Shown here in pieces: positions 1 to 64,000 of a DNA stretch of 64,000 nucleotides (position 1 is its first letter; every line of letters starts with the position of its first letter). Below the pieces are notes generated by a model. The model was not told the origin of the DNA, did no database searches, and worked only from the letters and a program-made list of their open reading frames with translations. This stretch comes from Amoebophrya sp. A120. Lineage: Eukaryota > Protista > Dinoflagellata. The stretch is from contig CAJINV010000014.1 of the NCBI GenBank assembly GCA_905178155.1, positions 1,691,984 through 1,755,983 on the forward strand, given 5' to 3'. Position numbers and translations under genes: made by a program.

Positions 1-1203
1 AGTCACACAACAACGAATATGTTTTTCCACAGAACAAGAGAACAACTACGCCTACTCCCAACACAGAATTCTTCTAACGTTTTTTCGTATATTGATATTC
101 GTAAAAGTTCATCCGCATGACCAGCACGCAGGACTACATGGTATGTATCAAAAGGCGAAGATTTAACGTATCGATCTTTGACGTCTCAAGGATGTTGACA
201 AAACTGCATGCAGAGTTCAGAGTCAACCTAAATTCCAGGCCGACGACGTTCATCCCCTGCGCCATGCAAGAGGATGACGATGAGGTTGAAGGCGGTGCCT
301 TTGGCAGGATCGCAACACTTGCTCTTCATAGAAGCAATCAATTTATATTTTTTCTTCATAGAAGCGATCTTCACCTGGTTTCGTTTCTAGCTACTCTTGT
401 TTTCTCTTACCGCATACTAAAAATAATCATCCTTATTTTCTGAGAAAAACAAATTAACAGGCTAAAACTAAGTACTTCCTGCAGCACTCAGCCCAGGTAC
501 AACCAGTAGAACAATCGAAGTCCAACAACAATTCTGCTTCTCGTCGTCGGTTCAATTTTTTCCAAAGAACAATGATACGCGGACGTGGCGCTGGCAAACC
601 GAAACCAATCAGCGAAGCTGGAAAATTTAATCTTCCACGACCTGGCATAATATCATCTACCTTTGTGCCAGGAATCTATGGCCCGCCTCTTGTTTTACAA
701 TCTATCATCTACTGCGGCATCTGTTTTATTAGTGCCCGTTGTGTCCCCTTGTTTTTCGTTTTCCAAAGAAAAAAAAAAGGGTGTGCTTTCTATTAAAGAT
801 GAAACGCTACTGGTGCGCTACGGTCTGCAGTTTCAAGTTCTGCAGCGTCCAATTGACAAAGAAATTTCCAATTGATATAATAGGAACATATATCACCACC
901 TCACAGTCAAAAGACTTCGCTTATTCGGGTGCGGCAAAATCGCATTCCATGACAATTTTCGTCGTCGTCTCTGTGTGCGTTTCGTAAAGTCAGCGTGAAG
1001 AAGACCGCAGGCAAGTGTAGATAAAGTCGGCTTCACCTAGGTTGCTGAAATTTGTCTATTGTGCGTCCACGTGTATGTGGACGGTAAAAATTACTTCGCT
1101 TTGTAAAATCAATGTCGCCTCCTGCAGAAGAAGTTCCTAAAATAAAATCGACTCTTTCTTTTTCCTCAACAGCAAAATTGTTGTCCAGAACATTAACAGG
1201 TAC

Positions 1204-2052
1204 TTAAACAACGGCACAGCTGCGGCTCTCCTCCGTGCAGCCCTGCCCCTGCTTGGAGCCCTCTACTACTTCTCGCGGCGTGGCAATGGAAAAGAGCTCC
1301 GGGCCCCCAGAGGTGCTGTGCCGTCGGGCAGCAGAAGACGAGGCCGAGGGAAAAGACGAGCCTTCATGGTTGTGATCTTCATTCGGTACTAGTAGATCAT
1401 GATGAGAAAGCTGCTGCTCCTGGGCCAGAGCCAAAGAGGTCGCGGTGCCAAGCAGCTCCGGCGCAACGTGCTGGTGCTGGGTGTGGTCTCGCTGCGCTTC
1501 CTGTGCTGCAAAGGCAAGGCAGCTGGTGCTTCCGATCAGAGCAGGGGCAGACGCACGTGTAGTAGTTTCTGTTCCTGCTTCGCATTCTGTTCCACGTCGC
1601 GTTTGGTCTGCATCTAGTACTGTAAGTGCTTCGGAAGGCGACGGAGCAGACCGACCGGCCACAAGCGACGATTTGGGATTATCATTTCCAAAGGTCGTTG
1701 TGCTTGTGGCCTTGAGAACCAGCTTTGCTTCGGCTATACCGGGGCCGCCGCTGATGATCAAAAGACCAAACGCGGCAACCACTGCGGCCGCATGACGCGA
1801 GCAGATATGCGAAGAGCTGGCGATTGTCTTCAACCCTCTGCGATGACCGGTGAAAGTAAGCGCAGCCATCTTGCAATGTGGGGTGGCTCCTGTTACGGAG
1901 GCTCCTACCACTAGAGTAGATCGACTTGTTCTCGCTTTGTTTCGCACTTGCCAAAAGGAAAAGAACCGCTTGATTTTGTTGATGCCCCGAGCAGGAGGTT
2001 GCCCAAGTGAGACGAGGATGTGTTGCGAATAAACTCGTCGTCGAGGATCCAC
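1204..2052 (-). CDS. Probable 5' exon(s) of a hypothetical secreted/membrane protein; gene probably continues toward position 1
   Basis: 282-aa ORF with a hydrophobic stretch (AAAVVAAFGLLIISGG), on the same strand as neighbours; downstream exons not resolved. Confidence 0.5.
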   Translation of the reverse strand: MDPRRRVYSQHILVSLGQPPARGINKIKRFFSFWQVRNKARTSRSTLVVGASVTGATPHCKMAALTFTGHRRGLKTIASSSHICSRHAAAVVAAFGLLIISGGPGIAEAKLVLKATSTTTFGNDNPKSSLVAGRSAPSPSEALTVLDADQTRRGTECEAGTETTTRASAPALIGSTSCLAFAAQEAQRDHTQHQHVAPELLGTATSLALAQEQQLSHHDLLVPNEDHNHEGSSFPSASSSAARRHSTSGGPELFSIATPREVVEGSKQGQGCTEESRSCAVV

Positions 2053-2618
2053 CCGAGGAGTAGAGCGCCTGGCTTCAGTCTTGACGTTGCACTCTGGACG
2101 GTGTACTACTAGTAGAAGTACTGCAAGTACGAAAAATCCTACTTTTGCAAATAATGTTGATCCTTCAAAAGATGAGAAACATCATCAAGATCATCTCGTT
2201 TATTTTTCCTCGTCTCGTGAGAAAAACGACAAAGCCAGGAGCGCCCGGGCCCCGATCCTTTTCGCAAAAAAAATCAAAAAAAGTAGGACGCGAAGTAAAT
2301 CTGTAACTGACAGTGAGACGATCTTCGCTGAAGATGACTCGTGATCTTTAAAAGATCACGAGTCATATTTGTTCCCCTGTGCGAACAGACACAACACAAA
2401 CAGGAGGGCGTGTGCACCAACCGTAGCCAAGAAAAGATGTTCGCGAAAAACTGCATTTTGAAGATTTGCGTTTATCTTCAGCATTTTCCAGAAAGCGAAG
2501 AAGTAGGGGCCAACTGTTTCATCGTGGATTTACGTTTGAGGTACTTAACGAGCACTGCCAGCCAAGACGAGCATCTTCACGCTAAGCGCGAGCGAAATTT
2601 CGTTCCATTTTTGCTCTG

Positions 2619-3266
2619 TCATTCGACCTTCATGCTCATGTTGCCTGCCGCTGCTTTCAGCTTCCGTTCTTGTTCCTGTTGGACCGCAGCCCGCAGAATC
2701 TGTTGCGCTGCGTAATCGAGGAAAAACGCAACCGCGGTTCCTGCCAGACCGACTAAAATCCTTCCCCCGATCACCGCTCGGATTTTTCTCTGCTCCAGTT
2801 CTAGCACTTCGTCGTCCAACTCCTCCATGATCATCTGTGGTTCCGTGCTTGTCTTCTCTGCTAATCCATGGTTTGCAGAGGAAGAGGACGACGTCAGAAA
2901 ACCAAAATAGCCAGTCAACTGCGCCGTCGCCGCTTTCGCGCACAAGTAGACGGCGGCCACCCCGATAGCCAAGCCGACGAGCATATAGGTCAACTGCTTC
3001 CAGATGGCAATCCTTCGCGACAGGGTGAGGAGCCGCGCATGTTGTTCGCGAATGCTTTTGTGTGCTGTACTGCCTTTATTTGCTGGTGTAGTTTTCGGTG
3101 CAGCTGCAGCTGCTCTCGTCTCTGCCGCCCCGTCGACGTCGTTGAATTCTTGTTGCAGTGCCCGTAGAACCAAGTTCTTGTCGTACTGACGCACGTAGTG
3201 GTAAAGAACGCAGAAGGTAACAAAGTAGAGTGCGACGAACTCCTTATGCTGTGCAAAAGTACTCAT
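2619..3266 (-). CDS. Hypothetical membrane protein (215 aa, 2-3 TM helices)
   Basis: ATG-initiated intact ORF with hydrophobic segments FVALYFVTFCVLY, LVGLAIGVAAVYL and ILVGLAGTAVAFFL. Confidence 0.7.
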   Translation of the reverse strand: MSTFAQHKEFVALYFVTFCVLYHYVRQYDKNLVLRALQQEFNDVDGAAETRAAAAAPKTTPANKGSTAHKSIREQHARLLTLSRRIAIWKQLTYMLVGLAIGVAAVYLCAKAATAQLTGYFGFLTSSSSSANHGLAEKTSTEPQMIMEELDDEVLELEQRKIRAVIGGRILVGLAGTAVAFFLDYAAQQILRAAVQQEQERKLKAAAGNMSMKVE

Positions 3267-3996
3267 ATCGCATTGGTGCCGGTGCTGGTGCCGATCAATT
3301 CAAATTATCATGCAAGAACGCAAATATAATCCTTCCCTGAATCTTCAGCAAGATAGAAGACATCAAATTAGTGGTGCTAATATGTATTTTCTATTGCTGC
3401 AGCAATTTGTTCCAATGATTTCAATATCAATTGATACAACTAGCACAATGATGCTGCTCAGCGTACTTTTGTATTGCATACTCCTGCCATTGAAACCATT
3501 CCTGGTACGCGCGACCGAATAACAGAGCGGTCGCATCCTTGTCAAACCAAGAAAGAAGTAGAGCATCAAGATCGTCGACAATCGTCGAGGAGAAACTGGG
3601 TGGTTCTTGCGCAATGGCGGACATCTTCTTGGAAATTTTGTTTTTATTGCTTGCTGATGTGTAGTTGCAGCCTGTGCCTGAAAACTTGCTTGTCGCTGCT
3701 CGGTAATGCTTACCGCTACTAGTTGGTTCGGATTTCTGATTTTCATTTTTCTACTCGCCTGCAGATCTCATCTTAGTGGATACGTCTGTGCTTTGATTTT
3801 CTGGCCGCTCCTCGCGAACCACTTCTAGTCCTAACTTGAAGCTTTGCTCTCAACGAACTGTCAGCTCTTCACGCGCCAGGACCAAACGAAAAACATCTCT
3901 ACTTCTGTGACAGCTATTCCTTCGGAGCGAGGAGTCACAGGCAACAAAGCCCCTGTCGCTGCCTTCAGCGCCGTCGCGGAAATATAAGTATCTACA

Positions 3997-6900
3997 CTAC
4001 AACGCTTCTCTTGGGCAAGCGATTTCATTTTTCCAAAAATGAAATACACCATTGCGTCCACCATCTTTATGCTTATCAGTACTGTCTTGGTCTCCTGCAG
4101 CAGGACTTTCTTCTGCTTTTACCTTCTGGAGGCACGATTGTTTCGTGTTCGAGCTCAACAAACCAGCGGCGAGGTCATTCTTCAACAACCTGTAGAAGTT
4201 TCTTTCCGGAATTTTTTCGACGACCTTCTCCCCATATTTTGCCTTCGCGTTGTCCACAGTATGCGTTAGAAATGCGTCTTCATCTGCTCGCGGTCTGGAA
4301 AGCTGTACTGAATGCAATTGCCGACTGCATCAAAACTGCGCAGCCAAGTTCCAGTATGGTAGGTTTTCATCCCCCGCCGCTTCCGGGGGCTCTGCCTCGG
4401 CAGCACCGCACCATAAAGATAGAAACTGAGTTTATTTTGCGTGACATGCGACTGCGAGCGGACAGTTGCTCTTCGTGGACTCGCAACAACTTCACAGAGC
4501 TCAGATTCCAATCAAGTGTACTAGACATCAATCAAAGGTACTCGATGCAGACTTCCAGACCTCGCAGATTTGGACACAAGAACATTTATTCCACTGCCTA
4601 CACGTCCACTTGGCGCAACAAGTGTATTGTCGGGTACGGTGCCCGGAGGACGTTATGAATCTGTCAGGATTGAAATCGTCAAAGTTGAAATGGTTTGTCA
4701 TGCATAAAATGCAAGGCATGAAGTGCCTGTCTTGCTGGGATGGCAAGTGAGGCAGATTGCGAGCCTATTTAGGGTTTGGGATAGAGCTGCTAAAGGAGCA
4801 TGACAAAAGCACCCTTCTGTGCCCAAACAGCATGACAAATTGGATTTCGGTACTCCACAAATTTGCCATGCGCAGCTTGGAAATTGGTCTTCCAAGAACT
4901 GGTATCCATTTTATGCATGGCAAATTATTTCAACTTTGTTGATTTCAAACCTGACGCTTCCATAGACGTAGTTCGGGCCGTAGTGGTCCTGGTCCTCGTC
5001 GTCAACGAAGGAAATCGTGTCTTCAGCATCTCCTCGTCCTGTCATGCGAGAGCACGACCCCCGCTCTCGGGAACTACTACTACACCTCCCGGTTTTATTG
5101 GTCGCAGTAGATGAGGAGTCTTGAATGAGGGAGCTGCCATCAAGTTTCTTCAACGAGGAGCCGAGTGCTGTGCTAGAAAAAGCAGCTTGGGCTTCGCGTT
5201 CTAGCAGTAGTTCCGCAGAAGCAGAAATATCCTGATTCAGCTGGAACGTGGCCATCTTTTGCTGCCGGGAAAAAAAGGGCGGCCTTCCCGCTATTGGTGG
5301 TGTTGTAGTCCTCCTTAAGAAGGTTCTCGTTGCAGTGGCCCCCGTGCCCTCTTCCTTCTCTTCTTGCTGTAGGTTATTCCTGCAGGAGCGCGAAGGCGCC
5401 ACTTCTTTTTCTAATGCGAGCCCACTGCCTCTGCCACAGGCCTCGCCCTGGTCCTCTCGTTGTATCCCTGGCCCACCATCATGCGCAGATGAAGGTGCTG
5501 CACGGCTGCGCTCTCGTGTCAGCACCGATCCTGCATCATGTCGAGAACAAGGAGGTCGACGCGGCCGACGGCAGCTTTTGCGTCCGTTCGACGAGTAGAA
5601 CCGCAGGACGTCAAGGTCACGCAAAGCAGAAGCTTTAGATTTAGTATTTTCAACACCAGCAGCTCGTTGATTTCCTCCTACCTCCACCCTGCTAGAAGCA
5701 AGCTCATCAAGAGTTTTCATTGCCTTGTAGTCCTCTCCATCAGCGGCCAGCAGAAGCCCCTCGCTGAGATCCAGCCCCGGTAACTGACCTCCGGCAGAAG
5801 TAGCTGCACCCCAGCTACAAGAAGCCTCATCCACGTGAAGATGCGGGTTGCTTTTTCTGCTAGGTTTGCTTCGCAGAAAAGCCTCTTCTTCGTTTGGACA
5901 GGATGGGTGGAGCACTTCTGCATTGCCGATCGAGCGAGTGCTCTTCATGTTGTGGCCTGCACTCGCAGTGGTCGTGTGCGGATTTTTTGTTTTCACCTCC
6001 TGGCTTTGGACCTTTTCCTCGACTTGCCGTGCCCGCGTCCAGTCGGCGTTTCCATGGCTGTAGACGTTGTCACCTCCTTTTCTACCACAGTCGAGCACAT
6101 AGTCCGCGCAGCTGTAGCCATTGTGCACCGCCTTCGGGTGAAACAGCACCAGTTGCACTGGCTTCTTGTTTCTTTCACTTTCGACGTCTGGAGGTGGAGG
6201 ACCCTTGCACGACGCAGAAGTGCCTGTCGTAGCGTTCGCGCGGCCGTTTCCAGTCGTGTACGTTGAATCACCGGCTGCAGAACGTGACTTCCCGTCTGCT
6301 CTGGCCGTCGAGAGTTGATTTAGCCCACGCCGGTCGTCCAAGAGCGCGACCATCTCCTCCACCTCCTCCTCAACGGCTTGCTCCAGGCACGACGCAGCAC
6401 GGTAGAAGTCGTAGTAGTCTTGGAGAAACTCAGCATTGGTCAGAACGATCAGGGTAGAGTGGAATAAATTCCTACCGCAGGCGGGGGACGGGGAGGATAC
6501 GGTGGAATTATCCCGTACTAGTAGTTCCTCTCGTCGTGATGTATAATCGTCAGCCAGAACTGCGCTCTTGTTACTTTCGAATTCGACAGGAGCCACGATA
6601 CCGCTGCTTGTCTGCTCCTCGAGGTGCAGCTTTTCACTCTCCTGTCCTCGAGGTGGTCCTCCCGGAAAATAAGATCCACGGCCGGCCGCGTTTTGGCCGA
6701 GTAGAGCACCACTATCTTCAAACAACTCCAACAGGCGCAGCTCTTGCTTCAGGAACTGACACAACTCAGCCACTGTGCTGCCGCCGAAAAGCGCGATCCG
6801 CAATTTCTGCCTGTCCACGAGAGGTTTGGCGAAGGGACAGATATTCTTCCCAATCACCCACTTTTCAACCCAGTTCCACGTGCGGCGGAGGGCAAGTTGA

Positions 6901-7424
6901 GAGGGCTCTTGGTGCACCAGCTGGGTGGCTAAGGAAGAGCCATGTAGTTTTTGATGTGGCGTAGGTGGAGACGAGATTCTTTGTGGTTCACCACTTGGCG
7001 GCCCAGCAACCTGGAGGTGCTCAGTTGGGCGCTCCTCTGCGACCACCTTCTCTGGCTCTGTTCCACCCAGTGGACTAAGGCGGCTCAGTTCCTCATCCTC
7101 AGCATGGAGACAAACTTTGGTACTAGAAAAACGTCGCGGCGGAAGATAAAACCCGCAGCTCTTCACGCTGCCTGGTGGATGGCGAACGCGACCAAGCTGG
7201 CGCGCTTCTATGCTCAATATGCACCGATATATTTTTGGTGTGCTAGTACTACGCACCACGACCGTGGCGCTCGCCGTTGCAAAAGAAACAAGAGTGCTTC
7301 GACAGTGATAGTTGTGAAAATTCTGAAATATTAAACCACGCAGGCTTGTCGTAAGATTTTTGCAATGGCTCAGCGCCATCCTGCTGCGATGCTGGAGGCC
7401 CGTGGTGCAGCTTGAGGTGGTCAT
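3997..7424 (-). CDS. DUF1415-domain protein with long low-complexity insertions (~921 aa after removing 2 elements)
   Basis: Motifs WVEKWVIGKNICPFA and QLVLFHP; after removal of 4654-4964 and 4260-4600 it reads NYVLRAPYPTIHLLRQVDVDNAK...IPERN, matching the DUF1415 consensus as recalled. Confidence 0.8.
4260..4600. mobile_element. Decayed TIR introner
   Basis: tatgcg...gccta ends; flanks CACAG/CACGT; removal of 346 nt joins RQVDV|DNAKAK in frame. Confidence 0.7.
4654..4964. mobile_element. TIR introner, family A (311 bp)
   Basis: ~58-bp imperfect TIR; perfect TSD GACGT; removal joins PNYV|LRAPYP. Confidence 0.95.
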
Positions 7425-8166
7425 GCTCAGCTACATTTATTTTCCCTTTCTTTGACACTTCGCCTTATTGCAAAAGAAGATTCACATCAAAACTGGCGGG
7501 TAATGGACGAATGGCCGGGGCCGGCGCTGGAGATACAGTTATGCTGGGGCGCACGAGGATAAAAAAATGCAATGTAGTTCGGAGAACAAAGGGGTACTTA
7601 AAGTCAAACGCTGGCTATACGAGCTGCTCATCTTGTGCTATGTCATGATCGGACGAGAGAGTAGCATTTACACAGAGGAGCGGTAAACACGCCCGGGATG
7701 AAGTAGAGGATAAAACACAGTAGAAGTCGTCAGCACGCCAAGTTCTTCACTCAACAATATATTGTTTTCACATCGTGTTGATGCCAAAGGCAACGTCATC
7801 AACTCTACTTCCGAAGGTTGTAGGATCCATCAAAGTTGTTCCTCGTTCTTTTTGTTGATAGTACATGAGCAGCTGCACCAGCACGCCGCGCGCTAGTTGT
7901 GACTATATCGGACCACCACGACGAAATGCAAGAGCAAGACACGAATAGATGATCATGGATCACTTTGTTCCTAATCGTTCATTCATGTTTCGCTTTTTAC
8001 TTCGCGGACTGTTCTTCAGCGGAACCTCAACCTTTCGACGATGTTGTAGCTGAAAAAGAACATCTACATAGACAGCACTTATGAGGACCAAGAACAATAG
8101 AGATCTGTGTCCGAAGGCGACCGTTACTGAATTCTTCTCGATAGTAGACGTCACTACCGAGAGAGA

Positions 8167-9736
8167 GCTCCATCGCTCTCGAGCAATGTCAACGTCGACA
8201 ACAAAAGATGAGCAGCGCCCTGCAGGTGTTGGACGGAGAGTACGAGGGGAACGAGAAGCACCCGCAGGAAAATTTCTGCGCCAGGCAGTCACTCCTCGAC
8301 ACGACGCGCGACATCATCGAGGCGACCGGTTTATGTGATGCAAAAAATCTCGCCTTCGTCAATACACGCACTCGCTCTTGCATGTTCTGTATTTTCATGT
8401 CCGACCGCCTTCTTCAGGAACAGCTCGCAGCGTGGCATCTGTTGTTGCTGAAGCGGCATTTGTAGATCAACCACATGCAAGAACGCGTGGTGTTTGCGAT
8501 GGGAGATTTTTTGCATGGTCCATGCGAAAAGTTCGAAAAGGTTCCGGAGGCGTGCCGGGTGGAATTCACCGCAAAGGAGGTCAACGGCAAGCAGGACGAT
8601 GAAGTTTTCTGGCAGCCGATGACAATCAGCTTGGGGGTCCGGGACTTTGACTGCTACGAAGAGGTTTTTGCAAAGGGCAAGAAGAACAGCAACTTGCAGT
8701 CGTCCTCTACTACTACTTCTTGACTTCCAAAACAGAAATCCGGAAACTCAAGCTCAGCTCGACCACGACCAAGAAGAGCGACAGCATCAGCACTTTGACC
8801 GTTCTGCTGTCCTTCGTCAAGGTGGGCGACGAAGATGAGGATGCGGGGGCAACTAAGACCAACAAGCGGATGAGTCAAAGCGACGCGCTGGCGATGTTCA
8901 AGAAGCAGAGGAGGGGGCGACTGAGGAGAAGACGCACAGGAAGTTTCTCAGTATTACTGACCTGCGCCTGGAGATTGAGACTCAGACTATACTTATTAGC
9001 GTTCGCGCTTCGTCCTTGCTCATTGATCTTTTAGTTAAATTTGAATTTCACCTTCACTAGACTTTCTACAATACCTACTGTTTCAAAAAAATTTACTTCT
9101 GGCCTCATGCTTTGTAGCACGTTAGATATTTTCGGAGCCCACCGCGGTTCGCTCCTATTCACAACTTTTATTGCAGATTACGCAACACAGATTGAAGCTT
9201 CTATTTCAGATCACGTATCTATGAACGTACTTGCAGCATCACAAACTGTTTCGCTTTATCCGCGCTCTTGATCGAGCTGTAGCTGGGCACTAATTTCGAT
9301 TCCGAAGCGATTAGAAAAAAAAACAGATCATGACCAACAAGAAACTACACAGGAAATTCCGTAGAATTTGAAAGCGACTTCAGCGCTGGGAGGAGAACCA
9401 ACTAGGGACAACGAGCAAAGTACTTTGAAAGCCAAACGAGCGGAAACATGAACGATTCCTGACGAAAAATGCACAACTGTAAAAGCAAAAAGCAACCTTG
9501 TATGTAGATAGTCCAATCAGTCCCGGGTCTGAAGAATATGCCGCAGTGATTCGCAATGGAGTTCGCAATTTGGGTTCGGTTTACGCGGTGCTGAATAAAT
9601 GTAACAGCTAGCCGATAAATGTAGCAGCTAGACAGAAAGAAAATGGTTCGTTTTGGTTCCGTTCTCCGTTCATAGAGAGAATGGCTATTTGGCTCCATCG
9701 CTCTCGAGCAATGTCAACGTCGACAACAAAAGATGA
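8167..9736 (+). repeat. Pair of identical 45-bp direct repeats (8167-8211 and 9692-9736)
   Basis: gctccatcgctctcgagcaatgtcaacgtcgacaacaaaagatga occurs twice. Confidence 0.9.
8208..8940 (+). pseudogene. Plus-strand coding-like fragment with an in-frame stop and a frameshift
   Basis: ORFs 8208-8465 and 8475-8723 share a frame across a TAG; 8720-9034 continues in a shifted frame; strong G/C at third codon positions. Confidence 0.5.
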
Positions 9737-10002
9737 ATATGCTACCACGTTCTCGCGGCTGTATTATTCGCTTCAAATATATTTTTGTCGTCCTGTAGTT
9801 GTACTTGTAACTACAAACAAGCGTCGAGATACGGTATCTGAATCTGGTGGCGGCGATCCACAAAGACGATGTGCTACTGATGGAATCTTATCTGATGAAC
9901 CAGAGAACTGGAGGAGGTCGCTGGGCTCCTGTAAGGGCCGCGTGTCACCAGTACGAGAATCATACTTAATTTATTGCACAGCGCACGGAAGCAGCAACAT
10001 CC

Positions 10003-13000
10003 TTATCGACCACCGCAATTTCCGGCACTCAGCCCGGCCGCGTCGCGAATGCCTGCGGGGCACATCAAGCATATGGAAGCGCTAGGTTAGTAGAAGTCCA
10101 CAAATAAGTAATTGGACAAACACAAATGATATACAACCTTCCCGAGGCACAGAGAAACTGTCTTGTGGAGCAGTCCGAAGTAAAGGCCGTCAGGTGAAGC
10201 CCGTACAAGGCGGGTACTTAGAAGTAGAAAGGACGTGTACCACGATACAAGAAGTCGTTTTTTGGCTTGGAGCACGCAAATCCATGACAAATTGGATTTG
10301 CGTGTATGAACGTGCAAAATGCAAAAGGGGTCAACCTAAACAGAGAAGCTTTTTCGTTGTTTGGGCAAAAAAGCTTTTCACTTTCGGGCGTATTTGCCGG
10401 CACCAGCTGCCCCTTCTCCGCGCGATATTGGATCGAGTTGCGCGTGTTAGGTTGCGCAAAAACAAGACTGGTTGTCGTGTTCCAGGTGGTCGCAGGCCTT
10501 GCGCAGTGCCACAGCTGGTGCGATCCTGCAGCGCGCATCTGCGTGTGGTGCGGGAACTTAAAGACGCAACTCGCTGGGCGGTTGGGATGACGCATCTCAC
10601 TCGTGGCGCGCCAGCTGTGCCTCTCAATCAAGTTAAGCGCGATGGCCACGGCAGTTGCATCAGCCTCCTGATCTGATTTTCGAAGCGCCCTCTCGCAGAG
10701 ACCGGCCAGCCCAATCTACCGCAAAGCAGCTCCAGCGAGCTCCCTTGCGGAGTTGCTCCGCGGGCTGCCGGGGAAATGTCCAGAGCTATTCTCGGACGCG
10801 AGCCAGAGTGCATCCACATGCGGAAAAGGGTTAATCCTGGCCCGGGGTTCGGACATCCCGGAGCTTGCCCGACACGATGTAGCAGAGGTCTCACCTCTCC
10901 CTTCCCCGTTCGCCGAAAGCCGCTCAATGAGAAGAATCTTCTCACTTTGGCGATTTTTTTGCCGGATTTTGCCAAAACTTCGCCAAATAAAATCCGGGTT
11001 TTTGGCGAAGTTTTGGCAAAACCCGGCAAAAAAATCCCCAAAGTCAGAAGCTTCTTCTCCTCGAGCGGCATTCGGCGAAGAAGGAAAGGAGGCGAGAAAT
11101 GTCGGCTCCAATGTGTCGCGCAAGCTCCGTGATCGGCGTGAGCCCCTGGCCAGGATAAGCGCCTTCCCACATGCGGATGCGACCTGTATTGTGTCCGGAG
11201 ATAATCCTGGACACTCTCAAGGAGCAATTTCGCGCGGGTGCTTTCTGGAATTGTTTTGCGGCAGACTGGGCGGCGCGGTCTCTGCGCATAGCATTTTCGA
11301 GTGTTAGCAAACGCTGGCGCGCCTCCAGCTGCCAGCTCCTTGAGAAACACAGTCGGCGCGCCTCGGCGGAGGTGTGTCACGCAAATCCATGACAAATTGG
11401 ATTTGCGTGCTCCAAAGATCATTTGATGTCCACACGCCCCGCTTAGAAATTAATTCGCGGTCCAACTGGATCGTGTTATGTGTTGCTTCTCCGTTCATTT
11501 GCAAATTTCCAACCCGACACTTCCATAGCGCACCACTCGTCTACTTCGCGTCGAAGATTGGTACACCGTTCCGCGTCAGGGTCTGCGAGTAAGCACGCTT
11601 CGTATGCATTGCAAGTATGTAGTTCGGGTCTAACAACTTTTGTCTTATACTAAAATGTCGATTTTTGCATGACCGACAAAGGCAGCGCCTTTTAGTCCTG
11701 TCGCACGAGGATAGTAGCGTGCGGCTTCTAGTCCGCACTACGTATTTCAGTATCAGATGAAAACGTTCGAAATTATAAAACTTGTCATGCTACTTCTTGG
11801 CTGCCGCTGCCCGCCTTCAAAAGAACTCAGAGTGTCTGAGTCTGACTGGTCCAAGCCCGGTCATCATTACAAGTTTCCAGTCCCGGACACATCTCCACTA
11901 GGTACTTCCTGCGCCGCCACGATGTTCGCACTTCCAAGGAGCACTGCTGCGCACCATATGCATTGCAAACATATTTTTTGGGGCTGGAAGTCCTCGCGCA
12001 AGACTAGTGTGAATAACACAAACTGTGACTCTACAAAAAATCACTGCAGAGGGGGGACGCGACGAGCTCTTCGTGGCCATGCATTACAGAGCTCTCCACA
12101 GTTGTCACACCAGGATGACAAAACATCTCGCGGCAATCTTCCAGACCGAGACACGTTTACTCCGGTTGATACGCCGTTGGTCCTTCAAAGTTGCTTTTCC
12201 AATCCAGGAAAAAACAACCATCCCCATCCATTTTTTGCATTACAAATAGTGGACTTTATGCATGTTTTGCATGACAAATTGGATGGGGATAGGTGTTTTT
12301 TCCTGGATATTTGCCCAAAAGTTTCCAAACCACGCATCCCGTTGAAAGGCATCCCCACTGGATGGTCGAACTGCAGGGAACTGCGCAATACAAATCTCGA
12401 AGATTTTCCTCCCTCGCTGTAGGTGTAGCGCAGGTTAGAAAGGACAAATGACGTCATGCTCATGTGCGATGTGCTATCTTCATATTCATCATTTCTGTAT
12501 ACTTACAACAATTTTTACACTCGCCAAAACGCGGCTAGAAGTGCCTGTGATGGGAATGTCATGTGTGTTGAAATTGTTCGTGTAAATGCAAATCTGCCTG
12601 ACGACTCTGGTGTGGGGGCCTCGTTTTTCATCAAGATACCATGCCATGGAGTTTTTGGAATTGGTGAAGTCCCTTCATCTAAATCAAAAATTCCCCCTCC
12701 GCATATTCCAAACGAATGCGACATACAATACCAAGGGACTACAGACAATAAATCCTAAAGATGAGCGTGGGTAAATCAGAATGTAAATGCTTAGGCATGG
12801 CGTCCTACTCCTAGCTTGGCAACTTGCTGTCCTTCGAGCCAAAGAGGATTTTTATAGGAATCGCCTGCATCCAGTAAATGCGGCGAAGACCACCTCAGAA
12901 GCCCCCTGTTTTCTTGAAAGACGGAGCTGATCATTTATTCTTGTGCACACAGATTACGCTCGGCAACACGATAAAGGACGCATATCAGTATGCCGAGCGG

Positions 13001-16000
13001 GAAATAATTTTCCTCACGATACTTTCTTTCCGTTATAGACAGCATCGTGCATCACGTTAAGAAAGTCCAATGCAAGAGCATGTCCGGTACCGGTGAAAGC
13101 CCTGACAGATTTGCGAAGCCCACCGGGATCGGGCGCCAGGACATGCGGGATTGTATTGAAAAAGAATCTCCTGTCATTGGAAAACCCGTACATGCGGGAT
13201 TGGATTTGAACGAGATTCGCATGTACGTCGTCCGTGTTTTCTCCCGTCGCCAACATGGGCCACTCGAGTACAATTTTCAGTGCGTTTCCGGGTTCGTTTC
13301 TGCTATGCGGAGTAAAAACAAAGCCCATACTAGTGCGACAGAGCCTTCTTGGTCTCATGGTCGAGATGGAACTCTGCTACAAAAATCCAGAAGCTTTCAG
13401 TCCCAGGCACGAGAAGTCGGCTAACATGAAATGTAGTTGCCTTGTTGTTGCACCTAGCTGATGCAGATGCTGCAGCTCCATCACATGCCATTGCCAGCCC
13501 GCTTTTAAACAAATAGATACATTCGGGATATTTACGGTAGAGCATGATCAAAACAAGTTTCCAAATGGCAAATGCGAGGAGCAGTTGAAGCCGCATGTTG
13601 AGCAGAGCAGGATATATCGTGATCATGATTCAAATTTGCACGTCAAAGCTGGGTTTTATTTGGGCACGTTTTTACGCCGGGAACCCGCATCGCTGTCGCT
13701 TCTGCCTTTTCCGTGACGACCCTCCTCTGCTACCTCCCTGCCCGCTACTGGCGACAGCCTCCAGCGGAAAATTGCTTTCCGGCACGCGGGGCACCGGAAA
13801 TGTACCAGGCACTTCGGCGGGTCCGGACTGGATAAAGGAAAATGGGAGAATTAGTCCTCGTATCCGGTCCAAAGTCGAACCGTGTGTGACCATTGCCACA
13901 GCCTCCAGCTCCACCCCGTCGACGTATCCTGTGCAAAAGTATCGTGCTCGTATTGCAATCATGCAAATCTTTTTCTTTTATCAGCATTACACATGTTATT
14001 TCTCATGCTTAATGCATTTATACGAATACGATACTTCTGCAGTTCATACGACGTCCTCGGCCACCATTCCTGTCGCTTTCTTATCCCGTGCGGACTCCAC
14101 CGCGACTTCGAGCTGCAACGCGGCAGACGAGGGCCTGGTGAACGATGCGTCGTCGCTAGCTCCTTCGGAGTTCTTGTTGAGGGCGTCGCGGCTGCCGAGA
14201 TGAACGTGGTGGCCCGGCGGCTGCTTCACGACTTCCTCGTCCTCGCGCTGCTCGTTTACTTGCGCAGCACCTTCACCTTCCGACAGGCGAGCGCGGTCCT
14301 CACGGTCCCGCTGTAGCTTCCTCCGGTAATGTATGGAGGCCACGTTAGGGTCGAAGTCGACAAAGTTGAAAATGAAATTACTAGAATATGCAACGCAGAG
14401 AGTGACTCTATGGGACGCAACGGGGCAGGAGATTATAGTCCTGCTGAGGACCAAGAGCTGCTGGGCTGCTGACTGGCATGACAGAACGAAGCCCGCTTGC
14501 CCTAAACAGCATGACAGAGTTGCTTGGGGTACTAGGGAGAGTTGTCATGCGCTGACTAGAAACTATTGGTCCAAGAAGTGGTGTCGTTTTTATGCGTCGC
14601 AAATTATTATAACCAAGTTGATGACTTCAAACCTGACACTCCCATATAATGCTCCCCGTAAAACCGCTCGTCCTCGTCTTCGTCCTCAACATCGTCAAGA
14701 TTCGCGTATGGCAGCTTGCTCACAGGTTGCAAAAATCTCAAGCGTTACAATTATAAAAACTGTGATGCAAAGAAGTGCATCATTCATGATCACTCCTGGC
14801 GGCCTACTCTCCCAAGAATACGTGCGAGGACAATTTCTGCTGGAGCCTGAAACTTCACTACAGATACAGCGAAGTTTGTAATGCGGAAAGCGCAAGAACG
14901 CTTTGCATGTGCATGCTCCTTATGCTCATCATGCAAGGCAAAAAAATCCAGATTGGCTTGTGACGTTTAAGCTTGCAAGAAATCCTGAGAAGGTGATATC
15001 ACGATCGAGCTGCGTTTTCCAGACAACTTTATTGCAGACGATTCTTCAACAGGAGTCGCTACCTCCTCGTCTAGTGAGTCTCGTACTTGCCGCCCTCCAG
15101 CACCCCCGCGCTCTGCAGTTCCGGTACTACCCAAGGAACTTCTGCTTCTTGTGGCATCGACTTCAATTGCAGAGGCGGAAGCAGCACTAGAAAACCCTGC
15201 AGCTGCTGGTGCTTTCTGCTTCTGCAGTTTCAGCGTATCGGCTTCCCCTACCGCGACCTCCGCGGGTAACGTCCGGAGCGCCCCCGGGGAAATTTTGGGC
15301 ATCACCCCGACCAGATCGGGGGCCTTCAACTTGTTTCCTGGCTTCGCTTCCTCCTCCGAAGCCGTCGGCTCGAAGATTTCTTTCGGGAGGTCGGGTTGGT
15401 TCTGCAAATTTAGGATCCTTTTCCGCGCCTCGTCGTCGCTAGCCTTTTCCCGCACCGCGGCCACCAGCGAATAGGGGGCAGCCCAGGTCAAGTCTGTCAC
15501 GTCCTCCTCCTCTTCGTTTGTTTCAACAGCTGCCTTGTCCTCACTTTCTGCAGCTTCCCGCCCCACCGTCTCGCGTCGTCGTTCCGTGTATCTAGTGGAA
15601 ACATGTCTGGGTCACCAGGAAACTTGTGATGCGAAATTCTACTGGAAAATGCTTGGACCGCTTGTGTCGAGTGCAACCAAGCATGATCGCAGGTTTTATT
15701 CAGAACGCCGACGACCTCCTCATGCGACGTGGCGTGGATGACAATAAATTGCGGAAATCACCCATATCAAGTTAGGCAAAATCTGGAATCACGTTTACCA
15801 TTGGAATCAAGTTAATGGAATCAGGTTTGCTACGGGATCGCGTTTGCCGAATCAAGTTGATTCAGCTGAAAAGAAACAACTTTAGGCAACGCAAGCTCTA
15901 CTTACAACCCAAACGAACGCCGGGCGGCCCCAACGGCCCGCCGGAATCCATGACGCGCCCAGCCGACGAAGGAGCCGGCGCACGGGAGCAACGGGAACCA

Positions 16001-19000
16001 CGGCGGGGCAGTAGCACAACAACAAACGCGGGAAAGGCGCGGGGGCGCATTGGCGCAACAACGAGAAGAGAAAGGCCAGAAACCCCAAACCCTACTAGAC
16101 CCCAAACCCTAAACCCAGACTCTGCTAACTTGATTCCATTAACTTGATTCCATTGCAAACTTGATTCTACTAACGTGATTCCAAGTTGATAACTTGATTT
16201 GGAATGTAACCATAAATTGCGTTGCTACAACTAATCACATGCAACACAGCGGCTGAGTTTCCTAAAATGCAAGCCAAGAACAAGCTCGACAAGCTATTGC
16301 CAACTTTCGATGATCCAGACCCAGACGAATTTGCAGTTGCTACCGTGAAGGACGACGAAGATGAGACGCCGCGTATGCATTGCAAATATCGATCTGGGTC
16401 TGGATCTGTGATGCGAGTCCTGGAGTAGGTCAGTGAGATGACCTGGAGTGAATGTATACGAGCTGCCATTTTTTTGTCGTCTCTGAAGCAGCTACTAGTA
16501 GTTGATTTTTGCCATGCGACGTTCATAATACGAGTGAATCTGTCATTAACATACGTCTCTCAAAACTTCAGGTGCTGCGTGTTATGTGATTATACAGGCG
16601 GGCGTTACTCGTACTCCGGGCGGATGCGACTATGTATCAGCTACACAAGCTTCCAGACCTCCCAGACATAGTTGCAATGCATACCGTCAGCACTCGCTGC
16701 ATTTGGAGGCGTCTGCCCGGCCATTTCGTCGTATTCTTCTCTTCCGCCGAGCATGAGGGCGACAAACGTTTCCAGCACGCGGGTGCCGAAGTCCATTTCC
16801 GATTCCGTATCTTCCCCTCCTCGGGAGGCACACATGGGCCACAAGGGAGACAGCTTTCGCATGGTATTGAGAGGGAAAATCCGCCCTCCCCATATCGAAA
16901 AGGTATGTTTCCGAAGATTTGTCTTGCTGATTTGAGACCACAAAAACAAATCACGTCTGTCTTGCAAGAAGACAACTCCACTGGCTCTGCCGCATTATGC
17001 AGGCGGTCTGTGATGCTGTTGGGACTACAGCATAGACATTTCTCATGGTAAGCGCCTAGGCCAAAACATCTCTACTCAGGCTTGGCAGGAGCCTGCAGTC
17101 CTCTACTGCAACACAAGCCTGATTCGTATACGCAAATCCAACATCAGAAACTTCCGTTTGATATGGGGAGGGGGGGATTTTCCTTGTGATATATGGCGCG
17201 GAACCCCTTGCAGCGTTCGCCTTCGGTATGGAGGTGTCAGGCTGGTGGATATAGACAAAGCTATAATCGAAAACACATGAAACCAGTCGCAGCGAGCTTA
17301 CGCACGCGGCGCTCCTGCATCACTAATTCAGTTTTTGTTTTCATATGACGAATGCAATACAACGCGCATCCAAAATGCGAAGCACTGGAACAGGAAACCG
17401 GGACTGTTTCAGTCAAGCCTGGCTAAGCTGCTCATGGGCGGGGATCATATTCAAGAGCATGACAGAAGCCCAGGCTGCTTTTGCTCGAGGCAGCGTGACA
17501 GATTGAACCTCCTTGTGCTGGTGGGCAAGATCTATCATGTGCCGCTCGGTGACGATCATCGTGGGTCCAATGACCATATATCTCGGTTTTATGCACGACC
17601 ATCGGAAATTCGTTGCTCCACAACTATGTCGAAATCCAACCTGACGGTCGCATACTCGGGGAGACGGTGGCACACGGCGGGCTCCTGGTGGTCCCCGTGC
17701 AGGCGATCGCACGGAAAGCCCGGCGATGTGTCGGCACTGGTGATTTTACGCAGGCTCGCCTCATCCACAGAAAGTGGCTTGCTGCTCATCTTGCCAGCAC
17801 GACCCTCGCCCGAGTCACTACTGGCGCTGCCCTCAAACAGCTCGCGAAGGGTCTGCAGCTCTTTGGAGATCGGGAGCCCTAGCTGTCCATCGTACGCCGC
17901 CGTCCTTTCATCCTCCGCGGCCTTTTTTTTCAGCTTGTCCTCTTCTCCCGCGGGCTCGCGTGGCGCCATAAGCTGCGCGTCTGCTAAGGCCTCCCGTAGC
18001 AAATTGCCAAGTCGCGACGCTTATCAAGTGCAAGCATTACTGGGTCTGGAAACCTGTAATGCTGTGTTGGGAATAGTGGATGCTCTGTAATGCACAGGCA
18101 AGCGTGAGAAATATCTGCGCTTCTTCGTGTTGCGTTTTTCGCATGACACAAGCTGCGTTTTTGCATGACAGGCAAAAAGGTCTCTTCTTGGACACGCGTC
18201 ACAAACTTTTTGGCCATGCCAGACATGCGGGACAAATCTCGCAATTTTCCAGACCCAGACACTCTTGCATTTGATAACGCTGGCGTGACCGGTAGACTTT
18301 CGACGCCATTGTAGCCGAGGAGGTTTTTCCAGGGGATGATTTGCGGCGTTGCAGTACTACGAGCGCCCTGGAGGTTGTTCCGCGTACCAGCAGGGTCCTC
18401 GGCGGCGCCAGTCTGCAAGGTACTGGACGATGCGGCGCCTGAAGATCCTGGTCCCGGTCCTGCAGAGTTCTTGCCTGAAGGTGGTCCTCCTGCTGCGTTC
18501 TCTTTACTTTTTCCGAACATCAGTACCGACGTGAGCATGGTCCGTAACAGAGGTGAGGTGAAAACGAGCTGGGGTGGCGGGTCGAAAAACGTCGCGCTCG
18601 CATTGTCTTCTTCGTCTTCCCCGGCGGCGCCAGCGCTCAGCACCTTCCCGAGCAGCGTGGCTTGCATGACGCCCTGGGGTGTCAGTGGGCTGTCGCGGTC
18701 GTTCCACAGTGCGGAGGGCGTCAGGGTGGTCTCCTCCTCCTCATTTTGGTTCTCCCGCGCGTTCCACTCGCTTTCGGCGTGCCGAATCAGGTAGATGGTG
18801 CGACGAAAGTGGCCTCTCGGTACCTGTTTTGTTACGGGCGTCGCACGCATGGTGCAGCGGCAACTGTCGATCAGCTTGACGCGCTCGCGGCTCGCCGTTG
18901 TGGGCCATTTCGGGTAGCCCCGCAGCCCGGGGTCCAGATCCAACAGGTAATCGCAGGCGTACACGCAGGTCGCCCGGGTCAGCAGACGGAGGTAGGGCTG

Positions 19001-20005
19001 GGCGCGGTAGTCGACCTCCGCGCGGTTAGTATTTCCAAAGGAACTTCCCCACCTCCTCTTTTTATCGATCTCCTTGTCCTGTTTCAAGCCGTTGCTGTAG
19101 TCGTCATAAATGTCAGAGGCCTTCTCCTTCTGTGCCAGGCTCTGTGCGTGCGTACACCAATCGTTCAGCCCGATGTCGTTGCCGGCTGCTATGTATTGCC
19201 GCGGCAGCCCGTAGGCCGGGAGTTGTTCCTCTTGCGACGCTTGTCCTGGGCTGTTCTGCGCTTTGTCTGTCCTCTCCCTTGTTTCCTGCAGTTCTTCCAC
19301 TTTGCGTCGGAGGTGGTGAAGCTCCAGGACTGACTCTGACACATCCGGCCGCCCCTCGTCCGTTGGCGTGGCGGCCTTGTTCTCGTCACTTGGCATTGGA
19401 GCTGGTGTTGCCTCCTCGTCCTTTGGCGTTGGTGGTGTTGCCTCTGTCGTTTCCGAAGCCTTGTCGTCCGTTGGCGTGGCCTTGTTTTCGTCATTTGCCG
19501 TTGCCTCTGCCCCGTCGGTCGTGGCGGGTGATGATGTAGTTTCATCTGTCGTGGTGCTAGAACCGTCAGACGAGCCAAAGAGTCTGCTGAAAAATCCCCC
19601 GGCAGTATCAGGCTTGATTTCTGCAAAACCTCCGCCGATTTTGGGACACACGTCGTTGTGTATCTTCTGCAGCTGAATACGTGCCTGTACTACCAGGGCA
19701 TCGACGTGCTCCCCCTTAGCTCCGACGATTCGGGTCCGCGGGTCCGGCACGAATTTGCCCTGCCTGTCGCGCTTTCGGTCGTCCGTAATCGCTGCCTTCA
19801 GAGCTTGCCATACGGTTTTTGGTTTGGCCGCTTCGCCCGTCTGCTTGTCTCCCTCGCGTCCGACTGCGAGAACAGTCGTGAAAACCTGTGTCGACGTGGT
19901 GAACAACAGAGATAACGCAAGAGACACGCAGTAGCGTTGGATGAAACTTCTACACGCAAGGAGCATCATAGGTCCTCCCCTGTCTTCAACTGGTATCCTT
20001 TTCAT
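10003..20005 (-). CDS. Histidine phosphatase superfamily protein with N-terminal signal/TM segment (~1409 aa; 14 TIR elements + 1 GT-AG intron 12417-12506)
   Basis: LIRHAES, DSPLTPQG and FTSPLLRT in the first exon; VAMVTHG at ~13885; spliced length 4230 nt is divisible by 3 with no internal stop; last exons less certain. Confidence 0.8.
10072..11527. mobile_element. Family A introner carrying a nested foldback element (307 bp without the insert)
   Basis: tatggaagcgctagg...aacccgacacttccata ends; flanks AAGCA/GCGCA; 1456-1149=307 bp, the family A size. Confidence 0.8.
10267..11415. mobile_element. Foldback/palindromic element with terminal hairpins
   Basis: TIR ttggagcacgcaaatcca; identical 32-bp hairpin at 10273-10304 and 11378-11409; ~800-bp imperfect palindrome 10585-11380 centred near 10994. 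Confidence 0.85.
11603..11904. mobile_element. TIR introner, family D-like
   Basis: tatgcattgcaag...ccagtcccggacacatctccactaggta; flanks CTTCG/CTTCC; joins AAQE|ACLLAD. Confidence 0.8.
11957..12171. mobile_element. TIR introner, family D-like
   Basis: tatgcattgcaaac...ccagaccgagacacg...ttgata; flanks CACCA/CGCCG; frame restored. Confidence 0.75.
12201..12309. mobile_element. Shortest TIR introner (109 bp)
   Basis: 30-bp TIR (a/t)atccaggaaaaaac...atccccatcca; flanks TTTCC/TTTGC; frame restored. Confidence 0.85.
12676..13021. mobile_element. Decayed TIR introner related to 16865-17191
   Basis: aaaattccccctccgcatat-type subterminal motif; flanks CCCTT/CTTTC; joins NGKK|DFTNSK. Confidence 0.65.
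13304..13683. mobile_element. TIR introner, family E-like
   Basis: tatgcggagtaaaaac / gtttttacgccgggaa; flanks TCTGC/CCCGC; joins RCG|NEPGNA. Confidence 0.75.
13925..14048. mobile_element. TIR introner, family B (124 bp)
   Basis: tatcctgtgcaaaagtatcg start; perfect TSD CGACG; joins AEDV|DGVELE. Confidence 0.93.
14332..14646. mobile_element. TIR introner, family A (315 bp)
   Basis: Perfect TSD TAATG; joins YGEHY|RRKLQ. Confidence 0.93.
14707..14998. mobile_element. Decayed TIR introner (292 bp)
   Basis: tatggc...gtgata; flanks TCGCG/TCACG; joins SSIV|NLDDVE. Confidence 0.8.
15589..16342. mobile_element. Family D introner with nested MITE (286 bp without the insert)
   Basis: gtctgggtc/gacccagac subterminal TIR; perfect TSD CCGTG; joins SFT|ERRRET. 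Confidence 0.88.
15753..16211. mobile_element. Nested MITE with 9-bp TSD (Mutator-like signature)
   Basis: GG...CC ends; TSD ATAAATTGC at 15744-15752 and 16212-16220; ~100-bp inverted arms built of GGAATCAAGTT repeats. Confidence 0.85.
16374..16683. mobile_element. TIR introner, family D-like (310 bp)
   Basis: tatgcattgcaa TIR; flanks CCGCG/CCGTC; joins ADG|VSSS. Confidence 0.85.
16865..17191. mobile_element. TIR introner (327 bp)
   Basis: ggaaaatcc-ccctccccatatc TIR; flanks CATGG/TATGG; frame restored. Confidence 0.88.
17227..17654. mobile_element. TIR introner, family A-like (428 bp)
   Basis: tatggaggtgtcagg...cctgacggtcgcata; flanks TTCGG/CTCGG; joins RLPE|GERC. Confidence 0.85.
18022..18276. 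mobile_element. TIR introner, family D (255 bp)
   Basis: Perfect TSD ACGCT; joins VTPA|SRLGNLL. Confidence 0.93.
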
Positions 20006-20829
20006 CGGTACTTACATGCTAGTCTCTCTTCTTCATCTGGTCATGCTCACATTCGCAATATGAAATATGATGATCAACTCTAACACTTCGCTCAATTTGC
20101 CAAAAAAATGCTCAAAACCAAACAATACTTGGTTGGAGGTTTCACATTTCTTGCAGAAAAAATAAAAAGGAGACACGGTTGCTATTTCTTCTACGAGATC
20201 AGAATCAGAAGAGCGACGTTGATGAGCAGAGCGGCTTGTACAAATCCGCACTGTTGCATGAAATTTCTTTCGTCAACATAAATAAACTTCAGGAAAAATC
20301 AGCCGTAACCAACTAGAAAAGGTCTTCAATCCAAATCATGGATGTGGACTGACCACCTCTAAAGGCAAGAAAAAAAAAGAAGCTGGTGCTGGAAACAAAA
20401 GAAACGCAGACACCTAAACAGTGCAGCAAGACGGATGTCGACTTCGCTTGGAGTCTTGACTTTTTTGAAAACAGTGCGCCTCTTAACGTTTGGAGTCGTG
20501 TAGCTGCCACTACTTGTTCTGTGACAAGCCACGCTCGTAGCCGTCGAGGTCAGTGTATAGGTTTCAGGAGCCTGGAGTTACCTGCCTACAGTGAAGTCTC
20601 CGTTTTGTTTTTCTTTCTGTTGGATGAATAGTGTCGCTGTACATGTACTAGAAGATCAAGTTCACGTAGTTGTGCTCCAATCATTTTCACAATCCTAGAG
20701 TCTCCAGGTGCTTCGTCCATGATCTTCCACCAAGAAAGCCTTGCTTTTATACAATCGCGCGGACAAAGCGGATGACAATGCAAATCGTGCCAGGTCCTCA
20801 GCTGACAGACATCAACAAATACGACTTCC

Positions 20830-22841
20830 TCACAGACCGCCTTCCCCGGGCCCTCCCGCGGGCGGGGCGAGGCCTCCCCCTGTATCTCCCCCGCCACCTC
20901 CGATGATCCACCGGGCGTTGCAGTCTCGGGCAATGTGGCCCAGTTGTCCGCACAAATTGCAGGCCCGCATGTCGCTGTGCAAACCGCGCTCCGCGTCCCG
21001 GATCTTCACGAGGCGATTGTGCTGGGAAGCCCGATTTTGGCGAAATTTGTCCAGGTCGAGGTCGGTCAGCTTGTTCGCGGTCGCTAGCGAAGTTGTGGAT
21101 GAACCACCCGTAGACGTAGAGTTGTTATTTATGTCCGTGCCTAGTTGCTTCCGTGCTGGATCGGTACTGGAGCTGCCCCAAGGTGTCGCCAGATTCGGGC
21201 ACTCCTTGGCAAAGTGTCCCTTTTCGCCGCACCGGTGGCACCGCGGTCCCATGGGACACTGCCGGACGTAGTGCCCGTACTCCCCGCAGTGATGGCACTT
21301 GATGTTGCTGAAGTCGTTTTGTTGCGTGTACGCGGGGACTTGCATATGAGAAGGTGTTCCAGACGAGCCCCCTGCAGCGCCATCGTACTGGTCCATACGA
21401 AGCTTGCTGCGCGGATGAACACCTCCACCCGGCGCAGCTACACCTGATGAGAAAGACGAACCTCCGCGGCCCGCACTCCTCGATCTTGAGCGACTACGAG
21501 CGCGGAAAGTTCTGCCGGCGTAGTGTCCTCTGTGGTCTTGACTGTCTTCCGAATCTGAGCCACTGTTTTTCAGGTCTTTATCTAACAATTCCCGGTCGAT
21601 GGTAAGGAGAGACGCGTGTTGTAGTTCTTCGGAAGCTCCTGCAGCGGACGTTCTACTGTTTTGCTCTCGTTGTATTTCATCGTTGGTCCTCCCCCGGCCC
21701 GCGTCGTCGCGATTGTTATCTTCCTCATCATGATAGAAGGTCGCCCCTGTGCCACGACCTTTCTTTGCGGATGTGACCATCTGCAGAAACGTTCCGAACT
21801 CGTGCTCGATTTTCTCGTAGAAGTCCACCCGAACCTATCACAGTGCGTGGCAACATACAACTCAAACTCTCGACGTGCCTCAGTAGCATTATCTCATCAA
21901 CAAAGGCATACACAACCACATGAAATTGTGCTGCACCTGGACCAAAGTTGCCGCTTTTGCATGACAAATTTCCGCGGGGGGATTAGAGCGCTCTTTAGGC
22001 GACGGCGCCACTGGTGGTGCACACCAAACTCCCACACAACACTAGTCAATTTCTTGCATGGCAAGAAATGCTGAGGGCAAACGAGGAAATGAGCTGTACC
22101 GGTTGTGCACTGTGATAGACTCCGCCTCTCCAGCCGTCTGAGCCGGTTGCTTTTTGCAGGTATCAGGTAAGGAACGTCCGACTCTATGTTTTCTGCGGCG
22201 TAGTACGTCGGTTTTCCGATCTGCTTGATGATACTCGCCAGGTAACCGGGGGTGCTGATGGTTGGGTAAAAGACATGCTCTCGCGGTATGCTCGGCTTTT
22301 TCTCCTTATTTTTCCCACCGGAGGACGACACTGTGGCGCCGGTGCTTTCTGACTTGTGCAGGCAGTCCGCGCAGTAGTAGCGATTTGTGTACCCATCCAC
22401 GGTATCAAATGTAAAAGTGTCTGGGTCTGGAAGATTCTGAGATTTGTCATGCATGTATTGCATGACCCAGGATGTCTGTAATGCACGCCCGCGCATCACA
22501 GATTTTGAGAGGGCTTCCTGATGCCTACTCCGCATGACAAACGCCCTCCCCGCGTAGCACAAACTAGACTCCTCTTGCTGGTCATGCAATACAGATTTTG
22601 CTAGAGTCCAAAGTTAGCATGACAAGTTCCAATCTTCCAGACCCAGACATTTTTACATTTGATACACGGCACCGCTGAAAAAGGGAATCTGTTCGAACTC
22701 TTCCTGGGTAAAGGGTTGCTTCTCGGGAAACACTTCATACTTGCAACCGGCGCAAAGCCGGGATTTAGTGCTTTGTGTCGTAGAGGGGCCGCGGCGGTCG
22801 TGACGTTCGTCCCCTTTGGCCGCTGATGTTGGCGTAGCCAT
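20830..22841 (-). CDS. Zinc-finger / CCHC zinc-knuckle nucleic-acid-binding protein (~485 aa; 2 elements)
   Basis: Three CX2CX4HX4C knuckles (CHHCGEYGHYVRQC, CHRCGEKGHFAKEC, CNLCGQLGHIARDC), an RS-rich tract, and N-terminal CAGC...CADC joined by element removal; spliced length 1458 nt. Confidence 0.85.
21836..22117. mobile_element. TIR introner, family F-like (282 bp)
   Basis: tatcacagtgc TIR; flanks GAACC/GACTC; joins ERRS|RVDFYE. Confidence 0.85.
22403..22664. mobile_element. TIR introner, family D (262 bp)
   Basis: ~34-bp near-perfect TIR tatcaaatgtaaaa-tgtctgggtctggaagatt; perfect TSD CACGG; joins SGAV|DGYTN. Confidence 0.95.
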
Positions 22842-24318
22842 TTTCCTTTCCTTTTGAAAAATGTAAGTGTTTTCACTTGTACTTGATGTTAACTAACTAC
22901 GCTCTACATCTCCACCACAAGCAACTAGCCTTGTCACCTACTAGTATCTACTTTTGTCTTTGCAGCAGCTGCCTATACAACAAATTTATCTAAAGGATGA
23001 CTTAGTACAGAGCTCAACACTGGGAGAAAAAACAAAAAAAAAGAAAAATCGCGGTCGCAAGAAGACCAAGAGCGTGGACATGAGGTTTCGGTGAAATCAT
23101 GACCACTGGATCCACAGTTTCCTTTGTTCTAGATCGTTTTTGCTCCTGCTGCAACGCAACGGGTGCCCTCGTCGGAAGAGGGTTCTTGTTCCTACATGCC
23201 TTCTACAAAAGCTGGCTCCGCCACCATTGAGAAACAGGTGGATCCTCAAATATAGAAGTCGAAAGCCGGAGTAGAAGATGATGCGGAGCCGGAGCATGAA
23301 GATCCCCAGCAATTTCTAACTCCGCTGAGGATCATGAACAACATGATGACGTCAGCAGTGCACCTGCACTAATTTTTTCTGAACTATAATAAATATACCA
23401 GATGATGAATCATCACGGTGGCGTCGTCCACCCAGCAAATAACGCCCGAGTGCAAGAAGAAATACTTGTGGATATGGTTTTTGGGAAAATGAAGTAGGAG
23501 GTGTACTATGTGGGCCAAGAAGTTACTTATCATCTTCTTTCAAATTTCCTCTTTCTCAGGCTATGAAGTCCAATGGCCATGTAGAGGTTGTTCCAAAAAT
23601 GGGCGCATTGTAAATGGCATAGTAGTTGTTGCTCTTGCTCCATCAAAAAGGTTCGCCACTTTTCGTTTTCTGAATCGTTGGAGTTGTCCTTCGAGTCGTG
23701 ACCCACGACCACTCGTCGAGATTTGTTGCTCTCTGTTTGCCGAAGCCGTGTCGGAGAAAAGTCAAAGATACCGTGTTGGAGGTGGAGGTTTTATTTGCCT
23801 ACTTTCTCATCTTCGTTCTTCCAAGACGACGAGGCATGCGCACTGCGAAATAGATGAAATAGAAATAATGCATGAAAAAAAAGGAAAAGCTGATTTACCG
23901 TACTTTGCTGTCCTATGTAGTTCAAATACAATCAAAATAGGAACCCTAAACGAACCGAAAGCGAGATCCGGCCGCGACGGACGCCGATCTTGTCATGTGC
24001 GATCTTCCCTACATGCATAATAAAAGATCGACGTTTCTTCAGAAGAAAAGATCACAAATTTTGTTTCGAGGTAAAACTAAAACGCGCCACTGTAGATAGT
24101 CCTCCAGGGCAACGAATTATACAGGGCGTCAATGAATTATACATAGCAAAAACGGGTTTATTGGGAACATATTCTGAGAAAAGACGTAGGCAACACCGAG
24201 GAAAATTCAGCTCAAAACAACTTCCAGTGCCGGCAATCTCTAGAATGCAAGCGTGTGCCTCTTCCTCTCCTGCGCTTGTCCTGCTAAAAGCTGCCCAGCC
24301 CCCCCCCCCAGCCAGGCC

Positions 24319-27300
24319 TCAGGCATTGACATTGAGCAGCGCTTGGATTTCCGCCAAAATACTGCGGGGAGCAGCTGGCGACAAAGGGCGTCCTGGCTGA
24401 TGGGGGGCGGATGGCCGCGGAGATTCGCCATCGTGTTGTCCCGCTCCAGAAGTAAGCGCAGATAGTGCTCCACCTCCGTGATGATCACTTCGTGAGGAAG
24501 ACCCGCCCCCAATCATGAAGCTGCGCGACGACCTGGAAGCACTTACGGGCGTAACGACTGCGCTCGGGTCCGTGTTTCGCATCAAAATCAAGCGCTGGCC
24601 CAGAAACCGCATGTGAATCCGCTTCAGCAGCCACTTTGTCCAGGAACGGTAAGTGTTCGTGTTTTTGGTCGAGGCACCACGAGCTGCTGCACCTTCAGGT
24701 TGTGCTGCTGCTCCACAGCACCTCCTTTCCAAGAAGAAGACCCGCAGAGCTGCTTGCGCTTGTCTCTGAAAAATTTTTTCCTCCAGAAAGTTCTTCGCGA
24801 GGACTTTTGCGCTCATCGCGTCATAGGGCTGTCCGAAGTGCAGGTAGTCCAAAAAGTTGTCTTGCTCCGCGTTAAAGTTTTCCAGAAAAGCGCGATCGGT
24901 CTTTAGTGCGGCGTTTTGCGTTTTTCTGGCCTCCAGCCGGATCGGGACTTTTATCACGCGTTTAATGGACAAGTCCAAGCTTCCTTGTCGGACGAGGTTG
25001 AAGCGGGTCACAATCGTGCACACGATAGAGTTCAGCTCACCTGCTTTCAGCACCGGCACGGGACTTGCGTTTTCGTCGCCTTTTTTGAATAGTAAGCCAA
25101 AATTTGCATCTTTTTTTCATTTTCATAGCGAAATAGCTGTTATTTTTTCTTTAGCATGAGAACAAGGACAAGCGCGTCTGTAGGGCGCACCAAAAAGCGA
25201 CATGATCATGCCTCCACGTCGGCTACAGAAAGCACGTGAGAGGTGGAGCACTCAATTTTCTGTAACATATAGACAACGAAAGGAAGGATACGAATAGCGA
25301 TTATAGCCAAAAATCTAAACATCTTTGATCCCGTCAAGAAAGGTAACACAGGAGCTAGATGCATGTCGTCTTGTATAATTTTGCTCCCGACTTCTACTTC
25401 CAGTCCATCCAATTTACGCAACTATGTGAGACAGCGCGAGGCCAACGTCAGCTCTTGTTGTACTATATACTTTGCAACTTACATACTATACCTGTGCTGC
25501 GCAACAGCGGTTCCCTCGATTCAGGGATCTGTGGAAGAGGCGTAGCGTCCTGTGCCTGCTGTTCAAGAAACAGTCGTAAATTGCGCATGATGGTCTGGTC
25601 AGGTGTTCCGAGGGCTCTCGCACTTTCAAGATATCCCGCATAACCACGTACTCGTCGGCCCAACCCTAGATTCTTACGAGTAGAAGTCAAGCTTCTAGAG
25701 ACTGCGCTACATAAAGAATGATCCGAAGGCCTCTTTCTTTATGGCTCTCGTCGCGTCTCACAATCGATTTGCATTTGGAAGCCCCGTGGTGTTTTTTAGC
25801 TCATGACATAATCATAATGCCGAATCGCGAAGAACAACAATGCCTTCGGCCTGATATCTCAGCATACTCAAGTTGTCAAGCGATGAAATGCAAATCAGTC
25901 GAAAATGCTGCTCAATATCATGGGGAGGAGCGTGCGCCACTTTATTTATAGACACTACCGCAGGCGAAGCATGCAATACCTGACTAGCATGACGTCAAAT
26001 CTGGGGAAGAGGTGGGTACGCTTTTACACGGGGTACGATGGCATTCTTCACCCGCATCGCAAAATGCGTTTTCTCCAAAGCCTATCAGAGTGCACAACTC
26101 TTCCCCCAAAATGATTCCCTCATATTTCTAATGCTGAATAACAAGAAAAACAAAAAGTCGAGACCTTGCTTCTGAGCGATGTAGCCTGCACGAGAACGTT
26201 TGGAACTACCGGATTTTTGGTGATCATTGCTGCTATTGCTCCTTGTTCTTAATATTATTATTACGCGTTCCGAACTAATAAATAAAAAGGGTACTTACTT
26301 AGCGGGAGCAGAGGGTGGCAGAGTTCTAGTGCACTCTCATAAAGCCCTCTGCACGGTCTCCGGATGACTGTCTTCCAGCGCGACCTCCAGAACCTCAATG
26401 TCGATATAAACGTCGTTACCCGCGGCTCCAGCTTCCTGATCCTGCTGGTGTTGGGAAAAATCAATATATGCCGCACGACCAGCCGGGGTCGAGCTCGCGG
26501 CACCGAATTCCGATGCCCCACTGTAGAACCCATAGGACCCCGGGGTCCCAGGACGGGACGCAGCAGCGGAAGCATACGGCGGATCTTCGTGGTGTTCTTC
26601 ATCCTGAGCTGCAAAGTAGCGCGGCGCTACATCTTCGTCCTCGTCTTCGGGGCTCGAGCTATCATCCCCTGGCCGCACCACGGCGTCAAAGATATCGGCT
26701 AGCTTGATTAAGCCTTTCTGCGGATCGTAGCCAAAAACGGACTTCACTGAGCTCGAGGCCCCGCCCGAGGGCACTAGCTGTGCGTCCTGCTCCGAGGATC
26801 CGCTGCCACTGCTCTCGGTTTTGCTCCTGTTGCGAGCATAATTTGCAGAGGCAGACCGGATTCGTCGGGGATCGCGTTGCTTCCCGCGAGAAGCCGCTCT
26901 GTCGCCCGCCAAGCTCGTCGACCTGCGGCCAGTGCATATGCAAGAAAAAAACAGTGTATGGTCTAAGCCTATGTTCTTGATACGAGAAGCAAAAAAACAT
27001 AAAACAGGAATGATGCGTTTGCGATGCTGGTAATGTACACCCGCAGGGCCGCCCCCTTACGTAGGTTTTCACGCACATCAACTAGCTTTGCATGACAAGT
27101 CGTCGCTTTCGTGCACCAGCAACACAGATATGCATGCTGTTCTATCAAAGGAGTCTTTACGCACTTAGTAGACACACTTTTTTTCAGCACCGGAGATATT
27201 GCTGCCTTGTCGAGAGCTACTTCTACTGCGCGAGCGAAGCAATTTCTTGTCCTTTTTCCCTCCCGATCTGCTTTGCGCTCGCCGCGACGCCACCGAAGAT

Positions 27301-30300
27301 GAGGCTCTGTCCTCTCGCCGGCGGGGACCACGCTCAGCGCGGCCGCGGGATAGTGGCGTCTGGTCCCCCAGGTCGACGTCGGGCCGTTGGGCTTGCGCAG
27401 CGGAGAGTGGAGCTGCGCTTCTGACGCGACTCGCCGAGCGACGTTTTCCGCTCTTGGAACGGTGTCGGGACCTACTTTTTTCAGAGGACTTTCCTTTTCG
27501 GGCCCTCCTCAGCATTTGAACATGTGCTTCCACGCGGGCGCGCTCTGCTTCTCCTGCGCGCGCCTCCTCTGCTTCTCGCTGCCGGGCCTCTTCTTGTTCA
27601 CTCCTTACGCTCTCCAGCGCAGCTTCTCTCATTTTTCTTCGCATGTCCATTTCCACCTCTTTTTGCCGCTGTTGCTTCAGGTGATCCGCTTGCTTTTTCA
27701 GGTCTTCTTGCAATCTCTCCTCCTCCTCATCTTTCGTCATTTGCAGGGCTTCGGCCTCGGAGAATACCCGCATGACGGGATCGTCGACAGACCGTGCAGA
27801 TCTTGCGGGGCTTGGGGCGCGCGGCTTCTTCGCGGCGGCGCGTCGCTCTTGCTGGGTCCTCGTCTTTGCTCCACCCTTAGAAGGCAGTTTAGCTGCAGGA
27901 GTGCTGTCAGTGCCGATAGCTGTTGCGCCGCCACTGCCGGCTGTTGATGAATTGAGACCGGATGATGCAGCTGCACTTTGCGGCCCCTGTTGCAGTGCAT
28001 CAAAAAACCCGGCGTTTTGCGTGACAAAATCGCCTTCGACGCGGTCACGATCCTTCGGCAAAATAGAAACTGCGCCATCTTGTCGTTCGGGAATAGGACC
28101 TTCCTGCTCACTTGACGCTGCTTCAAAAAAAATGTCGTATCCTTCTTCTTTGAGGCGCTTCGCTTGCTTCTCCTTTTCCTGCTCAAATCGCCCCGAAGTC
28201 TGTGTCCGCAGGCCCTGCTGTCGTGCAATGACCGACGTCCGCATCGTGTTTATTTCCCGTGATAACAAAGTGATCATCGACAAGATATCGCAGGAAAAAG
28301 ATTATTTGAACTGCGTAAAGATAAGAAGTGTAGCTTTGTTGTCTTACTCGCCTTATTATTTGCATCCACCTTCACCTGACAGGGAGAGGAGACTTCTTTT
28401 TGCTTGCATAAACAGAGGAGTGGCCGCAAGATGCCCATGCGCGTCGCTAGTTGTATCTGCTCTACTTGTTCAAAACTACAAACACATCTGAAGACAAGAG
28501 CACTCTGTGGCTGTCTCGTACGACACGCGCAGTCGGAATGAATCGCGTTCTTGGACATGTCTCATATAAGACGAACTCGAAATGCGTTTCAACAGAGCTA
28601 GTACAAGCTACACTAACTCTATACATAGTTCATCATTTGTTTTCTTGGATACAAAACCCCCGTACTGTAGAACTTTCGTGCAGGACCCTCGACTTCTTTC
28701 CTCGCACCAGGTGACGTGGCAAGCTGCTCTTGCATCAACTCAGCAACCGTATTCCGCAGCGCCCCCAGATGGGACGTCGCGTGCTGGCTCAGTGTTTCAG
28801 CTTCGCGGCACAGCAGTTCGGTCGCGTGAAGGTTGTGCGAGTCGAGAATCTTATCCAGTTTTGCTTTCGCGTCTGCGGCAAGGGCGGCAGCGCGCTTTTT
28901 CCTCGCTGTGACGCCATCGTCGCTCGCGAACTCCCCTTTCTTTTTTGATGCTGTAGCTGAAATTTTCACGATAGGCATGGGATGAGAAGAAGAAGAAGAT
29001 GAAGCTGCTGCCACCCTCACCGGCAAACCAAGGGCGAGGGACGCTTTTTGAAGGTCTGCCAGGAGCGAGCATTGGTTGGCAAAAAGGCTTGCGCGCCGCT
29101 CCCAGGTCTGCCACAGCTGCATAATGTCGGTAACAAAAGCATGTGGCTGCAATTCTCGTGCGGTCGGAAATCCGTCCTGCGTTGCAGCTCCTTCCGCGTT
29201 CTTGTCCTCCGCTAACATCTCAGCTAATGCAGAGAAGCAAAGATTACCATCGACGGTAACTATCGGACGGCCGAACGTGTACTAGCGAAGTAGTCTTGAG
29301 AGAAGATTTACTTCGTGATCTACGACACTTGAATTGATGTGAGGTCAGCGGTCTGAGAAAAAGTCAGACAAAAAATGCTGTGGAATAACGTCGAAGACAG
29401 GTTCTCGAAAATCTCATCGTAGTATCATGCGAAATACAATAAATGTTCAGAATTACAGCTCAGGAACCTTCTTGCACACTCCTATACGATGGCGAGGATC
29501 GCTTTATTAAATCCGTATAAAAGATACAAACTACACACAACTTACAACATAAAATCACTGCTTCATGACAAATATGATCGAAAATCATAATCTCAAGACT
29601 TCCTTGCTGCCATACTGCATCAAGTGTGCGACGCTATCCGTTTCCACTTGGCGCAACAACTTCAGCACGAACTCCTCTTTCAAGCCCGCACTCAAGGCGG
29701 CGCTCCGTCCTCGTCCCTGCGCGGTGATCATATCCTGAGTAAAGACGTACCTCCCCTCCACCCATAGCGAAGATGAGAATTCTTCTGCAAGACAAATCAC
29801 AAAGGCCCTCTGAAAGATTCGCATGACAAATTCCGATCCCACGTACGGTGCGTAGTGGTCGGGATTAGCTTGCGTAGCCGCGCCGCCAGAAATCCACCTC
29901 CAAAGTTCCATGGCATTATATATCAATATCTAAACTACACCACAAGAGCCACTACATACAGAATGCTTCTCATGGAGCTCCTGCGCATGAGAGGACACTA
30001 CATTCTGGGTATCTATGCGGATTTTTGGCATGAGATGGTTTTGGGTGCTGGGTATTCTTTACACAGCGTAAGCGACTCGCGACAGCAGCGCTTTCTTCGT
30101 CAGGACGCCCAGCCGGGCGGCGTAAAACTGCAGATCGAGTAAGTGCCACTCTAATTCCTCAAATTTCGAGACGTCTTCGCCGGAAATGAGCTTTTGGTAT
30201 CCTTTATGCATTGCAAAAGAGATGAGACGTTTCGTACTAGGTTGTACCTATGTATAAACTGCGTATACGAAAAATTCACTCTTTCGAATGGAAAATAATA

Positions 30301-33300
30301 TAGACAAAAGTTGCAAAGATGTTGACTGACCTACTTAGAAAGCCAGACTTGATGTCATGCAGCTGTATTGATGGCATTGCAAGTACTACGAGAGCGCTCC
30401 AATTTTTGCAGAGCATATTCTTCCTTCGCAAACACCTGCTTCCACATTTCTTGTCTCGGTTTCACGAACTTTGCCACGTAATTTTCTGGCGGGTTCGAGA
30501 GCTTCGCTGCCCGATTCGGAAAGAGAAACTTTTCGGGGGTGTTACTCTCCAAGTACTCAAAGGCCGCGAGCAGTCTGTCCTTCCTGTATGATAGTGGACA
30601 AATCACGACCCCTAGGACCTCTACTTCCTCGTTTTTTTGAACAGGGGCATGTCTACCAACAGAGAGGAAGGCTGTAGAATACAGCTTCTGCATGCCTGAA
30701 TTCCCACCAAGCCCAGACTGTGTTTGCAGTTTGTAACTCAGAAACTTGCACTTGGTGGCGGTGGGATCTTTTTGCATAATTTTGATTTTGCGTAAACAAT
30801 GAGGGGCACCAGACGGGGGACCGCGACGAGTTGTCCGCTATCATATCCTGCTGATCAGCAACCGAGCGTGATCGTGCATCAGCCGCAAACGGTTTTCCTT
30901 TAGCTCTAGCACACTGACGGCCAGTGGCGGAACGTCCTTGTCCTTGTGGTTGGAGGGCTCAAATAAATCCCTTCCCGCCATAGGGACACCAGATTCCCGG
31001 TTCTGCTTCGTCTCGAAAGCGGCTTCAATCCCATCTGTCGCAAGTTTGACGAGCATCGGCAAAAGAACCGACGCATCACGCTTCTTGCTCCCCGCCGGAG
31101 GTCCGGCTTTGCGGATAGCGGCCATCTGTTCTTGTATTTTTTGCAAGACAACTGTGTGGATGAGGTCGCTTGAAAGCTGAAACAACTCGAGAAACACTAC
31201 TGAAGCCCAGGTCAAACATAGCACCTCCTGCGGATACAGTCCTTCGGAGAAAAAAGAGAGTCCTTTGGTGGACGGACCAGATGGCTCCAGCAGCGCAATA
31301 CGCAGAACGTCGCCTACCGATGCAACTATGGGGAGGATGACTTTCTCCTTCAGTTTCCGTGCCACGCGGAGCTGCATGAGCTCCGCGACCCGTGCCTCTG
31401 TAGTCGACAAAGAGCGGCCGCCCTCCGGGAATAGTGCAAAAAACCCTCTACGGTGCCCCGCGTGCCTCATCTTGTCCACATAAGCCGGCACATCCCAAAA
31501 CAGGGCCGGAAACAGAAAGCGCGTGAGCTCCTCCGCGAGTAATGCCGGCCTCATGGTCAAGCGGAAATAAGGTCGTGGCTCCTGGGCATACAGCCGTTCA
31601 GGCTTCGCAGGGGTAGCAACGCCGGAAGCTGCAACCAACTTTCCCCCGCTAGAGCGACGACCGCCGGAAGGAGCGCTCTCTTGATGCTCGAGTTCCTGCC
31701 AGAAGTGCCAACGCCCAAGTGCGTACTTGGCAAACTCTTCGAACAATTTGGCCGCGCCGGTGGGAGGTTGCTCCGTCGTCTTCCTGGGCGCTGGATCTCT
31801 CACGGTCAAGGCCTGAAAGTTGCCATTTCGCGTGCTATCCAGGTGCTCGTCGAAAAAAGCCGTTTGTGTATAGGCGACGTCATCAATCCAGTGCGTCTGC
31901 CACCGCTGGGCCATGGCAGCAAAATCGCCTTTAATTGTGACTTGCGGCGACGTCTGCCCGTCTTGGCTTCTCTGTGGCGAGGATCCCTCTTCCCGAGGAG
32001 GAGCCCCAGCACTTCTTCCAAACGGCTCGCTACTGTCGTCCGGTGCTGGCGTAAGACTTTGCAACAAAAAATCTGAGTCGTCAAGCAGCGTGTTCGCGAA
32101 AAGGAGTTCATTTTTGTCGTCGTTGACCTCATCTAGGCGGTCGAGCGAAGGAGCAAAAACCTGGATCACCTGCAAATGTTGCCGTGGGCCGACGACCTCT
32201 GTCGGTGGCAAGTGCTTCTGCGGGCGCCCATGAAGAGGACAAAAAGTCAGGGGCTCTGCAGGACAAAAATCCACGCCGAGAAAGTCGGCGAAGAGGGCCA
32301 ACCGCCAAAAGATCGGACTGATGAGAAGATTACTGACATGCTCCCTCTGTAGTTGCCGAAGAGTGGCAGCGTTAGCCAGCGGCCTCTGCAACAGCGGCAA
32401 CAAAGCCTCACTGACCACTTTGGGAAGTCGGTCTACATCTTCCAGCGCAAACGCCCGACTGCGCCGCAGCTCTTGCCGGTACGTGCGGAACAGGTTCGCG
32501 ATGTCTTTATGAAGGTTTCAGTGATGGAAACTCGTCAAAATGGATGAAGTATGCTTGCCTTATTTGCCTTGTTTGTCACGCATAGAATAGAAATATTACC
32601 AATACATCAGTGATAAGCTTGACTTGGAAGACACGGACAGACACAGAAGTAAAAGGCGCATACGCGAATGATTTTGTTGGCGTGCCCAGAGAAAATCTGT
32701 CATGACCTCCAGAGCGCGTGGCCAGCATGGTTTATGATGCCAATCAGCAATGAAAACTCACTAAGCAGGCCTAGCAGCAGATGAAGAATCATCTGGCAAA
32801 ATTAGAATTACTACCTCCCATGCTTCTGTAAACTAATAACCTGGGAACTCTCACTCACACTGTACTACCCTGCGTCCCATTTCACACCATGCAAGTCAAC
32901 ATTTTCACTTCGTCGATTTCCCACCTGACCCCTCCGTAGTCTTCTTGTGCATCATACAGACCATGTATCTTTTCGTTGCCCAGCTCCGCGGTTCGTGCGC
33001 AGGTGTTGCTGTTTTTCCAGAGCTCGACATAAGATTTTGTTTTTTGACCGGATTCGTGGTCCGCACGACAGGTCGCAGCGGCAGCGGAAGTGCCACTTTC
33101 AAACGGTAAGGCAAGCGCGCCCGCCCACTTGAGCTCTCGAAGGGTGTGGAAAAGCGTTTTTGCTTTTTGTCTGTCTCCCTTTCTAACGGCCAAAGCTGCA
33201 GCATTAAGAAAAGCGTATCCTCCGACCTTGTCGAATTTCTGGCTTTCCAAAGACACCTGCCGGTCGCTGTACGCATCAGCAAGATTGCGGGCAGCAGAGG

Positions 33301-35069
33301 GTAGAAACATCGGGTACTTCGTATTCGAACCGTGCACACTGCTCAGGGCCCGCGCCTGGTCAGTTTTGCGTCCACTAGTCTGATAAGCACCGAAGCCATT
33401 AATGCCTTCCATGTGCCCGTGACTGAAATATTTGTCCAAACCCATGTGAGCCCACAGCGACAGCTGTTCGTCTACTAGGTGTATGCACTGCAAATATGTC
33501 CAGATCTGGAAGTCAAAGTCATGCACAATTTGCGAATGCGCAGCATCTACCTTTAGAAGCTTGCGGGCCGTAGCATGAGAGGTAGCTTCCTATTAAACGC
33601 CTTTTCTTCTCCTGTAGGACGAATCGCCTACTTGCGCATCTTCGACCGACTTAAAAGTTCCTATAGCCGTTTACTTTTGTTTCGTTTTTCTGATTGCTTT
33701 CAGCGTGCAATTATACAGGTTCTTCTAGAAATTATCGTTATGTCGCTGCCCAGAAGATGTTGTGCTGCTAGCATCAGCATCACAAACTCGCACTCATTCT
33801 TCCAGACATCCGAAATTTTTGGTATTTGCAATGCATAACCGGTACGGTAAGCAACCGGGTTAACAGCTCGTCGCGAAACTCCATGCTACCTTGCAGCGCG
33901 ACCACAACTTCTTCCTCTGTGGAGTGCTTCTCGATCGCCAGGCGCGCAATCAGAGCAGGGTTGTTAGTACTGGGGTCGGCTTTGTCCTCGTCGGCAGCAG
34001 AATCAGCAGCCTTCACTTCTGCCGGCCATAGGTTCAAGAACGTCTCATCTGCCGACGACCGGTACTCGACTCCCCCCCGTGCTGCCGGACCTTCCGTGAT
34101 TTCTTGCGCCTGTGGAACGAGCCGGTCCCGCCGTTTGTCTTTCTTGAATATCCGCGTGACCCTTTGCAGCGTTTGGTCTGGGCCCGGCTGCGAAGCAGTA
34201 CCTTTGGGGAGTGATTCACTCACACGCGTGCGCACGTGTTCATCCATGATAAATTCCTTGGTCGGGCGGATGAAGGCTTTCAAGGATGACGTTTCGCCCC
34301 GCGTGGCGCGGACCAGTGCTTCGTCCTCGTTCATGCGCTCGGCGTTGCCTTTCAGCCACTCCCGGGTGTACTCGTGCAGATTAGCTAATGGGTCCAACCC
34401 AAGCGTCGTATCTGTCATAGCGCTCTTCAGCGAGTCTCCTTCTAAGGCGTCGGCAAGCACATCCACCTCGGCCTGCGACCACGTCCTGCTTCTACGCACC
34501 AGAACCTCGAGCGCGTCTTCGCTCAACGAGTCCCGCAAGGCCCGCAAATCGTTCGCCAACAGAGCACTGTACGTCGCCCGCTTGGCACTGTGGTCTTCGA
34601 TGCTGCTGATCAAATTTGCCGACGCGGCAGTCACAGCATTGGATGAAATGAACTGGGCGGCACCGCCGGCAGGGGTGGAGGTCATAATATGGTCACTCTG
34701 GAGGTCCTGCTGAGGTGCAGCCAAAACGGCGCTCGCAATTCCAGTTCCGTCACGACGACCTCCATGCACTGCGATCGCCCTTCGTTGTTGCGAGGATGCA
34801 GCAGCTGCAAGAGCGCCGTGAATGATGGTGATCTGCACCCCTGCCGCAGCGCAAAATAAGAAAACGCGCCGGCAGCTGCGACTGCAAGAAAGTAGAGCGG
34901 AATAAGCGGGCAGAGAGGTAGTGGCCCTGTGGGCCGCTGCTACTTCTACTTGGGGGGCGTTTTCATTTTTCGGGTTGCAGTTGTGGAGGTGCAGCACGGG
35001 GCGGGAGACTTTTCCGCTACAGGCGGGATGACCTCTGCCGTTGCCCATCATCAACGAGGAGACTGGCAT
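24319..35069 (-). CDS. Large hypothetical protein (~2420 aa; helical and low-complexity regions; ~10 introns, mostly element-derived)
   Basis: ORFs 33780-35141, 32882-33526, 30841-32418, 30355-30777, 29585-29926, 28619-29218, 27165-28283, 26337-26912, 25463-25690 and 24319-25059 chain in frame; spliced length 7275 nt; no family recognised. Confidence 0.7.
25632..26035. mobile_element. Decayed TIR introner, family E
   Basis: tatcccgcataaccacgtac vs taccccgtgtaaaagcgtac; flanks CAAGA/CGATG; joins KNAI|ESARAL. Confidence 0.7.
26083..26341. mobile_element. TIR introner, family F (259 bp)
   Basis: tat(c/g)agagtgcac TIR; perfect TSD AAGCC; joins QRAL|EKTHF. Confidence 0.92.
26937..27198. mobile_element. 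Decayed TIR introner (262 bp)
   Basis: tatgcaag...ggagata; flanks GTGCA/TTGCT; joins QGSN|GRRSTS. Confidence 0.75.
28286..28651. mobile_element. TIR introner (366 bp)
   Basis: tatcgcaggaaaa / ttttcttggata; flanks CAAGA/CAAAA; joins TGVL|SMITLL. Confidence 0.85.
29278..29614. mobile_element. Heavily decayed element-like intron (boundaries approximate; not counted among the 44)
   Basis: Residual inverted agtcttgaga; removal of 342 nt keeps the frame; no TSD left. Confidence 0.45.
29917..30372. other. Non-canonical intron with flanking direct repeat ATGGCATT (boundaries approximate; not counted among the 44)
   Basis: Joins TCNA|MELWRW; no GT-AG; short residual inverted atcaata. Confidence 0.55.
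30587..30845. mobile_element. TIR introner (259 bp)
   Basis: tatgatag-ggacaa TIR; perfect TSD TCCTG; joins ISR|KDRLL. Confidence 0.93.
32508..32938. mobile_element. TIR introner, family A-like (431 bp)
   Basis: tatgaagg...cctgacccctccgta; perfect TSD GTCTT; joins AQED|IANLF. Confidence 0.88.
33590..33839 (-). other. GT-AG intron retaining one introner-type end
   Basis: Minus strand GTtatgcattgcaaatac...ttaatAG joins TVP|EATSH in frame. Confidence 0.6.
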
Positions 35070-35700
35070 TGTTTGATTACTGCTACTTAATTCTAATTGT
35101 GGGTGTGATCGCAGGAGCCTTGTCGTTTTCTTTAACAACAATCACCAAACAGCCAACCCAACAACCTCACGTTAACGTTTTGATTTTTCCCAAGCTGTTC
35201 TTTTTTTTTTGGCGGCTTTTTTTAGTTATCCGAGAGGAGTGCTGAAAGAAAAAGATGATTTGAAATTTTATAAATATAAGGCGCTCCTTGAGCAAAGGTT
35301 TACAACGGAGATACATGAATATAGAATATGAGTTTCAAAATGCTTGTTCTTGTGCCTCTACGCGTAACATCAACTAATTTCGACAGAGCTAACACTCGTG
35401 AATGCTTTGGATGACAACTATCCACCAGCACGTATTTGATTCTATTTGGGTCGATGCTCGTCAGCTACACCTTCTGCTTAGCAGCTACGAAACATTACGC
35501 TGTGCAACAGATACGTCAATGCTAGTGTATTCTGTGGCCGTGTGTCGCTCGTTGTTAGCTATTCAGGGTTGTTCTTTGGATCGAAGATTTTTGGGGATCA
35601 ACCAACGCAACAGGATAATACATGCAACGTGTTTGATATGCTGTGTCACAACTTCTACTTCTGCCTCGAGGGATACAATTCGAATTCAGCTTTTCACAAT

Positions 35701-35806
35701 TTCTTTGCCAGTGCAACCGACTTCTTTGCTAGTGCAACTTTTCGGAGCAGCCGACTTCTTTGCTAGTGCAACTTTTCGGAGCAGCCGACTTCTTTGCTAG
35801 TGCAAC
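35701..35806. repeat. Intergenic 34-bp tandem repeat (~2.6 units plus a partial copy)
   Basis: Unit gccgacttctttgctagtgcaacttttcggagca. Confidence 0.9.
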
Positions 35807-36801
35807 CATTCATCTTGTTATTAGCGGTGGTCTTCTATAGAGCTGAGATTCGGTATGAAGATCGGTGCAGATGTGATCCAGATCTCAACACTTGTCCCTC
35901 GCAGCGTGCATCATTTCTCGTTTTATTTGCCGCGTACCGATTCTTTTTTCTCTGGAGGATCGATGGAAATCTAGTCTATGGTTGAATACAACAGAACGTA
36001 AGAGACAAATTTTATTTACACGAATGATCACAGTGGCATCGTCCACCCATTTGGCTGAGTGCGAGTGCCAACACCTGCAGATGACTGTTACCCCTGGCTG
36101 CACGTCGGTTCGATGCTCACTGCCAGGGTTTTTTCCTGGTTGCCTTCTCGAAAAATCAAGGGAAAAGAAAACTGAAATAAACGAAGTACTGAAAAAGAAA
36201 AGAGCTATTCTTTCATCATCTGTGGCTTTGCACTAACGCTATCACTATCAGTCTGTTGCTGAAGTGAGATGTGAGCTTATTGTCCCCATTCGACGAAAAA
36301 GTCATCGGTATGCATAGCAGGTCAAACATCTTTGCTTCTGTTGAAGCTTGACCGACGAGCGAAGTTTTCACAGGAAGAACTCAAGAGCTATTTCTTATCC
36401 GTTTTACTGTACAGGCTTTGCTGGTTCTATGCAATTCAAGGCAGGCTAACTTTCGGTGCTCGTGGTGACAAACCTAATTTACAAAGTGATAATCATATCA
36501 ACTGTCGTAGCTGCTCCTGCTCGTCTACATTTAGATCATAGCGCTTGCTCTTTCAGATAGTAATAGATACTTTTCAACAAAGATCGTCAAAGTCAAAATG
36601 GACAAACACGCACCAGTGTGGACAGTGTGCTGTGCCAGAAGTACTCACTAACGGAAGTTGTAAATCGTCGAAAAGAAAAAAAAAATGCGGCTGGTACTCG
36701 CGCTCGTTGTCTTTGGTGCCGCGGTTCACTACTACGTGTACTAAATCTTTTGAACAAAAACTAAAACCACGGCAACATAAGACATACATAGACATCGGCC
36801 T

Positions 36802-39800
36802 TCAACGTGGCGGCCGCGGAGAGTCGTCAAACGCGAAATTTTTCTCACGCGACCATCTCTGTGGATTTCTGCCCCTTGTCCCTCCTTCCCGCCACGTCTT
36901 TCGCTGTGGTGCTCCACCTGCGATGTTGTTAGCTGCACTACTTGAAGAGCTTCTAGTTCTTCTTGTCACACGCCTCGCAGTTCCTGCATTTCGACCACGC
37001 TGGTTTCGCCTTTGGAGATGACGCAGTTGACCACTATCATGACCACCTTTTGCATTCGCTACGGCTCTCGCGTGGTGTCTGTTGAATGTAGGTGAAGTTG
37101 ATGTAGATGCGATGTTTCCGCTTTCTACCAACCGTCTCTCCACGCCCCGGTAGGCATCTTCCAGCCGCTCCACATTCCCGTACTTTTCCAAGAGCGCGCA
37201 CTTCTCCTCCCCGCCCGTTGTCCCGCCGAACATCGTGTCCAGGACGACATTCCCGCTGCACAAGGTGCTCAAGGGCCCGGAAAACCCGACGTCGTCGTAG
37301 AATTCGAGCTGTTTGGCCTTCTGCTTCCCCAAGGTAGTCTATGAGAGTGCACAACTCCCCCTCCTCCTCATTTGTCATGCAAAATTGCAAGTCCACCCTT
37401 TGTCTTGTAGCACTGTTTGCATGACAGACTCCGGAATCCAAAACAACACTGCACTCTTCTAGGAATTTGTCATGCAAGAGCTGCATCTTTGCCAGCGCTT
37501 GTGTTGCTCTTCATGCAACACAAATGAGGGGGAAGGGGAGTTGTGCACTCTCATATAGTCTCGATGTAGCTCATGTCCGTTGAGTTGTAGCACATCGTTA
37601 GCTATTCTGTGCAAAAGTGTCGTAGTCGTAGTAATGCAGTCATGCATGACAAATCCAATATTTCTACCTGAACTAGCATGACAAATTGCTTTTTTGTTCT
37701 TGAGAAAATTTGTGATGCGATTCATGCTAGTACGATACTTTTGCAATGCATATTAGCAGCGTGTTCTTCCGGGCCAGCAACTCTGTGGCGTACTGCGTTT
37801 TGCATATCCACAGGGAATTTCTCGCACACGTACAAAGACATGCGGTCTCTGCATGACAAAACTTGGCTTCAGCACTAGTTTAGCATGACAACTGTTACAC
37901 TTCAAATTGGCGAAATTTGTGATGCATCTTGTACATGTACGGGAAATTTATATTGCATATTGTACGCGTTACCGCACCACTGGTTACTAATGCTGGTCTA
38001 TCCAGTGCAAAAGTATCGCACTCGTACTAATCGCAGTCATGCATTTACAAATCTCGTTTCCAAGACAAATCAGCATGACAAATTCCGTTTGTCATGCTGG
38101 GCTAATTTGTCACGCGATTTATACTAGTACGATGCTTTTGCAATGCATATGGTCCAGGGGCTGGTGGTGCCAAACGGGTTCGACCGCTGCTCCAAATTGT
38201 ACTTCCCCGCTTGAAAGTAGATGGACGGATCCGTCGCCGATCCGGCGAAGTTATGGATTGCAAAAGCATGATCGCCATCGTAGGGGTAGAAGTTTGATTA
38301 CAGATCTTTGGCCTAATCCTAATGCAAAATTAGCACTACATATTGATGCACTTTTTCTCTCAAAGCATTGGTACTAGGACGAGGAGAGGACTTCTGCAAT
38401 GCATAGAACTGCGCGGCTCCCAATTTCGGCTCGCAGTCCTCCGGAATGTAGACGTAACACGCCCCATCTAGCAGCGTCGCGACCGTCGCGCGATCAGGCC
38501 CCCGAAAGTTGTAGTTCTGCTCTGTGAAAGCTCCTATGCAATGCAAAAGTACTTCGCATTCGTGGAAATTGCAAAAATGACAATTTTTTTTTTATTTCAC
38601 GTTGAACAAATTGTCATGTTCGAGCTGGATCTTGTAGAAAAGCAAAAGCGCTACTTTTTGCGCATGATCGCAATTAGAATTCCTACAAGCACGACATCAC
38701 CTTTGCAAGGGATAGATCCTTCGGTGACTCGGGACATGGAGTTTAGGTTGTAGAAAGTGAAATGCTATGCACTGCAAAAGTATCGTAGTCGTATGAATTG
38801 CAGCAATGCATAACAAATCTGGTTTGCTACCCGAATCTACATGACAAATTGCAGTCTTCTTCTTGAGAACATTTGTCATGCGATCTGTACGTATACCCAT
38901 ACCAGTACGATGCTTTTGCAATGCATAAATGCCTCGAAAACTCCTCCTTTTTCACCCGGACACACTCTTCGTAGCAACTGTCGTCAATCTCCGACAGCAT
39001 CTTCTCCCGGATCACGTCCGCGGACAGGGTCGTATGGGAGTGTCAGGATTGAAATCGTCAAAGTTGAAATGATTTGTCATGCATAAAATGCATGGCGCGA
39101 AGTACGTGTGTTGCAGAGCAGGCAAGTGAGGCCGATTGAAGCCTGTTTAGGGTTAGGGCTCGAGCTGCAGAAGTAGCATGAGAGAGTCAATCTTTTGTAC
39201 CTCAGCAGCATTACAAACTGGATTTAGGCACAACCAAAATTTGTCTTGCGCCACTTGGAAACTGGGGCTCAACTGGCATCCATTTTGCGCATGGCAAATT
39301 ATTTCACCTTTGACGATTTCAAACCTGACACACCCATAGGTCGCATTGGTGACGTAGTTCGTGTCGTAGTCGTGGTAACTTGTTGGGGACGTGGAGTATG
39401 CTGTGCAAAAGTATCGCACTCGTACTAATTGCAAATATGCATGACAAATCTCCCTCCCAAGGTAAAACAGCATTACAAATTTCACTTTTCTTCTTGCCAA
39501 AACTTGTAATGCAATTTATACTAGTACGTTACTTTTGCAATACATATGGCGACTGTGGCGGCCATGGTCGTCTTTTGCGGGATCGACATGCCGGCGTCGA
39601 GCTCGAACAGTCTCTGTAAATGGTATTCCCCGGTGAAGGCCGCTTTCTCGTACTCGTCTACAAGTTTCGAATTCAGTTCCGGCACGGCGAAACTGGTGGG
39701 GGAGAGAATGCAGTAAAACAACTCGCGGTCGTCTGGAAGGAAATCCGTATCATAGTCCACTGCGTTGTTATTTATCGTCGTGACCGCCGGGTCCGTCGCG

Positions 39801-42800
39801 ATCGCCTGGCATTTCGTGAAATCCGGCTCGTTCGCGGGGAGGGTCAGCTTCGCGAGTCTCTGCACGTCCGAGATTAATCTTTTCTGCGTGTACAGCGTTG
39901 GGTCGGTGGCGGAGGGAGTAGGAAGGACGCTCTGTGTGCGGTGAGAACAAACAAGGTCGAGTTTCTCTTTCTTGTTGCTCCAGAAAGTAGCGCTTGATAT
40001 CTTGCTTTGCAACAAATGCGTGCACTAACCTGCTCGGTATCAGGGATACAATCACCATCAAGGCCGACGACGTAAAAATCACACATCACAAGTTGTCAAA
40101 GTCATATACCGCACGTAGAGAAATAAAAACAGATCGAAATCACGCGGGTCGTGGGGGGGTAAGTGTACGAGATGAGGATCATGAAGTAATAAAGCAGAAA
40201 AAACCATAAAAAAATTATACCGTATGCCGCATGCAGGTGGCTAATTTTCCCGCCGTGACCAGTCTTTCCGCGTCGGCAGCGCTGTTCGCGAACTGATTCC
40301 CGCCTCGTCCAAAAAACAAATTTGTGTACTCGTCGTACGTCTGGCGGTAGAGCTGTAAGAAATCGTAGACTGCAAGTTTTGTCTTTGCCGGCAAATCCAT
40401 GTTGGACAACTTTACCAAGTCCGCTTCCGTCACAGCTGCGTCGGTTTTCACAAAGTTTTCCACCTTCGTACTGATCGTGGCATCGGGTAAAGAGTGGGCG
40501 GAGACCTGGTGATGAAACGATTCAATTCTGGACAAATTTGCAATCACGAACAAGCGAACACGAACAGGTCGATATGCGTAAGTACGCCACCTCGATATCA
40601 ATCTTACGTCTCAGGCGCGAACCCTGTTCTTCAGAAGTTAGAGATACCTGCTCTGTCTGATAGTTGGAGTATCTGCAGGAAGGTAAAGTAATACAGACGT
40701 GTTGTACCTGCAGCTTCCTCCCCCAAAAATCCACAACTTCTTCTCCTTCACGACCTTCGCTTGATGCAACACCCCGCTCCAGCAACTCCCGGATCCTGGT
40801 AAAGGAAAACGCAGCTTGCACCTGGTCCATCGCGCATTTCTGCGCCGCTTTCAGCACCACTTGTTCCACCCTTTGTTTCATCTTGGCGACCAGTTTCGCG
40901 CGGAGGCAGAAGTCGCTGTACGACAGCTGCTGCAGCAAATTGCTGTCCGGCATCAAATCGTTGTCCACGTCCTGCATCAGCGTCAAATCCGACGGGTGCT
41001 CGGTTTCTGCGCTGTACTGGTCGCAATTCGCGTACCCGAGGCCAACTTCGAGCATGTCCTTCACCGGTACGTCGAGACATTGATCGTTGTTCCGATCCAG
41101 CGTTTGAAACAATTTCGCTAGGCTCTCCGTGTTCAATAGTTCCTGCATTAGAGGAAGTTGCTTAAAAGGGTTTGAGTACTGGGAACTACTCGCAGGAAGG
41201 GAGGAAGACTCTGAACTTCCTCCGCCGACCAACTCCTTCAAAGGTTCCACCACCGCCTCAAAAAACTGCTTCCCCTCCGTGACCGACATGATCCCGCTGC
41301 CTAAATTCGTCGAAATTAACCCCGCGTTCCTATTGTACGCCCGGAGTTGCTTCTTCAGATCTCCTGCTTGCTTGTTCACAATTTGGTACTTCAGCGAGCT
41401 GATCCCCTTCTCGACCGTCTCAACTGCCTTTGGGACCACGAGGGTTTGAAAATTATCCACAAACTCATCCTTCGACAATTGCCAGGGTAAGCAGCCGGTG
41501 CGGAGCAGCTTCACATCGTTTTTATTGCTTAGCTCAAACCCGACGGGTAACAGCTCGACGTTGGTCGCTTCGTGCAGCCCGGAGGTACCACCAGTGATGG
41601 ACTGGACGAGGGAGACTTTGGACAGAGAGTCCGCCGCCTTCGCGGAGAGTAAACCGTTGCTGCCCTGGAGCGAGCGCAAGGAGCTCCTGCTGTCCGGGTT
41701 GTATGGCTGAATGCTGGAGCTGCTGATCCTGTCCTCGCTATTCCGGGCAGCAGCGTCGACTACATCCTTTGGCTTTGCTGGTGCACTTATTGGTGGGGAT
41801 GAAAGTGTAGTCTCGACCGCAGCTTGTGTATGTGTGGCGAGCCCGCTCATGCTTGTTCGCCAATTCACACCGGGGAACGGCTTTGCTGACGCGCCGGCGC
41901 GACTTGTCTGACTACTTCCACTGCTTTTCATGGAGGCCACGACCTGCGAAATTGACCTCTTCTCTGTTTCACCCCCCGCGGCACCAAAACTGTTCCACCT
42001 GGATCTTTGCGCTTGCAACAAGTGCCTGACGCGGTGGAAGTTCGGAATCAGATCCACACTCGATCCGCCTACCACCTCGCCTTCTGCCGTTTGCTCCAAT
42101 CCGATGTCATCCGCGGACAGGAATGGGTTGTAGGCGGGAGACGAACCGCCCGCCTCCGCTAATATTCCGGGCGAAAAAACCGACTCACTCTCGCTGTTCT
42201 TCGGCACACACCCCGCACCGTCGATTTTGTAGGCGACCGGGGAGGAAATGGACAAAGAAGTGCTGTCGCTTCCACCACTCCCGCACCTCCTGTGGGCGGC
42301 ATGCAGTGGATCCTTGGCTAGCATCAGCAACCCGAGGATCGTTTTCACGACCAGAGCCTTGTGTTCCTCCGACACACTGGCGTCGAAGCTGTACCCGTAC
42401 GGCTTGTACGACTCGTTGTAGTAAAGTTTCGTCAGTTTCGCAGCAGCGTCGTCGTTTTCCAGCGCCGTTTCCGCGGCGGAGAGAGGCCCGCTTGCGGCTA
42501 AAACGGTTGTCGTGTCCTTGATCAAATTTTCCAAAAAGCTTTTCTCGTCCTGGTTGTAATGTGGGTTCAATGTTTGCTATGCAATACAAATTTCCCGTAC
42601 ACGACGTACAAGATGCATCACATCAAATTTCACCAATTTGAAGTTTAAAACTTGTCATGCTAAACTAGGAAATCGGAGCCAACTTTTGCCATGCAGAGAC
42701 CGCACTTGTACGTGTACGGGAAATTTCATGTGGATATTTGCGCCTGCTGATGTGCCGTGTAGTTCATTACTCCATATGCTTCGACGGTTTCCGTGTATTT

Positions 42801-45800
42801 TCCGTGGTCCTTCACCGCATTTTGTTTCAATTTTTCCATCAACTCCTTGAGCTCCCGAATGAAGTCGAGCTGGATGAGGTTTACAGAGGTGGCGGAAGTT
42901 TGTGCCGTGACAGTGGCGTTAAACATCTGGTACAGCATGTCCGCGGTGATTACAGCATATGAAACCTCAGAATTGAAATCCTCAAAGCCGAAATGATTTG
43001 TGATGCATGAAATGCGACGCAAAAAAAACTGTATTGCAGAGGACGCAATGGAGGCCGACTATTGTCCTGCTAGGGGCGAAGAATTGAGGCGCTGCTTAGC
43101 ACGACAGAAGGGAACCCCTTTGCCTTAATCTGCATGACAAACATGCTTTAAGTGTCCGGGAAATTTGTCGTGCGCTGACCACAAATGGCGCTTCAACTGG
43201 CATCGTTTTTTTGCATTACAAATCATTTCGACTCTGAGGATTTCCATTCTGAGGCTTTCATACAGCACTCGAGCCGCTTCCGTCGAAGCTCGTGCTCCGC
43301 ACGTGCGTGGTCGCGTGGATCACCGCGTCGTCACTAATTCGGAATTCTGCGTTGCTGGACTGCGTCGTTGGGACGGCGGTGTGCCCGCCCGCGGCGCCCG
43401 TGGAGGCGGAGTTCGTCATGAAGTTTCCCCGGTAGGTCGTGAGGATCAACTTATGGCGTTCTCAAACGTTACATTCTCAACTGTTACATGATTTGTCATG
43501 CAAAATGACCATGAGCCGCAAGACAATCAAGCTGCTTCGCATGACAAATTGTCGAAGGGCTAAATAGCATCTAAATCCATGCCAAAATTTGTGATGCAAG
43601 ACTTGCAAGCTTGCCCCTTTCCGTATTGCTGTTTTTGCATGACAAATTCATGTAACAGTTGAGAATGTAACAGTTGAGAGCGCCATACAACTCCGTCAGC
43701 GCTTGGAGATTCCTCGCCTTGTCGAGAGATTCCTCGTACTGCTGGTCGGTAAGCATGGCGAGTCTGTCTTGCTGCAGTGCCGCGTTGCTGCCGGTCAGCG
43801 GTTCATCTGGTCGTGGGGGATTTTCATCTCCAGATGTGGCTGCGTTACTCGCAAGAACTGGTGATAATTCATCTGCACGAGCACCATACAGTTCCCTACT
43901 TGTCCCGCCGAGAGTACTCGTTTGAAACTTCTCTTCGAACAGCTTCATGCAGTCTTTCTTCCCCAAATTCTTCAGCATTCCCATCACGCAGCAGAATGGC
44001 CCAGGCTGAATCAAACCGGTGGAACTGTCTGGCTGCATCAAATGGTAAAATTTCTTCGCGCCGAGCCTTTCTAGATCGTCAGAGGCGAGGAGAAGAGAAG
44101 AGGAAATTGGAGTTGATGCACCAGGATTCTGCTCCTCTTCCTCTCCGAGCACTGCCTCCACGAGACCACACGTCTTCACGTCGGTCATCGCGGTGGAATC
44201 AAGGCAGGCGGATTGGTAGTCTTTCAGCATTGGCCCCGTCAAAACCTGGTTCCCAATACCACTCGTGCTGGGCTGCAGCAATTTCGAGTTCAAAACCGTA
44301 TCAATCACGTTGTTTTTCGTCTCGAAGTCGATGAGTTTTGCTCTTTCCTCCAGCATTTCGCTACTCGACTTCCCTGTTGTTTCCGAACCGGTGAGATGCG
44401 AGTTCGAGTTACTTGCTTCCAAAACTAATTTCTCGTGGAAGTCCATGGGGATGATCTCCTTCGTTAAATCGGCCTTCATTTGCAACAGATCCGGAACGCA
44501 GAACATGTTTTTCATGAGCAATTCCTCGTAAGCGAGCCTGATATCCACGTGCAACAAGTCCAAGTCGGGCAATTGCGTCTCTGGCATCTGCTTGTTCTTC
44601 ATATCCTTGAAGGCAGCGGTGATGGAATCCGAAATGATCTGTTGTTGCGCGGTACAGCTCGGCAGGGAGGTAGACCGGGAGACCTCGCAGGAAAAATCGA
44701 GCAGTGGGATTCCCATTTGGATTGACAATGACCGGGAGGTGGACTTAGAAGATGGCTGTGCTTGATGTTCTTCAACAAGAACGCGATCATCTTCGTTCCT
44801 TCCAATCAATTCTCGTCCCGGTCCCGTGCTCCCCTTCCACAGCATCCTGCCTGAATTTATCCGATACAATTCGTTTTGCAAGTTTCCAAAATCGAAGCAG
44901 CTCGGGCAAACCTCCTCGAACTTCTGATTTTCAACCTTACTTGATCGTAGACCCGAGATTTCCGTCAACGCTAGCCCCCCGACACAGTTGCTCCCGTCGG
45001 AAGCTTGGCAGTCGCAGACATCCGCCAAATGGTCGCCGCATTTCGTCTCGAGTAGCGCTGTCACGTTGAACCCTGGCGAGGGGGTCTGCTCGAGATAGGC
45101 TGAGCCAGTGGTGTTCACGTAGTGGATCGCTTGGAGTTCCCGCTGGGCTGCAGCTGCGGCGGCGGCTCCTGCTGCGTAATTGGTGTTGACAGCAGCAGGT
45201 GGAGAAGCAGCTTTTGATGTCGTTATTACTCTGCTGTTGTTTTCGTGGTCCACGTTCCTCCCCAAAGATGATGATGAACTAAGTGCTGCCTCCGCCACGC
45301 CACCAGGCGCGCCTGCAGTGTTGGTCATCAAAATCCTGCTCAAATTCTCCTTAAACACTCTCCGCAAGGTTCTCTTCCGGTGCTTTTCTTGCCCGATGAT
45401 TCTGTGCAGGACTTCTTTCTTGTCCTGGTCGGTGAGTAGTTTCCTTGTGTTTCGGTTAATATCCTTCCGCAACTCCAACAACTGTCGACTCACTGTTTGA
45501 CTTTCGTCTTTTGCCAGAGAACTTTCCTCCATCGACTGCTTTGCTTCCTTCACTGATTCGTACATTTTGATCACTTCTTCGTGACACTCTGCCTTTCGCT
45601 TCAAACAGGGGCAGTGTTTCAGAATCTCCGCCCCGGCGTCCCCAAGACACACATTTTCGTACGAAGCAACATTCGTTGAGTGCGATTTCAAGCACCCACA
45701 CTCCTCAATGCACCCCGGTCCAGGCTGGTTCGCGATCAAATTCAAAAACAGTACCGAATTCTGTTTGTACCCCGCTTTCAAGTAGTTCGCACTGTCGTTC

Positions 45801-48800
45801 TCGAGCGAAGTGGAAAGAGGTAACAGCTTCTCTTGCAATGGTAGTTGCTTGCAGCTGAGGGGTGCTTTTGTTGTGGATAGTATCACCTTGTTGAAGAACT
45901 GCAGTACAGACAACTGGTTCAACGCCCCGAAACCCCCGGATTGGTGCTTCACGACAAATCTTCCGTCAGCGTTCTTCACCACGCCCTGCGTCTGCCGCGA
46001 AAACGGGTGATCGAGCAAAGCGATGTTCAAGCTCGGTCCGGTGTCGATTGTCAACGTCACCCCCGCCGCCTGTGCGGCTAACTGCGCGGACAAAGAGGGC
46101 GGCGTTGTGGTGGTTGTTGGTGTTGGGGTCACGCACCAGTCGAGATCCCCGTGCACTTTTTTGATCCTCGCCTGCGGGTCGAACTGCAACAGTTGCTCCG
46201 CCTCGATCGGACTCGTGACTTCGTAGAACTGGCAGCCGGTGAGAAAGCGCTCGTAGTTGCGGACACTGGTATGCTATCCTGTGCAAAAGTATCGCACTCG
46301 TAGTAATCGCAGTCATGCATTACAAATCTCGATCCCAAGGCAAAACAGCATGACAAACTCCATTTCTCATGCTGATTAAATTTGTCATGCGATTTCTACT
46401 AGTACGATACTTTTGCAATGCATATATGCTTCAAGTGCGGCCCGGTGGAGGTCATGGCGACGTTAGAGGCCGGGCTGAGAACCGAAACGTCGAGGTGCTT
46501 TTTCGGTTCCGTCACGCTCTGCAGATTTCTAGTACTGTCGGAGGAGGTACTAGCTGTGAAGACCTGCTGCGAATTATGCAGCAGTGACTGAGAAGATTCC
46601 GGCGCTTCTGCCCCTCCTGCAGGAGCCATTTGCTCCTCCTCTAGCGTAGTTTTTGTCCGTTCAATTACAGCTGCGTCCTCCTCTCGTTCCTCTAATCTTC
46701 GGACGCGGTGCGTCAGCTGCGCTGCTTGTTCGTGCAGCTGCAGCATAGCGTCGTCGAGGATAGTGTCTACCTCGAAATCCGACTTGCCGAAGTACGTTTT
46801 GAGACAATACCTCACTTCCGGTTCCATCAAAACCTGGTCGTCCACGTGGTCGGAGAGGAAGCGAAGAGAAGCTTGGTCCTCGGCTCTGTCATGCGGTACT
46901 GCTCCGACATTTCCATTTGAACTTGATGAAGAGAAAGAGTCTATATGTGACAAGGACGAGTCCACCTGTCCCTGCGCAGCAGTTTCGAGTAACAACATTT
47001 CCGCTTCTACATTTTCTCTCGAATCCAAGAAACGCTCCGCGGTGCTGGAGGTCGCCCCAGTGGCAAAACTGCCACTGCCGTTGTCCTGCTCAACATAGTT
47101 GTTCATACTCTCGGCCAGAATCCGCATTACGGACTTGATTCTTTGCCTCCGCTGCTTCTTGACGAAAGGTACATGAAGACTATCAGCAGCAGCTTCATGT
47201 TGACCACGAGCTTCTAGAGCTCGAGCTCCTCGTCCTGCGGTGGCATTATCGTTCCGGCCACTGGTCGTCTTTCCAATCAACTTCCTCGCTTTCCTTCTCA
47301 TCAGTAACCTCCTCAGGCTGTGTGTCGCGTACCTCACAGGACTCGGGATCGAACCCATCGTCCGGCCGTCGAAGTTGCAGGCCCACGCCACGGTCAAAAA
47401 CTCCCCAGCAGTGTATTTCTCTAATGCGGTTTCCGCAGCGGTGTCGATCGCGTACGGCTGTAAAATTTGCGTCAGTTCGACCACACTACTTAGCGACAAG
47501 CTGAATACCTTCTTCACCAAAAGCAAGTCGTTTTGTCGCAACTTCTCATCCGCCGCACTGCTCGTGGGGCAGTCGAGATTCAAGATGGTTAAAACCTTCT
47601 TCGCCTCGTGCAGAAAGGCGGAAAAGTCCTCCATTCTGCTCACCGTCCCGTCGGAAAACGCTTTGCGGGCTAGGGCCATTAGCTGGCTGTCGTCTTGCTT
47701 CGTGACTTGGGAAGCATGGGGGAAGGGATTGTTACTCGCTGCCTTCATTTTCGTGACCATTTCGGTTCCTTGGGGGACCGACATCGGGATCACCGGTGCG
47801 GGAACCATAGCTTGGAGGTTTCGTGTTGAAGACGGTGCAGAATTAGCTCGTCCTTGAGCAGTAGCTTCCGGAACTTCTGTTGGAAAATCAGCTCGGCGTG
47901 GCGAGGAAGATGCTAATAAACCAGCAGCCTGCTCCTGCTCCGGCGCATCATGCTGTCGACTTTGCTCCACAACGGCCTCTGATGTTCTTCTCCTTTCCCT
48001 TCTATTCGCACTGCAGCCGGACTCGAAATTTCTGTTCCGCAGCGCTTCTACCAGGGGCGCTGTAAATTCCAATTGCTCTAAGCACTGATCGTTGTTCACG
48101 TCCTTCAAGTTGTACAAAACTCCGCAGACATTCCCGGATGAACTCTCGCCCTCCACCGTAAACCCGCCACTGCTGATGTACAGTGCGCAAAACTCCGACT
48201 CTTTCATACACCCAGTCGTCCCGCAGGTGCTGCTCTTCGAGCATGCAGACTCAAATTGTTCGTACATGCTATTCGAAGTTGTATCCGCCGAGCTGGAAGT
48301 TGAATAGGACAGACACTCTGCGGCTGTCACTTTCTCGTCGTTATTGACGTTCATCGCGGCGAAGACGGCCTTCTGAGACTCGAAACTCAAACTCGTGGTG
48401 GTACTGCTGATTTGGGTCGGCGATGTGATGTACGCGGAAGTGAAGAAAGGACACGAGGCTGAGGCTCCTGCTGAATAGATACCTCCGTCAGCAGCTACCC
48501 CGGCAGACGCAGCTACAGAAGGCGCTGCTATTTCCACTGGTATGATCCCGGTATCCATTTGAAATATCCTCACGAATTCCTGCTCTGATATGTAGCCATT
48601 CCGGTCCAAATCTACCAATTTCAAAATCTTCCGCTTCACCATCCGCTCCCCGTACAAATCGCTCATCACGGTCTCTTTCAACATCGTCTTTTCCTTCAAA
48701 ACTTTCATCATGACGTCGATGTGGATCTGCGTTTTGTAGAGGTAGTTGGTCCTGTGCAAAAGCTCCTTGATGTTTAAAAGGTCTAATGTGTTGGAGGTCG

Positions 48801-51037
48801 TTCCCGATCCGGACGATGATGAGCCGCTGCCCGAAGAAGAAGTGCCACTCGTCGCTGCAGCTCCCGCTGTTGCAAGCATCTTCTGAATCACCGGCGATTC
48901 GTTTTTCGACCTTTCCAACACAGTGGAAAAACAGATCCCAAAAGTCTGCAGCTCAGACGTCGATAGGTACTCACTATTATCACAATCGTGGCTGTGGAAC
49001 CAAGAAAACACCTTCAATCTGTTTGCGTTGGTGATGTCCAGCATTACCGCGTTTGGATCTGCCGCCGGGACGGAGCCGGCAAAGCCAGCCGGTGTGGTCG
49101 TCGTCGTCGCGGGGGCGTAGAGAACCGGGATTCCGAGCTGCTCAAGGAGGTAGGACCCGACCAGGTCCTTGTGGCAACTGTATCTTTTCTCCGGGTTGCA
49201 GACGTCTAGCAACGATTTGTACATCAAATGCGAGTACTCCAACTTCGCGTCATCCAGCGCCTCCGCTGCGATTGTCAACAAATAATCCGTCCGCATGCAA
49301 CTCCCCGTAACACTGCTCGCACACGTCGCGTTTGCCGGCGCGGGTTTCGGAGTAGCTTTTGGATCAGGTAAAAGCCCTGTTGGTAGAACCTCTCCGGCCG
49401 GAAGCAAGGTTTCGCAAATCGACGTTGTATCGTGACACAGATGTATTGATCTGTGCAGTGCCAGCGGCGTGTCCGGCGTCACGGGTCCGTAGCCGGTTGT
49501 TTGACTTTCTTGCGACTGCAGCAATTTCGTCTGCACGGTGACGTTCGTGTAGTTGAAAATCAACATTCCCCCCATCGCGGTCGCGAACTTCACCAACAAA
49601 CTGCTGGTCGCGAAATTCTGCTTCTGTTCGCTCACTGTCGCAGAAGCGACAACAGTGGTCGACGGTAGACTGTTTCCCTGCCCGAGATGCCCTACACCGG
49701 AGACGAAATAATTTCCGAACATATCCATTTGCTTCTTCACAGACACGATTTCTTTCAGCGTCACCGGGCCTTGCAAAGTCGGGATAAGGAAGGACTGCAC
49801 GTTCTGCAGCTCATGTTCCGTCATATCGTAGACACAATTCAACAATTCCTCGTATCCCTGACAAGTCCGGATCGCCTGCGCCAGCTGGATCCTCCCGCCA
49901 TTGTTCACGTCTTCCAACTCTCCGGTGGCCATTTTGGTATTGGTGATTTCTGTCGTCTTTGCTTTCACTGCCTGGAGCTGGCGTCTTTTGAAGTGTTCTA
50001 CTGAAAATTTTTGTGGTTCTTCATCCGCACTTTCGTACTCCACGGACACACTAGAACCTCCAACTACTGCAGCGCTTCCGCTTTCTCCTCCTGCTGCTGC
50101 ACTCCTGCTGCTTTCCAAGAGTCGCCTTCTTTCCCGGATAAACCCGGTGCTTTCTGTGCTCGTCTTTCCATCATCGGCGAGGAAAACCGGTTTGAAGTTT
50201 TTCGTGTACTCGTTCGCCAACAACCCAGAAATAAACGAAACCGCCGCCATCAGGACGATGACGACGAAAGTTAAGTACAGAATCTGGCGGAGGAAGATAC
50301 CCTCCCATCGAAGGCGTTTTTCCGCCTCGGCGGCGAGGGCTAGCTCGGAGACGGAAACGGCACCCGTGTTCTCCGGGTCCCAGAGCTTGAGGACGGTTTT
50401 TACCTGATAGATAAACAAAGGGAGAGTTGATAAGTCGTACAAGGGTCAATTACTACATGCACAGCTTCTAACATGCCACATCATGCACGATGCAAGTGGC
50501 GTTGGTGCTGGCGGGCCACAACCACGAGCCAACAGCAGCAAACGGAAACGCCGAGTATTTCTAGGAAAACCTGCGCGCATGTTATACCTTTTCTGGAAAG
50601 CTGTTGTAGTCCAAATCGGCGGAGTTGTTCTTCACAGCGAGTTTCATTTCCGCCAAGCGCTGCAACATTTCCTCTAGTTCTTCGCGATCCAACCCATCGC
50701 CATCTTCGTCCAATTTGTTCAAACTATCAACTGTAAAAGTGTCTGGGTCTGGAAGAATCCAACTTGTCATGCTGATTTTGGATTCTTTATTGCATGAGCA
50801 GCAAAGAGAGTCCAAGTTTTGCTACACGGAAAGAGCATCTGTCATGCGGTTGAGGCATCAGGAAGCCCTCACAAAATCTGTGATGCTAGGGCATGCATCA
50901 CAGACATCAGGAGTCTTCATGCAAAATGTGCATAACTGGCAATCTTCCAGACCCAGACATTTTTACATTTGATACAAACTGGACTTCAGCCATTCCGGAG
51001 CGTGCAGCTCCGCAATGTTCACCGCGGCTAAGGACAT
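36802..51037 (-). CDS. Giant EF-hand-like/Cys-rich single-pass membrane protein (~3590 aa; 14 TIR elements + 3 GT-AG introns)
   Basis: gccaccATG start at 51037; TM helix ILYLTFVVIVLMAAVSFISGLLA; loops DLDRNGYISEQEF, DVNNDQCLEQLEF and DPENTGAVSVSEL; GT-AG introns 50404-50587, 40506-40707 and ~39932-40220; spliced length 10767 nt is divisible by 3. Confidence 0.82.
37340..37555. mobile_element. TIR introner, family F (216 bp)
   Basis: Perfect 21-bp TIR tatgagagtgcacaactcccc; TSD TAGTC; joins YIET|TLGKQ. Confidence 0.95.
37603..37752. mobile_element. TIR introner, family B (150 bp)
   Basis: TSD TTAGC; joins NTLL|TMCYN. Confidence 0.93.
37805..37959. mobile_element. TIR introner, family C (155 bp)
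   Basis: Flanks TTGCA/TTGTA; reverse-orientation relative of 42578-42736; frame restored. Confidence 0.9.
37999..38149. mobile_element. TIR introner, family B (151 bp)
   Basis: TSD TGGTC; joins SPWT|SISNQW. Confidence 0.95.
38252..38405. mobile_element. TIR introner, family B-like (154 bp)
   Basis: Flanks GAAGT/GAACT; joins AAQF|AGSAT. Confidence 0.9.
38535..38714. mobile_element. TIR introner, family B-like, reversed orientation (180 bp)
   Basis: tatgcaatgcaaaag...tttgcaagggata; flanks GCTCC/GATCC; frame restored. Confidence 0.88.
38766..38927. mobile_element. TIR introner, family B (162 bp)
   Basis: TSD AATGC; joins FSRH|FTFYN. Confidence 0.95.
39033..39338. mobile_element. TIR introner, family A (306 bp)
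   Basis: Long TIR; TSD GGTCG; joins TNAT|LSADV. Confidence 0.95.
39397..39546. mobile_element. TIR introner, family B (150 bp)
   Basis: Flanks TGGAG/TGGCG; joins ATVA|TSPTS. Confidence 0.92.
42578..42736. mobile_element. TIR introner, family C (159 bp)
   Basis: aaatttcccgtaca TIR; TSD TTTGC; joins QQAQ|TLNPH. Confidence 0.95.
42958..43262. mobile_element. TIR introner, family A variant (305 bp)
   Basis: tatgaaa-cctcagaat TIR; TSD CAGCA; joins GSSAV|ITADM. Confidence 0.95.
43452..43687. mobile_element. TIR introner (236 bp) with tandem subterminal repeats
   Basis: ~40-bp TIR containing two ctcaactgttacat units; TSD CAACT; joins LTEL|ILTTY. Confidence 0.95.
46275..46424. mobile_element. TIR introner, family B (150 bp)
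   Basis: TSD TATGC; joins HLKH|TSVRNY, linking the 1347-aa and 872-aa ORFs. Confidence 0.95.
50725..50974. mobile_element. TIR introner, family D (250 bp)
   Basis: TSD CAAAC; joins LKSSL|NKLDED. Confidence 0.95.
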
Positions 51038-52119
51038 GGTGGCGCGTTATTATATCTACGCTGTATATAACACTCCACCTCCCGTTTGAAGCTGCTGCCT
51101 TCAAGAGCTAGCCGAGTAGTTCCTCAGTGGGGCCGCGGTCGGTCTCCTGTGTGAAATTCGACGACGGGCATATTCTTGGGCAGCTCCCCGCCCATTCTGA
51201 GCACCACGCGGCACACAGTCATTGCGACAACTTGGACGTCGGGCGATCGACCATCATCTTGCCACAACTTTTCAGCACCATAATACCTGGTGCTGTTTTT
51301 TTCGGCTGAGAAATACGAGCCAGGGAGCAGCAGCTGATTCTGTACTTAAGATGCCACTGCAAACACACTCGCGCACGCTCACTCAAGCTGGGTGGGTCAA
51401 CAACTCGCTGGCACCGGCACGCAAGCTGCTTGATAATATCCACCTCAGACTTCCTCGTGATTATTTCGCTCATGCATGCTGCTCCTCCCCCTGTTTAGAC
51501 GCTGGAATGAAGGTAATTCAATACCTTTTTGGAAAGAAAAACGCAACTCTCGTCAATGTGCTTGGGGGAACTCAGACGCAGCTGGAACTGAAGACCGATT
51601 GCGCCACCTGCACCTGCAACTCAGCTGAAGACCATCGAAGAAATCTCCTGTGTGCCGACAGGACGATGAAAAAATGAGAGTGGAATTCCATCTCGAAGAT
51701 GGTGCTACAAAAAAATCATTCAAGTGGATCTTTGCAGACAAGTCGCAACGGATATAAAAAAAAACTTTAGCAGGCCATGGTCTTTTTGAAGTGATGGCCG
51801 TCAGTCAGCGCAAGAACTTCTCCTTTACAGCTAGATCTTCCTACTGCTCTTCATCAAGAAATAAATCACCTCAACAATGATAATAAAAGAAGGTAGTTTT
51901 TTAGTGGTTTCTGGTTTCTCGCAGCTTCGCCTTCTTTTTGCTGGCTGCTAACTACCTGCTTACTTCCAGCAGCTTCGCTCCATCTTCAGTATCTACGGAT
52001 TGTTTCTCGACGACAGAATGGGTCTATGCGGAATGGAACTAGACGATCCTCCTCAGTGTATCATAGTGCACTAATCATATTGGGGTGCATATAGTGGGTC
52101 TCGAAGGTCTCTGCTTCCC

Positions 52120-53004
52120 TTATCGTCTGCGTTCTACCTTCTTCTCATTTTTACTAGAAGAAGACGCGACTTCTGCTTTGCCACTGCCTTTGCTTCTACT
52201 TCCCGCTGCTGGCTTCCCCGAGGCCGCTGCGAGTCGTTGCGGCTGGTGTCCAGGAAAGGCGCCCGCAGCTCTTTTGCTCGAGAAGAAGGCTCCGTCTGAG
52301 GAGGCGGGAGAAGAGGACGCAGTCACCGGCGGCGGTGGCAGTACGTTGCTTCTAGTAGACGCTGTCACTGGCGGCTGTCGCCCAGGAAGGACGTTCAACT
52401 TGCTGCCAGAACTGCTACCGCTCTGCGGCGCGGCTTGGGGAGGGAGCATCATCCGCGGGGCGTCTGTGGAAGCAGCTGTAGCCGCGACATTCGCATTTTT
52501 TCCAGCACCACGGTCCTGGTCTCTCTTGCCCCTAGTCTGGTTGCGCGACCGCGACCTGCGCCGCGAGCGTGACCTGCGGCGATCACCTCGGTGGAAGTCC
52601 CGCCGGCCGCCTTCGTTGCCGCGTTGGTTGGTGCTTCTGCTGTTGTCCTTGTTACCTGCGTCTCCTGCTCGCCCTTTCTGGTCCCGGCTGCTCACGTTGT
52701 TTGCCACCGCCGGCGCTGGGTGCCGGACGTCAGGAGAGGATGCCGGCGGACCGGAAGACGATTCCTTCGACGACGCGCCCCGACGCGAAGGCGCGGAATT
52801 ATTCAGGTTTCCCCTGGCCGCGTCCGTCTGCCTCGTCTGCTGTTGCTCGGGGAGCCTCTTCCTGGTGGGTCTGAAATCCACGTCCTCCATCTGGACAATC
52901 GGGCCCACGACGATGCCTTCTGCGCTTCGCTTGTGTCCATAATGCTGGTGCCCAACGTTTGCTCGAACGAGATTTGCTGACGCGAAGTTGCCCTGGTGGT
53001 CCAA
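52120..53004 (-). CDS. Hypothetical low-complexity R/S/P-rich protein (~294 aa; start uncertain)
   Basis: Long ORF with an RS tract (RRRSRSRRRSRSR), on the same strand as neighbours. Confidence 0.6.
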   Translation of the reverse strand: MDHQGNFASANLVRANVGHQHYGHKRSAEGIVVGPIVQMEDVDFRPTRKRLPEQQQTRQTDAARGNLNNSAPSRRGASSKESSSGPPASSPDVRHPAPAVANNVSSRDQKGRAGDAGNKDNSRSTNQRGNEGGRRDFHRGDRRRSRSRRRSRSRNQTRGKRDQDRGAGKNANVAATAASTDAPRMMLPPQAAPQSGSSSGSKLNVLPGRQPPVTASTRSNVLPPPPVTASSSPASSDGAFFSSKRAAGAFPGHQPQRLAAASGKPAAGSRSKGSGKAEVASSSSKNEKKVERRR

Positions 53005-53255
53005 AATTGGAGCCCAACCCTTCTGTCCGGCGTTGCTGTAGTGAAATTATCATGTTGGAGGGAAATGAAGATGGGATCAAAAGAAAACTATGTCCCAATG
53101 ATGATGAACAAGATTAAGATTATAACAGAGGCCACGCTTACTATGAAGTGCTTTTGAGTATTCGTTAACGCGAGAAATAGATCTTGGGCGACAGCATCGC
53201 AAAATAAAACCTTTCATCTTGTTCAAAAATTACATTCACGACTGCTCTGTACTGC

Positions 53256-56200
53256 TCACATTGCGAAAAGAACAAGAGACTCTTGAAGAGCTCGAAACTC
53301 AGAAAAGCAATACGGGTGCGTAAAGTCTCGGATTTCCCAGCGCACGAGGAAGATGTCCGTGCTCCCACCACCCAGGTCCGACTGTCCCGGCCAGGTGACC
53401 CAATACAGCGGAAAAGGCTTGCCCCACGACCGGCCATCTTCGAACGGCTTCAACTTCTCCGCCGAAGCCTGCATCTCCTGCAGAATAGTTAACGTGCGCG
53501 GCTGCAGAAAGACACCAAACAAACCGTCCTCAATTGCGTCCTCCAGCATCGGATAGCCCTTCATGGCCTCGCGGGATCTCCGGGGGTTTTCCCGTTCCGC
53601 AAATTCCCAGGAGCGCGTAGTGACATACGGCCGGAAATCCGCATACTCCCCCGGCTCGCGGTACTCCAGCAGATGCCAACTGCCATCAGGGTCTCGGACA
53701 TAGCGGCGCCCTTGCGCATGAAACACCTTCAGGTGGCTGCAGGTCTCCGTCAAGAAACGCGGATTGGCTGTATCAATGCGAAAAGCTAATGCTGTGGCGC
53801 CCTCCTGGCGGCCCGGAAGTTGACAAATCTAAATCACATACTGAAAAAGATCGCTCACACAAGTACAAAAAAATTTTCCTCGCAACTAAACTGCAAATCA
53901 AGAATATGCAAGCTCTGCGCCGGTGCTTGTTGATCCAAAGTGAACGAGAGCAATTATTGCCAGACACATCGAACAAAAAATATGCAAAGACCGAGAGCCG
54001 TGCTATGCCCATGTCCAGGGCGCCAGGAGTCCCACCAGACATCTCCTTCTTTTGATACGTTTCGGCAAACAAGGCGGCGTAGCCCTCTACTTTCTGCTGG
54101 CGTGCGGCGACTGCCTTCTGGTGCTCTGCGAGTTGGGTCGCGAGCTGCTTCCCAGAACTATCCATAAAATCCAACTCTGCCTTCATCGCGTTCATCTTGG
54201 AAACGTGTTGCGCTTTTCGTTGCCGCAGCTGCTCCCCCTGGTTCTTCTCCAAGCGCTCCAGCTCCGCTTCGCCGGCTTCGAGTCGCTCCTTCCGCTCACG
54301 CTGGCTGTTCGCTTGCTGCGCCACATCTGCAGTGAGGCGCGCGAGGTTTTCCTTTTGCTCTTCCAGAGGCTTTAAAAATTCCTCGAGCTCCCGTTGCTGC
54401 TGGACTTTTGCGCGGTACTGCTTGCGCACTTCCTCCAGCTTCTCTCTCTCCTCCAGGACCTCTCGGTGGACGGCGTCGAGCTGCATCTGCTCTTTCTTAT
54501 CGAGGAAAAAAAAGCCATCCACATCCATTATTTTGATGCTTTTTTACATAAAAAGACTAAACACGTTTTTCAAAAAAATTTCAGGTTTGTCAGGAATGGG
54601 CTCCAGCAAATATCCGCGCCAAAGTGATCTAGCCAAAGTGGCGCCATGATCAGGCGCACTAGGAAAGTATTAAATTAGCTAGGCCCAAAGCAGAACACTC
54701 GCCGCTCGTGGCGGGTCGCAGATTTCGCACAAGTCCTCCTCGCAGGCGCAGATCGCCGCCGGCCCCATACATGGGGCAAACGGGGGTCAACTTGGCGGGG
54801 CCATCCTTCTCCGGGTTCTGTACTTGGTCGCGCGGCGTATCTCCATTGGGCGTAGCTAGCTCAAAAACAAAATCGCTGAGCGATACTAGGCGCCATCGGC
54901 GCCACTAGCTAGCTGTATGAGTTAGATAGATTGCTTCACGTGCATCATGCGAGAAAAAAGTTAGAGGCGCTTTTTATTTTATTGCTGTTTTTTCGTGATT
55001 TTTTGCCCCAAAAAAAGTAGCAAAGTGAATGCGGATTGGTTTTTTTTTCCTGGATATTTCTCGATCTTCTTATACAGCTTCTCGCTCTGCTGGTCTCGGG
55101 CCTTCTGCCGGTGGGCCATGTCTTTTTCGATCTCCTTGCTGGCTTTCTCTGCCTCGATGCGCTTCTTTTTCACCTCCTCCCGCGTGGCCGTCAGCAACGC
55201 CTCCTCCTTAGCGGTTTCCGCGTCGATGGTCTTTCGAATCTCGTCAAGGTGCGCCTTTGCCTTATTTCCATGCGCCAACTTTTTCTCGGTGAGGAGTTTC
55301 GTAAGCCGGGTTTTGTCCTCTTCCACATCTCTCTCGTACTTGGCCTGCATCTCCTTCTCCTTTTTCGCCTTCTTGTCGGCGAGCTTAGCCGCGAAGGCTT
55401 GCTTCAGCTCGGCGTATTTTTTGTTCGCTTTCGCCTTCTGCTGCTTCGTCAGCTGCGCGAGCACCTCGTCGAAGGTCCACTTCTTGTCCTTGCGGTGTCC
55501 TCTTCGGGCCGGGGCGTTGGGTTCCTGCGCGACGTTAAGATCCTCCTCTTCGTCCGGTAGGAGCCGCTCGCCCTCGCTGTCGGTCGAGCCGGTTTCGATG
55601 TAGTGCTCATCCTATCAAATGCAAAAGCTTGGAACTTGTGATGCTGTCTCTGGATTCGAAAAAAATTTGTATTGCGTGACCAGTGAGAGGAGTAGATTTT
55701 GTGCTCCGCGGAGATGGCATGTGTCCTGCGAAGTAGGCATGACGAGGAAGCGCTCTAAAAATCTGTGATGCTAGGCCATACATTCCAGGCATTATGGATC
55801 ATGCAAAATATGCATGACAAGTCTTGCAATCTCACAGACCCAGACATTTTTGCATTTGATACATCCTCCGCAAACAACTCGTTGTCGCCCACCGTTTCCT
55901 CCTCATCGATGACGATCAGAGCCTCCAGCTTTTTATCCTTCGCCCGCTCCGCCGCCTCCTTTGCCCGCAGCCGCGCCTCCTGCTCCAACCGGATCCGCTC
56001 CTCTGCTTCTTCTTGTTCCGCCTTCGCGATCATTTTTTCCACAAACGGAAGCAGCGCCACCGTGCCCCCCGGAAACTCGCGGCGGACGACTCGCAGCGTG
56101 AACAACTCCGCGGCTTCCCACATCGCTTGCGTCAGCGCTTTTGCACTCATTCCGTGCTGGGAGGCGTAGCGCCGCCAGAACGCCTTCGTCTTCTCCTCCA

Positions 56201-58776
56201 GGGCCGCGAGGTCCAGGTCGTCACCGGGTTCCAAGTCCATCTCAAGGTCGAAGTAGTCGGCGTGGTCCTTGTCCAGATCGCAGCTTTCCACGTCCCGTCG
56301 CCTTCTGCGCGGCTCTTCTTGAGCAGGAGCTGGGGCCTGTTCTACTTGCCGAGCTTCTACGTCCACCACCAGCCCGATGTCATGATCTCGTTCCAACTTC
56401 TGCTGTTGTTGTTGTTCCAAAAGCGGTTTATTATTCCCGATCGCTCCTTGTCCTTCTGCAGCTTGCGCAAACTCCATTCCCGACCGGGGACTTCTGATCT
56501 TCAGGGGTCGCCCTGAGGATGCACCTCCGACCGCTGGCGAAGACCTTTCGGCTAAGCGTGGCCCTGCTTGTTCGCCAGTCTGCTCTTTCTGCTCTCCGGA
56601 AGCGGATTCTTCCGGCGACGGGTCGTAGTGGAACGCGGGCGGAACCTATCCTGAGAAAAAAGTGCTACAGCTACACACTGTGACGCTGCAGACCAAGCAA
56701 AAGAGACAACCTCCGTCAACATCATGCAGGATAGGCGTACTAGAAGCCTTGTTTCATACGTGTTTTACCTTAAGATCTCCACCGCATTGCAAGCTTTCTC
56801 TCTCAGGCACAGAACATTCGTGATGCTGAAACTCCAAAAAACGTATGGCTGTAGCACTTTTTTTCTTGCATAGAACCGCCTGGCCCTTTTCCTCGTTCTC
56901 GTCCACGACGCGCTGATTCGGCGTTCGGGCCCCGTCATCGTCCGAGTTGTACCCGAGGAGCTCCTCTCCGTGAAACAAGTCTCCGCGGCCTTCGTCCTCG
57001 TTTGCTTTACTTCTTTTCCCGCCCTCGGGAGTCAAATTCGCAACGTCATCAAATATAGACATACCTCCTGGCCCCATGCCCATCATGTCATCAATTATAG
57101 ACACACCTCCCGGAAAATCGTCATCGCTATCCCGGTATCCTGAGAAAGAACGTCCACAACCGACTAAATCTGTCATGCAAATTGGAACTATCTGCATGGG
57201 CATCATGCTACTCATGGACGTCTCTCATGCACAGCTGCCGCTGCATGAGAAGCATTTTGAAAATGCTATATAAGGGCATATAATGAAAATTCCACTATCA
57301 TACTTATGAGGGCATCTCGCAATTAGTCACACAGTTTCAACTTGTTCCAATACATAGGGTTCAGGACAAGGTGCGCAATTTGTATGCTCGTATTTGTGCT
57401 GCATCGTAATGCATAGCCAAGAACGACTAATGCACTACGTATGTCATGCTGATGCGAAGTTCACAAGCACAAAGCTTCTGGATTCATTTAGCTAGCGTGA
57501 TGAAAAAAGGGCGCCGACGTTTTTACACAGGATACGTCAACAATAATTTCATTCTCGCTTTCGGATGCAGAGACCTGGTTACTTTTATCCCGGCTCGGTG
57601 CCGCTGCTCTGCTCGCTGCGCGTGCCGCCGACATTTGCTGGCTCCGTAGCTGCTGCTCGGTCATGAAAAGCTCCTGGTCGTAGCAAAATTTTGCGAAGTG
57701 CGCCGCATGGGTATTCGGCGCACTGTCCTTGTCCCTTTTCGCGGCTGGCTGGAAGCCTGCGGCCGGAGCTGCAGACGAAGAAGCTGCACGGTTGAAAATG
57801 TTCGCACTGCTCGAGGAAGACGCTGCTCTGTCGGCCTTTGCCTGGACAGCCGCCGGGTTGAAGTTGAAGTTGGCCAACTTCGACCGCTTCTTTTCTTTTT
57901 TCCCCTCCTCCGCATAGTCGTCTTCGCTGTCATCGCCGACATTATTCAGACCGAGATCGATACTCCGCGATGCTTTGTCGTTGCTGTGGTCCTGTCGAAA
58001 GATGATATGCGCGTCGTCTTTGCTTTTTCCCTCCATCCGGCGCCACTGCTTGCCCTGGTGCAGCCGGTCCAGGAAGGACTCGATCTTGATCATGTTGCCT
58101 TGATTCTGGATGTGCTCCCACAAGCGGGCGTCTTCGTGCTTCAGCGCTAGTCGTTTGCACAGTTTGAATTTGTGCCGGTCCTGTACGTCAATTTTTCGGT
58201 AGATCACCCGACCGGAGCCGTCGCTTTTGATCCGGGCCAAAAAACGATGGGACACGGAACCTGTGCCGTCACCGAAACGCGCGCACCTGTAGTAGTGTTC
58301 GAGCCGTTCGATTTTGGATGAAAGCGCAAACGCATGATACACTTTTCATGATCACGAGGAGAGGAATCTTCAGAACCAGCTGCGACTGAAAATAGTGAGA
58401 GTGACAGCGTCGCAGACAATGAGATTTCCACACGCGTGCTCTATTTCGATACTACGGCTACGGACATCGCGAGAAAAATTCAAATTGGTACTATGTTGGG
58501 CGGACTGTTCTAGTTATTATCTCATATAATTCGAACGCGTAAGCGTAACGAATCTACTGAAGGAGGCTCTAAGTAGTACAAGTTGTGGACGACGATCCAG
58601 TCCGTGTAGCCTCCGAAGGACACCCGGGAGCCGCGGTTGATGGGCTTGACGCTCCTCCTTTTCCTGAGGCCCATCGGGCGCCTCCTCCGCCCCGCTCCAG
58701 CACCCTCGACGGCGGAGTCCGACGTGTAAGCGTCATCGGAGGAAGATGACTCCGCAACAGCTGGTCGCTTTGACAT
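53256..58776 (-). CDS. Hypothetical acidic/coiled-coil protein (~1160 aa; 5 TIR elements + 1 decayed non-canonical intron ~58289-58578)
   Basis: Seven ORF pieces chain in frame; spliced length 3492 nt; long K/E-rich heptad regions. Confidence 0.75.
53771..54057. mobile_element. Decayed TIR introner, family D-like
   Basis: tatcaa...ccagacatctccttcttttgata; flanks GGCTG/CGTTT; joins FAET|NPRFL. Confidence 0.72.
54498..55056. mobile_element. TIR introner (559 bp), ends like 12201-12309
   Basis: tatc-aggaaaaaaaa-cca TIR; TSD TTTCT; joins KIEK|EQMQL. Confidence 0.92.
55613..55861. mobile_element. TIR introner, family D (249 bp)
   Basis: TSD CATCC; joins FAED|EHYIE. Confidence 0.94.
56647..56872. 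mobile_element. TIR introner (226 bp)
   Basis: gaaaaaagtgctacagc TIR; TSD GAACC; joins GQAV|PPAFH. Confidence 0.93.
57136..57534. mobile_element. TIR introner, family E, TSD decayed (399 bp)
   Basis: tatcctg-g-aa-aacgtc TIR; flanks CCCGG/CGTCA; removal of element+5 nt joins IIVD|DSDDDF. Confidence 0.75.
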
Positions 58777-59918
58777 AATTTTCGAGGACGAGGCACTAGG
58801 CTCAATATCAGAAACGAGATAAATCAAAAGTGCCAAAAAAAAGTTGGCAGATAGCTAGGTCTTCAAAAAGTATCTTTATGGGTCTACTTTCTCAGTAGCA
58901 GCACCGTCTGGCTGGCACTCCACTCAGTGCAGAAGTGCATTGGAGTTCGTCGCTCTTTATTTCTCATATACCGCTCAATCTTTTTCTCTGTTGAGGTTCG
59001 CGTTTTTGTTTACAGTTCATACAGTGTATAGATCAGCGTCGGGATCAACGGCAGCTAGGTAGTTCCTTCATATGGATCCACGACTGTTTTTCCTTTTCTC
59101 AGGCTGCCGCACCTCGTCAAGGCGCAACCACTGGCACTGAAAATAGAAGAGCACTTTTGTTGCTTAAAAATATTTCGCGAACGCGTTAAGCTTGAAGCGC
59201 CAGCTTTGCGCCAAGTAGCTTTCTAGGATCAGGGTGGTCTTAGATCAGCAATGGAATAGCTCGACTGCCTCTGATTGCCTTCTAAAAGGTAAGGACATTG
59301 GTTCGGCGCGCGTGACCATGTGGAACTCGAACGAAGCCTGGATTTGATCTGGAAATGGGCTACTTCTCGTCTGATTGTTTTCAAGAGAGCAGGGCCCAGC
59401 TGATGGCACATGTTTTTCCTCATCTTATTTTCGCATTCCTCGTCGCTATCTCTGAAAAGAGTCTCGTCATGCGGATTCCACCATTCAATATAAATCAAAA
59501 CTACGCCAAAAAACAAAAGAAAGAACCCGAAATACACATGCCAAAACGCAACCGAATCTGTACGAGCTGCTTGGCGTCCGAAGCCAAAACTTTGCTGGCT
59601 TTGCTTTGCCCAGCAGCTGCTCTGGCGCTGGCGTCGTCGGTCGTCCCATGTTGGAAAAGAAAAAAAAAGGAAAAAAAATGAAAGGTATGTGAGTCTTTAT
59701 CTTTAATTTCTCCCATTGCTACTTTCGCTTCGACCGCGCGGGCGTACTTTTTGGGAAAAGAAAAGTAAAAGAGCTGCGTTTGATTCAAATAAAGGACTGC
59801 GATCTTGTTCAGCGCAGTGTCTACATTGATGCTTCCTAGGCTTTTGTGTTCGTGTAAAGTTTTTTTATTCCGATTATTTATTGAAAAAAAAACTCTGACT
59901 TGACTTGCGCGCACCCCT

Positions 59919-62900
59919 TTACACCGCCCTAACCAGCATCCTACTCTGCTTCGCCTTCAACCTGGCGTTCTGCAACCGCAGCGGATGTCCTCGCTTTTTC
60001 AACAACCCACACACCCGCGCTTGCTTGCACACCGCAGTCGGCCGGTCCGCGATGTGGGGCTCGAAGCACTCGACGTAGCAACTCTCCGGGATCGTCATGA
60101 TTTCCTCTTTTTCCAACAGACTGTGCGTGATGTTGTTTGTCAGGTAGCTAGTTGGCAGCACCGTGTTCATCAAAACTTCCCGTGTCCCGCCAACCAACCC
60201 GTTCTGGATTTTCTTCAACAATTTCAAAATCGTCTGCTCGCTGTTTAGCTCCGCGGTGTAGTACAAAACGGCGATGAGGTATGGGAGTGTCAGGTTTGAA
60301 ATCGTCAGAGTTGAAATGATTTGTCATGCATAAAATGCGATACAAAAACTGACTCTATTGCAGAGGACGCACGGGAGGCAGAGTATAGTCCTGGTAAGGG
60401 TCAAGCGTTGGACTGCTGACTAGCATGACAGAAGGCAGCTCCTTTGCCCTAAACCGGATGACAGACTCGCTTCCAGGACCGGGAAAATTTGTCATGCGAC
60501 GACTACAACTGTAGGTCTAACTGGTATCCGTTTTATGCATCGCAAATCATTTCAACTTTGACGATTTCAATCCTGACAGTTCCATATGAGGCACTTGGCT
60601 AATTCCTCATTGTCGTTCAGCCCGTCACTATCCAGATCCGTGCTGTCTATGGCGGCGTCCGCAATCTCCGTGGTTCCCCCCTGCGTCTTCACGTCCACGA
60701 TTTTCGCGCACTTTCCCGCCCAATCAAACTCCGTGCCGAAGTTGGGCATGGAGTTCAGAAATTGGTGATTCGACAACTCCTCAACGACGGTTCGGAGTTG
60801 TTGGAATTCGTTTGCTGTGAATTCGGCTTCCATCATGGCGGTGACATTTTTCAAGTTCACCTGCTCGGACATTGCATTCGTCGTTGACCCGTAGAGGTTC
60901 GTCAGTTCCGAATTCGTATCATCCGCAATGTTGTTGCCGCCGATCACAAGCATTTCGCGTTTCTTGAATTCCAACCTGTATTTGCAATCGAGCCCTGCCC
61001 GCTTCAAATTGTTCTTGTTCTTCTTCGACAAAGTTGGGAGCAGCATCGCTTCGTAGAACAACCTGCAGGAAGTAGACGCTGCGTCAGAATTATGTTGCGC
61101 AGAGCCTGTTGTTGAACTTGAAGTTGAGACTAGGCCTGTTGTACTGAACAACCCCTTCATAAACTCCACCTCCAATGGGAAGGTCGGCGTCCCGCCAACG
61201 GCTGCTAATGCAAGGTTGAAATTATACCACTGGATGGAGTAGGCGTCCATGTCCTTCTGCAGCAGTCCCATCGCGTTCTGCTTCGCCTCCCTGACCGCGG
61301 ATCGCATCAACAGTTTGTCGAACACGAAGTTGTTCATTTGCCTTATCTTATCCTGCTTCATCTTCTGTTTTCGGCACAGCGCGGGGTAATAGACTTTCTT
61401 CGCCCCGGAATTGTGGTAAAACTCCTTGTTCGAAGCCTTCGCGTTCGTTATGGACACCGTGTTCGTGTCCGCCGCTCCGTCGTCGTTCACGTCTTCGATC
61501 AAAACTAAATCGGACTCGATCCCATCCTCCGCAAGGCTGTCGCAGTCGAAGGTGTCCTCTATGAAGACGTCCACGCACCCAGTCGACCTTTTGTCGAAGA
61601 AGTTGAATAACACCGCCAGGTCCTCTTCGGGCAAGAAGTAATCCGACTTGGTCTTGTCGCATTTCTCGTGATCCAAGCAATTCGTGCTTCTTTCGTTCAA
61701 CCGCATGAGGAGTGAATTTTTCGCCTGCACTAACTCCGACTGGGATAACTTCGGTGGCTGGGTCTGGGTGCCGGTGGAGCTGGTGTAGACCTTCAAATCC
61801 TGAATGTCATCGATAAACGCGTCGGCAAGTTTGTCTTCCTGGTTGCTAGCAGAAATCGCCAAATCGAACATCCCCAGCAGTTGTTTACTGTTCTTCGCGG
61901 ATTTCTGCAGTAATTCCCTCTGCACAAACAGTTTGAACTTCTCGAAAGACAATTGCCAGGGTAAGCAGCCGCTGGACTTGAGAAAATAGCAGTCGTGTTT
62001 GTTGTAGAACGGGTGGTTTTTGGGCAACGCCTGCAAGTTTCCCGCCCCGTTCAATTCCGAGGGAATGATGGTGTCTTTTGTTCCGAGCTTTCGACCACGC
62101 AATAATGGGCCGTCGATGTGGAGGATTTGGTTCGTGTCGGACAGACGGCAGACGGGCTCAGGGTTGTAGTTTCTCCCGATACTGGTAGCTCCTTCAACCG
62201 TGGTTTTTGAAACAACTGCTGTTGGGAAGAAATCCAGTTGCAGCATCGCTTTTTCCGCGCAAGATCTTTCCACGCAGTTCATCACGTCGGGGATGCAGGA
62301 TTGGAGCACTTTCTCACTCGGTTCGCAAATTTTCTTCTCCCCAGGAGAAGACAAAAATCCCGCAAACACCTTTGGTAGCTCAAACAGCATCTCCGAGACG
62401 CAGAACGCAACCAATTCGTCGTCACTACTCGTCAACCGGTCCGGGTGCGCCGCACCGGCGGAGGTTTGCGCGGTTTTTGTGGTTTTCTTCACATAGGAAA
62501 TCGAATAGTAAGAGGACGCTTGGGTGATGGGGTAGGCGGTGGTGTTTCGTGCGTCGTTTTCTAGTGAGTCCAACATGGTTATGGCTTTGGATAAAGCGAT
62601 GGTCGCGTTAGAGCAGTGGGTGGCCAGGTTGGTGAATCTCTGCAGCTCGTCGTGGTAAAAAAAGTTCAGCGATCCGTGGGTTTCCCGTTGAAGAGTGGTC
62701 GGGGCGGTGGCCTGGATAGTTTACTTCTGTTGGTTCCACTAGTACGAGTTGTGATTGTGCAGTTTTGTTTTTTCGTACAAAAAACGGCACAACTAAAAGG
62801 AAAAAACATCAAACCAGCAGCAGGGACGAAATTTTGTTCTGTAACTGTATGTTGTCACTTCACAACTCTATACCATTTTTCCATCGATCTCTGCCATCTC

Positions 62901-64000
62901 CTCCCCGAGTAGTTTCGAAAGCATGTTCTTCTGAATCTCCAGCAGCGGCATCAAATCACTGATGATGTCCGCAAAAACCCTCGTCTGCTGCAAGTCCAAG
63001 CCGGTCGTCACCTCGTTCTCCTGCTTCAGAAACTGCAGGATGTCTAGGTTGGAAATCGACACTTTGTCCACGTTTGTCTGCTTCATCTGCAATTCTCTTC
63101 TTCTTGTGCTGTACAAATGCTGCTCCATCAAGGTGGCGATCTTTTCCCTGGCTTCGAAAATCTTCCGCTTCTGCTCCTCATTCGAGAGGGTTTCAAAAAT
63201 CTCCGTTGAAGTCCTCGCAGTGACTGGAGTTGCTTGTGCGGAAGTTGAAAGCGCGGAGTGGGTCGTGGCTTTGTAGTCGGTGGTGATCGCGGTTATGACG
63301 TCTTTGTCAGCGGTGAAGGTAGCTGGTTCGCATGACAAATAATCTTCTGCAGTTGTACTGTCAGCCACCAATTTCCTCCCTTTGGTTTCCAGGTCGCTTG
63401 CGAGAATTTTTCCGTTCAAACCATTCACCCCGAACGCCTGGAGACAATACGCTACAGCCTCTTCCGGGTCGAAGTTGTTTTTGAAGAAACCAAAGTATAC
63501 CGCGCATTCTGGCACCGTGACAAACCCGTTCCGGTCGGGGAGAAGGAAGGAATTCGCGATTTCTCCACCGAGGGTTGAGGACAACGCGTAGAGAGATTGA
63601 ATCGACAAGACCGGGCTGGATGTTGTGCCACACTTGTTCTCGACATTCCTAACCAGAAGACTCGCCATGCGACAGAACTGTGGATCTGGTTTCTTTTCGC
63701 CACCGCCGCCTGCACCAGAAGTTGTCTTGCACAGGCCGAGAAATTCTTTCACCATGTCCAGGGTGAACTCCTTTGCCATGCCCGTCATTCCGGCGGACGA
63801 AGTCGCAAAAACAGATGCACTCTCCGACAAAGCCTCATCGAACAACTTCCTGCCGAAAATCTCACTTTCCGCATCCAGCGAGCACCGTAGCTTCCCGTTC
63901 TTGCACGCCGCCTCCGCCTCGAACAAGTCGATCGGGTGGTTGCGAATGGCCACCTCCCGCTGAAACTTTTCCAACACGAGCAGCGGGACGCAGGGCTCGG
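59919..64000 (-). CDS. 3' part of a large Cys-rich protein paralogous to the 36802-51037 gene (5' end outside the window; 3' end uncertain)
   Basis: ORFs 62868-63977, 60567-62576 and 59919-60266 joined by GT-AG intron 62712-62873 and element 60280-60586; shares GCLPWQLS and SDLxLxxDVxxD blocks. Confidence 0.8.
60280..60586. mobile_element. TIR introner, family A (307 bp)
   Basis: Long TIR; TSD TGAGG; joins AKCLI|AVLYY. Confidence 0.95.

What the first reader, a model, noticed from the sequence alone, without database searches (positions are those of the whole stretch)
4260..60586. 44 MITE-like elements inside coding exons follow one precise-removal rule: element + 5 nt
Seen: at least 44 elements from six or more sequence families have TAT...ATA ends, TIRs and 5-bp flanking duplications of unconstrained sequence (23 perfect). 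In every case, deleting the element plus one 5-bp copy rejoins the reading frame, and whole-gene spliced lengths come out divisible by 3 (e.g. 4230, 10767, 3492, 1458 nt). Known: introner elements with inverted and direct repeats forming non-canonical introns have been reported in Amoebophrya genomes, so the class itself is not new. Inference: these are non-autonomous DNA transposons made scarless by a dedicated removal system whose mechanism is, to my knowledge, unresolved.
Basis: partly seen in the sequence, partly recalled or inferred. Interest (0 to 1): 0.92.

Follow-up and report, generated by a model that had tools for sequence, protein, structure and literature searches.

The report
Transposon introns cut at fixed register
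Fifty small hairpin-shaped transposon copies sit inside the genes of a parasitic dinoflagellate and are missing from its transcripts and annotated proteins, cut at the same spacing wherever it can be read (1 base before, 4 bases after the hairpin), likely by a relaxed spliceosome; the element class is already published, but I did not find the fixed spacing stated, and it makes the unknown splicing mechanism testable.

Summary
Observation confirmed. The window matches Amoebophrya sp. A120 (two exons 100% identical to labelled proteins). Removal of element+5 is supported by three exact length sums over 14 elements in transcript-like contigs, by 25 junctions in two annotated proteins and by reading frame only for 11. 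These are the published A120 introner elements (Farhat 2021: TAT inverted repeats, 3-5-nt direct repeats, mechanism open; Gozashti 2025: one family 'Ginger, 5-bp TSD, TA/TA'). Added here: imperfect duplications place the cut at one register, intron = N + TAT...ATA + 4 nt; only it reproduces both proteins without mismatch (other registers 4-17), whereas Farhat's legend calls splice sites variable. All 5 GT-AG introns mapped here start GTAT/GTAC, so a spliceosome relaxed at +1 and at AG is my best guess (0.5); a Euglena-like separate system is the main rival (0.3). One long copy holds a weak integrase zinc-finger remnant. The scan noted similar element+TSD removal in another dinoflagellate genome (unchecked).

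The parts
   Evidence: frame only, +4 and +5 tie
4260..4600 (-). element 341 nt, TAG..ATA, TSD 3/5
   Evidence: frame only
4654..4964 (-). element 311 nt, 305-315-nt family, perfect TSD
   Evidence: frame only
10072..11527 (-). long element 1456 nt, TAT..ATA, TSD 3/5, internal inverted duplication 10694-11286; junction allows only register 4
   Evidence: protein P0002
10086..10673 (+). 196-codon stop-free frame inside the long element with weak integrase zinc-finger (PF17921) similarity
   Evidence: below Pfam cut-off, lead only
11603..11904 (-). element 302 nt, TAC..ATA, TSD 4/5
   Evidence: P0002
11957..12171 (-). element 215 nt, TSD 3/5; register >=4
   Evidence: P0002
12201..12309 (-). element 109 nt, TAT..ATT, TSD 4/5
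   Evidence: P0002
12335..12638 (-). element 304 nt, TAT..ATG, TSD 4/5
   Evidence: P0002
12676..13021 (-). decayed element 346 nt, TAT..ATG, TSD 2/5
   Evidence: P0002
13304..13683 (-). element 380 nt, TTC..ATA, TSD 3/5; GT-AG at register 4
   Evidence: P0002
13925..14048 (-). element 124 nt, 150-nt family, perfect TSD
   Evidence: P0002
14332..14646 (-). element 315 nt, 305-315-nt family, perfect TSD
   Evidence: P0002
14707..14998 (-). element 292 nt, TSD 4/5; register >=3
   Evidence: P0002
15589..16342 (-). element 754 nt, TAG..ATA, perfect TSD, nested inverted-repeat insert near 15804-16150
   Evidence: P0002
16374..16683 (-). element 310 nt, TSD 3/5; register >=2
   Evidence: P0002
16865..17191 (-). 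element 327 nt, TSD 4/5; register <=4
   Evidence: P0002
17227..17654 (-). element 428 nt, TSD 4/5
   Evidence: P0002
18022..18276 (-). element 255 nt, perfect TSD
   Evidence: P0002
21836..22117 (-). element 282 nt, TSD 3/5, in zinc-knuckle gene
   Evidence: frame only
22403..22664 (-). element 262 nt, high-copy family, perfect TSD
   Evidence: frame only, weak
25080..25491 (-). GT-AG intron 412 nt starting GTAT, with a 4/5 five-base repeat in the same register
25632..26035 (-). element 404 nt, TAC..ATA, TSD 2/5; register >=2
   Evidence: P0001
26083..26341 (-). element 259 nt, perfect TSD
   Evidence: P0001
26937..27198 (-). element 262 nt, TSD 3/5; register 1-4
   Evidence: P0001
28286..28651 (-). 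element 366 nt, TSD 4/5
   Evidence: P0001
29278..29614 (-). decayed element 337 nt, TAT..ACA, TSD 1/5; junction allows only register 4
   Evidence: P0001
29731..30070 (-). element 340 nt, TAC..ATA, TSD 1/5; register >=4
   Evidence: P0001
30205..30417 (-). element 213 nt, TSD 4/5; register >=4
   Evidence: P0001
30587..30845 (-). element 259 nt, perfect TSD
   Evidence: P0001
32508..32938 (-). element 431 nt, TAC..ATA, perfect TSD
   Evidence: P0001
33482..33837 (-). element 356 nt, TSD 2/5; register >=4
   Evidence: P0001
37340..37555 (-). element 216 nt, perfect TSD
   Evidence: (RNA sum 2160)
37603..37752 (-). element 150 nt, perfect TSD
   Evidence: (RNA sum 2160)
37805..37959 (-). element 155 nt, TSD 4/5, opposite orientation to its relative 42578
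37999..38149 (-). element 151 nt, perfect TSD
38252..38405 (-). element 154 nt, TSD 4/5
38535..38714 (-). element 180 nt, TSD 4/5
38766..38927 (-). element 162 nt, perfect TSD
39033..39338 (-). element 306 nt, perfect TSD
39397..39546 (-). element 150 nt, TSD 4/5
39932..40220 (-). GT-AG intron 289 nt starting GTAT
40506..40707 (-). GT-AG intron 202 nt starting GTAC
42578..42736 (-). element 159 nt, perfect TSD
   Evidence: RNA sum 715
42958..43262 (-). element 305 nt, perfect TSD
   Evidence: RNA sum 715
43452..43687 (-). element 236 nt, perfect TSD; site reads as empty in relative P0003
46275..46424 (-). element 150 nt, perfect TSD
   Evidence: frame between 1338- and 898-codon exons
50404..50587 (-). 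GT-AG intron 184 nt starting GTAT
50725..50974 (-). element 250 nt, perfect TSD
   Evidence: homologue P0008 ungapped across junction
53036..53313 (-). GT-AG intron 278 nt starting GTAT
53771..54057 (-). element 287 nt, TSD 2/5; RNA contig allows register 3-4
   Evidence: (RNA sum 856)
54498..55056 (-). element 559 nt, perfect TSD
   Evidence: RNA sum 856
55613..55861 (-). element 249 nt, perfect TSD
   Evidence: frame only
56647..56872 (-). element 226 nt, perfect TSD
   Evidence: frame only
57136..57534 (-). element 399 nt, TSD 1/5
   Evidence: frame only
60280..60586 (-). element 307 nt, perfect TSD
   Evidence: frame only

Best explanation
These are the TAT...ATA introner elements of Amoebophrya A120, present in DNA with 5-bp target duplications and absent from transcripts and annotated proteins as element plus 5 nt, cut 1 nt before the first TAT and 4 nt after the last ATA wherever the junction can be read, likely by the ordinary spliceosome relaxed at +1 and at the 3' AG. 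Shown: copies, duplications, removal length, register. Inferred: insertion by a retroviral-integrase-like (Ginger-type) transposase making a 5-bp staggered cut; because 1+4=5 the splice drops exactly one duplication's worth and restores the empty site. Inferred: N-U-A-U/C is read as the donor, like the GUAU/GUAC of the GT-AG introns here; the terminal stem brings the ends together in place of U1; the acceptor is chosen by distance (4 nt) from AUA, whose first A (-7) may be the branch nucleotide (weak).
For: Register 4 reproduces P0002 (1336 aa, 15 introns) and P0001 (2213 aa, 11 introns) with 0 mismatches; registers 0,1,2,3,5 give 17, 13, 9, 6, 4; unique at 10072 and 29278; RNA contig at 53771 allows 3-4; at 30205 and 33482 an aligner's pull to AG or GT would have given 3, yet the protein needs >=4. 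At that register +2 is T in 50 of 50, +3 A in 49, +4 T/C in 48; 5 of 5 GT-AG introns start GTAT or GTAC; 13304 is itself GT-AG and 25080-25491 is a GT-AG intron with a 4/5 repeat in the same register. A120 keeps U2, U4, U5, U6 and 83 of 89 spliceosomal proteins, lacks U1, and 15% of its canonical introns have the same repeat layout (PMC7789003 passages). Ends predicted to pair (>=8 pairs) in 41 of 49 elements vs 3 of 49 exon controls. Precedent: Fritillaria MITE introns spliced by an adapted spliceosome (review PMC11282704).
Against: Only 1 of 50 introns is GT-AG at register 4 and the 3' dinucleotide is unconstrained. Relatives occur in both orientations (37805 vs 42578 in one transcript; 27 vs 11 in other loci), so no strand-specific internal signal is needed. 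Donor and putative branch A lie inside a predicted stem. TAT/ATA conservation is also expected from transposase demands. The -7 A asymmetry (0 changes vs 7 at its partner +4) did not replicate in 124 oriented elements of the other assembly (1 vs 1, including one -7 G). 8 of 49 elements lack a predicted terminal stem yet several are removed in register (12676, 14707, 29731, 30205). No lariat, knock-down or raw-read data; the register rests mainly on annotation-derived proteins.
Confidence: 0.5

Rival explanations
1. A separate, non-spliceosomal system (structure-reading nuclease plus ligase, or back-splicing to a circle) recognises the terminal stem and cuts at fixed spacers N1 and N4, as inferred for Euglena nonconventional introns (N3 and N5-6).
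For: No AG, free +1, orientation independence; stem in 41 of 49; tolerates inserts to 1456 nt; Euglena code 5'-N3CDG/CH'G N5-6 is genetically shown and authors favour non-spliceosomal factors (PMC12501133 abstract and Discussion); euglenid introns leave as circles (review PMC11282704).
Against: The element donor matches the GTAT/GTAC of 5 of 5 canonical introns and intermediates exist; decayed copies without a predicted stem still splice in register; no such enzyme is identified.
Confidence: 0.3
2. The removal length is fixed at +5 but the cut position inside the duplication varies, and the single register is an alignment artefact of the gene annotation.
For: Farhat's Fig. [quoted passage not shown]
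Against: At mismatched duplications placement is not free; 12 protein junctions and one RNA contig exclude register 1 and none excludes 4; two go against canonical pull; chance under a uniform register about 1e-5.
Confidence: 0.12
3. The elements are excised from DNA in some cells or stages (ciliate IES-like or transposase-mediated), so transcripts merely copy a cleaned template.
For: TIR transposon anatomy; run X1 is only guessed to be RNA.
Against: Run X5 has flat depth 21-33 and contigs run unbroken through elements and GT-AG introns (39512-43019, 50951-54754), while X1 lacks elements and GT-AG introns on the same records and varies in depth by gene; a 1+4 cut has transcript polarity.
Confidence: 0.05
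4. The elements self-splice as ribozymes.
For: Strong predicted terminal stems.
Against: 38 unrelated sequence clusters of 109-1456 nt with no shared core beyond the ends and a 10-nt motif; both orientations work.
Confidence: 0.03

Closest known systems
Introner elements / non-canonical introns of Amoebophrya sp. A120 (Farhat et al. 2021, PMC7789003; seen: abstract, passages, sections 11, 16, 25, supplement legends and Tables S4, S5, S7 passages; figures not seen)
   Same: Same organism label; inverted repeats starting TAT, direct repeats at the boundaries (5-bp example in legend S19), MITE-like, RNA-supported removal, mechanism open.
   Different: Paper gives direct repeats of 3-5 nt varying in length and position, splice sites variable relative to the hairpin and no transposase in A120; here every checked element fits one 5-bp duplication and one register (1 + element + 4), and one long copy has a weak integrase remnant.
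A120 introner families in Gozashti et al. 2025 (PMC12130899; seen: passages and all 58 A120 rows of Dataset S2; supplement files 13-14 not searched)
   Same: Mostly TIR DNA; family 38 'Ginger, 5-bp TSD, TA/TA termini' with Copia/Gypsy-like ORFs; TSD 5 in 7 of 58 rows counting that note.
   Different: Automated TSD calls range 2-11 or none, splice mechanism labels differ by family, no common register; family 65 is called Mutator with 8-9-bp TSD, so +5 is not universal in the genome.
Euglena nonconventional introns (PMC12501133; seen: abstract, Discussion)
   Same: MITE-like, paired terminal triplets, free boundary dinucleotides, fixed spacers from stem to cut.
   Different: CAG/CTG with N3 and N5-6 versus TAT/ATA with N1 and N4; genetically tested there, not here; unrelated lineage.
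Ginger2/TDD DNA transposons (PMC2836005; seen: passages)
   Same: TIRs, 4-5-bp TSD, H2C2 zinc finger plus DDE integrase.
   Different: Ginger termini are TGTNR, here TAT; no DDE domain detected here.
Spliceosomal MITE introners of Micromonas, Aureococcus, Symbiodiniaceae and Fritillaria (PMC9860276, PMC11282704; seen: passages)
   Same: Splice sites co-opted from the TSD so that mRNA length is unchanged.
   Different: Those need GT/GC and AG or a specific target; here any 5-mer is tolerated.

Membership tests
Amoebophrya A120 introner elements (Farhat 2021) | Located in the A120 genome | tested here: met
   Two exons 100% identical to proteins labelled Amoebophrya sp. A120
Amoebophrya A120 introner elements (Farhat 2021) | Terminal inverted repeat starting TAT | tested here: met
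   TAT at the 5' end in 43 of 50, ATA at the 3' end in 46 of 50
Amoebophrya A120 introner elements (Farhat 2021) | 3-5-nt direct repeat at the exon-intron boundaries | tested here: met
   5-bp repeat perfect in 24 of 50, >=4/5 in 36 of 50; 45 of 47 in another assembly
Amoebophrya A120 introner elements (Farhat 2021) | Removed from transcripts with non-GT-AG ends | tested here: met
   3 of 3 exact sums over 14 elements; 49 of 50 non-GT-AG at register 4
Amoebophrya A120 introner elements (Farhat 2021) | Repeated, in families | tested here: met
   4 clusters with 16 members in the window; summed contig depth over element bins up to 180,000 vs about 30 on exons
MITE (non-autonomous TIR DNA transposon) | Short, TIR, TSD, no transposase | tested here: met
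   109-754 nt for 49 of 50; TIR and TSD above; Pfam was scanned only on frames of the 1456-nt copy
MITE (non-autonomous TIR DNA transposon) | Empty site in a relative | tested here: inconclusive
   One case: P0003 contiguous across 43452 with another element nearby; its DNA was not seen
Ginger2/TDD transposons | TGTNR termini | tested here: not met
   Termini are TAT(G/C) versus TGTNR
Ginger2/TDD transposons | 4-5-bp TSD | tested here: met
Ginger2/TDD transposons | H2C2 plus DDE integrase in an autonomous copy | tested here: inconclusive
   PF17921 E 0.0065-0.036, below cut-off; Atlas 0.82-0.84; no rve hit; no PDB hit
U2-type spliceosomal introns | GT/GC-AG ends | tested here: not met
   1 of 50 at register 4; 8 of 50 have any GT/GC/GA-AG or AT-AC placement
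U2-type spliceosomal introns | Lariat through a branch A; dependence on U2/U5/U6 | not testable with these tools
   -7 A in 50 of 50 and 123 of 124 is only a hint
Euglenid-type nonconventional introns | CAG/CTG paired motif at N3 and N5-6 | tested here: not met
   TAT/ATA at N1 and N4
Euglenid-type nonconventional introns | Release as full-length circles | not testable with these tools
   No raw reads of this strain covered exons

The most novel reading that the evidence does not exclude
Most introns of Amoebophrya A120 obey one splice code, N|UAU...AUA-N4|, read by a U1-less spliceosome that uses the transposon's own inverted repeat as a ruler and the A at -7 as branch point, so that any insertion of a TAT-ended, integrase-mobilised transposon at any 5-mer and in either orientation is instantly a perfect intron; the 1456-nt copy at 10072-11527 is a decayed relic of the mobilising element.
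Probability: 0.25. Interest if true: 0.85.

Novelty: already known. Interest (0 to 1): 0.5.

Why it matters
About two thirds of A120 introns are non-canonical and their splicing is an open question (PMC7789003). A single register turns 'highly variable splice motifs' into one code (NT...ATA-N4) with a free +1 and no AG, predicts the exact junction of tens of thousands of introns, would fix gene models, and names the positions (+2 U, -7 A, the 1- and 4-nt spacers) to probe in lariat/circle sequencing. It parallels the spacer code shown in Euglena, suggesting convergent answers to MITE invasion.

Tried and rejected
No whole genome was held, so no genome-wide count or transposase search. No listed holder was on record as RNA. 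Raw-read runs X8 and X9 covered no exon, only element look-alikes, so no read-level junction. The joints table was filled by repeat contigs of X5; RNA evidence comes from piece coordinates of X1, and RNA was laid only on 36700-56600. The annotated proteins of gene E (no hit) and gene A (only a 93% relative and distant homologues) were not obtained, so 4 imperfect duplications in gene A and 57136 give no register. Canonical splicing by sliding within the duplication: possible for 8 of 50 only, rejected. Removal of +2 or +8 (same frame): excluded by RNA sums and protein lengths. Farhat Table S4 (9 of 9 predominant A120 motifs have T at +2) looked like support for register 4, but 8 of 9 also have A at -2 and Dataset S2 shows the same symmetry, so I treat it as aligner placement, not evidence. 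Branch-A asymmetry did not replicate. Automated frame test is noisy: 15 of 17 at strict and 37 of 74 at loose settings in other loci; 17 of 21 in the window, the 4 misses on the non-coding strand. Long TAT..ATA candidates in the 62 loci: L022 1547-2930 has no ORF over 186 codons and was not scanned against Pfam; L023 is an ordinary copy with a changed end. Atlas search of the putative integrase core gave nothing. No earlier notes on this genome.

Full report
Observation. A scan for TAT...ATA pairs with inverted repeats gave 59 candidates, 20 with a perfect 5-bp flanking duplication, against none in 10 dinucleotide shuffles. All lie in minus-strand coding sequence. They fall into 4 clusters (16 copies) and 34 singletons. 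One family, sought in a metagenome collection, gave 62 loci in which 45 of 47 complete copies have a perfect 5-bp duplication of free sequence.

Organism and prior art. Two exons are 100% identical to proteins labelled Amoebophrya sp. A120. Farhat et al. 2021 (PMC7789003; abstract, passages, sections 11, 16, 25 and supplement passages seen; figures not seen) describe 29,850 introner elements in A120 with inverted repeats starting TAT and direct repeats of 3-5 nt, note the MITE likeness, find no transposase and no U1, and leave splicing open; the Fig. 3 legend calls splice sites variable relative to the hairpin. Gozashti et al. 2025 (PMC12130899; passages and all 58 A120 rows of Dataset S2) label family 38 'Ginger, 5-bp TSD, TA/TA termini'; other rows give TSDs of 2-11 or none. 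Seven literature searches and passages of PMC9860276, PMC11282704 and PMC11453091 showed no statement of a single register; Roy et al. 2023 was not read, and unseen figures S19-S25 of Farhat may show it.

Removal from RNA. On 36700-56600, run X1 (RNA by guess; depth varies by gene, lacks GT-AG introns) has a 7670-nt record whose pieces imply 715 nt removed from 42573-43687 and 2160 nt from 37335-40705, and a 3031-nt record with 856 nt removed from 53767-55056. These equal (236+305+159)+15, nine elements +5 each (1669) plus GT-AG introns of 202 and 289, and (559+287)+10. Sums could hide compensating errors, but three are exact. Run X5 is flat at depth 21-33 and runs through elements, so DNA keeps them. 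Two annotated proteins, built from transcript alignments, give 25 further junctions, all element+5; five decayed boundaries were placed with the protein in hand. The remaining 11 rest on frame, three weakly.

Where the cut falls. With a perfect duplication six cut positions are equivalent; with mismatches the product tells which. Keeping four bases of the upstream copy reproduces P0002 (1336 aa) and P0001 (2213 aa) with no mismatch; registers 0, 1, 2, 3 and 5 give 17, 13, 9, 6 and 4. Two junctions allow only 4, and the RNA contig at 53771 allows 3-4. Using only elements delimited without help from the proteins (10072, 16865, 26937, 29731, 30205, 33482, 53771) still pins 4. So intron = 1 nt + TAT...ATA + 4 nt. 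Ends are then NT...NN; 1 of 50 is GT-AG. Published end spectra are symmetrical (T at +2 68-71%, A at -2 65-69%) and reflect aligner placement, so they neither support nor refute this. All genes here are on one strand, and 15 of 16 informative junctions are annotation-derived.

Mechanism. Insertion (inferred): a transposase making 5-bp staggered cuts; a shared subterminal 10-mer (73 of 80 hits in elements), an apparently empty site in relative P0003, a weak integrase zinc-finger frame in the 1456-nt copy (not confirmed) and family 38 point to an integrase-like enzyme, though TAT ends fail the Ginger TGTNR test. Removal (inferred): 5 of 5 GT-AG introns start GTAT/GTAC, the elements start N-TAT/TAC, intermediates exist, and A120 keeps U2, U4, U5 and U6, so I favour a spliceosome relaxed at +1 and AG with the terminal stem (predicted in 41 of 49 vs 3 of 49 controls) and a 4-nt ruler defining the acceptor (0.5). 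Against: both orientations work, the signals are buried in a stem, and the hint that A at -7 is specially conserved (0 vs 7 changes in the window) did not replicate in 124 oriented copies elsewhere (1 vs 1). A Euglena-like separate system with fixed spacers (PMC12501133; abstract and Discussion) is the main rival (0.3); alignment artefact 0.12; DNA excision 0.05; self-splicing 0.03.

Verdict. Real, and a member of a published class in the published genome: already known. The new content is the single register and the donor-like 5' end, which make the open splicing question directly testable by lariat versus circle sequencing. Two unchecked notes of this scan report element-plus-duplication removal without splice signals in another dinoflagellate genome. 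Interest 0.5.

Noticed in passing
window 10086-10673 (+): Frame inside the 1456-nt element with weak integrase zinc-finger similarity (Pfam E 0.0065-0.036; Atlas hits PF17921/rve at 0.82-0.84); possible decayed transposase, antisense to the host gene.
   Followed up: partly
window 10694-11286: About 600-nt imperfect palindrome (73% self-complementary) inside the long element, plus two copies of a 32-nt hairpin at 10273 and 11378.
   Followed up: partly
window, all elements: Shared subterminal motif GCATGACAAA: 73 of 80 matches (<=1 mismatch) fall in elements, which cover 24% of the window; present in 34 of 50 elements across unrelated families, suggesting one mobilising protein.
   Followed up: partly
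window 15804-16150: Nested inverted-repeat insert of another type inside element 15589-16342; the whole 759 nt is removed in P0002.
   Followed up: no
P0003 versus window 43452-43687: A 93%-identical relative lacks this element but has a 150-nt-family element four codons downstream: independent insertions in two strains.
   Followed up: partly
window 37340-39546: Nine elements in 2.2 kb separated by exons of only 34-124 nt, next to element-free exons of 2.6 and 4 kb in the same gene.
   Followed up: no
window 36700-51037 (-): 3588-aa predicted protein with an EF-hand and a homologue family of large unnamed proteins (P0006-P0011).
   Followed up: no
window 35713-35814: Three tandem copies of a 34-nt unit in an intergenic stretch.
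   Followed up: no
window 8143-8215 and 9695-9735: A stretch of about 45 nt is repeated 1.5 kb apart near a plus-strand gene (read).
   Followed up: no
L022 1547-2930: 1384-nt TAT..ATA element with perfect 5-bp duplication and no long ORF.
   Followed up: partly
L001 2873-3123 and L023 1428-1689: Copies with perfect duplications but a changed -7 (G) or +2 (A) inside long reading frames: natural tests of which terminal bases matter.
   Followed up: no

Follow-up and report, generated by a model that had tools for sequence, protein, structure and literature searches.

A short motif repeated at preferred distances in TAT...ATA elements of Amoebophrya sp. A120 is a probable transposase-binding site

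The mobilisation and splicing of introners, of which Amoebophrya has tens of thousands, are named as an open question in the available text of PMC7789003, where the families are treated as separate. In a 64,000-nt stretch of Amoebophrya sp. A120 (contig CAJINV010000014.1; hereafter the window), elements of several families carry the same short motif, raising the question of whether a single protein reads all of them. A preliminary description had proposed that GCAT(G/C/T)ACAAA, placed at 31–33-bp spacing, forms phased sites for one DNA-binding protein, a shared transposase or a host factor.

That pattern is strongly over-represented: 39 strict matches are observed on both strands of the window against 0.6–1.4 expected under Markov models of orders 1–4, and 37 of them lie within elements, the exceptions being at 9236 and 63330. 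As a spelling it falls short, with both copies fitting in only four of the nine quoted pairs (whose distances are all exact), and the 11-bp motif GCATGACAAAT with tolerated variants is better. Copies were counted at a score of at least 12, and weak or decayed copies at a score of at least 8. GCATGACAAAT has 82 matches in the 13,329 bp of 44 elements and four in the 50,671 bp outside them, a 78-fold difference in density, so the motif is not equally frequent inside and outside. Exon, canonical intron and intergenic DNA (50.7 kb) yielded no enrichment over shuffled sequence (1–7 matches), and the three canonical-type introns of the window contain no copy. Both orientations are used, as had been described: 41 and 41 copies in the window and 25 and 28 in other loci, with no strand bias.

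The motif carriers are TAT...ATA inverted-repeat elements flanked by a 5-bp target-site duplication (TSD). TAT pairs with TIR and TSD number 17, compared with 0–3 for seven control trinucleotides. Among the 80 ends of 40 seed elements, chosen for TAT/ATA ends and a perfect 5-bp TSD, position 4 is G or C in 78, and positions 11, 12 and 13 are A in 55, 64 and 67; the AAA run at 11–13 is missing from families A, E and F. Families were assigned by hand, BLAST clustering after N-masking having fragmented them and been discarded. All families have common termini and TSD length, the B/D and C1/C2 pairs align after motif masking, and E and F align end to end. The families are thus not unrelated, and their description as such, with dissimilar TIRs, was overstated. 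Left out of the element set were a truncated copy (L044), two degenerate copies (L037 and L062) and three doubtful elements (L053:574-1026, L055:4009-4208 and L055:4321-4670); an extra set comprised 12 metagenome loci of up to 5.3 kb carrying the same families.

That all families carry several copies, as had been described, holds for the consensus sequences of all nine multi-copy families, with 2–6 copies each, but 10 of the 24 singletons have none at a score of at least 12. Elements with a relative contain 15.6 motif copies per kb and singletons 2.1 (P=2e-7), whereas the comparison of motif density with TSD decay gives P=0.09 in the window alone; the motif decays in old element copies. Every copy in families G and H points one way. 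At element ends, a motif-like 11-mer (score at least 8) lies at offset 4 in 20 of 148 cases and at none of the other offsets from 1 to 14; at the consensus level, the inner TIR resembles the motif in the right ends of B and D only. The motif had also been placed in the loops of a foldback element's terminal hairpins. Each of the two hairpins does consist of a 12-bp stem with TGACAAAT as its loop, but they are a single identical 32-bp direct repeat within an older A-type element, and the motif there begins with C, not G.

Table 1. Elements and host coding region in the window. Motif positions are those of the motif G within the element, with arrowheads for orientation; X1–X4 are RNA-like contigs.
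Window position	Strand	Feature	Motif copies and joints
4654..4964		Family A, ~307 bp, long TIR, TSD GACGT	50<,145>,177>,218<,262>; pair 4798/4830
10072..11527		Old A-type element	Nested 1073-bp foldback insert between hairpin repeats 10273-10304 and 11378-11409
11603..11904		Element of the scanned set	
12202..12309		Family G, 108 bp, near-palindromic	Pair 12237/12269 at 32 bp
13925..14048		B-related element	Joint 13919>14049 skips length+5
14332..14646		Family A	Pair 14476/14509; joint 14326>14647 skips length+5
14707..14998		Old singleton	One motif copy; joined across in X1 and X3
15589..16342		Old 754-bp element, internal inverted repeats	Joined across in X1-X4
16374..16683		C-like singleton, TSD decayed	Joined across
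16865..17191		Singleton, TSD 4/5	Joined across; requires k>=1
17227..17654		A-like singleton, TSD 4/5	Joined across; requires k>=1
18022..18276		Family C1	7/7 motif copies decayed to score 8-12; 22-bp pair; joined across
21836..22117		E-like old element	Joined across
22403..22664		Family C2	Joined across
25632..26035		Old element	Motif-free at score >=12; joint in X4, possible only with k<=1
26083..26341		E-like singleton	Joined across in X4
26937..27198		Old G-like element	Joined across in X4; requires k>=1
28286..28651		Old element	Motif-free at score >=8; joined across in X4
37340..37555		Family E	41<,80>,136<,176>
37603..37752		Family B, 150 bp	Pair 37644/37676
37805..37959		Family D (B-related)	Pair 37851/37883
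37999..38149		Family B	
38252..38405		Singleton	Motif-free at score >=8; removal by length arithmetic on contigs and open frame
38535..38714		Singleton	One weak copy; removal by length arithmetic on contigs and open frame
38766..38927		Family B	Pair 38808/38839
39033..39338		Family A	
39397..39546		Family B	Pair 39439/39470
42578..42736		Family D, inverted relative to 37805	
42958..43262		Family A	
43452..43687		Family F	50<,88>,146<,186>, the E layout + 10 bp at each end
46275..46424		Family B	Pair 46317/46348; X1 record 1 runs 43688-46269 then 46425-46812, skip = length+5
50725..50974		Family C2	
55613..55861		Family C2	
60280..60586		Family A	Pair 60423/60456
36950..50390	(-)	Host coding region	3469-codon open frame

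The elements behave as introns. In the RNA-like contigs X1–X4, which come from one sample and whose RNA status was assigned by software guess, 14 of 15 joints among those listed skip the element plus 5 bp, the elements being removed with exactly one TSD. The long frame of the host coding region opens once two canonical-type introns and 13 elements are taken out, the latter together with one TSD each. The X5 contigs continue into elements; their joint table was swamped by repeat copies and the contig pieces alone were used, and raw RNA runs X8 and X9 (13 and 3 reads, nearly all partial) were left out. The 14 joints have one possible cut register in common (k=1 in Table 1), giving the intron N-TAT...ATA-NNNN, with 1 nt before TAT and 4 nt after ATA. 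In the 14 spliced elements the TAT/ATA ends have changed at 2 of 84 bases compared with 13 mismatches in 70 TSD bases (P=0.0008; 0.054 with the TSD count halved). A TGAC core as branch point was dropped because the motif has no strand bias.

The spacing of the motif was then counted by family. The eight 31–33-bp pairs first reported do not form a family-independent sample, as they come from A (three), B (four) and D (one), two lineages, and the single 22-bp pair thought to span two helical turns (18141/18163) measures 20 bp in five of the six copies of its family. The tandem 31–33-bp spacing itself holds up: it occurs in seven of nine families (P<=0.0003 for that window; 0.0005–0.02 allowing any window) and, with aligning families such as E and F merged, still in five of seven or five of six groups. 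Harsher counts weaken it. Merging A into B/D leaves four of six groups (P=0.005; 0.20 for any window), and taking single copies at random yields 3.7 of 8 (P=0.002; 0.065) or, merged, 2.4 of 6 (P=0.09; 0.94). Metagenome contigs carrying the same families have 7 of their 13 exact pairs at 31–33 bp, compared with 5 of 107 other loci; in viral contigs the pair was found at 11 loci with scattered spacings.

A second preferred distance, 46–50 bp, accompanies the first, and 22 of 30 adjacent centre-to-centre distances fall in one or the other. Counting a single family from each homology group puts 16 of 21 and 15 of 19 distances in the best two 5-bp windows, which none of 20,000 permutations reached. 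From the terminus to the first outward-pointing motif the distance is 40–41 or 48–51 bp in 42 of 56 copy ends (P=0.08–0.49 after allowing any window), and over this interval homologous families differ by indels of 9 bp (C1/C2) and 10 bp (E/F), which by their length are consistent with helical phasing. Distances of 32 and 49 bp do not lie on one helical face. The preference for 31–33 bp thus stands, by family and in other contigs, but phasing on a general 10.5-bp lattice was rejected as unproven (P=0.06 once the 31–33-bp pairs are removed). A 16-bp period scored highest; it is post hoc, arises because sums of the 32- and 48–49-bp distances yield it, and was given no weight.

The elements fit the published A120 introners (PMC7789003, PMC12130899), which according to the available text are likewise non-canonical introns with inverted and 3–5-nt direct repeats, an inverted repeat of TAT, 7 variable nt and AAA, and co-oriented genes. 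Dataset rows list TIR families of 305, 252–260, 106, 148, 160 and 278 bp, superfamily 'Unknown'. Families A, C, G, B/D and H are of similar length; the families were matched by length only. Whereas the text available from Farhat et al. (PMC7789003) describes variable splice positions and rejects general mobilisation by a transposase, the TSD here is uniformly 5 bp and the 14 joints share one possible register. TA..TA termini, close to the TAT..ATA found here, characterise IS3EU and GingerRoot, TIR elements of the integrase-like DDE clan, whose TSD is usually 6 bp (PMC10045372); membership in IS3EU was rejected on the 5-bp TSD, the 14 joints skipping length plus 5.

A closer parallel is offered by subterminal transposase-binding repeats. 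In the accessible parts of PMC1636448 (Lemi1/Emigrant) and PMC5499845 (Muta1, with CACTA, hAT and Sleeping Beauty cited there), copies of a short motif in both orientations occur internally as well as near the ends, they partly resemble the inner TIR, and their arrangement matters for the protein–DNA complex. The motif described here is confined to elements, occurs in both orientations and lies at set distances from the ends, and the motif-like 11-mers at offset 4 recall the Lemi1/Emigrant repeats that copy the inner TIR (PMC1636448, as far as its text was available). Unlike the repeats covered in those parts of the two papers, it shows two preferred distances, is common to six or more groups of divergent sequence and sits in elements that double as introns. 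The kind of feature is therefore known, and the novelty first claimed is narrowed to this instance, which appears undescribed: neither the motif nor its spacing is mentioned in the available text of Farhat et al. 2021 (PMC7789003) and Gozashti et al. 2025 (PMC12130899) or in the searched supplements.

We consider it probable, judging from the sequence, that GCATGACAAAT is the subterminal binding site of one shared transposase, repeated at preferred distances in non-autonomous TAT...ATA elements that are spliced as introns. The lack of strand bias, the decay in old copies and the absence from some spliced elements together argue for a transposase-binding site and not a splice signal. Transposase protomers would bind the sites cooperatively, the preferred distances allowing neighbouring protomers and an end-bound protomer to touch. 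Any sequence that keeps a TAT(G/C) end and a compatible layout of sites could then be copied, and one enzyme might serve many divergent families. After insertion the motif would be dispensable and decay, while the TAT/ATA ends would be retained, as the cut is likely positioned from them. Terminal-pattern scans of viral contigs and prokaryote genomes with C-, A- and B-type ends gave no match to an autonomous element or transposase.

Descent alone offers an alternative: motif and spacing would both go back to a single ancestral repetitive element from which the families arose by deletion, with nothing constraining the distances today. The termini and TSD length common to all families agree with this, as do the B/D, C1/C2 and E/F alignments and the L053 pair, which lies in a short tandem duplication. 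Spacers of different families resemble each other slightly more than shuffled ones do (identity 7.1/20 compared with 5.9/20), and so may share remote common descent. Yet this identity has dropped to ~35% while motif positions are 72–99% conserved (a figure conditioned on the scan), spacer length is held at 31–33 bp while element lengths vary freely, and the end-proximal indels are 9 and 10 bp. Descent would account for the origin of the motif but not its retention, and we regard this alternative as unlikely.

It is quite unlikely that the binder is instead a host chromatin or transcription factor, for example with an AP2-type domain, recruited by the elements as a helper for mobilisation or for tolerance in genes. 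The GCATG core of the motif is reminiscent of apicomplexan AP2 sites, and two introns that look like GT-AG introns and lack TAT/ATA ends each contain an exact motif pair (L057 and L109). Moreover, the available text of Farhat et al. (PMC7789003) reports no transposase in A120. The motif-free canonical-type introns of the window and the decay in old elements speak against such a protein, and the lack of enrichment outside elements makes a host factor of the promoter type unlikely. Of the two binders first suggested, the shared transposase is thus favoured.

It is very unlikely that the motif acts in RNA, either as a splicing-factor site or by pairing so that the intron folds, and helps intron removal in this cell, for which a lack of U1 snRNA is reported. 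In favour of such a role, the elements are introns, opposite-orientation copies could pair, an element inserting both ways would require splice signals on either strand, and the GT-AG intron L057:2225-2328, whose removal lengthens a frame from 427 to 822 codons, retains an exact 32-bp pair. Against it, two elements are spliced with no motif at a score of at least 8 (28286-28651 and 38252-38405) and another with decayed copies only (18022-18276), the copies in G and H cannot pair because all point one way, there is no sense-strand bias, and it is the TAT/ATA ends that spliced elements keep. Just as improbable is a broader reading, in which one host-adopted protein would read the ~32/~49-bp motif grammar of all introner families, both mobilising elements without a conventional transposase and marking introns for U1-independent splicing at the fixed register; exact 32–33-bp pairs would then persist in GT-AG introns without transposon ends because this protein marks introns.

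With a shared transposase as the preferred reading, the sharing of motif and layout among the families argues for one mobilising protein, and motif, terminus and spacing together provide a defined bait for that protein and a signature for the autonomous element. If the single register N-TAT...ATA-NNNN holds genome-wide, it would correct many gene models, and most of the reported variety in splice dinucleotides would reduce to target-site sequence under one rule.

The minus strand of the window carries long reading frames interrupted by short inserts, as in eukaryotic DNA. A blind search for trinucleotide pairs with inverted ends and flanking direct repeats returned 17 for TAT versus 0–3 for each of seven control trinucleotides, and the duplication (TSD) at these TAT...ATA elements is 5 bp long. 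A scored search identified 32 elements in the window and zero in two shuffled 32-kb controls; relaxed searches and joints in RNA-like contigs enlarged the final set to 44 (13,329 bp). The 3′ part of one gene holds nine elements in 2.2 kb and the next 11 kb (to 50390) only four. Internal inverted repeats and short repeated units in a 754-bp element probably reflect a nested insertion. Two CCHC zinc-knuckle-like repeats were identified by eye in a host gene.

Contigs of four sequencing runs from a single sample (X1–X4, called RNA-like because their RNA status is a guess) join across elements, whereas those of a fifth run, X5, extend into them. The joints number at least 15, with four further joints beyond the 15 listed; 14 of the latter leave out an element together with exactly 5 further bases, and the remaining one spans a canonical CT..AC intron. 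In an X1 contig of 7,670 nt, positions 42572 and 43688 are separated by 400 nt, as predicted for three elements removed with one TSD each. Stop-free frames of 416 and 2,935 codons (3,469 when two canonical-type introns are also deleted) appear once the elements are deleted with one TSD each; deletion without a TSD copy does not open them. A mismatch between the two TSD copies pins the position of the joint: three joints require a register of k ≥ 1 and one requires k ≤ 1. Read on the sense strand, the sole register that fits 14/14 joints (window 13919–28651) has its cuts 1 nt upstream of TAT and 4 nt downstream of ATA. Under it, the intron comprises 1 nt of one TSD, TAT...ATA and 4 nt of the other, and begins with a GTATG-like N-TAT(G/C); across 42 elements its first base is A (15), G (14), C (8) or T (5). 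The inserts act as introns and, by their features, fit the A120 introners described in passages of PMC7789003, which call splice positions variable, whereas one register suits all 14 joints here. Element lengths, the only property compared, fit those of the introner families given in parts of PMC12130899.

The strict motif GCAT(G/C/T)ACAAA occurs 39 times, against 0.6–1.4 expected; the fuller form, GCATGACAAAT, varies most at positions 5 and 9–11. At a score of ≥12, a matrix trained on in-element matches finds 82 matches in elements and 4 outside (1–7 outside in shuffles), a 78-fold density contrast, and the untrained strict motif agrees, with 37/39 inside elements. The preliminary description had placed the motif in the loop of terminal hairpins of a foldback element. 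The loop, TGACAAAT, does hold the motif, with C in place of the initial G, but the hairpins are two perfect 32-bp direct repeats, each with a 12-bp stem, around a 1073-bp foldback insert in an old A-type element; the repeat could be an unusually long duplication. Metagenome loci L033, L034, L039, L060, L089, L103, L107, L117 and L128 contain 10–26 near-copies of the motif and none or one TAT..ATA candidate; these are likely unrelated tandem repeats.

Coordinates of features in the window and in metagenome loci (L-numbers)
Feature	Location	Strand	Description
Old A-type element	window 10072-11527		host of the foldback insert
Direct repeats	window 10273-10304, 11378-11409		32 bp, flanking the foldback insert
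Foldback arms	window 10855-10987, 11001-11133		
Inverted repeats	window 15801-16184		in the 754-bp element
CCHC zinc-knuckle-like repeats	window 21200-21310	-	host gene
Non-coding tandem repeat	window 35713-35814		three 34-bp units
3′ part of one gene	window 37340-39546		
GT-AG-like intron without TAT/ATA ends or TSD	L057:2225-2328	+	exact motif pair, 32 bp; frame 427 to 822 codons on removal, good support
GT-AG-like intron without TAT/ATA ends or TSD	L109:271-383	-	exact motif pair, 33 bp; weak frame support
Motif pair in tandem duplication	L053:952-1000		32-bp period
Old G-like element	L053:761-1026		contains the duplication

Nine families with multiple copies (A, B, C1, C2, D–H) were built from the window and 12 metagenome loci (JACKZZ01 contigs) in which they recur at other sites. 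Families first regarded as unrelated all have TAT(G/C) ends and a 5-bp TSD; B/D and C1/C2 remain similar once motifs and ends are removed, and a global alignment was obtained for E/F. Cross-family spacers share a mean of 7.1/20 identical bases versus 5.9 in shuffles, which suggests that they are mostly diverged, not fully independent. All nine motif pair distances reported earlier are exact, but both copies match the strict pattern in only four of the pairs; the eight pairs at 31–33 bp belong to A (three copies), B (four) and D (one), and the 22-bp pair measures 20 bp in 5/6 copies.

The 31–33-bp spacing largely survives counting by family and weakens under harsher counting. A tandem pair at this distance is present in 7/9 family consensus sequences (null mean 1.1). 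Merging relatives leaves 5/7 or 5/6 (P≤0.0003 for this window, 0.013–0.021 for any 3-bp window), and merging A into B/D leaves 4/6 (P=0.005, or 0.20 for any window); with single copies drawn at random, P ranges from 0.002 to 0.09, or from 0.065 to 0.94 for any window. A metagenome scan that admitted distances of 15–45 bp and covered 7/64 parts of the collection placed 7/13 exact pairs in the 12 related loci at 31–33 bp, compared with 5/107 other loci; three of the seven fall outside known families. Regardless of orientation, 22/30 adjacent motif centers are 31–33 (12) or 46–50 bp (10) apart; with one family per homology group, the best two windows hold 16/21 and 15/19, matched by 0/20,000 permutations, in statistics for which mirror copies within TIRs are non-independent and the center offset was picked after viewing the data. 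At 42/56 copy ends, the distance from the terminus to the start of the first outward-pointing motif is 40–41 or 48–51 bp (7/9 by family, P=0.0025; any window 0.08). Between C1 and C2 this gap differs by 9 bp and between E and F by 10 bp; these are just two events, each close to one helical turn. The general 10.5-bp period once envisaged does not emerge (P=0.06 without the 31–33-bp pairs, P=0.12 for end distances). One motif pair, in L053, lies within a tandem duplication, a possible route to new pairs. Neutral common descent of motif and spacing, with family kinship in its favor, appears unlikely.

Recognition of the motif by a host DNA-binding helper seems slightly less probable again. Terminal-pattern scans of viral contigs and prokaryote genomes found no autonomous element, passages of PMC7789003 report no transposase in A120, and the exact pairs in two GT-AG-like introns count against a purely transposon role of the motif. 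On the other side, motif density is 15.6 per kb in elements with a relative versus 2.1 in singletons (P=2e-7), 10/24 of which lack the motif, and the association of motif with TSD decay has P=0.09 for window elements and P=0.004 for the full element set.

An RNA-level signal is the least probable reading, given that the motif favors neither strand (41 copies each way in the window; 25 sense and 28 antisense among loci whose direction could be inferred) and that families A and D have copies in either orientation, A within L037 itself, even if all window copies of A (4654, 14332, 39033, 42958, 60280) and all six of B share one orientation relative to host genes. Among removed elements, two are motif-free and a third has decayed copies only. 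Because, in addition, terminal trinucleotides of the 14 joined elements deviate from TAT/ATA at 2/84 bases while their TSD copies mismatch at 13/70, we infer a division of roles: the evidence points to the motif serving mobilization and the ends serving splicing.

Both the elements and, as a type of feature, subterminal binding repeats are already described in the literature. The motif was not found in main-text passages and searched supplement text of PMC7789003 and PMC12130899. A full-text search with GCATGACAAA gave no related work among the matches listed, judged by title, and literature on introner, subterminal and transposase topics gave no description of the motif among the matches listed. 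The cross-family motif with constrained spacing is real and apparently undescribed, on a smaller scale than first claimed.

The TA..TA ends recall IS3EU/GingerRoot, membership in which is ruled out because its TSD is usually 6 bp (PMC10045372, in part), not 5 bp. We favor, as probable, a single transposase of the 5-bp-duplication class that would recognize the TAT(G/C) ends and bind cooperatively to the internal motif copies, much as passages of PMC1636448 and PMC5499845 describe for Lemi1 acting on Emigrant and for Muta1 and its repeats. Site geometry would then determine which miniature elements are amplified.

Follow-up and report, generated by a model that had tools for sequence, protein, structure and literature searches.

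How do inverted-repeat elements inserted in coding sequence leave the transcript when hardly any of their junctions could be GT-AG? The question is raised by a 64-kb window (the whole stretch of 64,000 nucleotides that was analysed) from the marine parasite Amoebophrya sp. A120, in which such elements lie close together in genes that also contain ordinary introns. The elements are the published Amoebophrya introners (Farhat et al., 2021; PMC7789003), for which the accessible parts of that paper report an inverted repeat starting with TAT, about seven variable bases and an A-run, together with direct repeats, RNA-supported removal at non-GT-AG sites, genes of mixed intron type and a hairpin model. 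To find these introners and their removal at non-canonical sites is thus a rediscovery; by what mechanism they are removed has been a question since 2021.

The introners form repeated, non-autonomous families of 108–754 nt, with TAT...ATA inverted-repeat ends and an exact 5-bp target site duplication (TSD). An inverted-repeat scan for TAT..ATA returned 39 candidate pairs compared with 0–3 in each of 10 Markov controls, showing that the elements are real and not due to chance. A perfect 5-bp direct repeat flanked 23 of 38 curated elements, while repeats of 3, 4, 6, 7 or 8 bp flanked none of the 38. In a wider set of 145 the repeat was 5 bp in 100 and never 4, 6 or 7 bp. Of 145 direct-repeat-flanked hairpins, 122 had TAT/ATA termini although such ends were not a search condition. 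The published pattern (TAT, seven variable nucleotides, A-run) reappeared in position counts over 180 strand-called elements. An enrichment of T at TSD index 3 in the window (17/38) was not replicated elsewhere (18/77; 42/180), and a purine at index 4 (106/180) was near the 54% background. No autonomous copy with a transposase was found in the 64-kb window or in 52 loci, and the longest element in the loci examined (1031 nt) had no frame above 151 codons. The TAT..ATA ends fit the TA..TA termini of IS3EU/GingerRoot and the TNT..AYA termini of IS481EU, both DNA transposons with integrase-like transposases (PMC10045372, PMC12730594), but their duplications differ (usually 6 bp in IS3EU and about 4, 15 or 25 bp in IS481EU), and the IS3EU-type 6-bp TSD occurred in 0/145 of the wider set and 0/38 curated elements. 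One A120 family does carry integrase-like ORFs between its TIRs (PMC12130899).

Removal was followed in a minus-strand host gene, of which the part under one RNA-like contig (36113..46812) comprises 16 exons and 7670 nt. The four RNA-like runs come from one sample, and none is recorded as RNA, the label being a guess backed by content. Their contigs skip the element plus 5 nt exactly for all 12 elements in 37200–43800, and the same exact joint at 46275 brings the total to 13/13 elements of the gene. The elements are 37340..37555, with a perfect TSD; the family B members 37603..37752, 37999..38149 and 38766..38927, also with perfect TSDs, and 39397..39546 and 46275..46424 (the last removed in one RNA-like contig); the family C members 37805..37959 and 42578..42736 (the latter removed in 4/4 runs); the B-like 38252..38405; 38535..38714, with reversed B-like ends; the family D members 39033..39338 and 42958..43262 (the latter removed in 3/4 runs); and 43452..43687, with a perfect TSD (2/4 runs). 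Two minus-strand GT-AG introns (39932..40220 and 40504..40705), with donors beginning GTAT and GTAC, are removed in the same RNA-like contigs and retained in the DNA of a wild relative, L030. The sequence-only reading had proposed that removal restores reading frames and that ordinary introns coexist with the elements in the same genes, and both points hold: with the 13 introners and two GT-AG introns taken out, the gene has an open frame of at least 2326 codons. It probably stays open further upstream, as far as 50445 (EF-hand). A Pfam search of two large exons gave no match. Two of the RNA-like runs have next to no cover of 28000–36000, which says nothing on expression. A raw-read RNA run placed just 90 reads, at 90–95% identity, on one element, and we therefore attribute it to another strain or locus.

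Elsewhere in the window, exon 4965–7430 is 100% identical to the deposited Amoebophrya sp. A120 protein model P0001, in which the family D element 4654..4964 and a further element, 4260..4600 (sense 5′ end TAG; registers k=1–5 fit, as defined below), are removed. Other elements were identified from DNA only: a cluster at 13925..18276 (13925–14048, 14332–14646, 14707–14998, 15589–16342, 16374–16683, 16865–17191, 17227–17654 and 18022–18276), a set at 21836..33837 (21836–22117, 22403–22664, 26083–26341, 28286–28651, 30205–30417, 30587–30845 and 33482–33837) and a set at 50725..60586 (50725–50974, 54498–55056, 55613–55861, 56647–56872, 57136–57534 and 60280–60586). Taking out the five cluster elements from 15589 up opens a 981-codon frame on the minus strand. 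A final set at 3245..12309 comprises 3245–3480, 11603–11904, 11957–12171 and 12201–12309, the last three with an ambiguous host strand.

Elements are removed in either orientation. As had been proposed, family C sits in opposite orientations within one gene, 37805 and 42578 being 84% identical when one is reversed and 66% identical directly, and both are absent from the RNA-like contigs. The suggestion that 38535 is likewise a reversed family B copy is borne out by its end types but not by its body, which is 61–62% like the nearest B element either way; it too is removed. Reversed copies, which might have stayed unspliced, are thus removed as well. Since both element ends are TAT/ATA, either orientation would supply the same two signals, which would account for the indifference to orientation.

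Let k be the number of bases that the 5′ exon retains from the upstream TSD copy. The four elements with imperfect TSDs (37805, 38252, 38535 and 39397) are informative, and in 4/4 the RNA retains the upstream copy, which requires k≥2 at 37805, 38252 and 39397 (with no AG in the allowed registers) and k≥4 at 38535. Because the 38535 TSD is perfect in L030, its mutation fell in the discarded copy. These four TSDs allow one shared cut, at TAT or one base before it, and a single register of k=4 or 5 fits all 13 junctions. The same four elements rule out a 3′ site that would always follow ATA and one TSD base (k=1). At 16865 the reading frame would give Met at the junction under k=4 and Ile under k=5; protein searches returned no deposited model spanning this element. 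The accessible parts of PMC7789003 describe repeats of 3–5 nt and splice sites whose position varies with respect to the hairpin, unlike the exact 5 bp and one shared register found here.

The element ends are also asymmetric with respect to the host gene. Among the 14 of 18 end variants for which a strand could be called, the 5′ UA and the 3′ A are retained in 13: all seven changes of position 3 fall at the sense 5′ end, giving TAC and TAG, and six of the seven changes of position 1 or 2 fall at the sense 3′ end (Fisher 0.005 with no strand forced). Assigned by the sign of a coding model, 17/18 variants fit, and 288 kb of simulated sequence yielded no false variant calls. The asymmetry was found post hoc and tested on overlapping data, with 5/5 new strand-called cases in agreement, and the strand calls in the relative come from reading frames, not RNA. 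The A at the sense 3′ end is invariant in 180/180 strand-called elements. Element 12201 is an exception, and 11603, which the scan missed, would be another, should their gene, of ambiguous strand, lie on the plus strand. Over the last three positions it is base identity that is retained, differently at the two ends, rather than pairing. Such asymmetric damage favours a reading at the RNA level, with a likeness to a relaxed GUA donor and a branch A, so that the RNA strand is the likely place where the element ends are recognised.

We propose, at roughly even odds (about 0.5), that introners are spliced by the host U2/U5/U6 spliceosome core, with the terminal hairpin predicted to replace U1 and AG recognition. 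A cut at k=4 would make the intron start N-U-A, a GUA-like donor with a free first base, and the leading A of the terminal ATA, which would then lie 7 nt from the 3′ junction, would serve as branch nucleotide or as a signal of equivalent role; distance instead of AG would fix the 3′ site. In the accessible part of Table S4 of PMC7789003, every top non-canonical motif of either strain carries T at +2; these motifs may reflect the aligner's choice inside the TSD. The accessible parts of the same paper report near-complete spliceosomal proteins and an undetected U1 snRNA in Amoebophrya. More tentatively, A120 may run a U1-less, AG-less splicing code held in transposon termini, made up of an N-UA donor placed one base before the stem, a terminal-ATA branch A and an acceptor 7 nt further on; the inverted repeat would then bring the branch A next to the donor, much like domain VI of group II introns. 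The proposal has a precedent in Fritillaria borealis, where, according to the accessible parts of PMC11282704 and PMC13326754, an adapted U2-type spliceosome handles non-canonical introns that are likewise transposon-derived and non-GT-AG, with TIR and TSD. The same parts describe a preference for AG-AC and AG-AT, a retained U1 and a duplicated U2AF in Fritillaria, in contrast to the lack of dinucleotide preference and the reportedly undetected U1 snRNA of Amoebophrya.

A tentative but live alternative is a second, non-spliceosomal RNA pathway, in which an endonuclease takes its distance from the terminal stem and cuts both ends before a ligase joins the exons, a route proposed for the nonconventional introns of euglenids and diplonemids. 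Such an enzyme would suit the acceptance of any dinucleotide at the 3′ junction, the undetected U1 snRNA and the short 5′ and longer 3′ spacers around the stem, which resemble the Euglena code (PMC12501133). Searches of the last 60 nt found no branch-point consensus or sense bias, which leaves U2 pairing unexplained in the spliceosomal reading and is in keeping with an endonuclease. Folding bears on both sides: family C folds better than shuffled sequence in both orientations (z −2.1 and −2.7) and terminal pairing probability exceeds 0.5 in 25/36 elements on either strand, but it is 0.18–0.47 in four elements that are nevertheless removed, and the best fold of 38535 leaves its ends unclosed. 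Neither a sense-strand excess of G-U pairs (19, against 37 A-C) nor a lower folding energy on the sense strand was found. Against stem measurement also stand the retention of base identity, not pairing, unequally at the two ends, the correspondence of the kept 5′ UA to donor positions +2/+3, and the absence of the Euglena motif. The sequence-only reading had offered two parallel pathways, which the data do not show, the kept 5′ UA and 3′ A fitting one adapted spliceosome at least equally well; structure-guided RNA removal was the better of the two mechanisms it suggested.

Ordinary splicing at near-canonical sites (a GT, GC or GA donor or an AG acceptor) drawn from each TSD in a variable register is very unlikely and is largely refuted by the RNA joints. 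Introners of other dinoflagellates co-opt sites in this way, according to the accessible part of PMC9860276, and 8/13 RNA-tested junctions do allow an AG; yet 5/13 allow none, 11/13 have no GT, and 0/13 can be GT-AG, GC-AG or GA-AG, so no introner tested has the GT/GC donor and AG acceptor of a U2-type intron. A GA-AG register available in the DNA at 38535 is excluded by the RNA joint, and 39033 is removed with no AG on its sense strand, GT-AG being possible on the non-coding strand only. This upholds the earlier claim that removal is independent of GT-AG. Boundaries were also slid along each of the 23 perfect TSDs, read on the minus strand as the coding one: GT-AG is possible in one element (56647) and GC-AG in one (26083), as had been counted, and the elements that lack an AG are the same eight as in the earlier list (4654, 13925, 14332, 15589, 22403, 39033, 42958 and 60280), but GA-AG occurs in three (3245, 30587 and 55613) rather than two; 14332 offers an AT-AC register. 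These figures are at chance level, both for any AG (15/23 against 49% expected, P=0.09) and for GT-AG (1/23 against 3.8%). Among 110 elements of the relative, any AG is possible in 56, equal to the 49% expectation, and GT-AG in three on the sense strand against four antisense. An AG immediately following the element occurs somewhat more often on the sense than on the antisense strand (35 vs 25 of 110), and no gain of G at +1 is seen under k=4 (35/110 sense vs 32 antisense). Neither the window nor these 110 elements gave a significant sign of selection for AG or GT within TSDs.

Still less probable is programmed DNA excision in the transcribed stage, the other mechanism that had been suggested. 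Ciliate TA-IESs and the MITE-derived IESs of Blepharisma are transposon-derived, have TA-containing ends and are removed precisely from coding sequence, TA-IESs being cut from somatic DNA with one TA left behind. The introners share TA-containing termini, direct-repeat pointers and exact removal, but they stay in the DNA: contigs bridge 38252, 38535 and 42578 at 43–44x (43.9x at 42578) with flanks at 42–45x, in one DNA run from which the assembly itself may have been built and which is then not independent. Contigs drop rare variants, so rare empty alleles could escape notice, and the DNA and RNA runs may come from different life stages. The RNA joints drop both element TAs and keep one variable 5-mer. 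L030 DNA is without four of nine elements compared (37603, 37999, 38766 and 37340, the last with one TSD copy left), retains the other five, 37805 among them, and carries one element with no counterpart in the window; four empty and five kept sites point to insertion polymorphism, not programmed excision. End damage that tracks gene direction would not be expected of a strand-blind excisase, and Amoebophrya is not known to have a germline/soma nuclear split. Least credible is a self-splicing or tRNA-type intron, for which hairpin structure alone speaks, against elements as short as 108–124 nt with divergent interiors; Rfam models matched nothing across the window at the gathering threshold and nothing in 37200–43800 at E≤1.

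The nonconventional introns of euglenids and hemistasiid diplonemids (PMC12501133, PMC12621601, PMC11282704) share with the introners a MITE-like origin, direct repeats at the junctions, a terminal stem, coexisting GT-AG introns and a 3′ spacer longer than the 5′ one. Euglena introns follow N3CDG...CHG N5-6, with a purine at the start of the next exon, and are released as circles (PMC12501133); the introners instead end in TAT/ATA with a stem from base 1–2 and do not follow that code. Beyond the account in the accessible parts of PMC7789003 are the empty sites, removal in both orientations and the strand-asymmetric ends. In those parts 'orientation' is used for genes and the supplement text is without 'excision'; figures S19–S25 may show part of this. 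Our search found no literature on the orientation of these elements, on their register and branch points, or on their elimination from DNA, although Roy et al. (2023) may bear on these subjects. The new contribution is evidence that recognition of the ends likely takes place on the RNA strand and is probably the work of an adapted spliceosome.

The fixed register and strand-asymmetric ends allow base-level predictions on the mechanism of removal: a lariat at one named A, Met and not Ile at 16865, and changes that are lethal or neutral depending on the end. If the proposed splicing code is true, every insertion would be a perfect intron from birth, wherever in a coding sequence it landed and whichever way it faced. 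Should the predictions hold, they would show how a spliceosome can do without GT-AG and U1, and how a transposon that lands in coding DNA, facing either way, is made harmless. Both points bear on the origin of introns.

The elements, TAT...ATA inverted-repeat introners with a 5-bp target duplication, are absent from RNA-like contigs of the host gene (minus strand, covered at 36113-46812). Four contig runs (X3-X6, from one sample, their RNA label being a guess) were read as mRNA because the GT-AG introns at 39932-40220 and 40504-40705 are also absent from them. Within 37200-43800 we found joints for 12/12 elements and both canonical introns, 12 joints being supported by 4/4 runs, one by 3/4 and one by 2/4, with no extra letters; one additional low-depth joint row linked two family D copies. 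Element 46275 was skipped in X3, whose 7670 nt contig equals the sum of 16 exons and carries an open frame of 2326 codons, falling to 1204-2198 codons if any single intron is kept. Elements 4260 and 4654, the latter lacking any AG, are likewise absent from the deposited A120 protein model P0001. In the DNA run X1, from which the assembly itself may have been built, cover of unique sequence was even at 43-47x. Contigs of X3-X6 also started 28-30 letters ahead of 39033 and 39397, and carried flanks of other loci; contigs would break in this way at a fork between spliced and unspliced forms, a weak hint of element-containing pre-mRNA. The 90 raw RNA reads of run X9 over 42965-43064 (90-95% identity, foreign flanks) show a family-D-like element in RNA from a different strain or locus.

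Removal without GT-AG, as proposed by the sequence-only reading, was borne out at the junctions themselves: GT-AG, GC-AG and GA-AG are impossible at 13/13, and 5/13 permit no AG. Its counts over the 23 perfect duplications were reproduced on the coding strand for GT-AG (one element), GC-AG (one element) and the identical eight elements without AG in any register, while its two GA-AG elements became three. Any AG was available in 15/23 window elements versus 49% expected (P=0.09), and in 56 of the 110 strand-called perfect elements from a wild relative, among which GT-AG occurred in 3 sense and 4 antisense; dinucleotide rates in the duplications thus match chance. Family C does lie in opposite orientations (84% identity reversed versus 66% direct), and 38535 is reversed relative to other family B copies by its end types, the one basis found for that assignment. 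Both orientations are also common in coding DNA of the relative (family B 8:4, A 11:5, D 7:14; 77 strand-called of 181 elements). Taken together, the earlier observation stands and its interpretation is partly supported.

At 4/4 imperfect duplications in the RNA-covered gene the upstream copy is kept, with the number of its bases left in the 5′ exon (k) being at least 2 at 37805, 38252 and 39397 and at least 4 at 38535. Only k=4 or 5 is compatible with 13/13 junctions, and from these four imperfect cases we infer one register for all elements. At 38535 the DNA offers GA-AG, a known dinoflagellate motif, at k=1, which the RNA rules out; CT-AG at k=4 is still allowed there.

The two element ends also differ in how they tolerate damage. 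A single terminal-triplet change was present in 18/225 elements, and simulations yielded no false variants. Among 14 strand-called variants, none of them forced, 7/7 changes at position 3 affected the sense 5′ end and 6/7 at position 1 or 2 the sense 3′ end (whole pattern, Fisher 0.005, a post hoc value for a pattern spotted before the test on overlapping data). Five strand-called cases that were new after the pattern was spotted all fit, as did 12/12 from the relative's loci alone (16 variants in loci) and 17/18 when strand was taken from the sign of the coding model; two strand callers were concordant in 60/62 cases. Element 12201 is an exception, and 11603 would be a second if its gene lies on the plus strand; with three elements removed, 11528-12440 is open on both strands (88 and 90 of 90 codons). 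The variant positions thus mark the 5′ UA, and at the 3′ end the A in third-last position, as retained, with variation in the bases that pair with them. Both ends look the same to a transposase or to a DNA excisase, so the asymmetry points to element ends being read on the transcript.

A metagenome locus of the relative (L030), orthologous to 35374-41622 at 92-95% identity, was identified as DNA because both canonical introns are present. It lacks 37340, 37603, 37999 and 38766, with a single 5-mer at each site, retains five other elements, and carries one (L030:5622-5740) without a counterpart in the window, where one duplication copy lies at about 41618-41622. The four absent elements have perfect duplications in the window, and those of the shared elements are imperfect in 4/5; this pattern is one of recent transposition, or alternatively of exact loss, as opposed to wholesale elimination. 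At the site orthologous to 39033-39338, L030:2992-3305 has an identical duplication and a different family D copy, most similar to 60280, in the opposite orientation; gene conversion or metagenome misassembly via shared termini could account for this swap. Element 39397 and its adjoining exon (39339-39546) are 100% identical in L030, and neighbouring elements 94-95%.

Removal at the RNA level is very probable overall, and we favour, with a probability of roughly 0.5, hairpin-guided removal by an adapted spliceosome core. With k=4 the intron would start N-U-A, equal to +2/+3 of canonical donors here, and the kept A would lie 7 nt upstream of the 3′ junction, a possible branch nucleotide position. 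In some protists and yeasts the distance from branch to acceptor is short and fixed. In the consulted text of PMC7789003, T stands at +2 in every top non-canonical motif, possibly through aligner choice. Counting against an adapted spliceosome, no branch consensus was found, there was no gain of G at +1, terminal stems are weak in several removed copies, and the sense strand has fewer G-U than A-C pairs. The main rival, a separate endonuclease-ligase pathway, would be a less probable though serious candidate by analogy with Euglena and diplonemids, for which consulted portions of PMC12501133 and PMC12621601 suggest one. Excision of the elements from DNA is highly improbable, given that the end asymmetry follows gene direction, whereas an excisase would treat ends alike, that the L030 pattern differs from wholesale elimination, and that X1 contigs span 38252, 38535 and 42578, each flank being at 43-44x, although rare empty alleles could lie among 588 further X1 joints.

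The scan for inverted repeats of the form TAT...ATA found 39 candidate pairs in the window versus 0-3 per simulated window (n=10); a perfect 5-bp duplication flanks 23/38 curated elements, and duplications of 3, 4, 6, 7 or 8 bp flank 0/38. In the relative (52 loci retrieved by a single metagenome scan that used a family D terminus), of 145 strong hairpins picked blind to duplications, 100 are flanked by a perfect 5-bp duplication and 0 by one of 4, 6 or 7 bp, and TAT/ATA ends recur in 122/145 hits selected by 5-bp repeat and inner hairpin alone. The elements, 10,147 bp in total, contain a short internal motif, CAT[GT]ACA, 57 times across families, versus 17 times in the remaining 53,853 bp; it is likely a transposase-binding repeat. 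The termini are compatible with both IS3EU/GingerRoot (TA..TA) and IS481EU (TNT..AYA), as given in excerpts of PMC10045372 and PMC12730594, but the 5-bp duplication matches neither. The parts of Gozashti 2025 (PMC12130899) consulted describe one A120 family with integrase-like ORFs between its TIRs and, in both of the supplement rows consulted out of 58, give the class as TIR DNA, superfamily unknown; we class the elements here as non-autonomous TIR elements without superfamily assignment. Larger structures include a foldback element at 10072-11527 (family-D-like ends, 5-bp repeat with two mismatches, 133 nt inner arms at 10855-11133, a 32-nt palindrome at both 10273 and 11378) and 15589-16342 (754 nt), with a nested hairpin at 15801-16184 and short telomere-like C/A runs near 16080-16120. 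Degenerate candidates at 891-1139, 14707-14998 and 29485-29876 were overlooked by the first scans. Tandem arrays comprise three ~155-nt hairpin units with GCA..TCG termini and a 5-nt repeat between units in another of the relative's loci (L031:5338-5808), and three copies of a 34-nt unit at 35713-35814.

The window is eukaryotic DNA with its long reading frames on the minus strand, and P0001 (Amoebophrya sp. A120) is 100% identical to exon 4965-7430. Pfam matches were three zinc knuckles (20833-21834), an EF-hand (46426-50445), a histidine phosphatase (18278-20011) and DUF1415 (4965-7430), with no match in 10/14 window exons tested. The elements are the already known introner system of A120, whose genome was described by Farhat et al. 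2021 (PMC7789003); the sections consulted report >60% non-canonical introns, introners with TAT at the start of the inverted repeat and 3-5 nt direct repeats, and a near-complete spliceosome with U1 snRNA undetected. In the literature searched, including the parts consulted of work on related systems (PMC11282704, PMC11453091, PMC9860276, PMC13326754), we found no report of the element register and end asymmetry, although one may appear in the figures of PMC7789003 or in Roy et al. 2023. What the register and the end asymmetry add to this known system is testable leads on the mechanism of removal.
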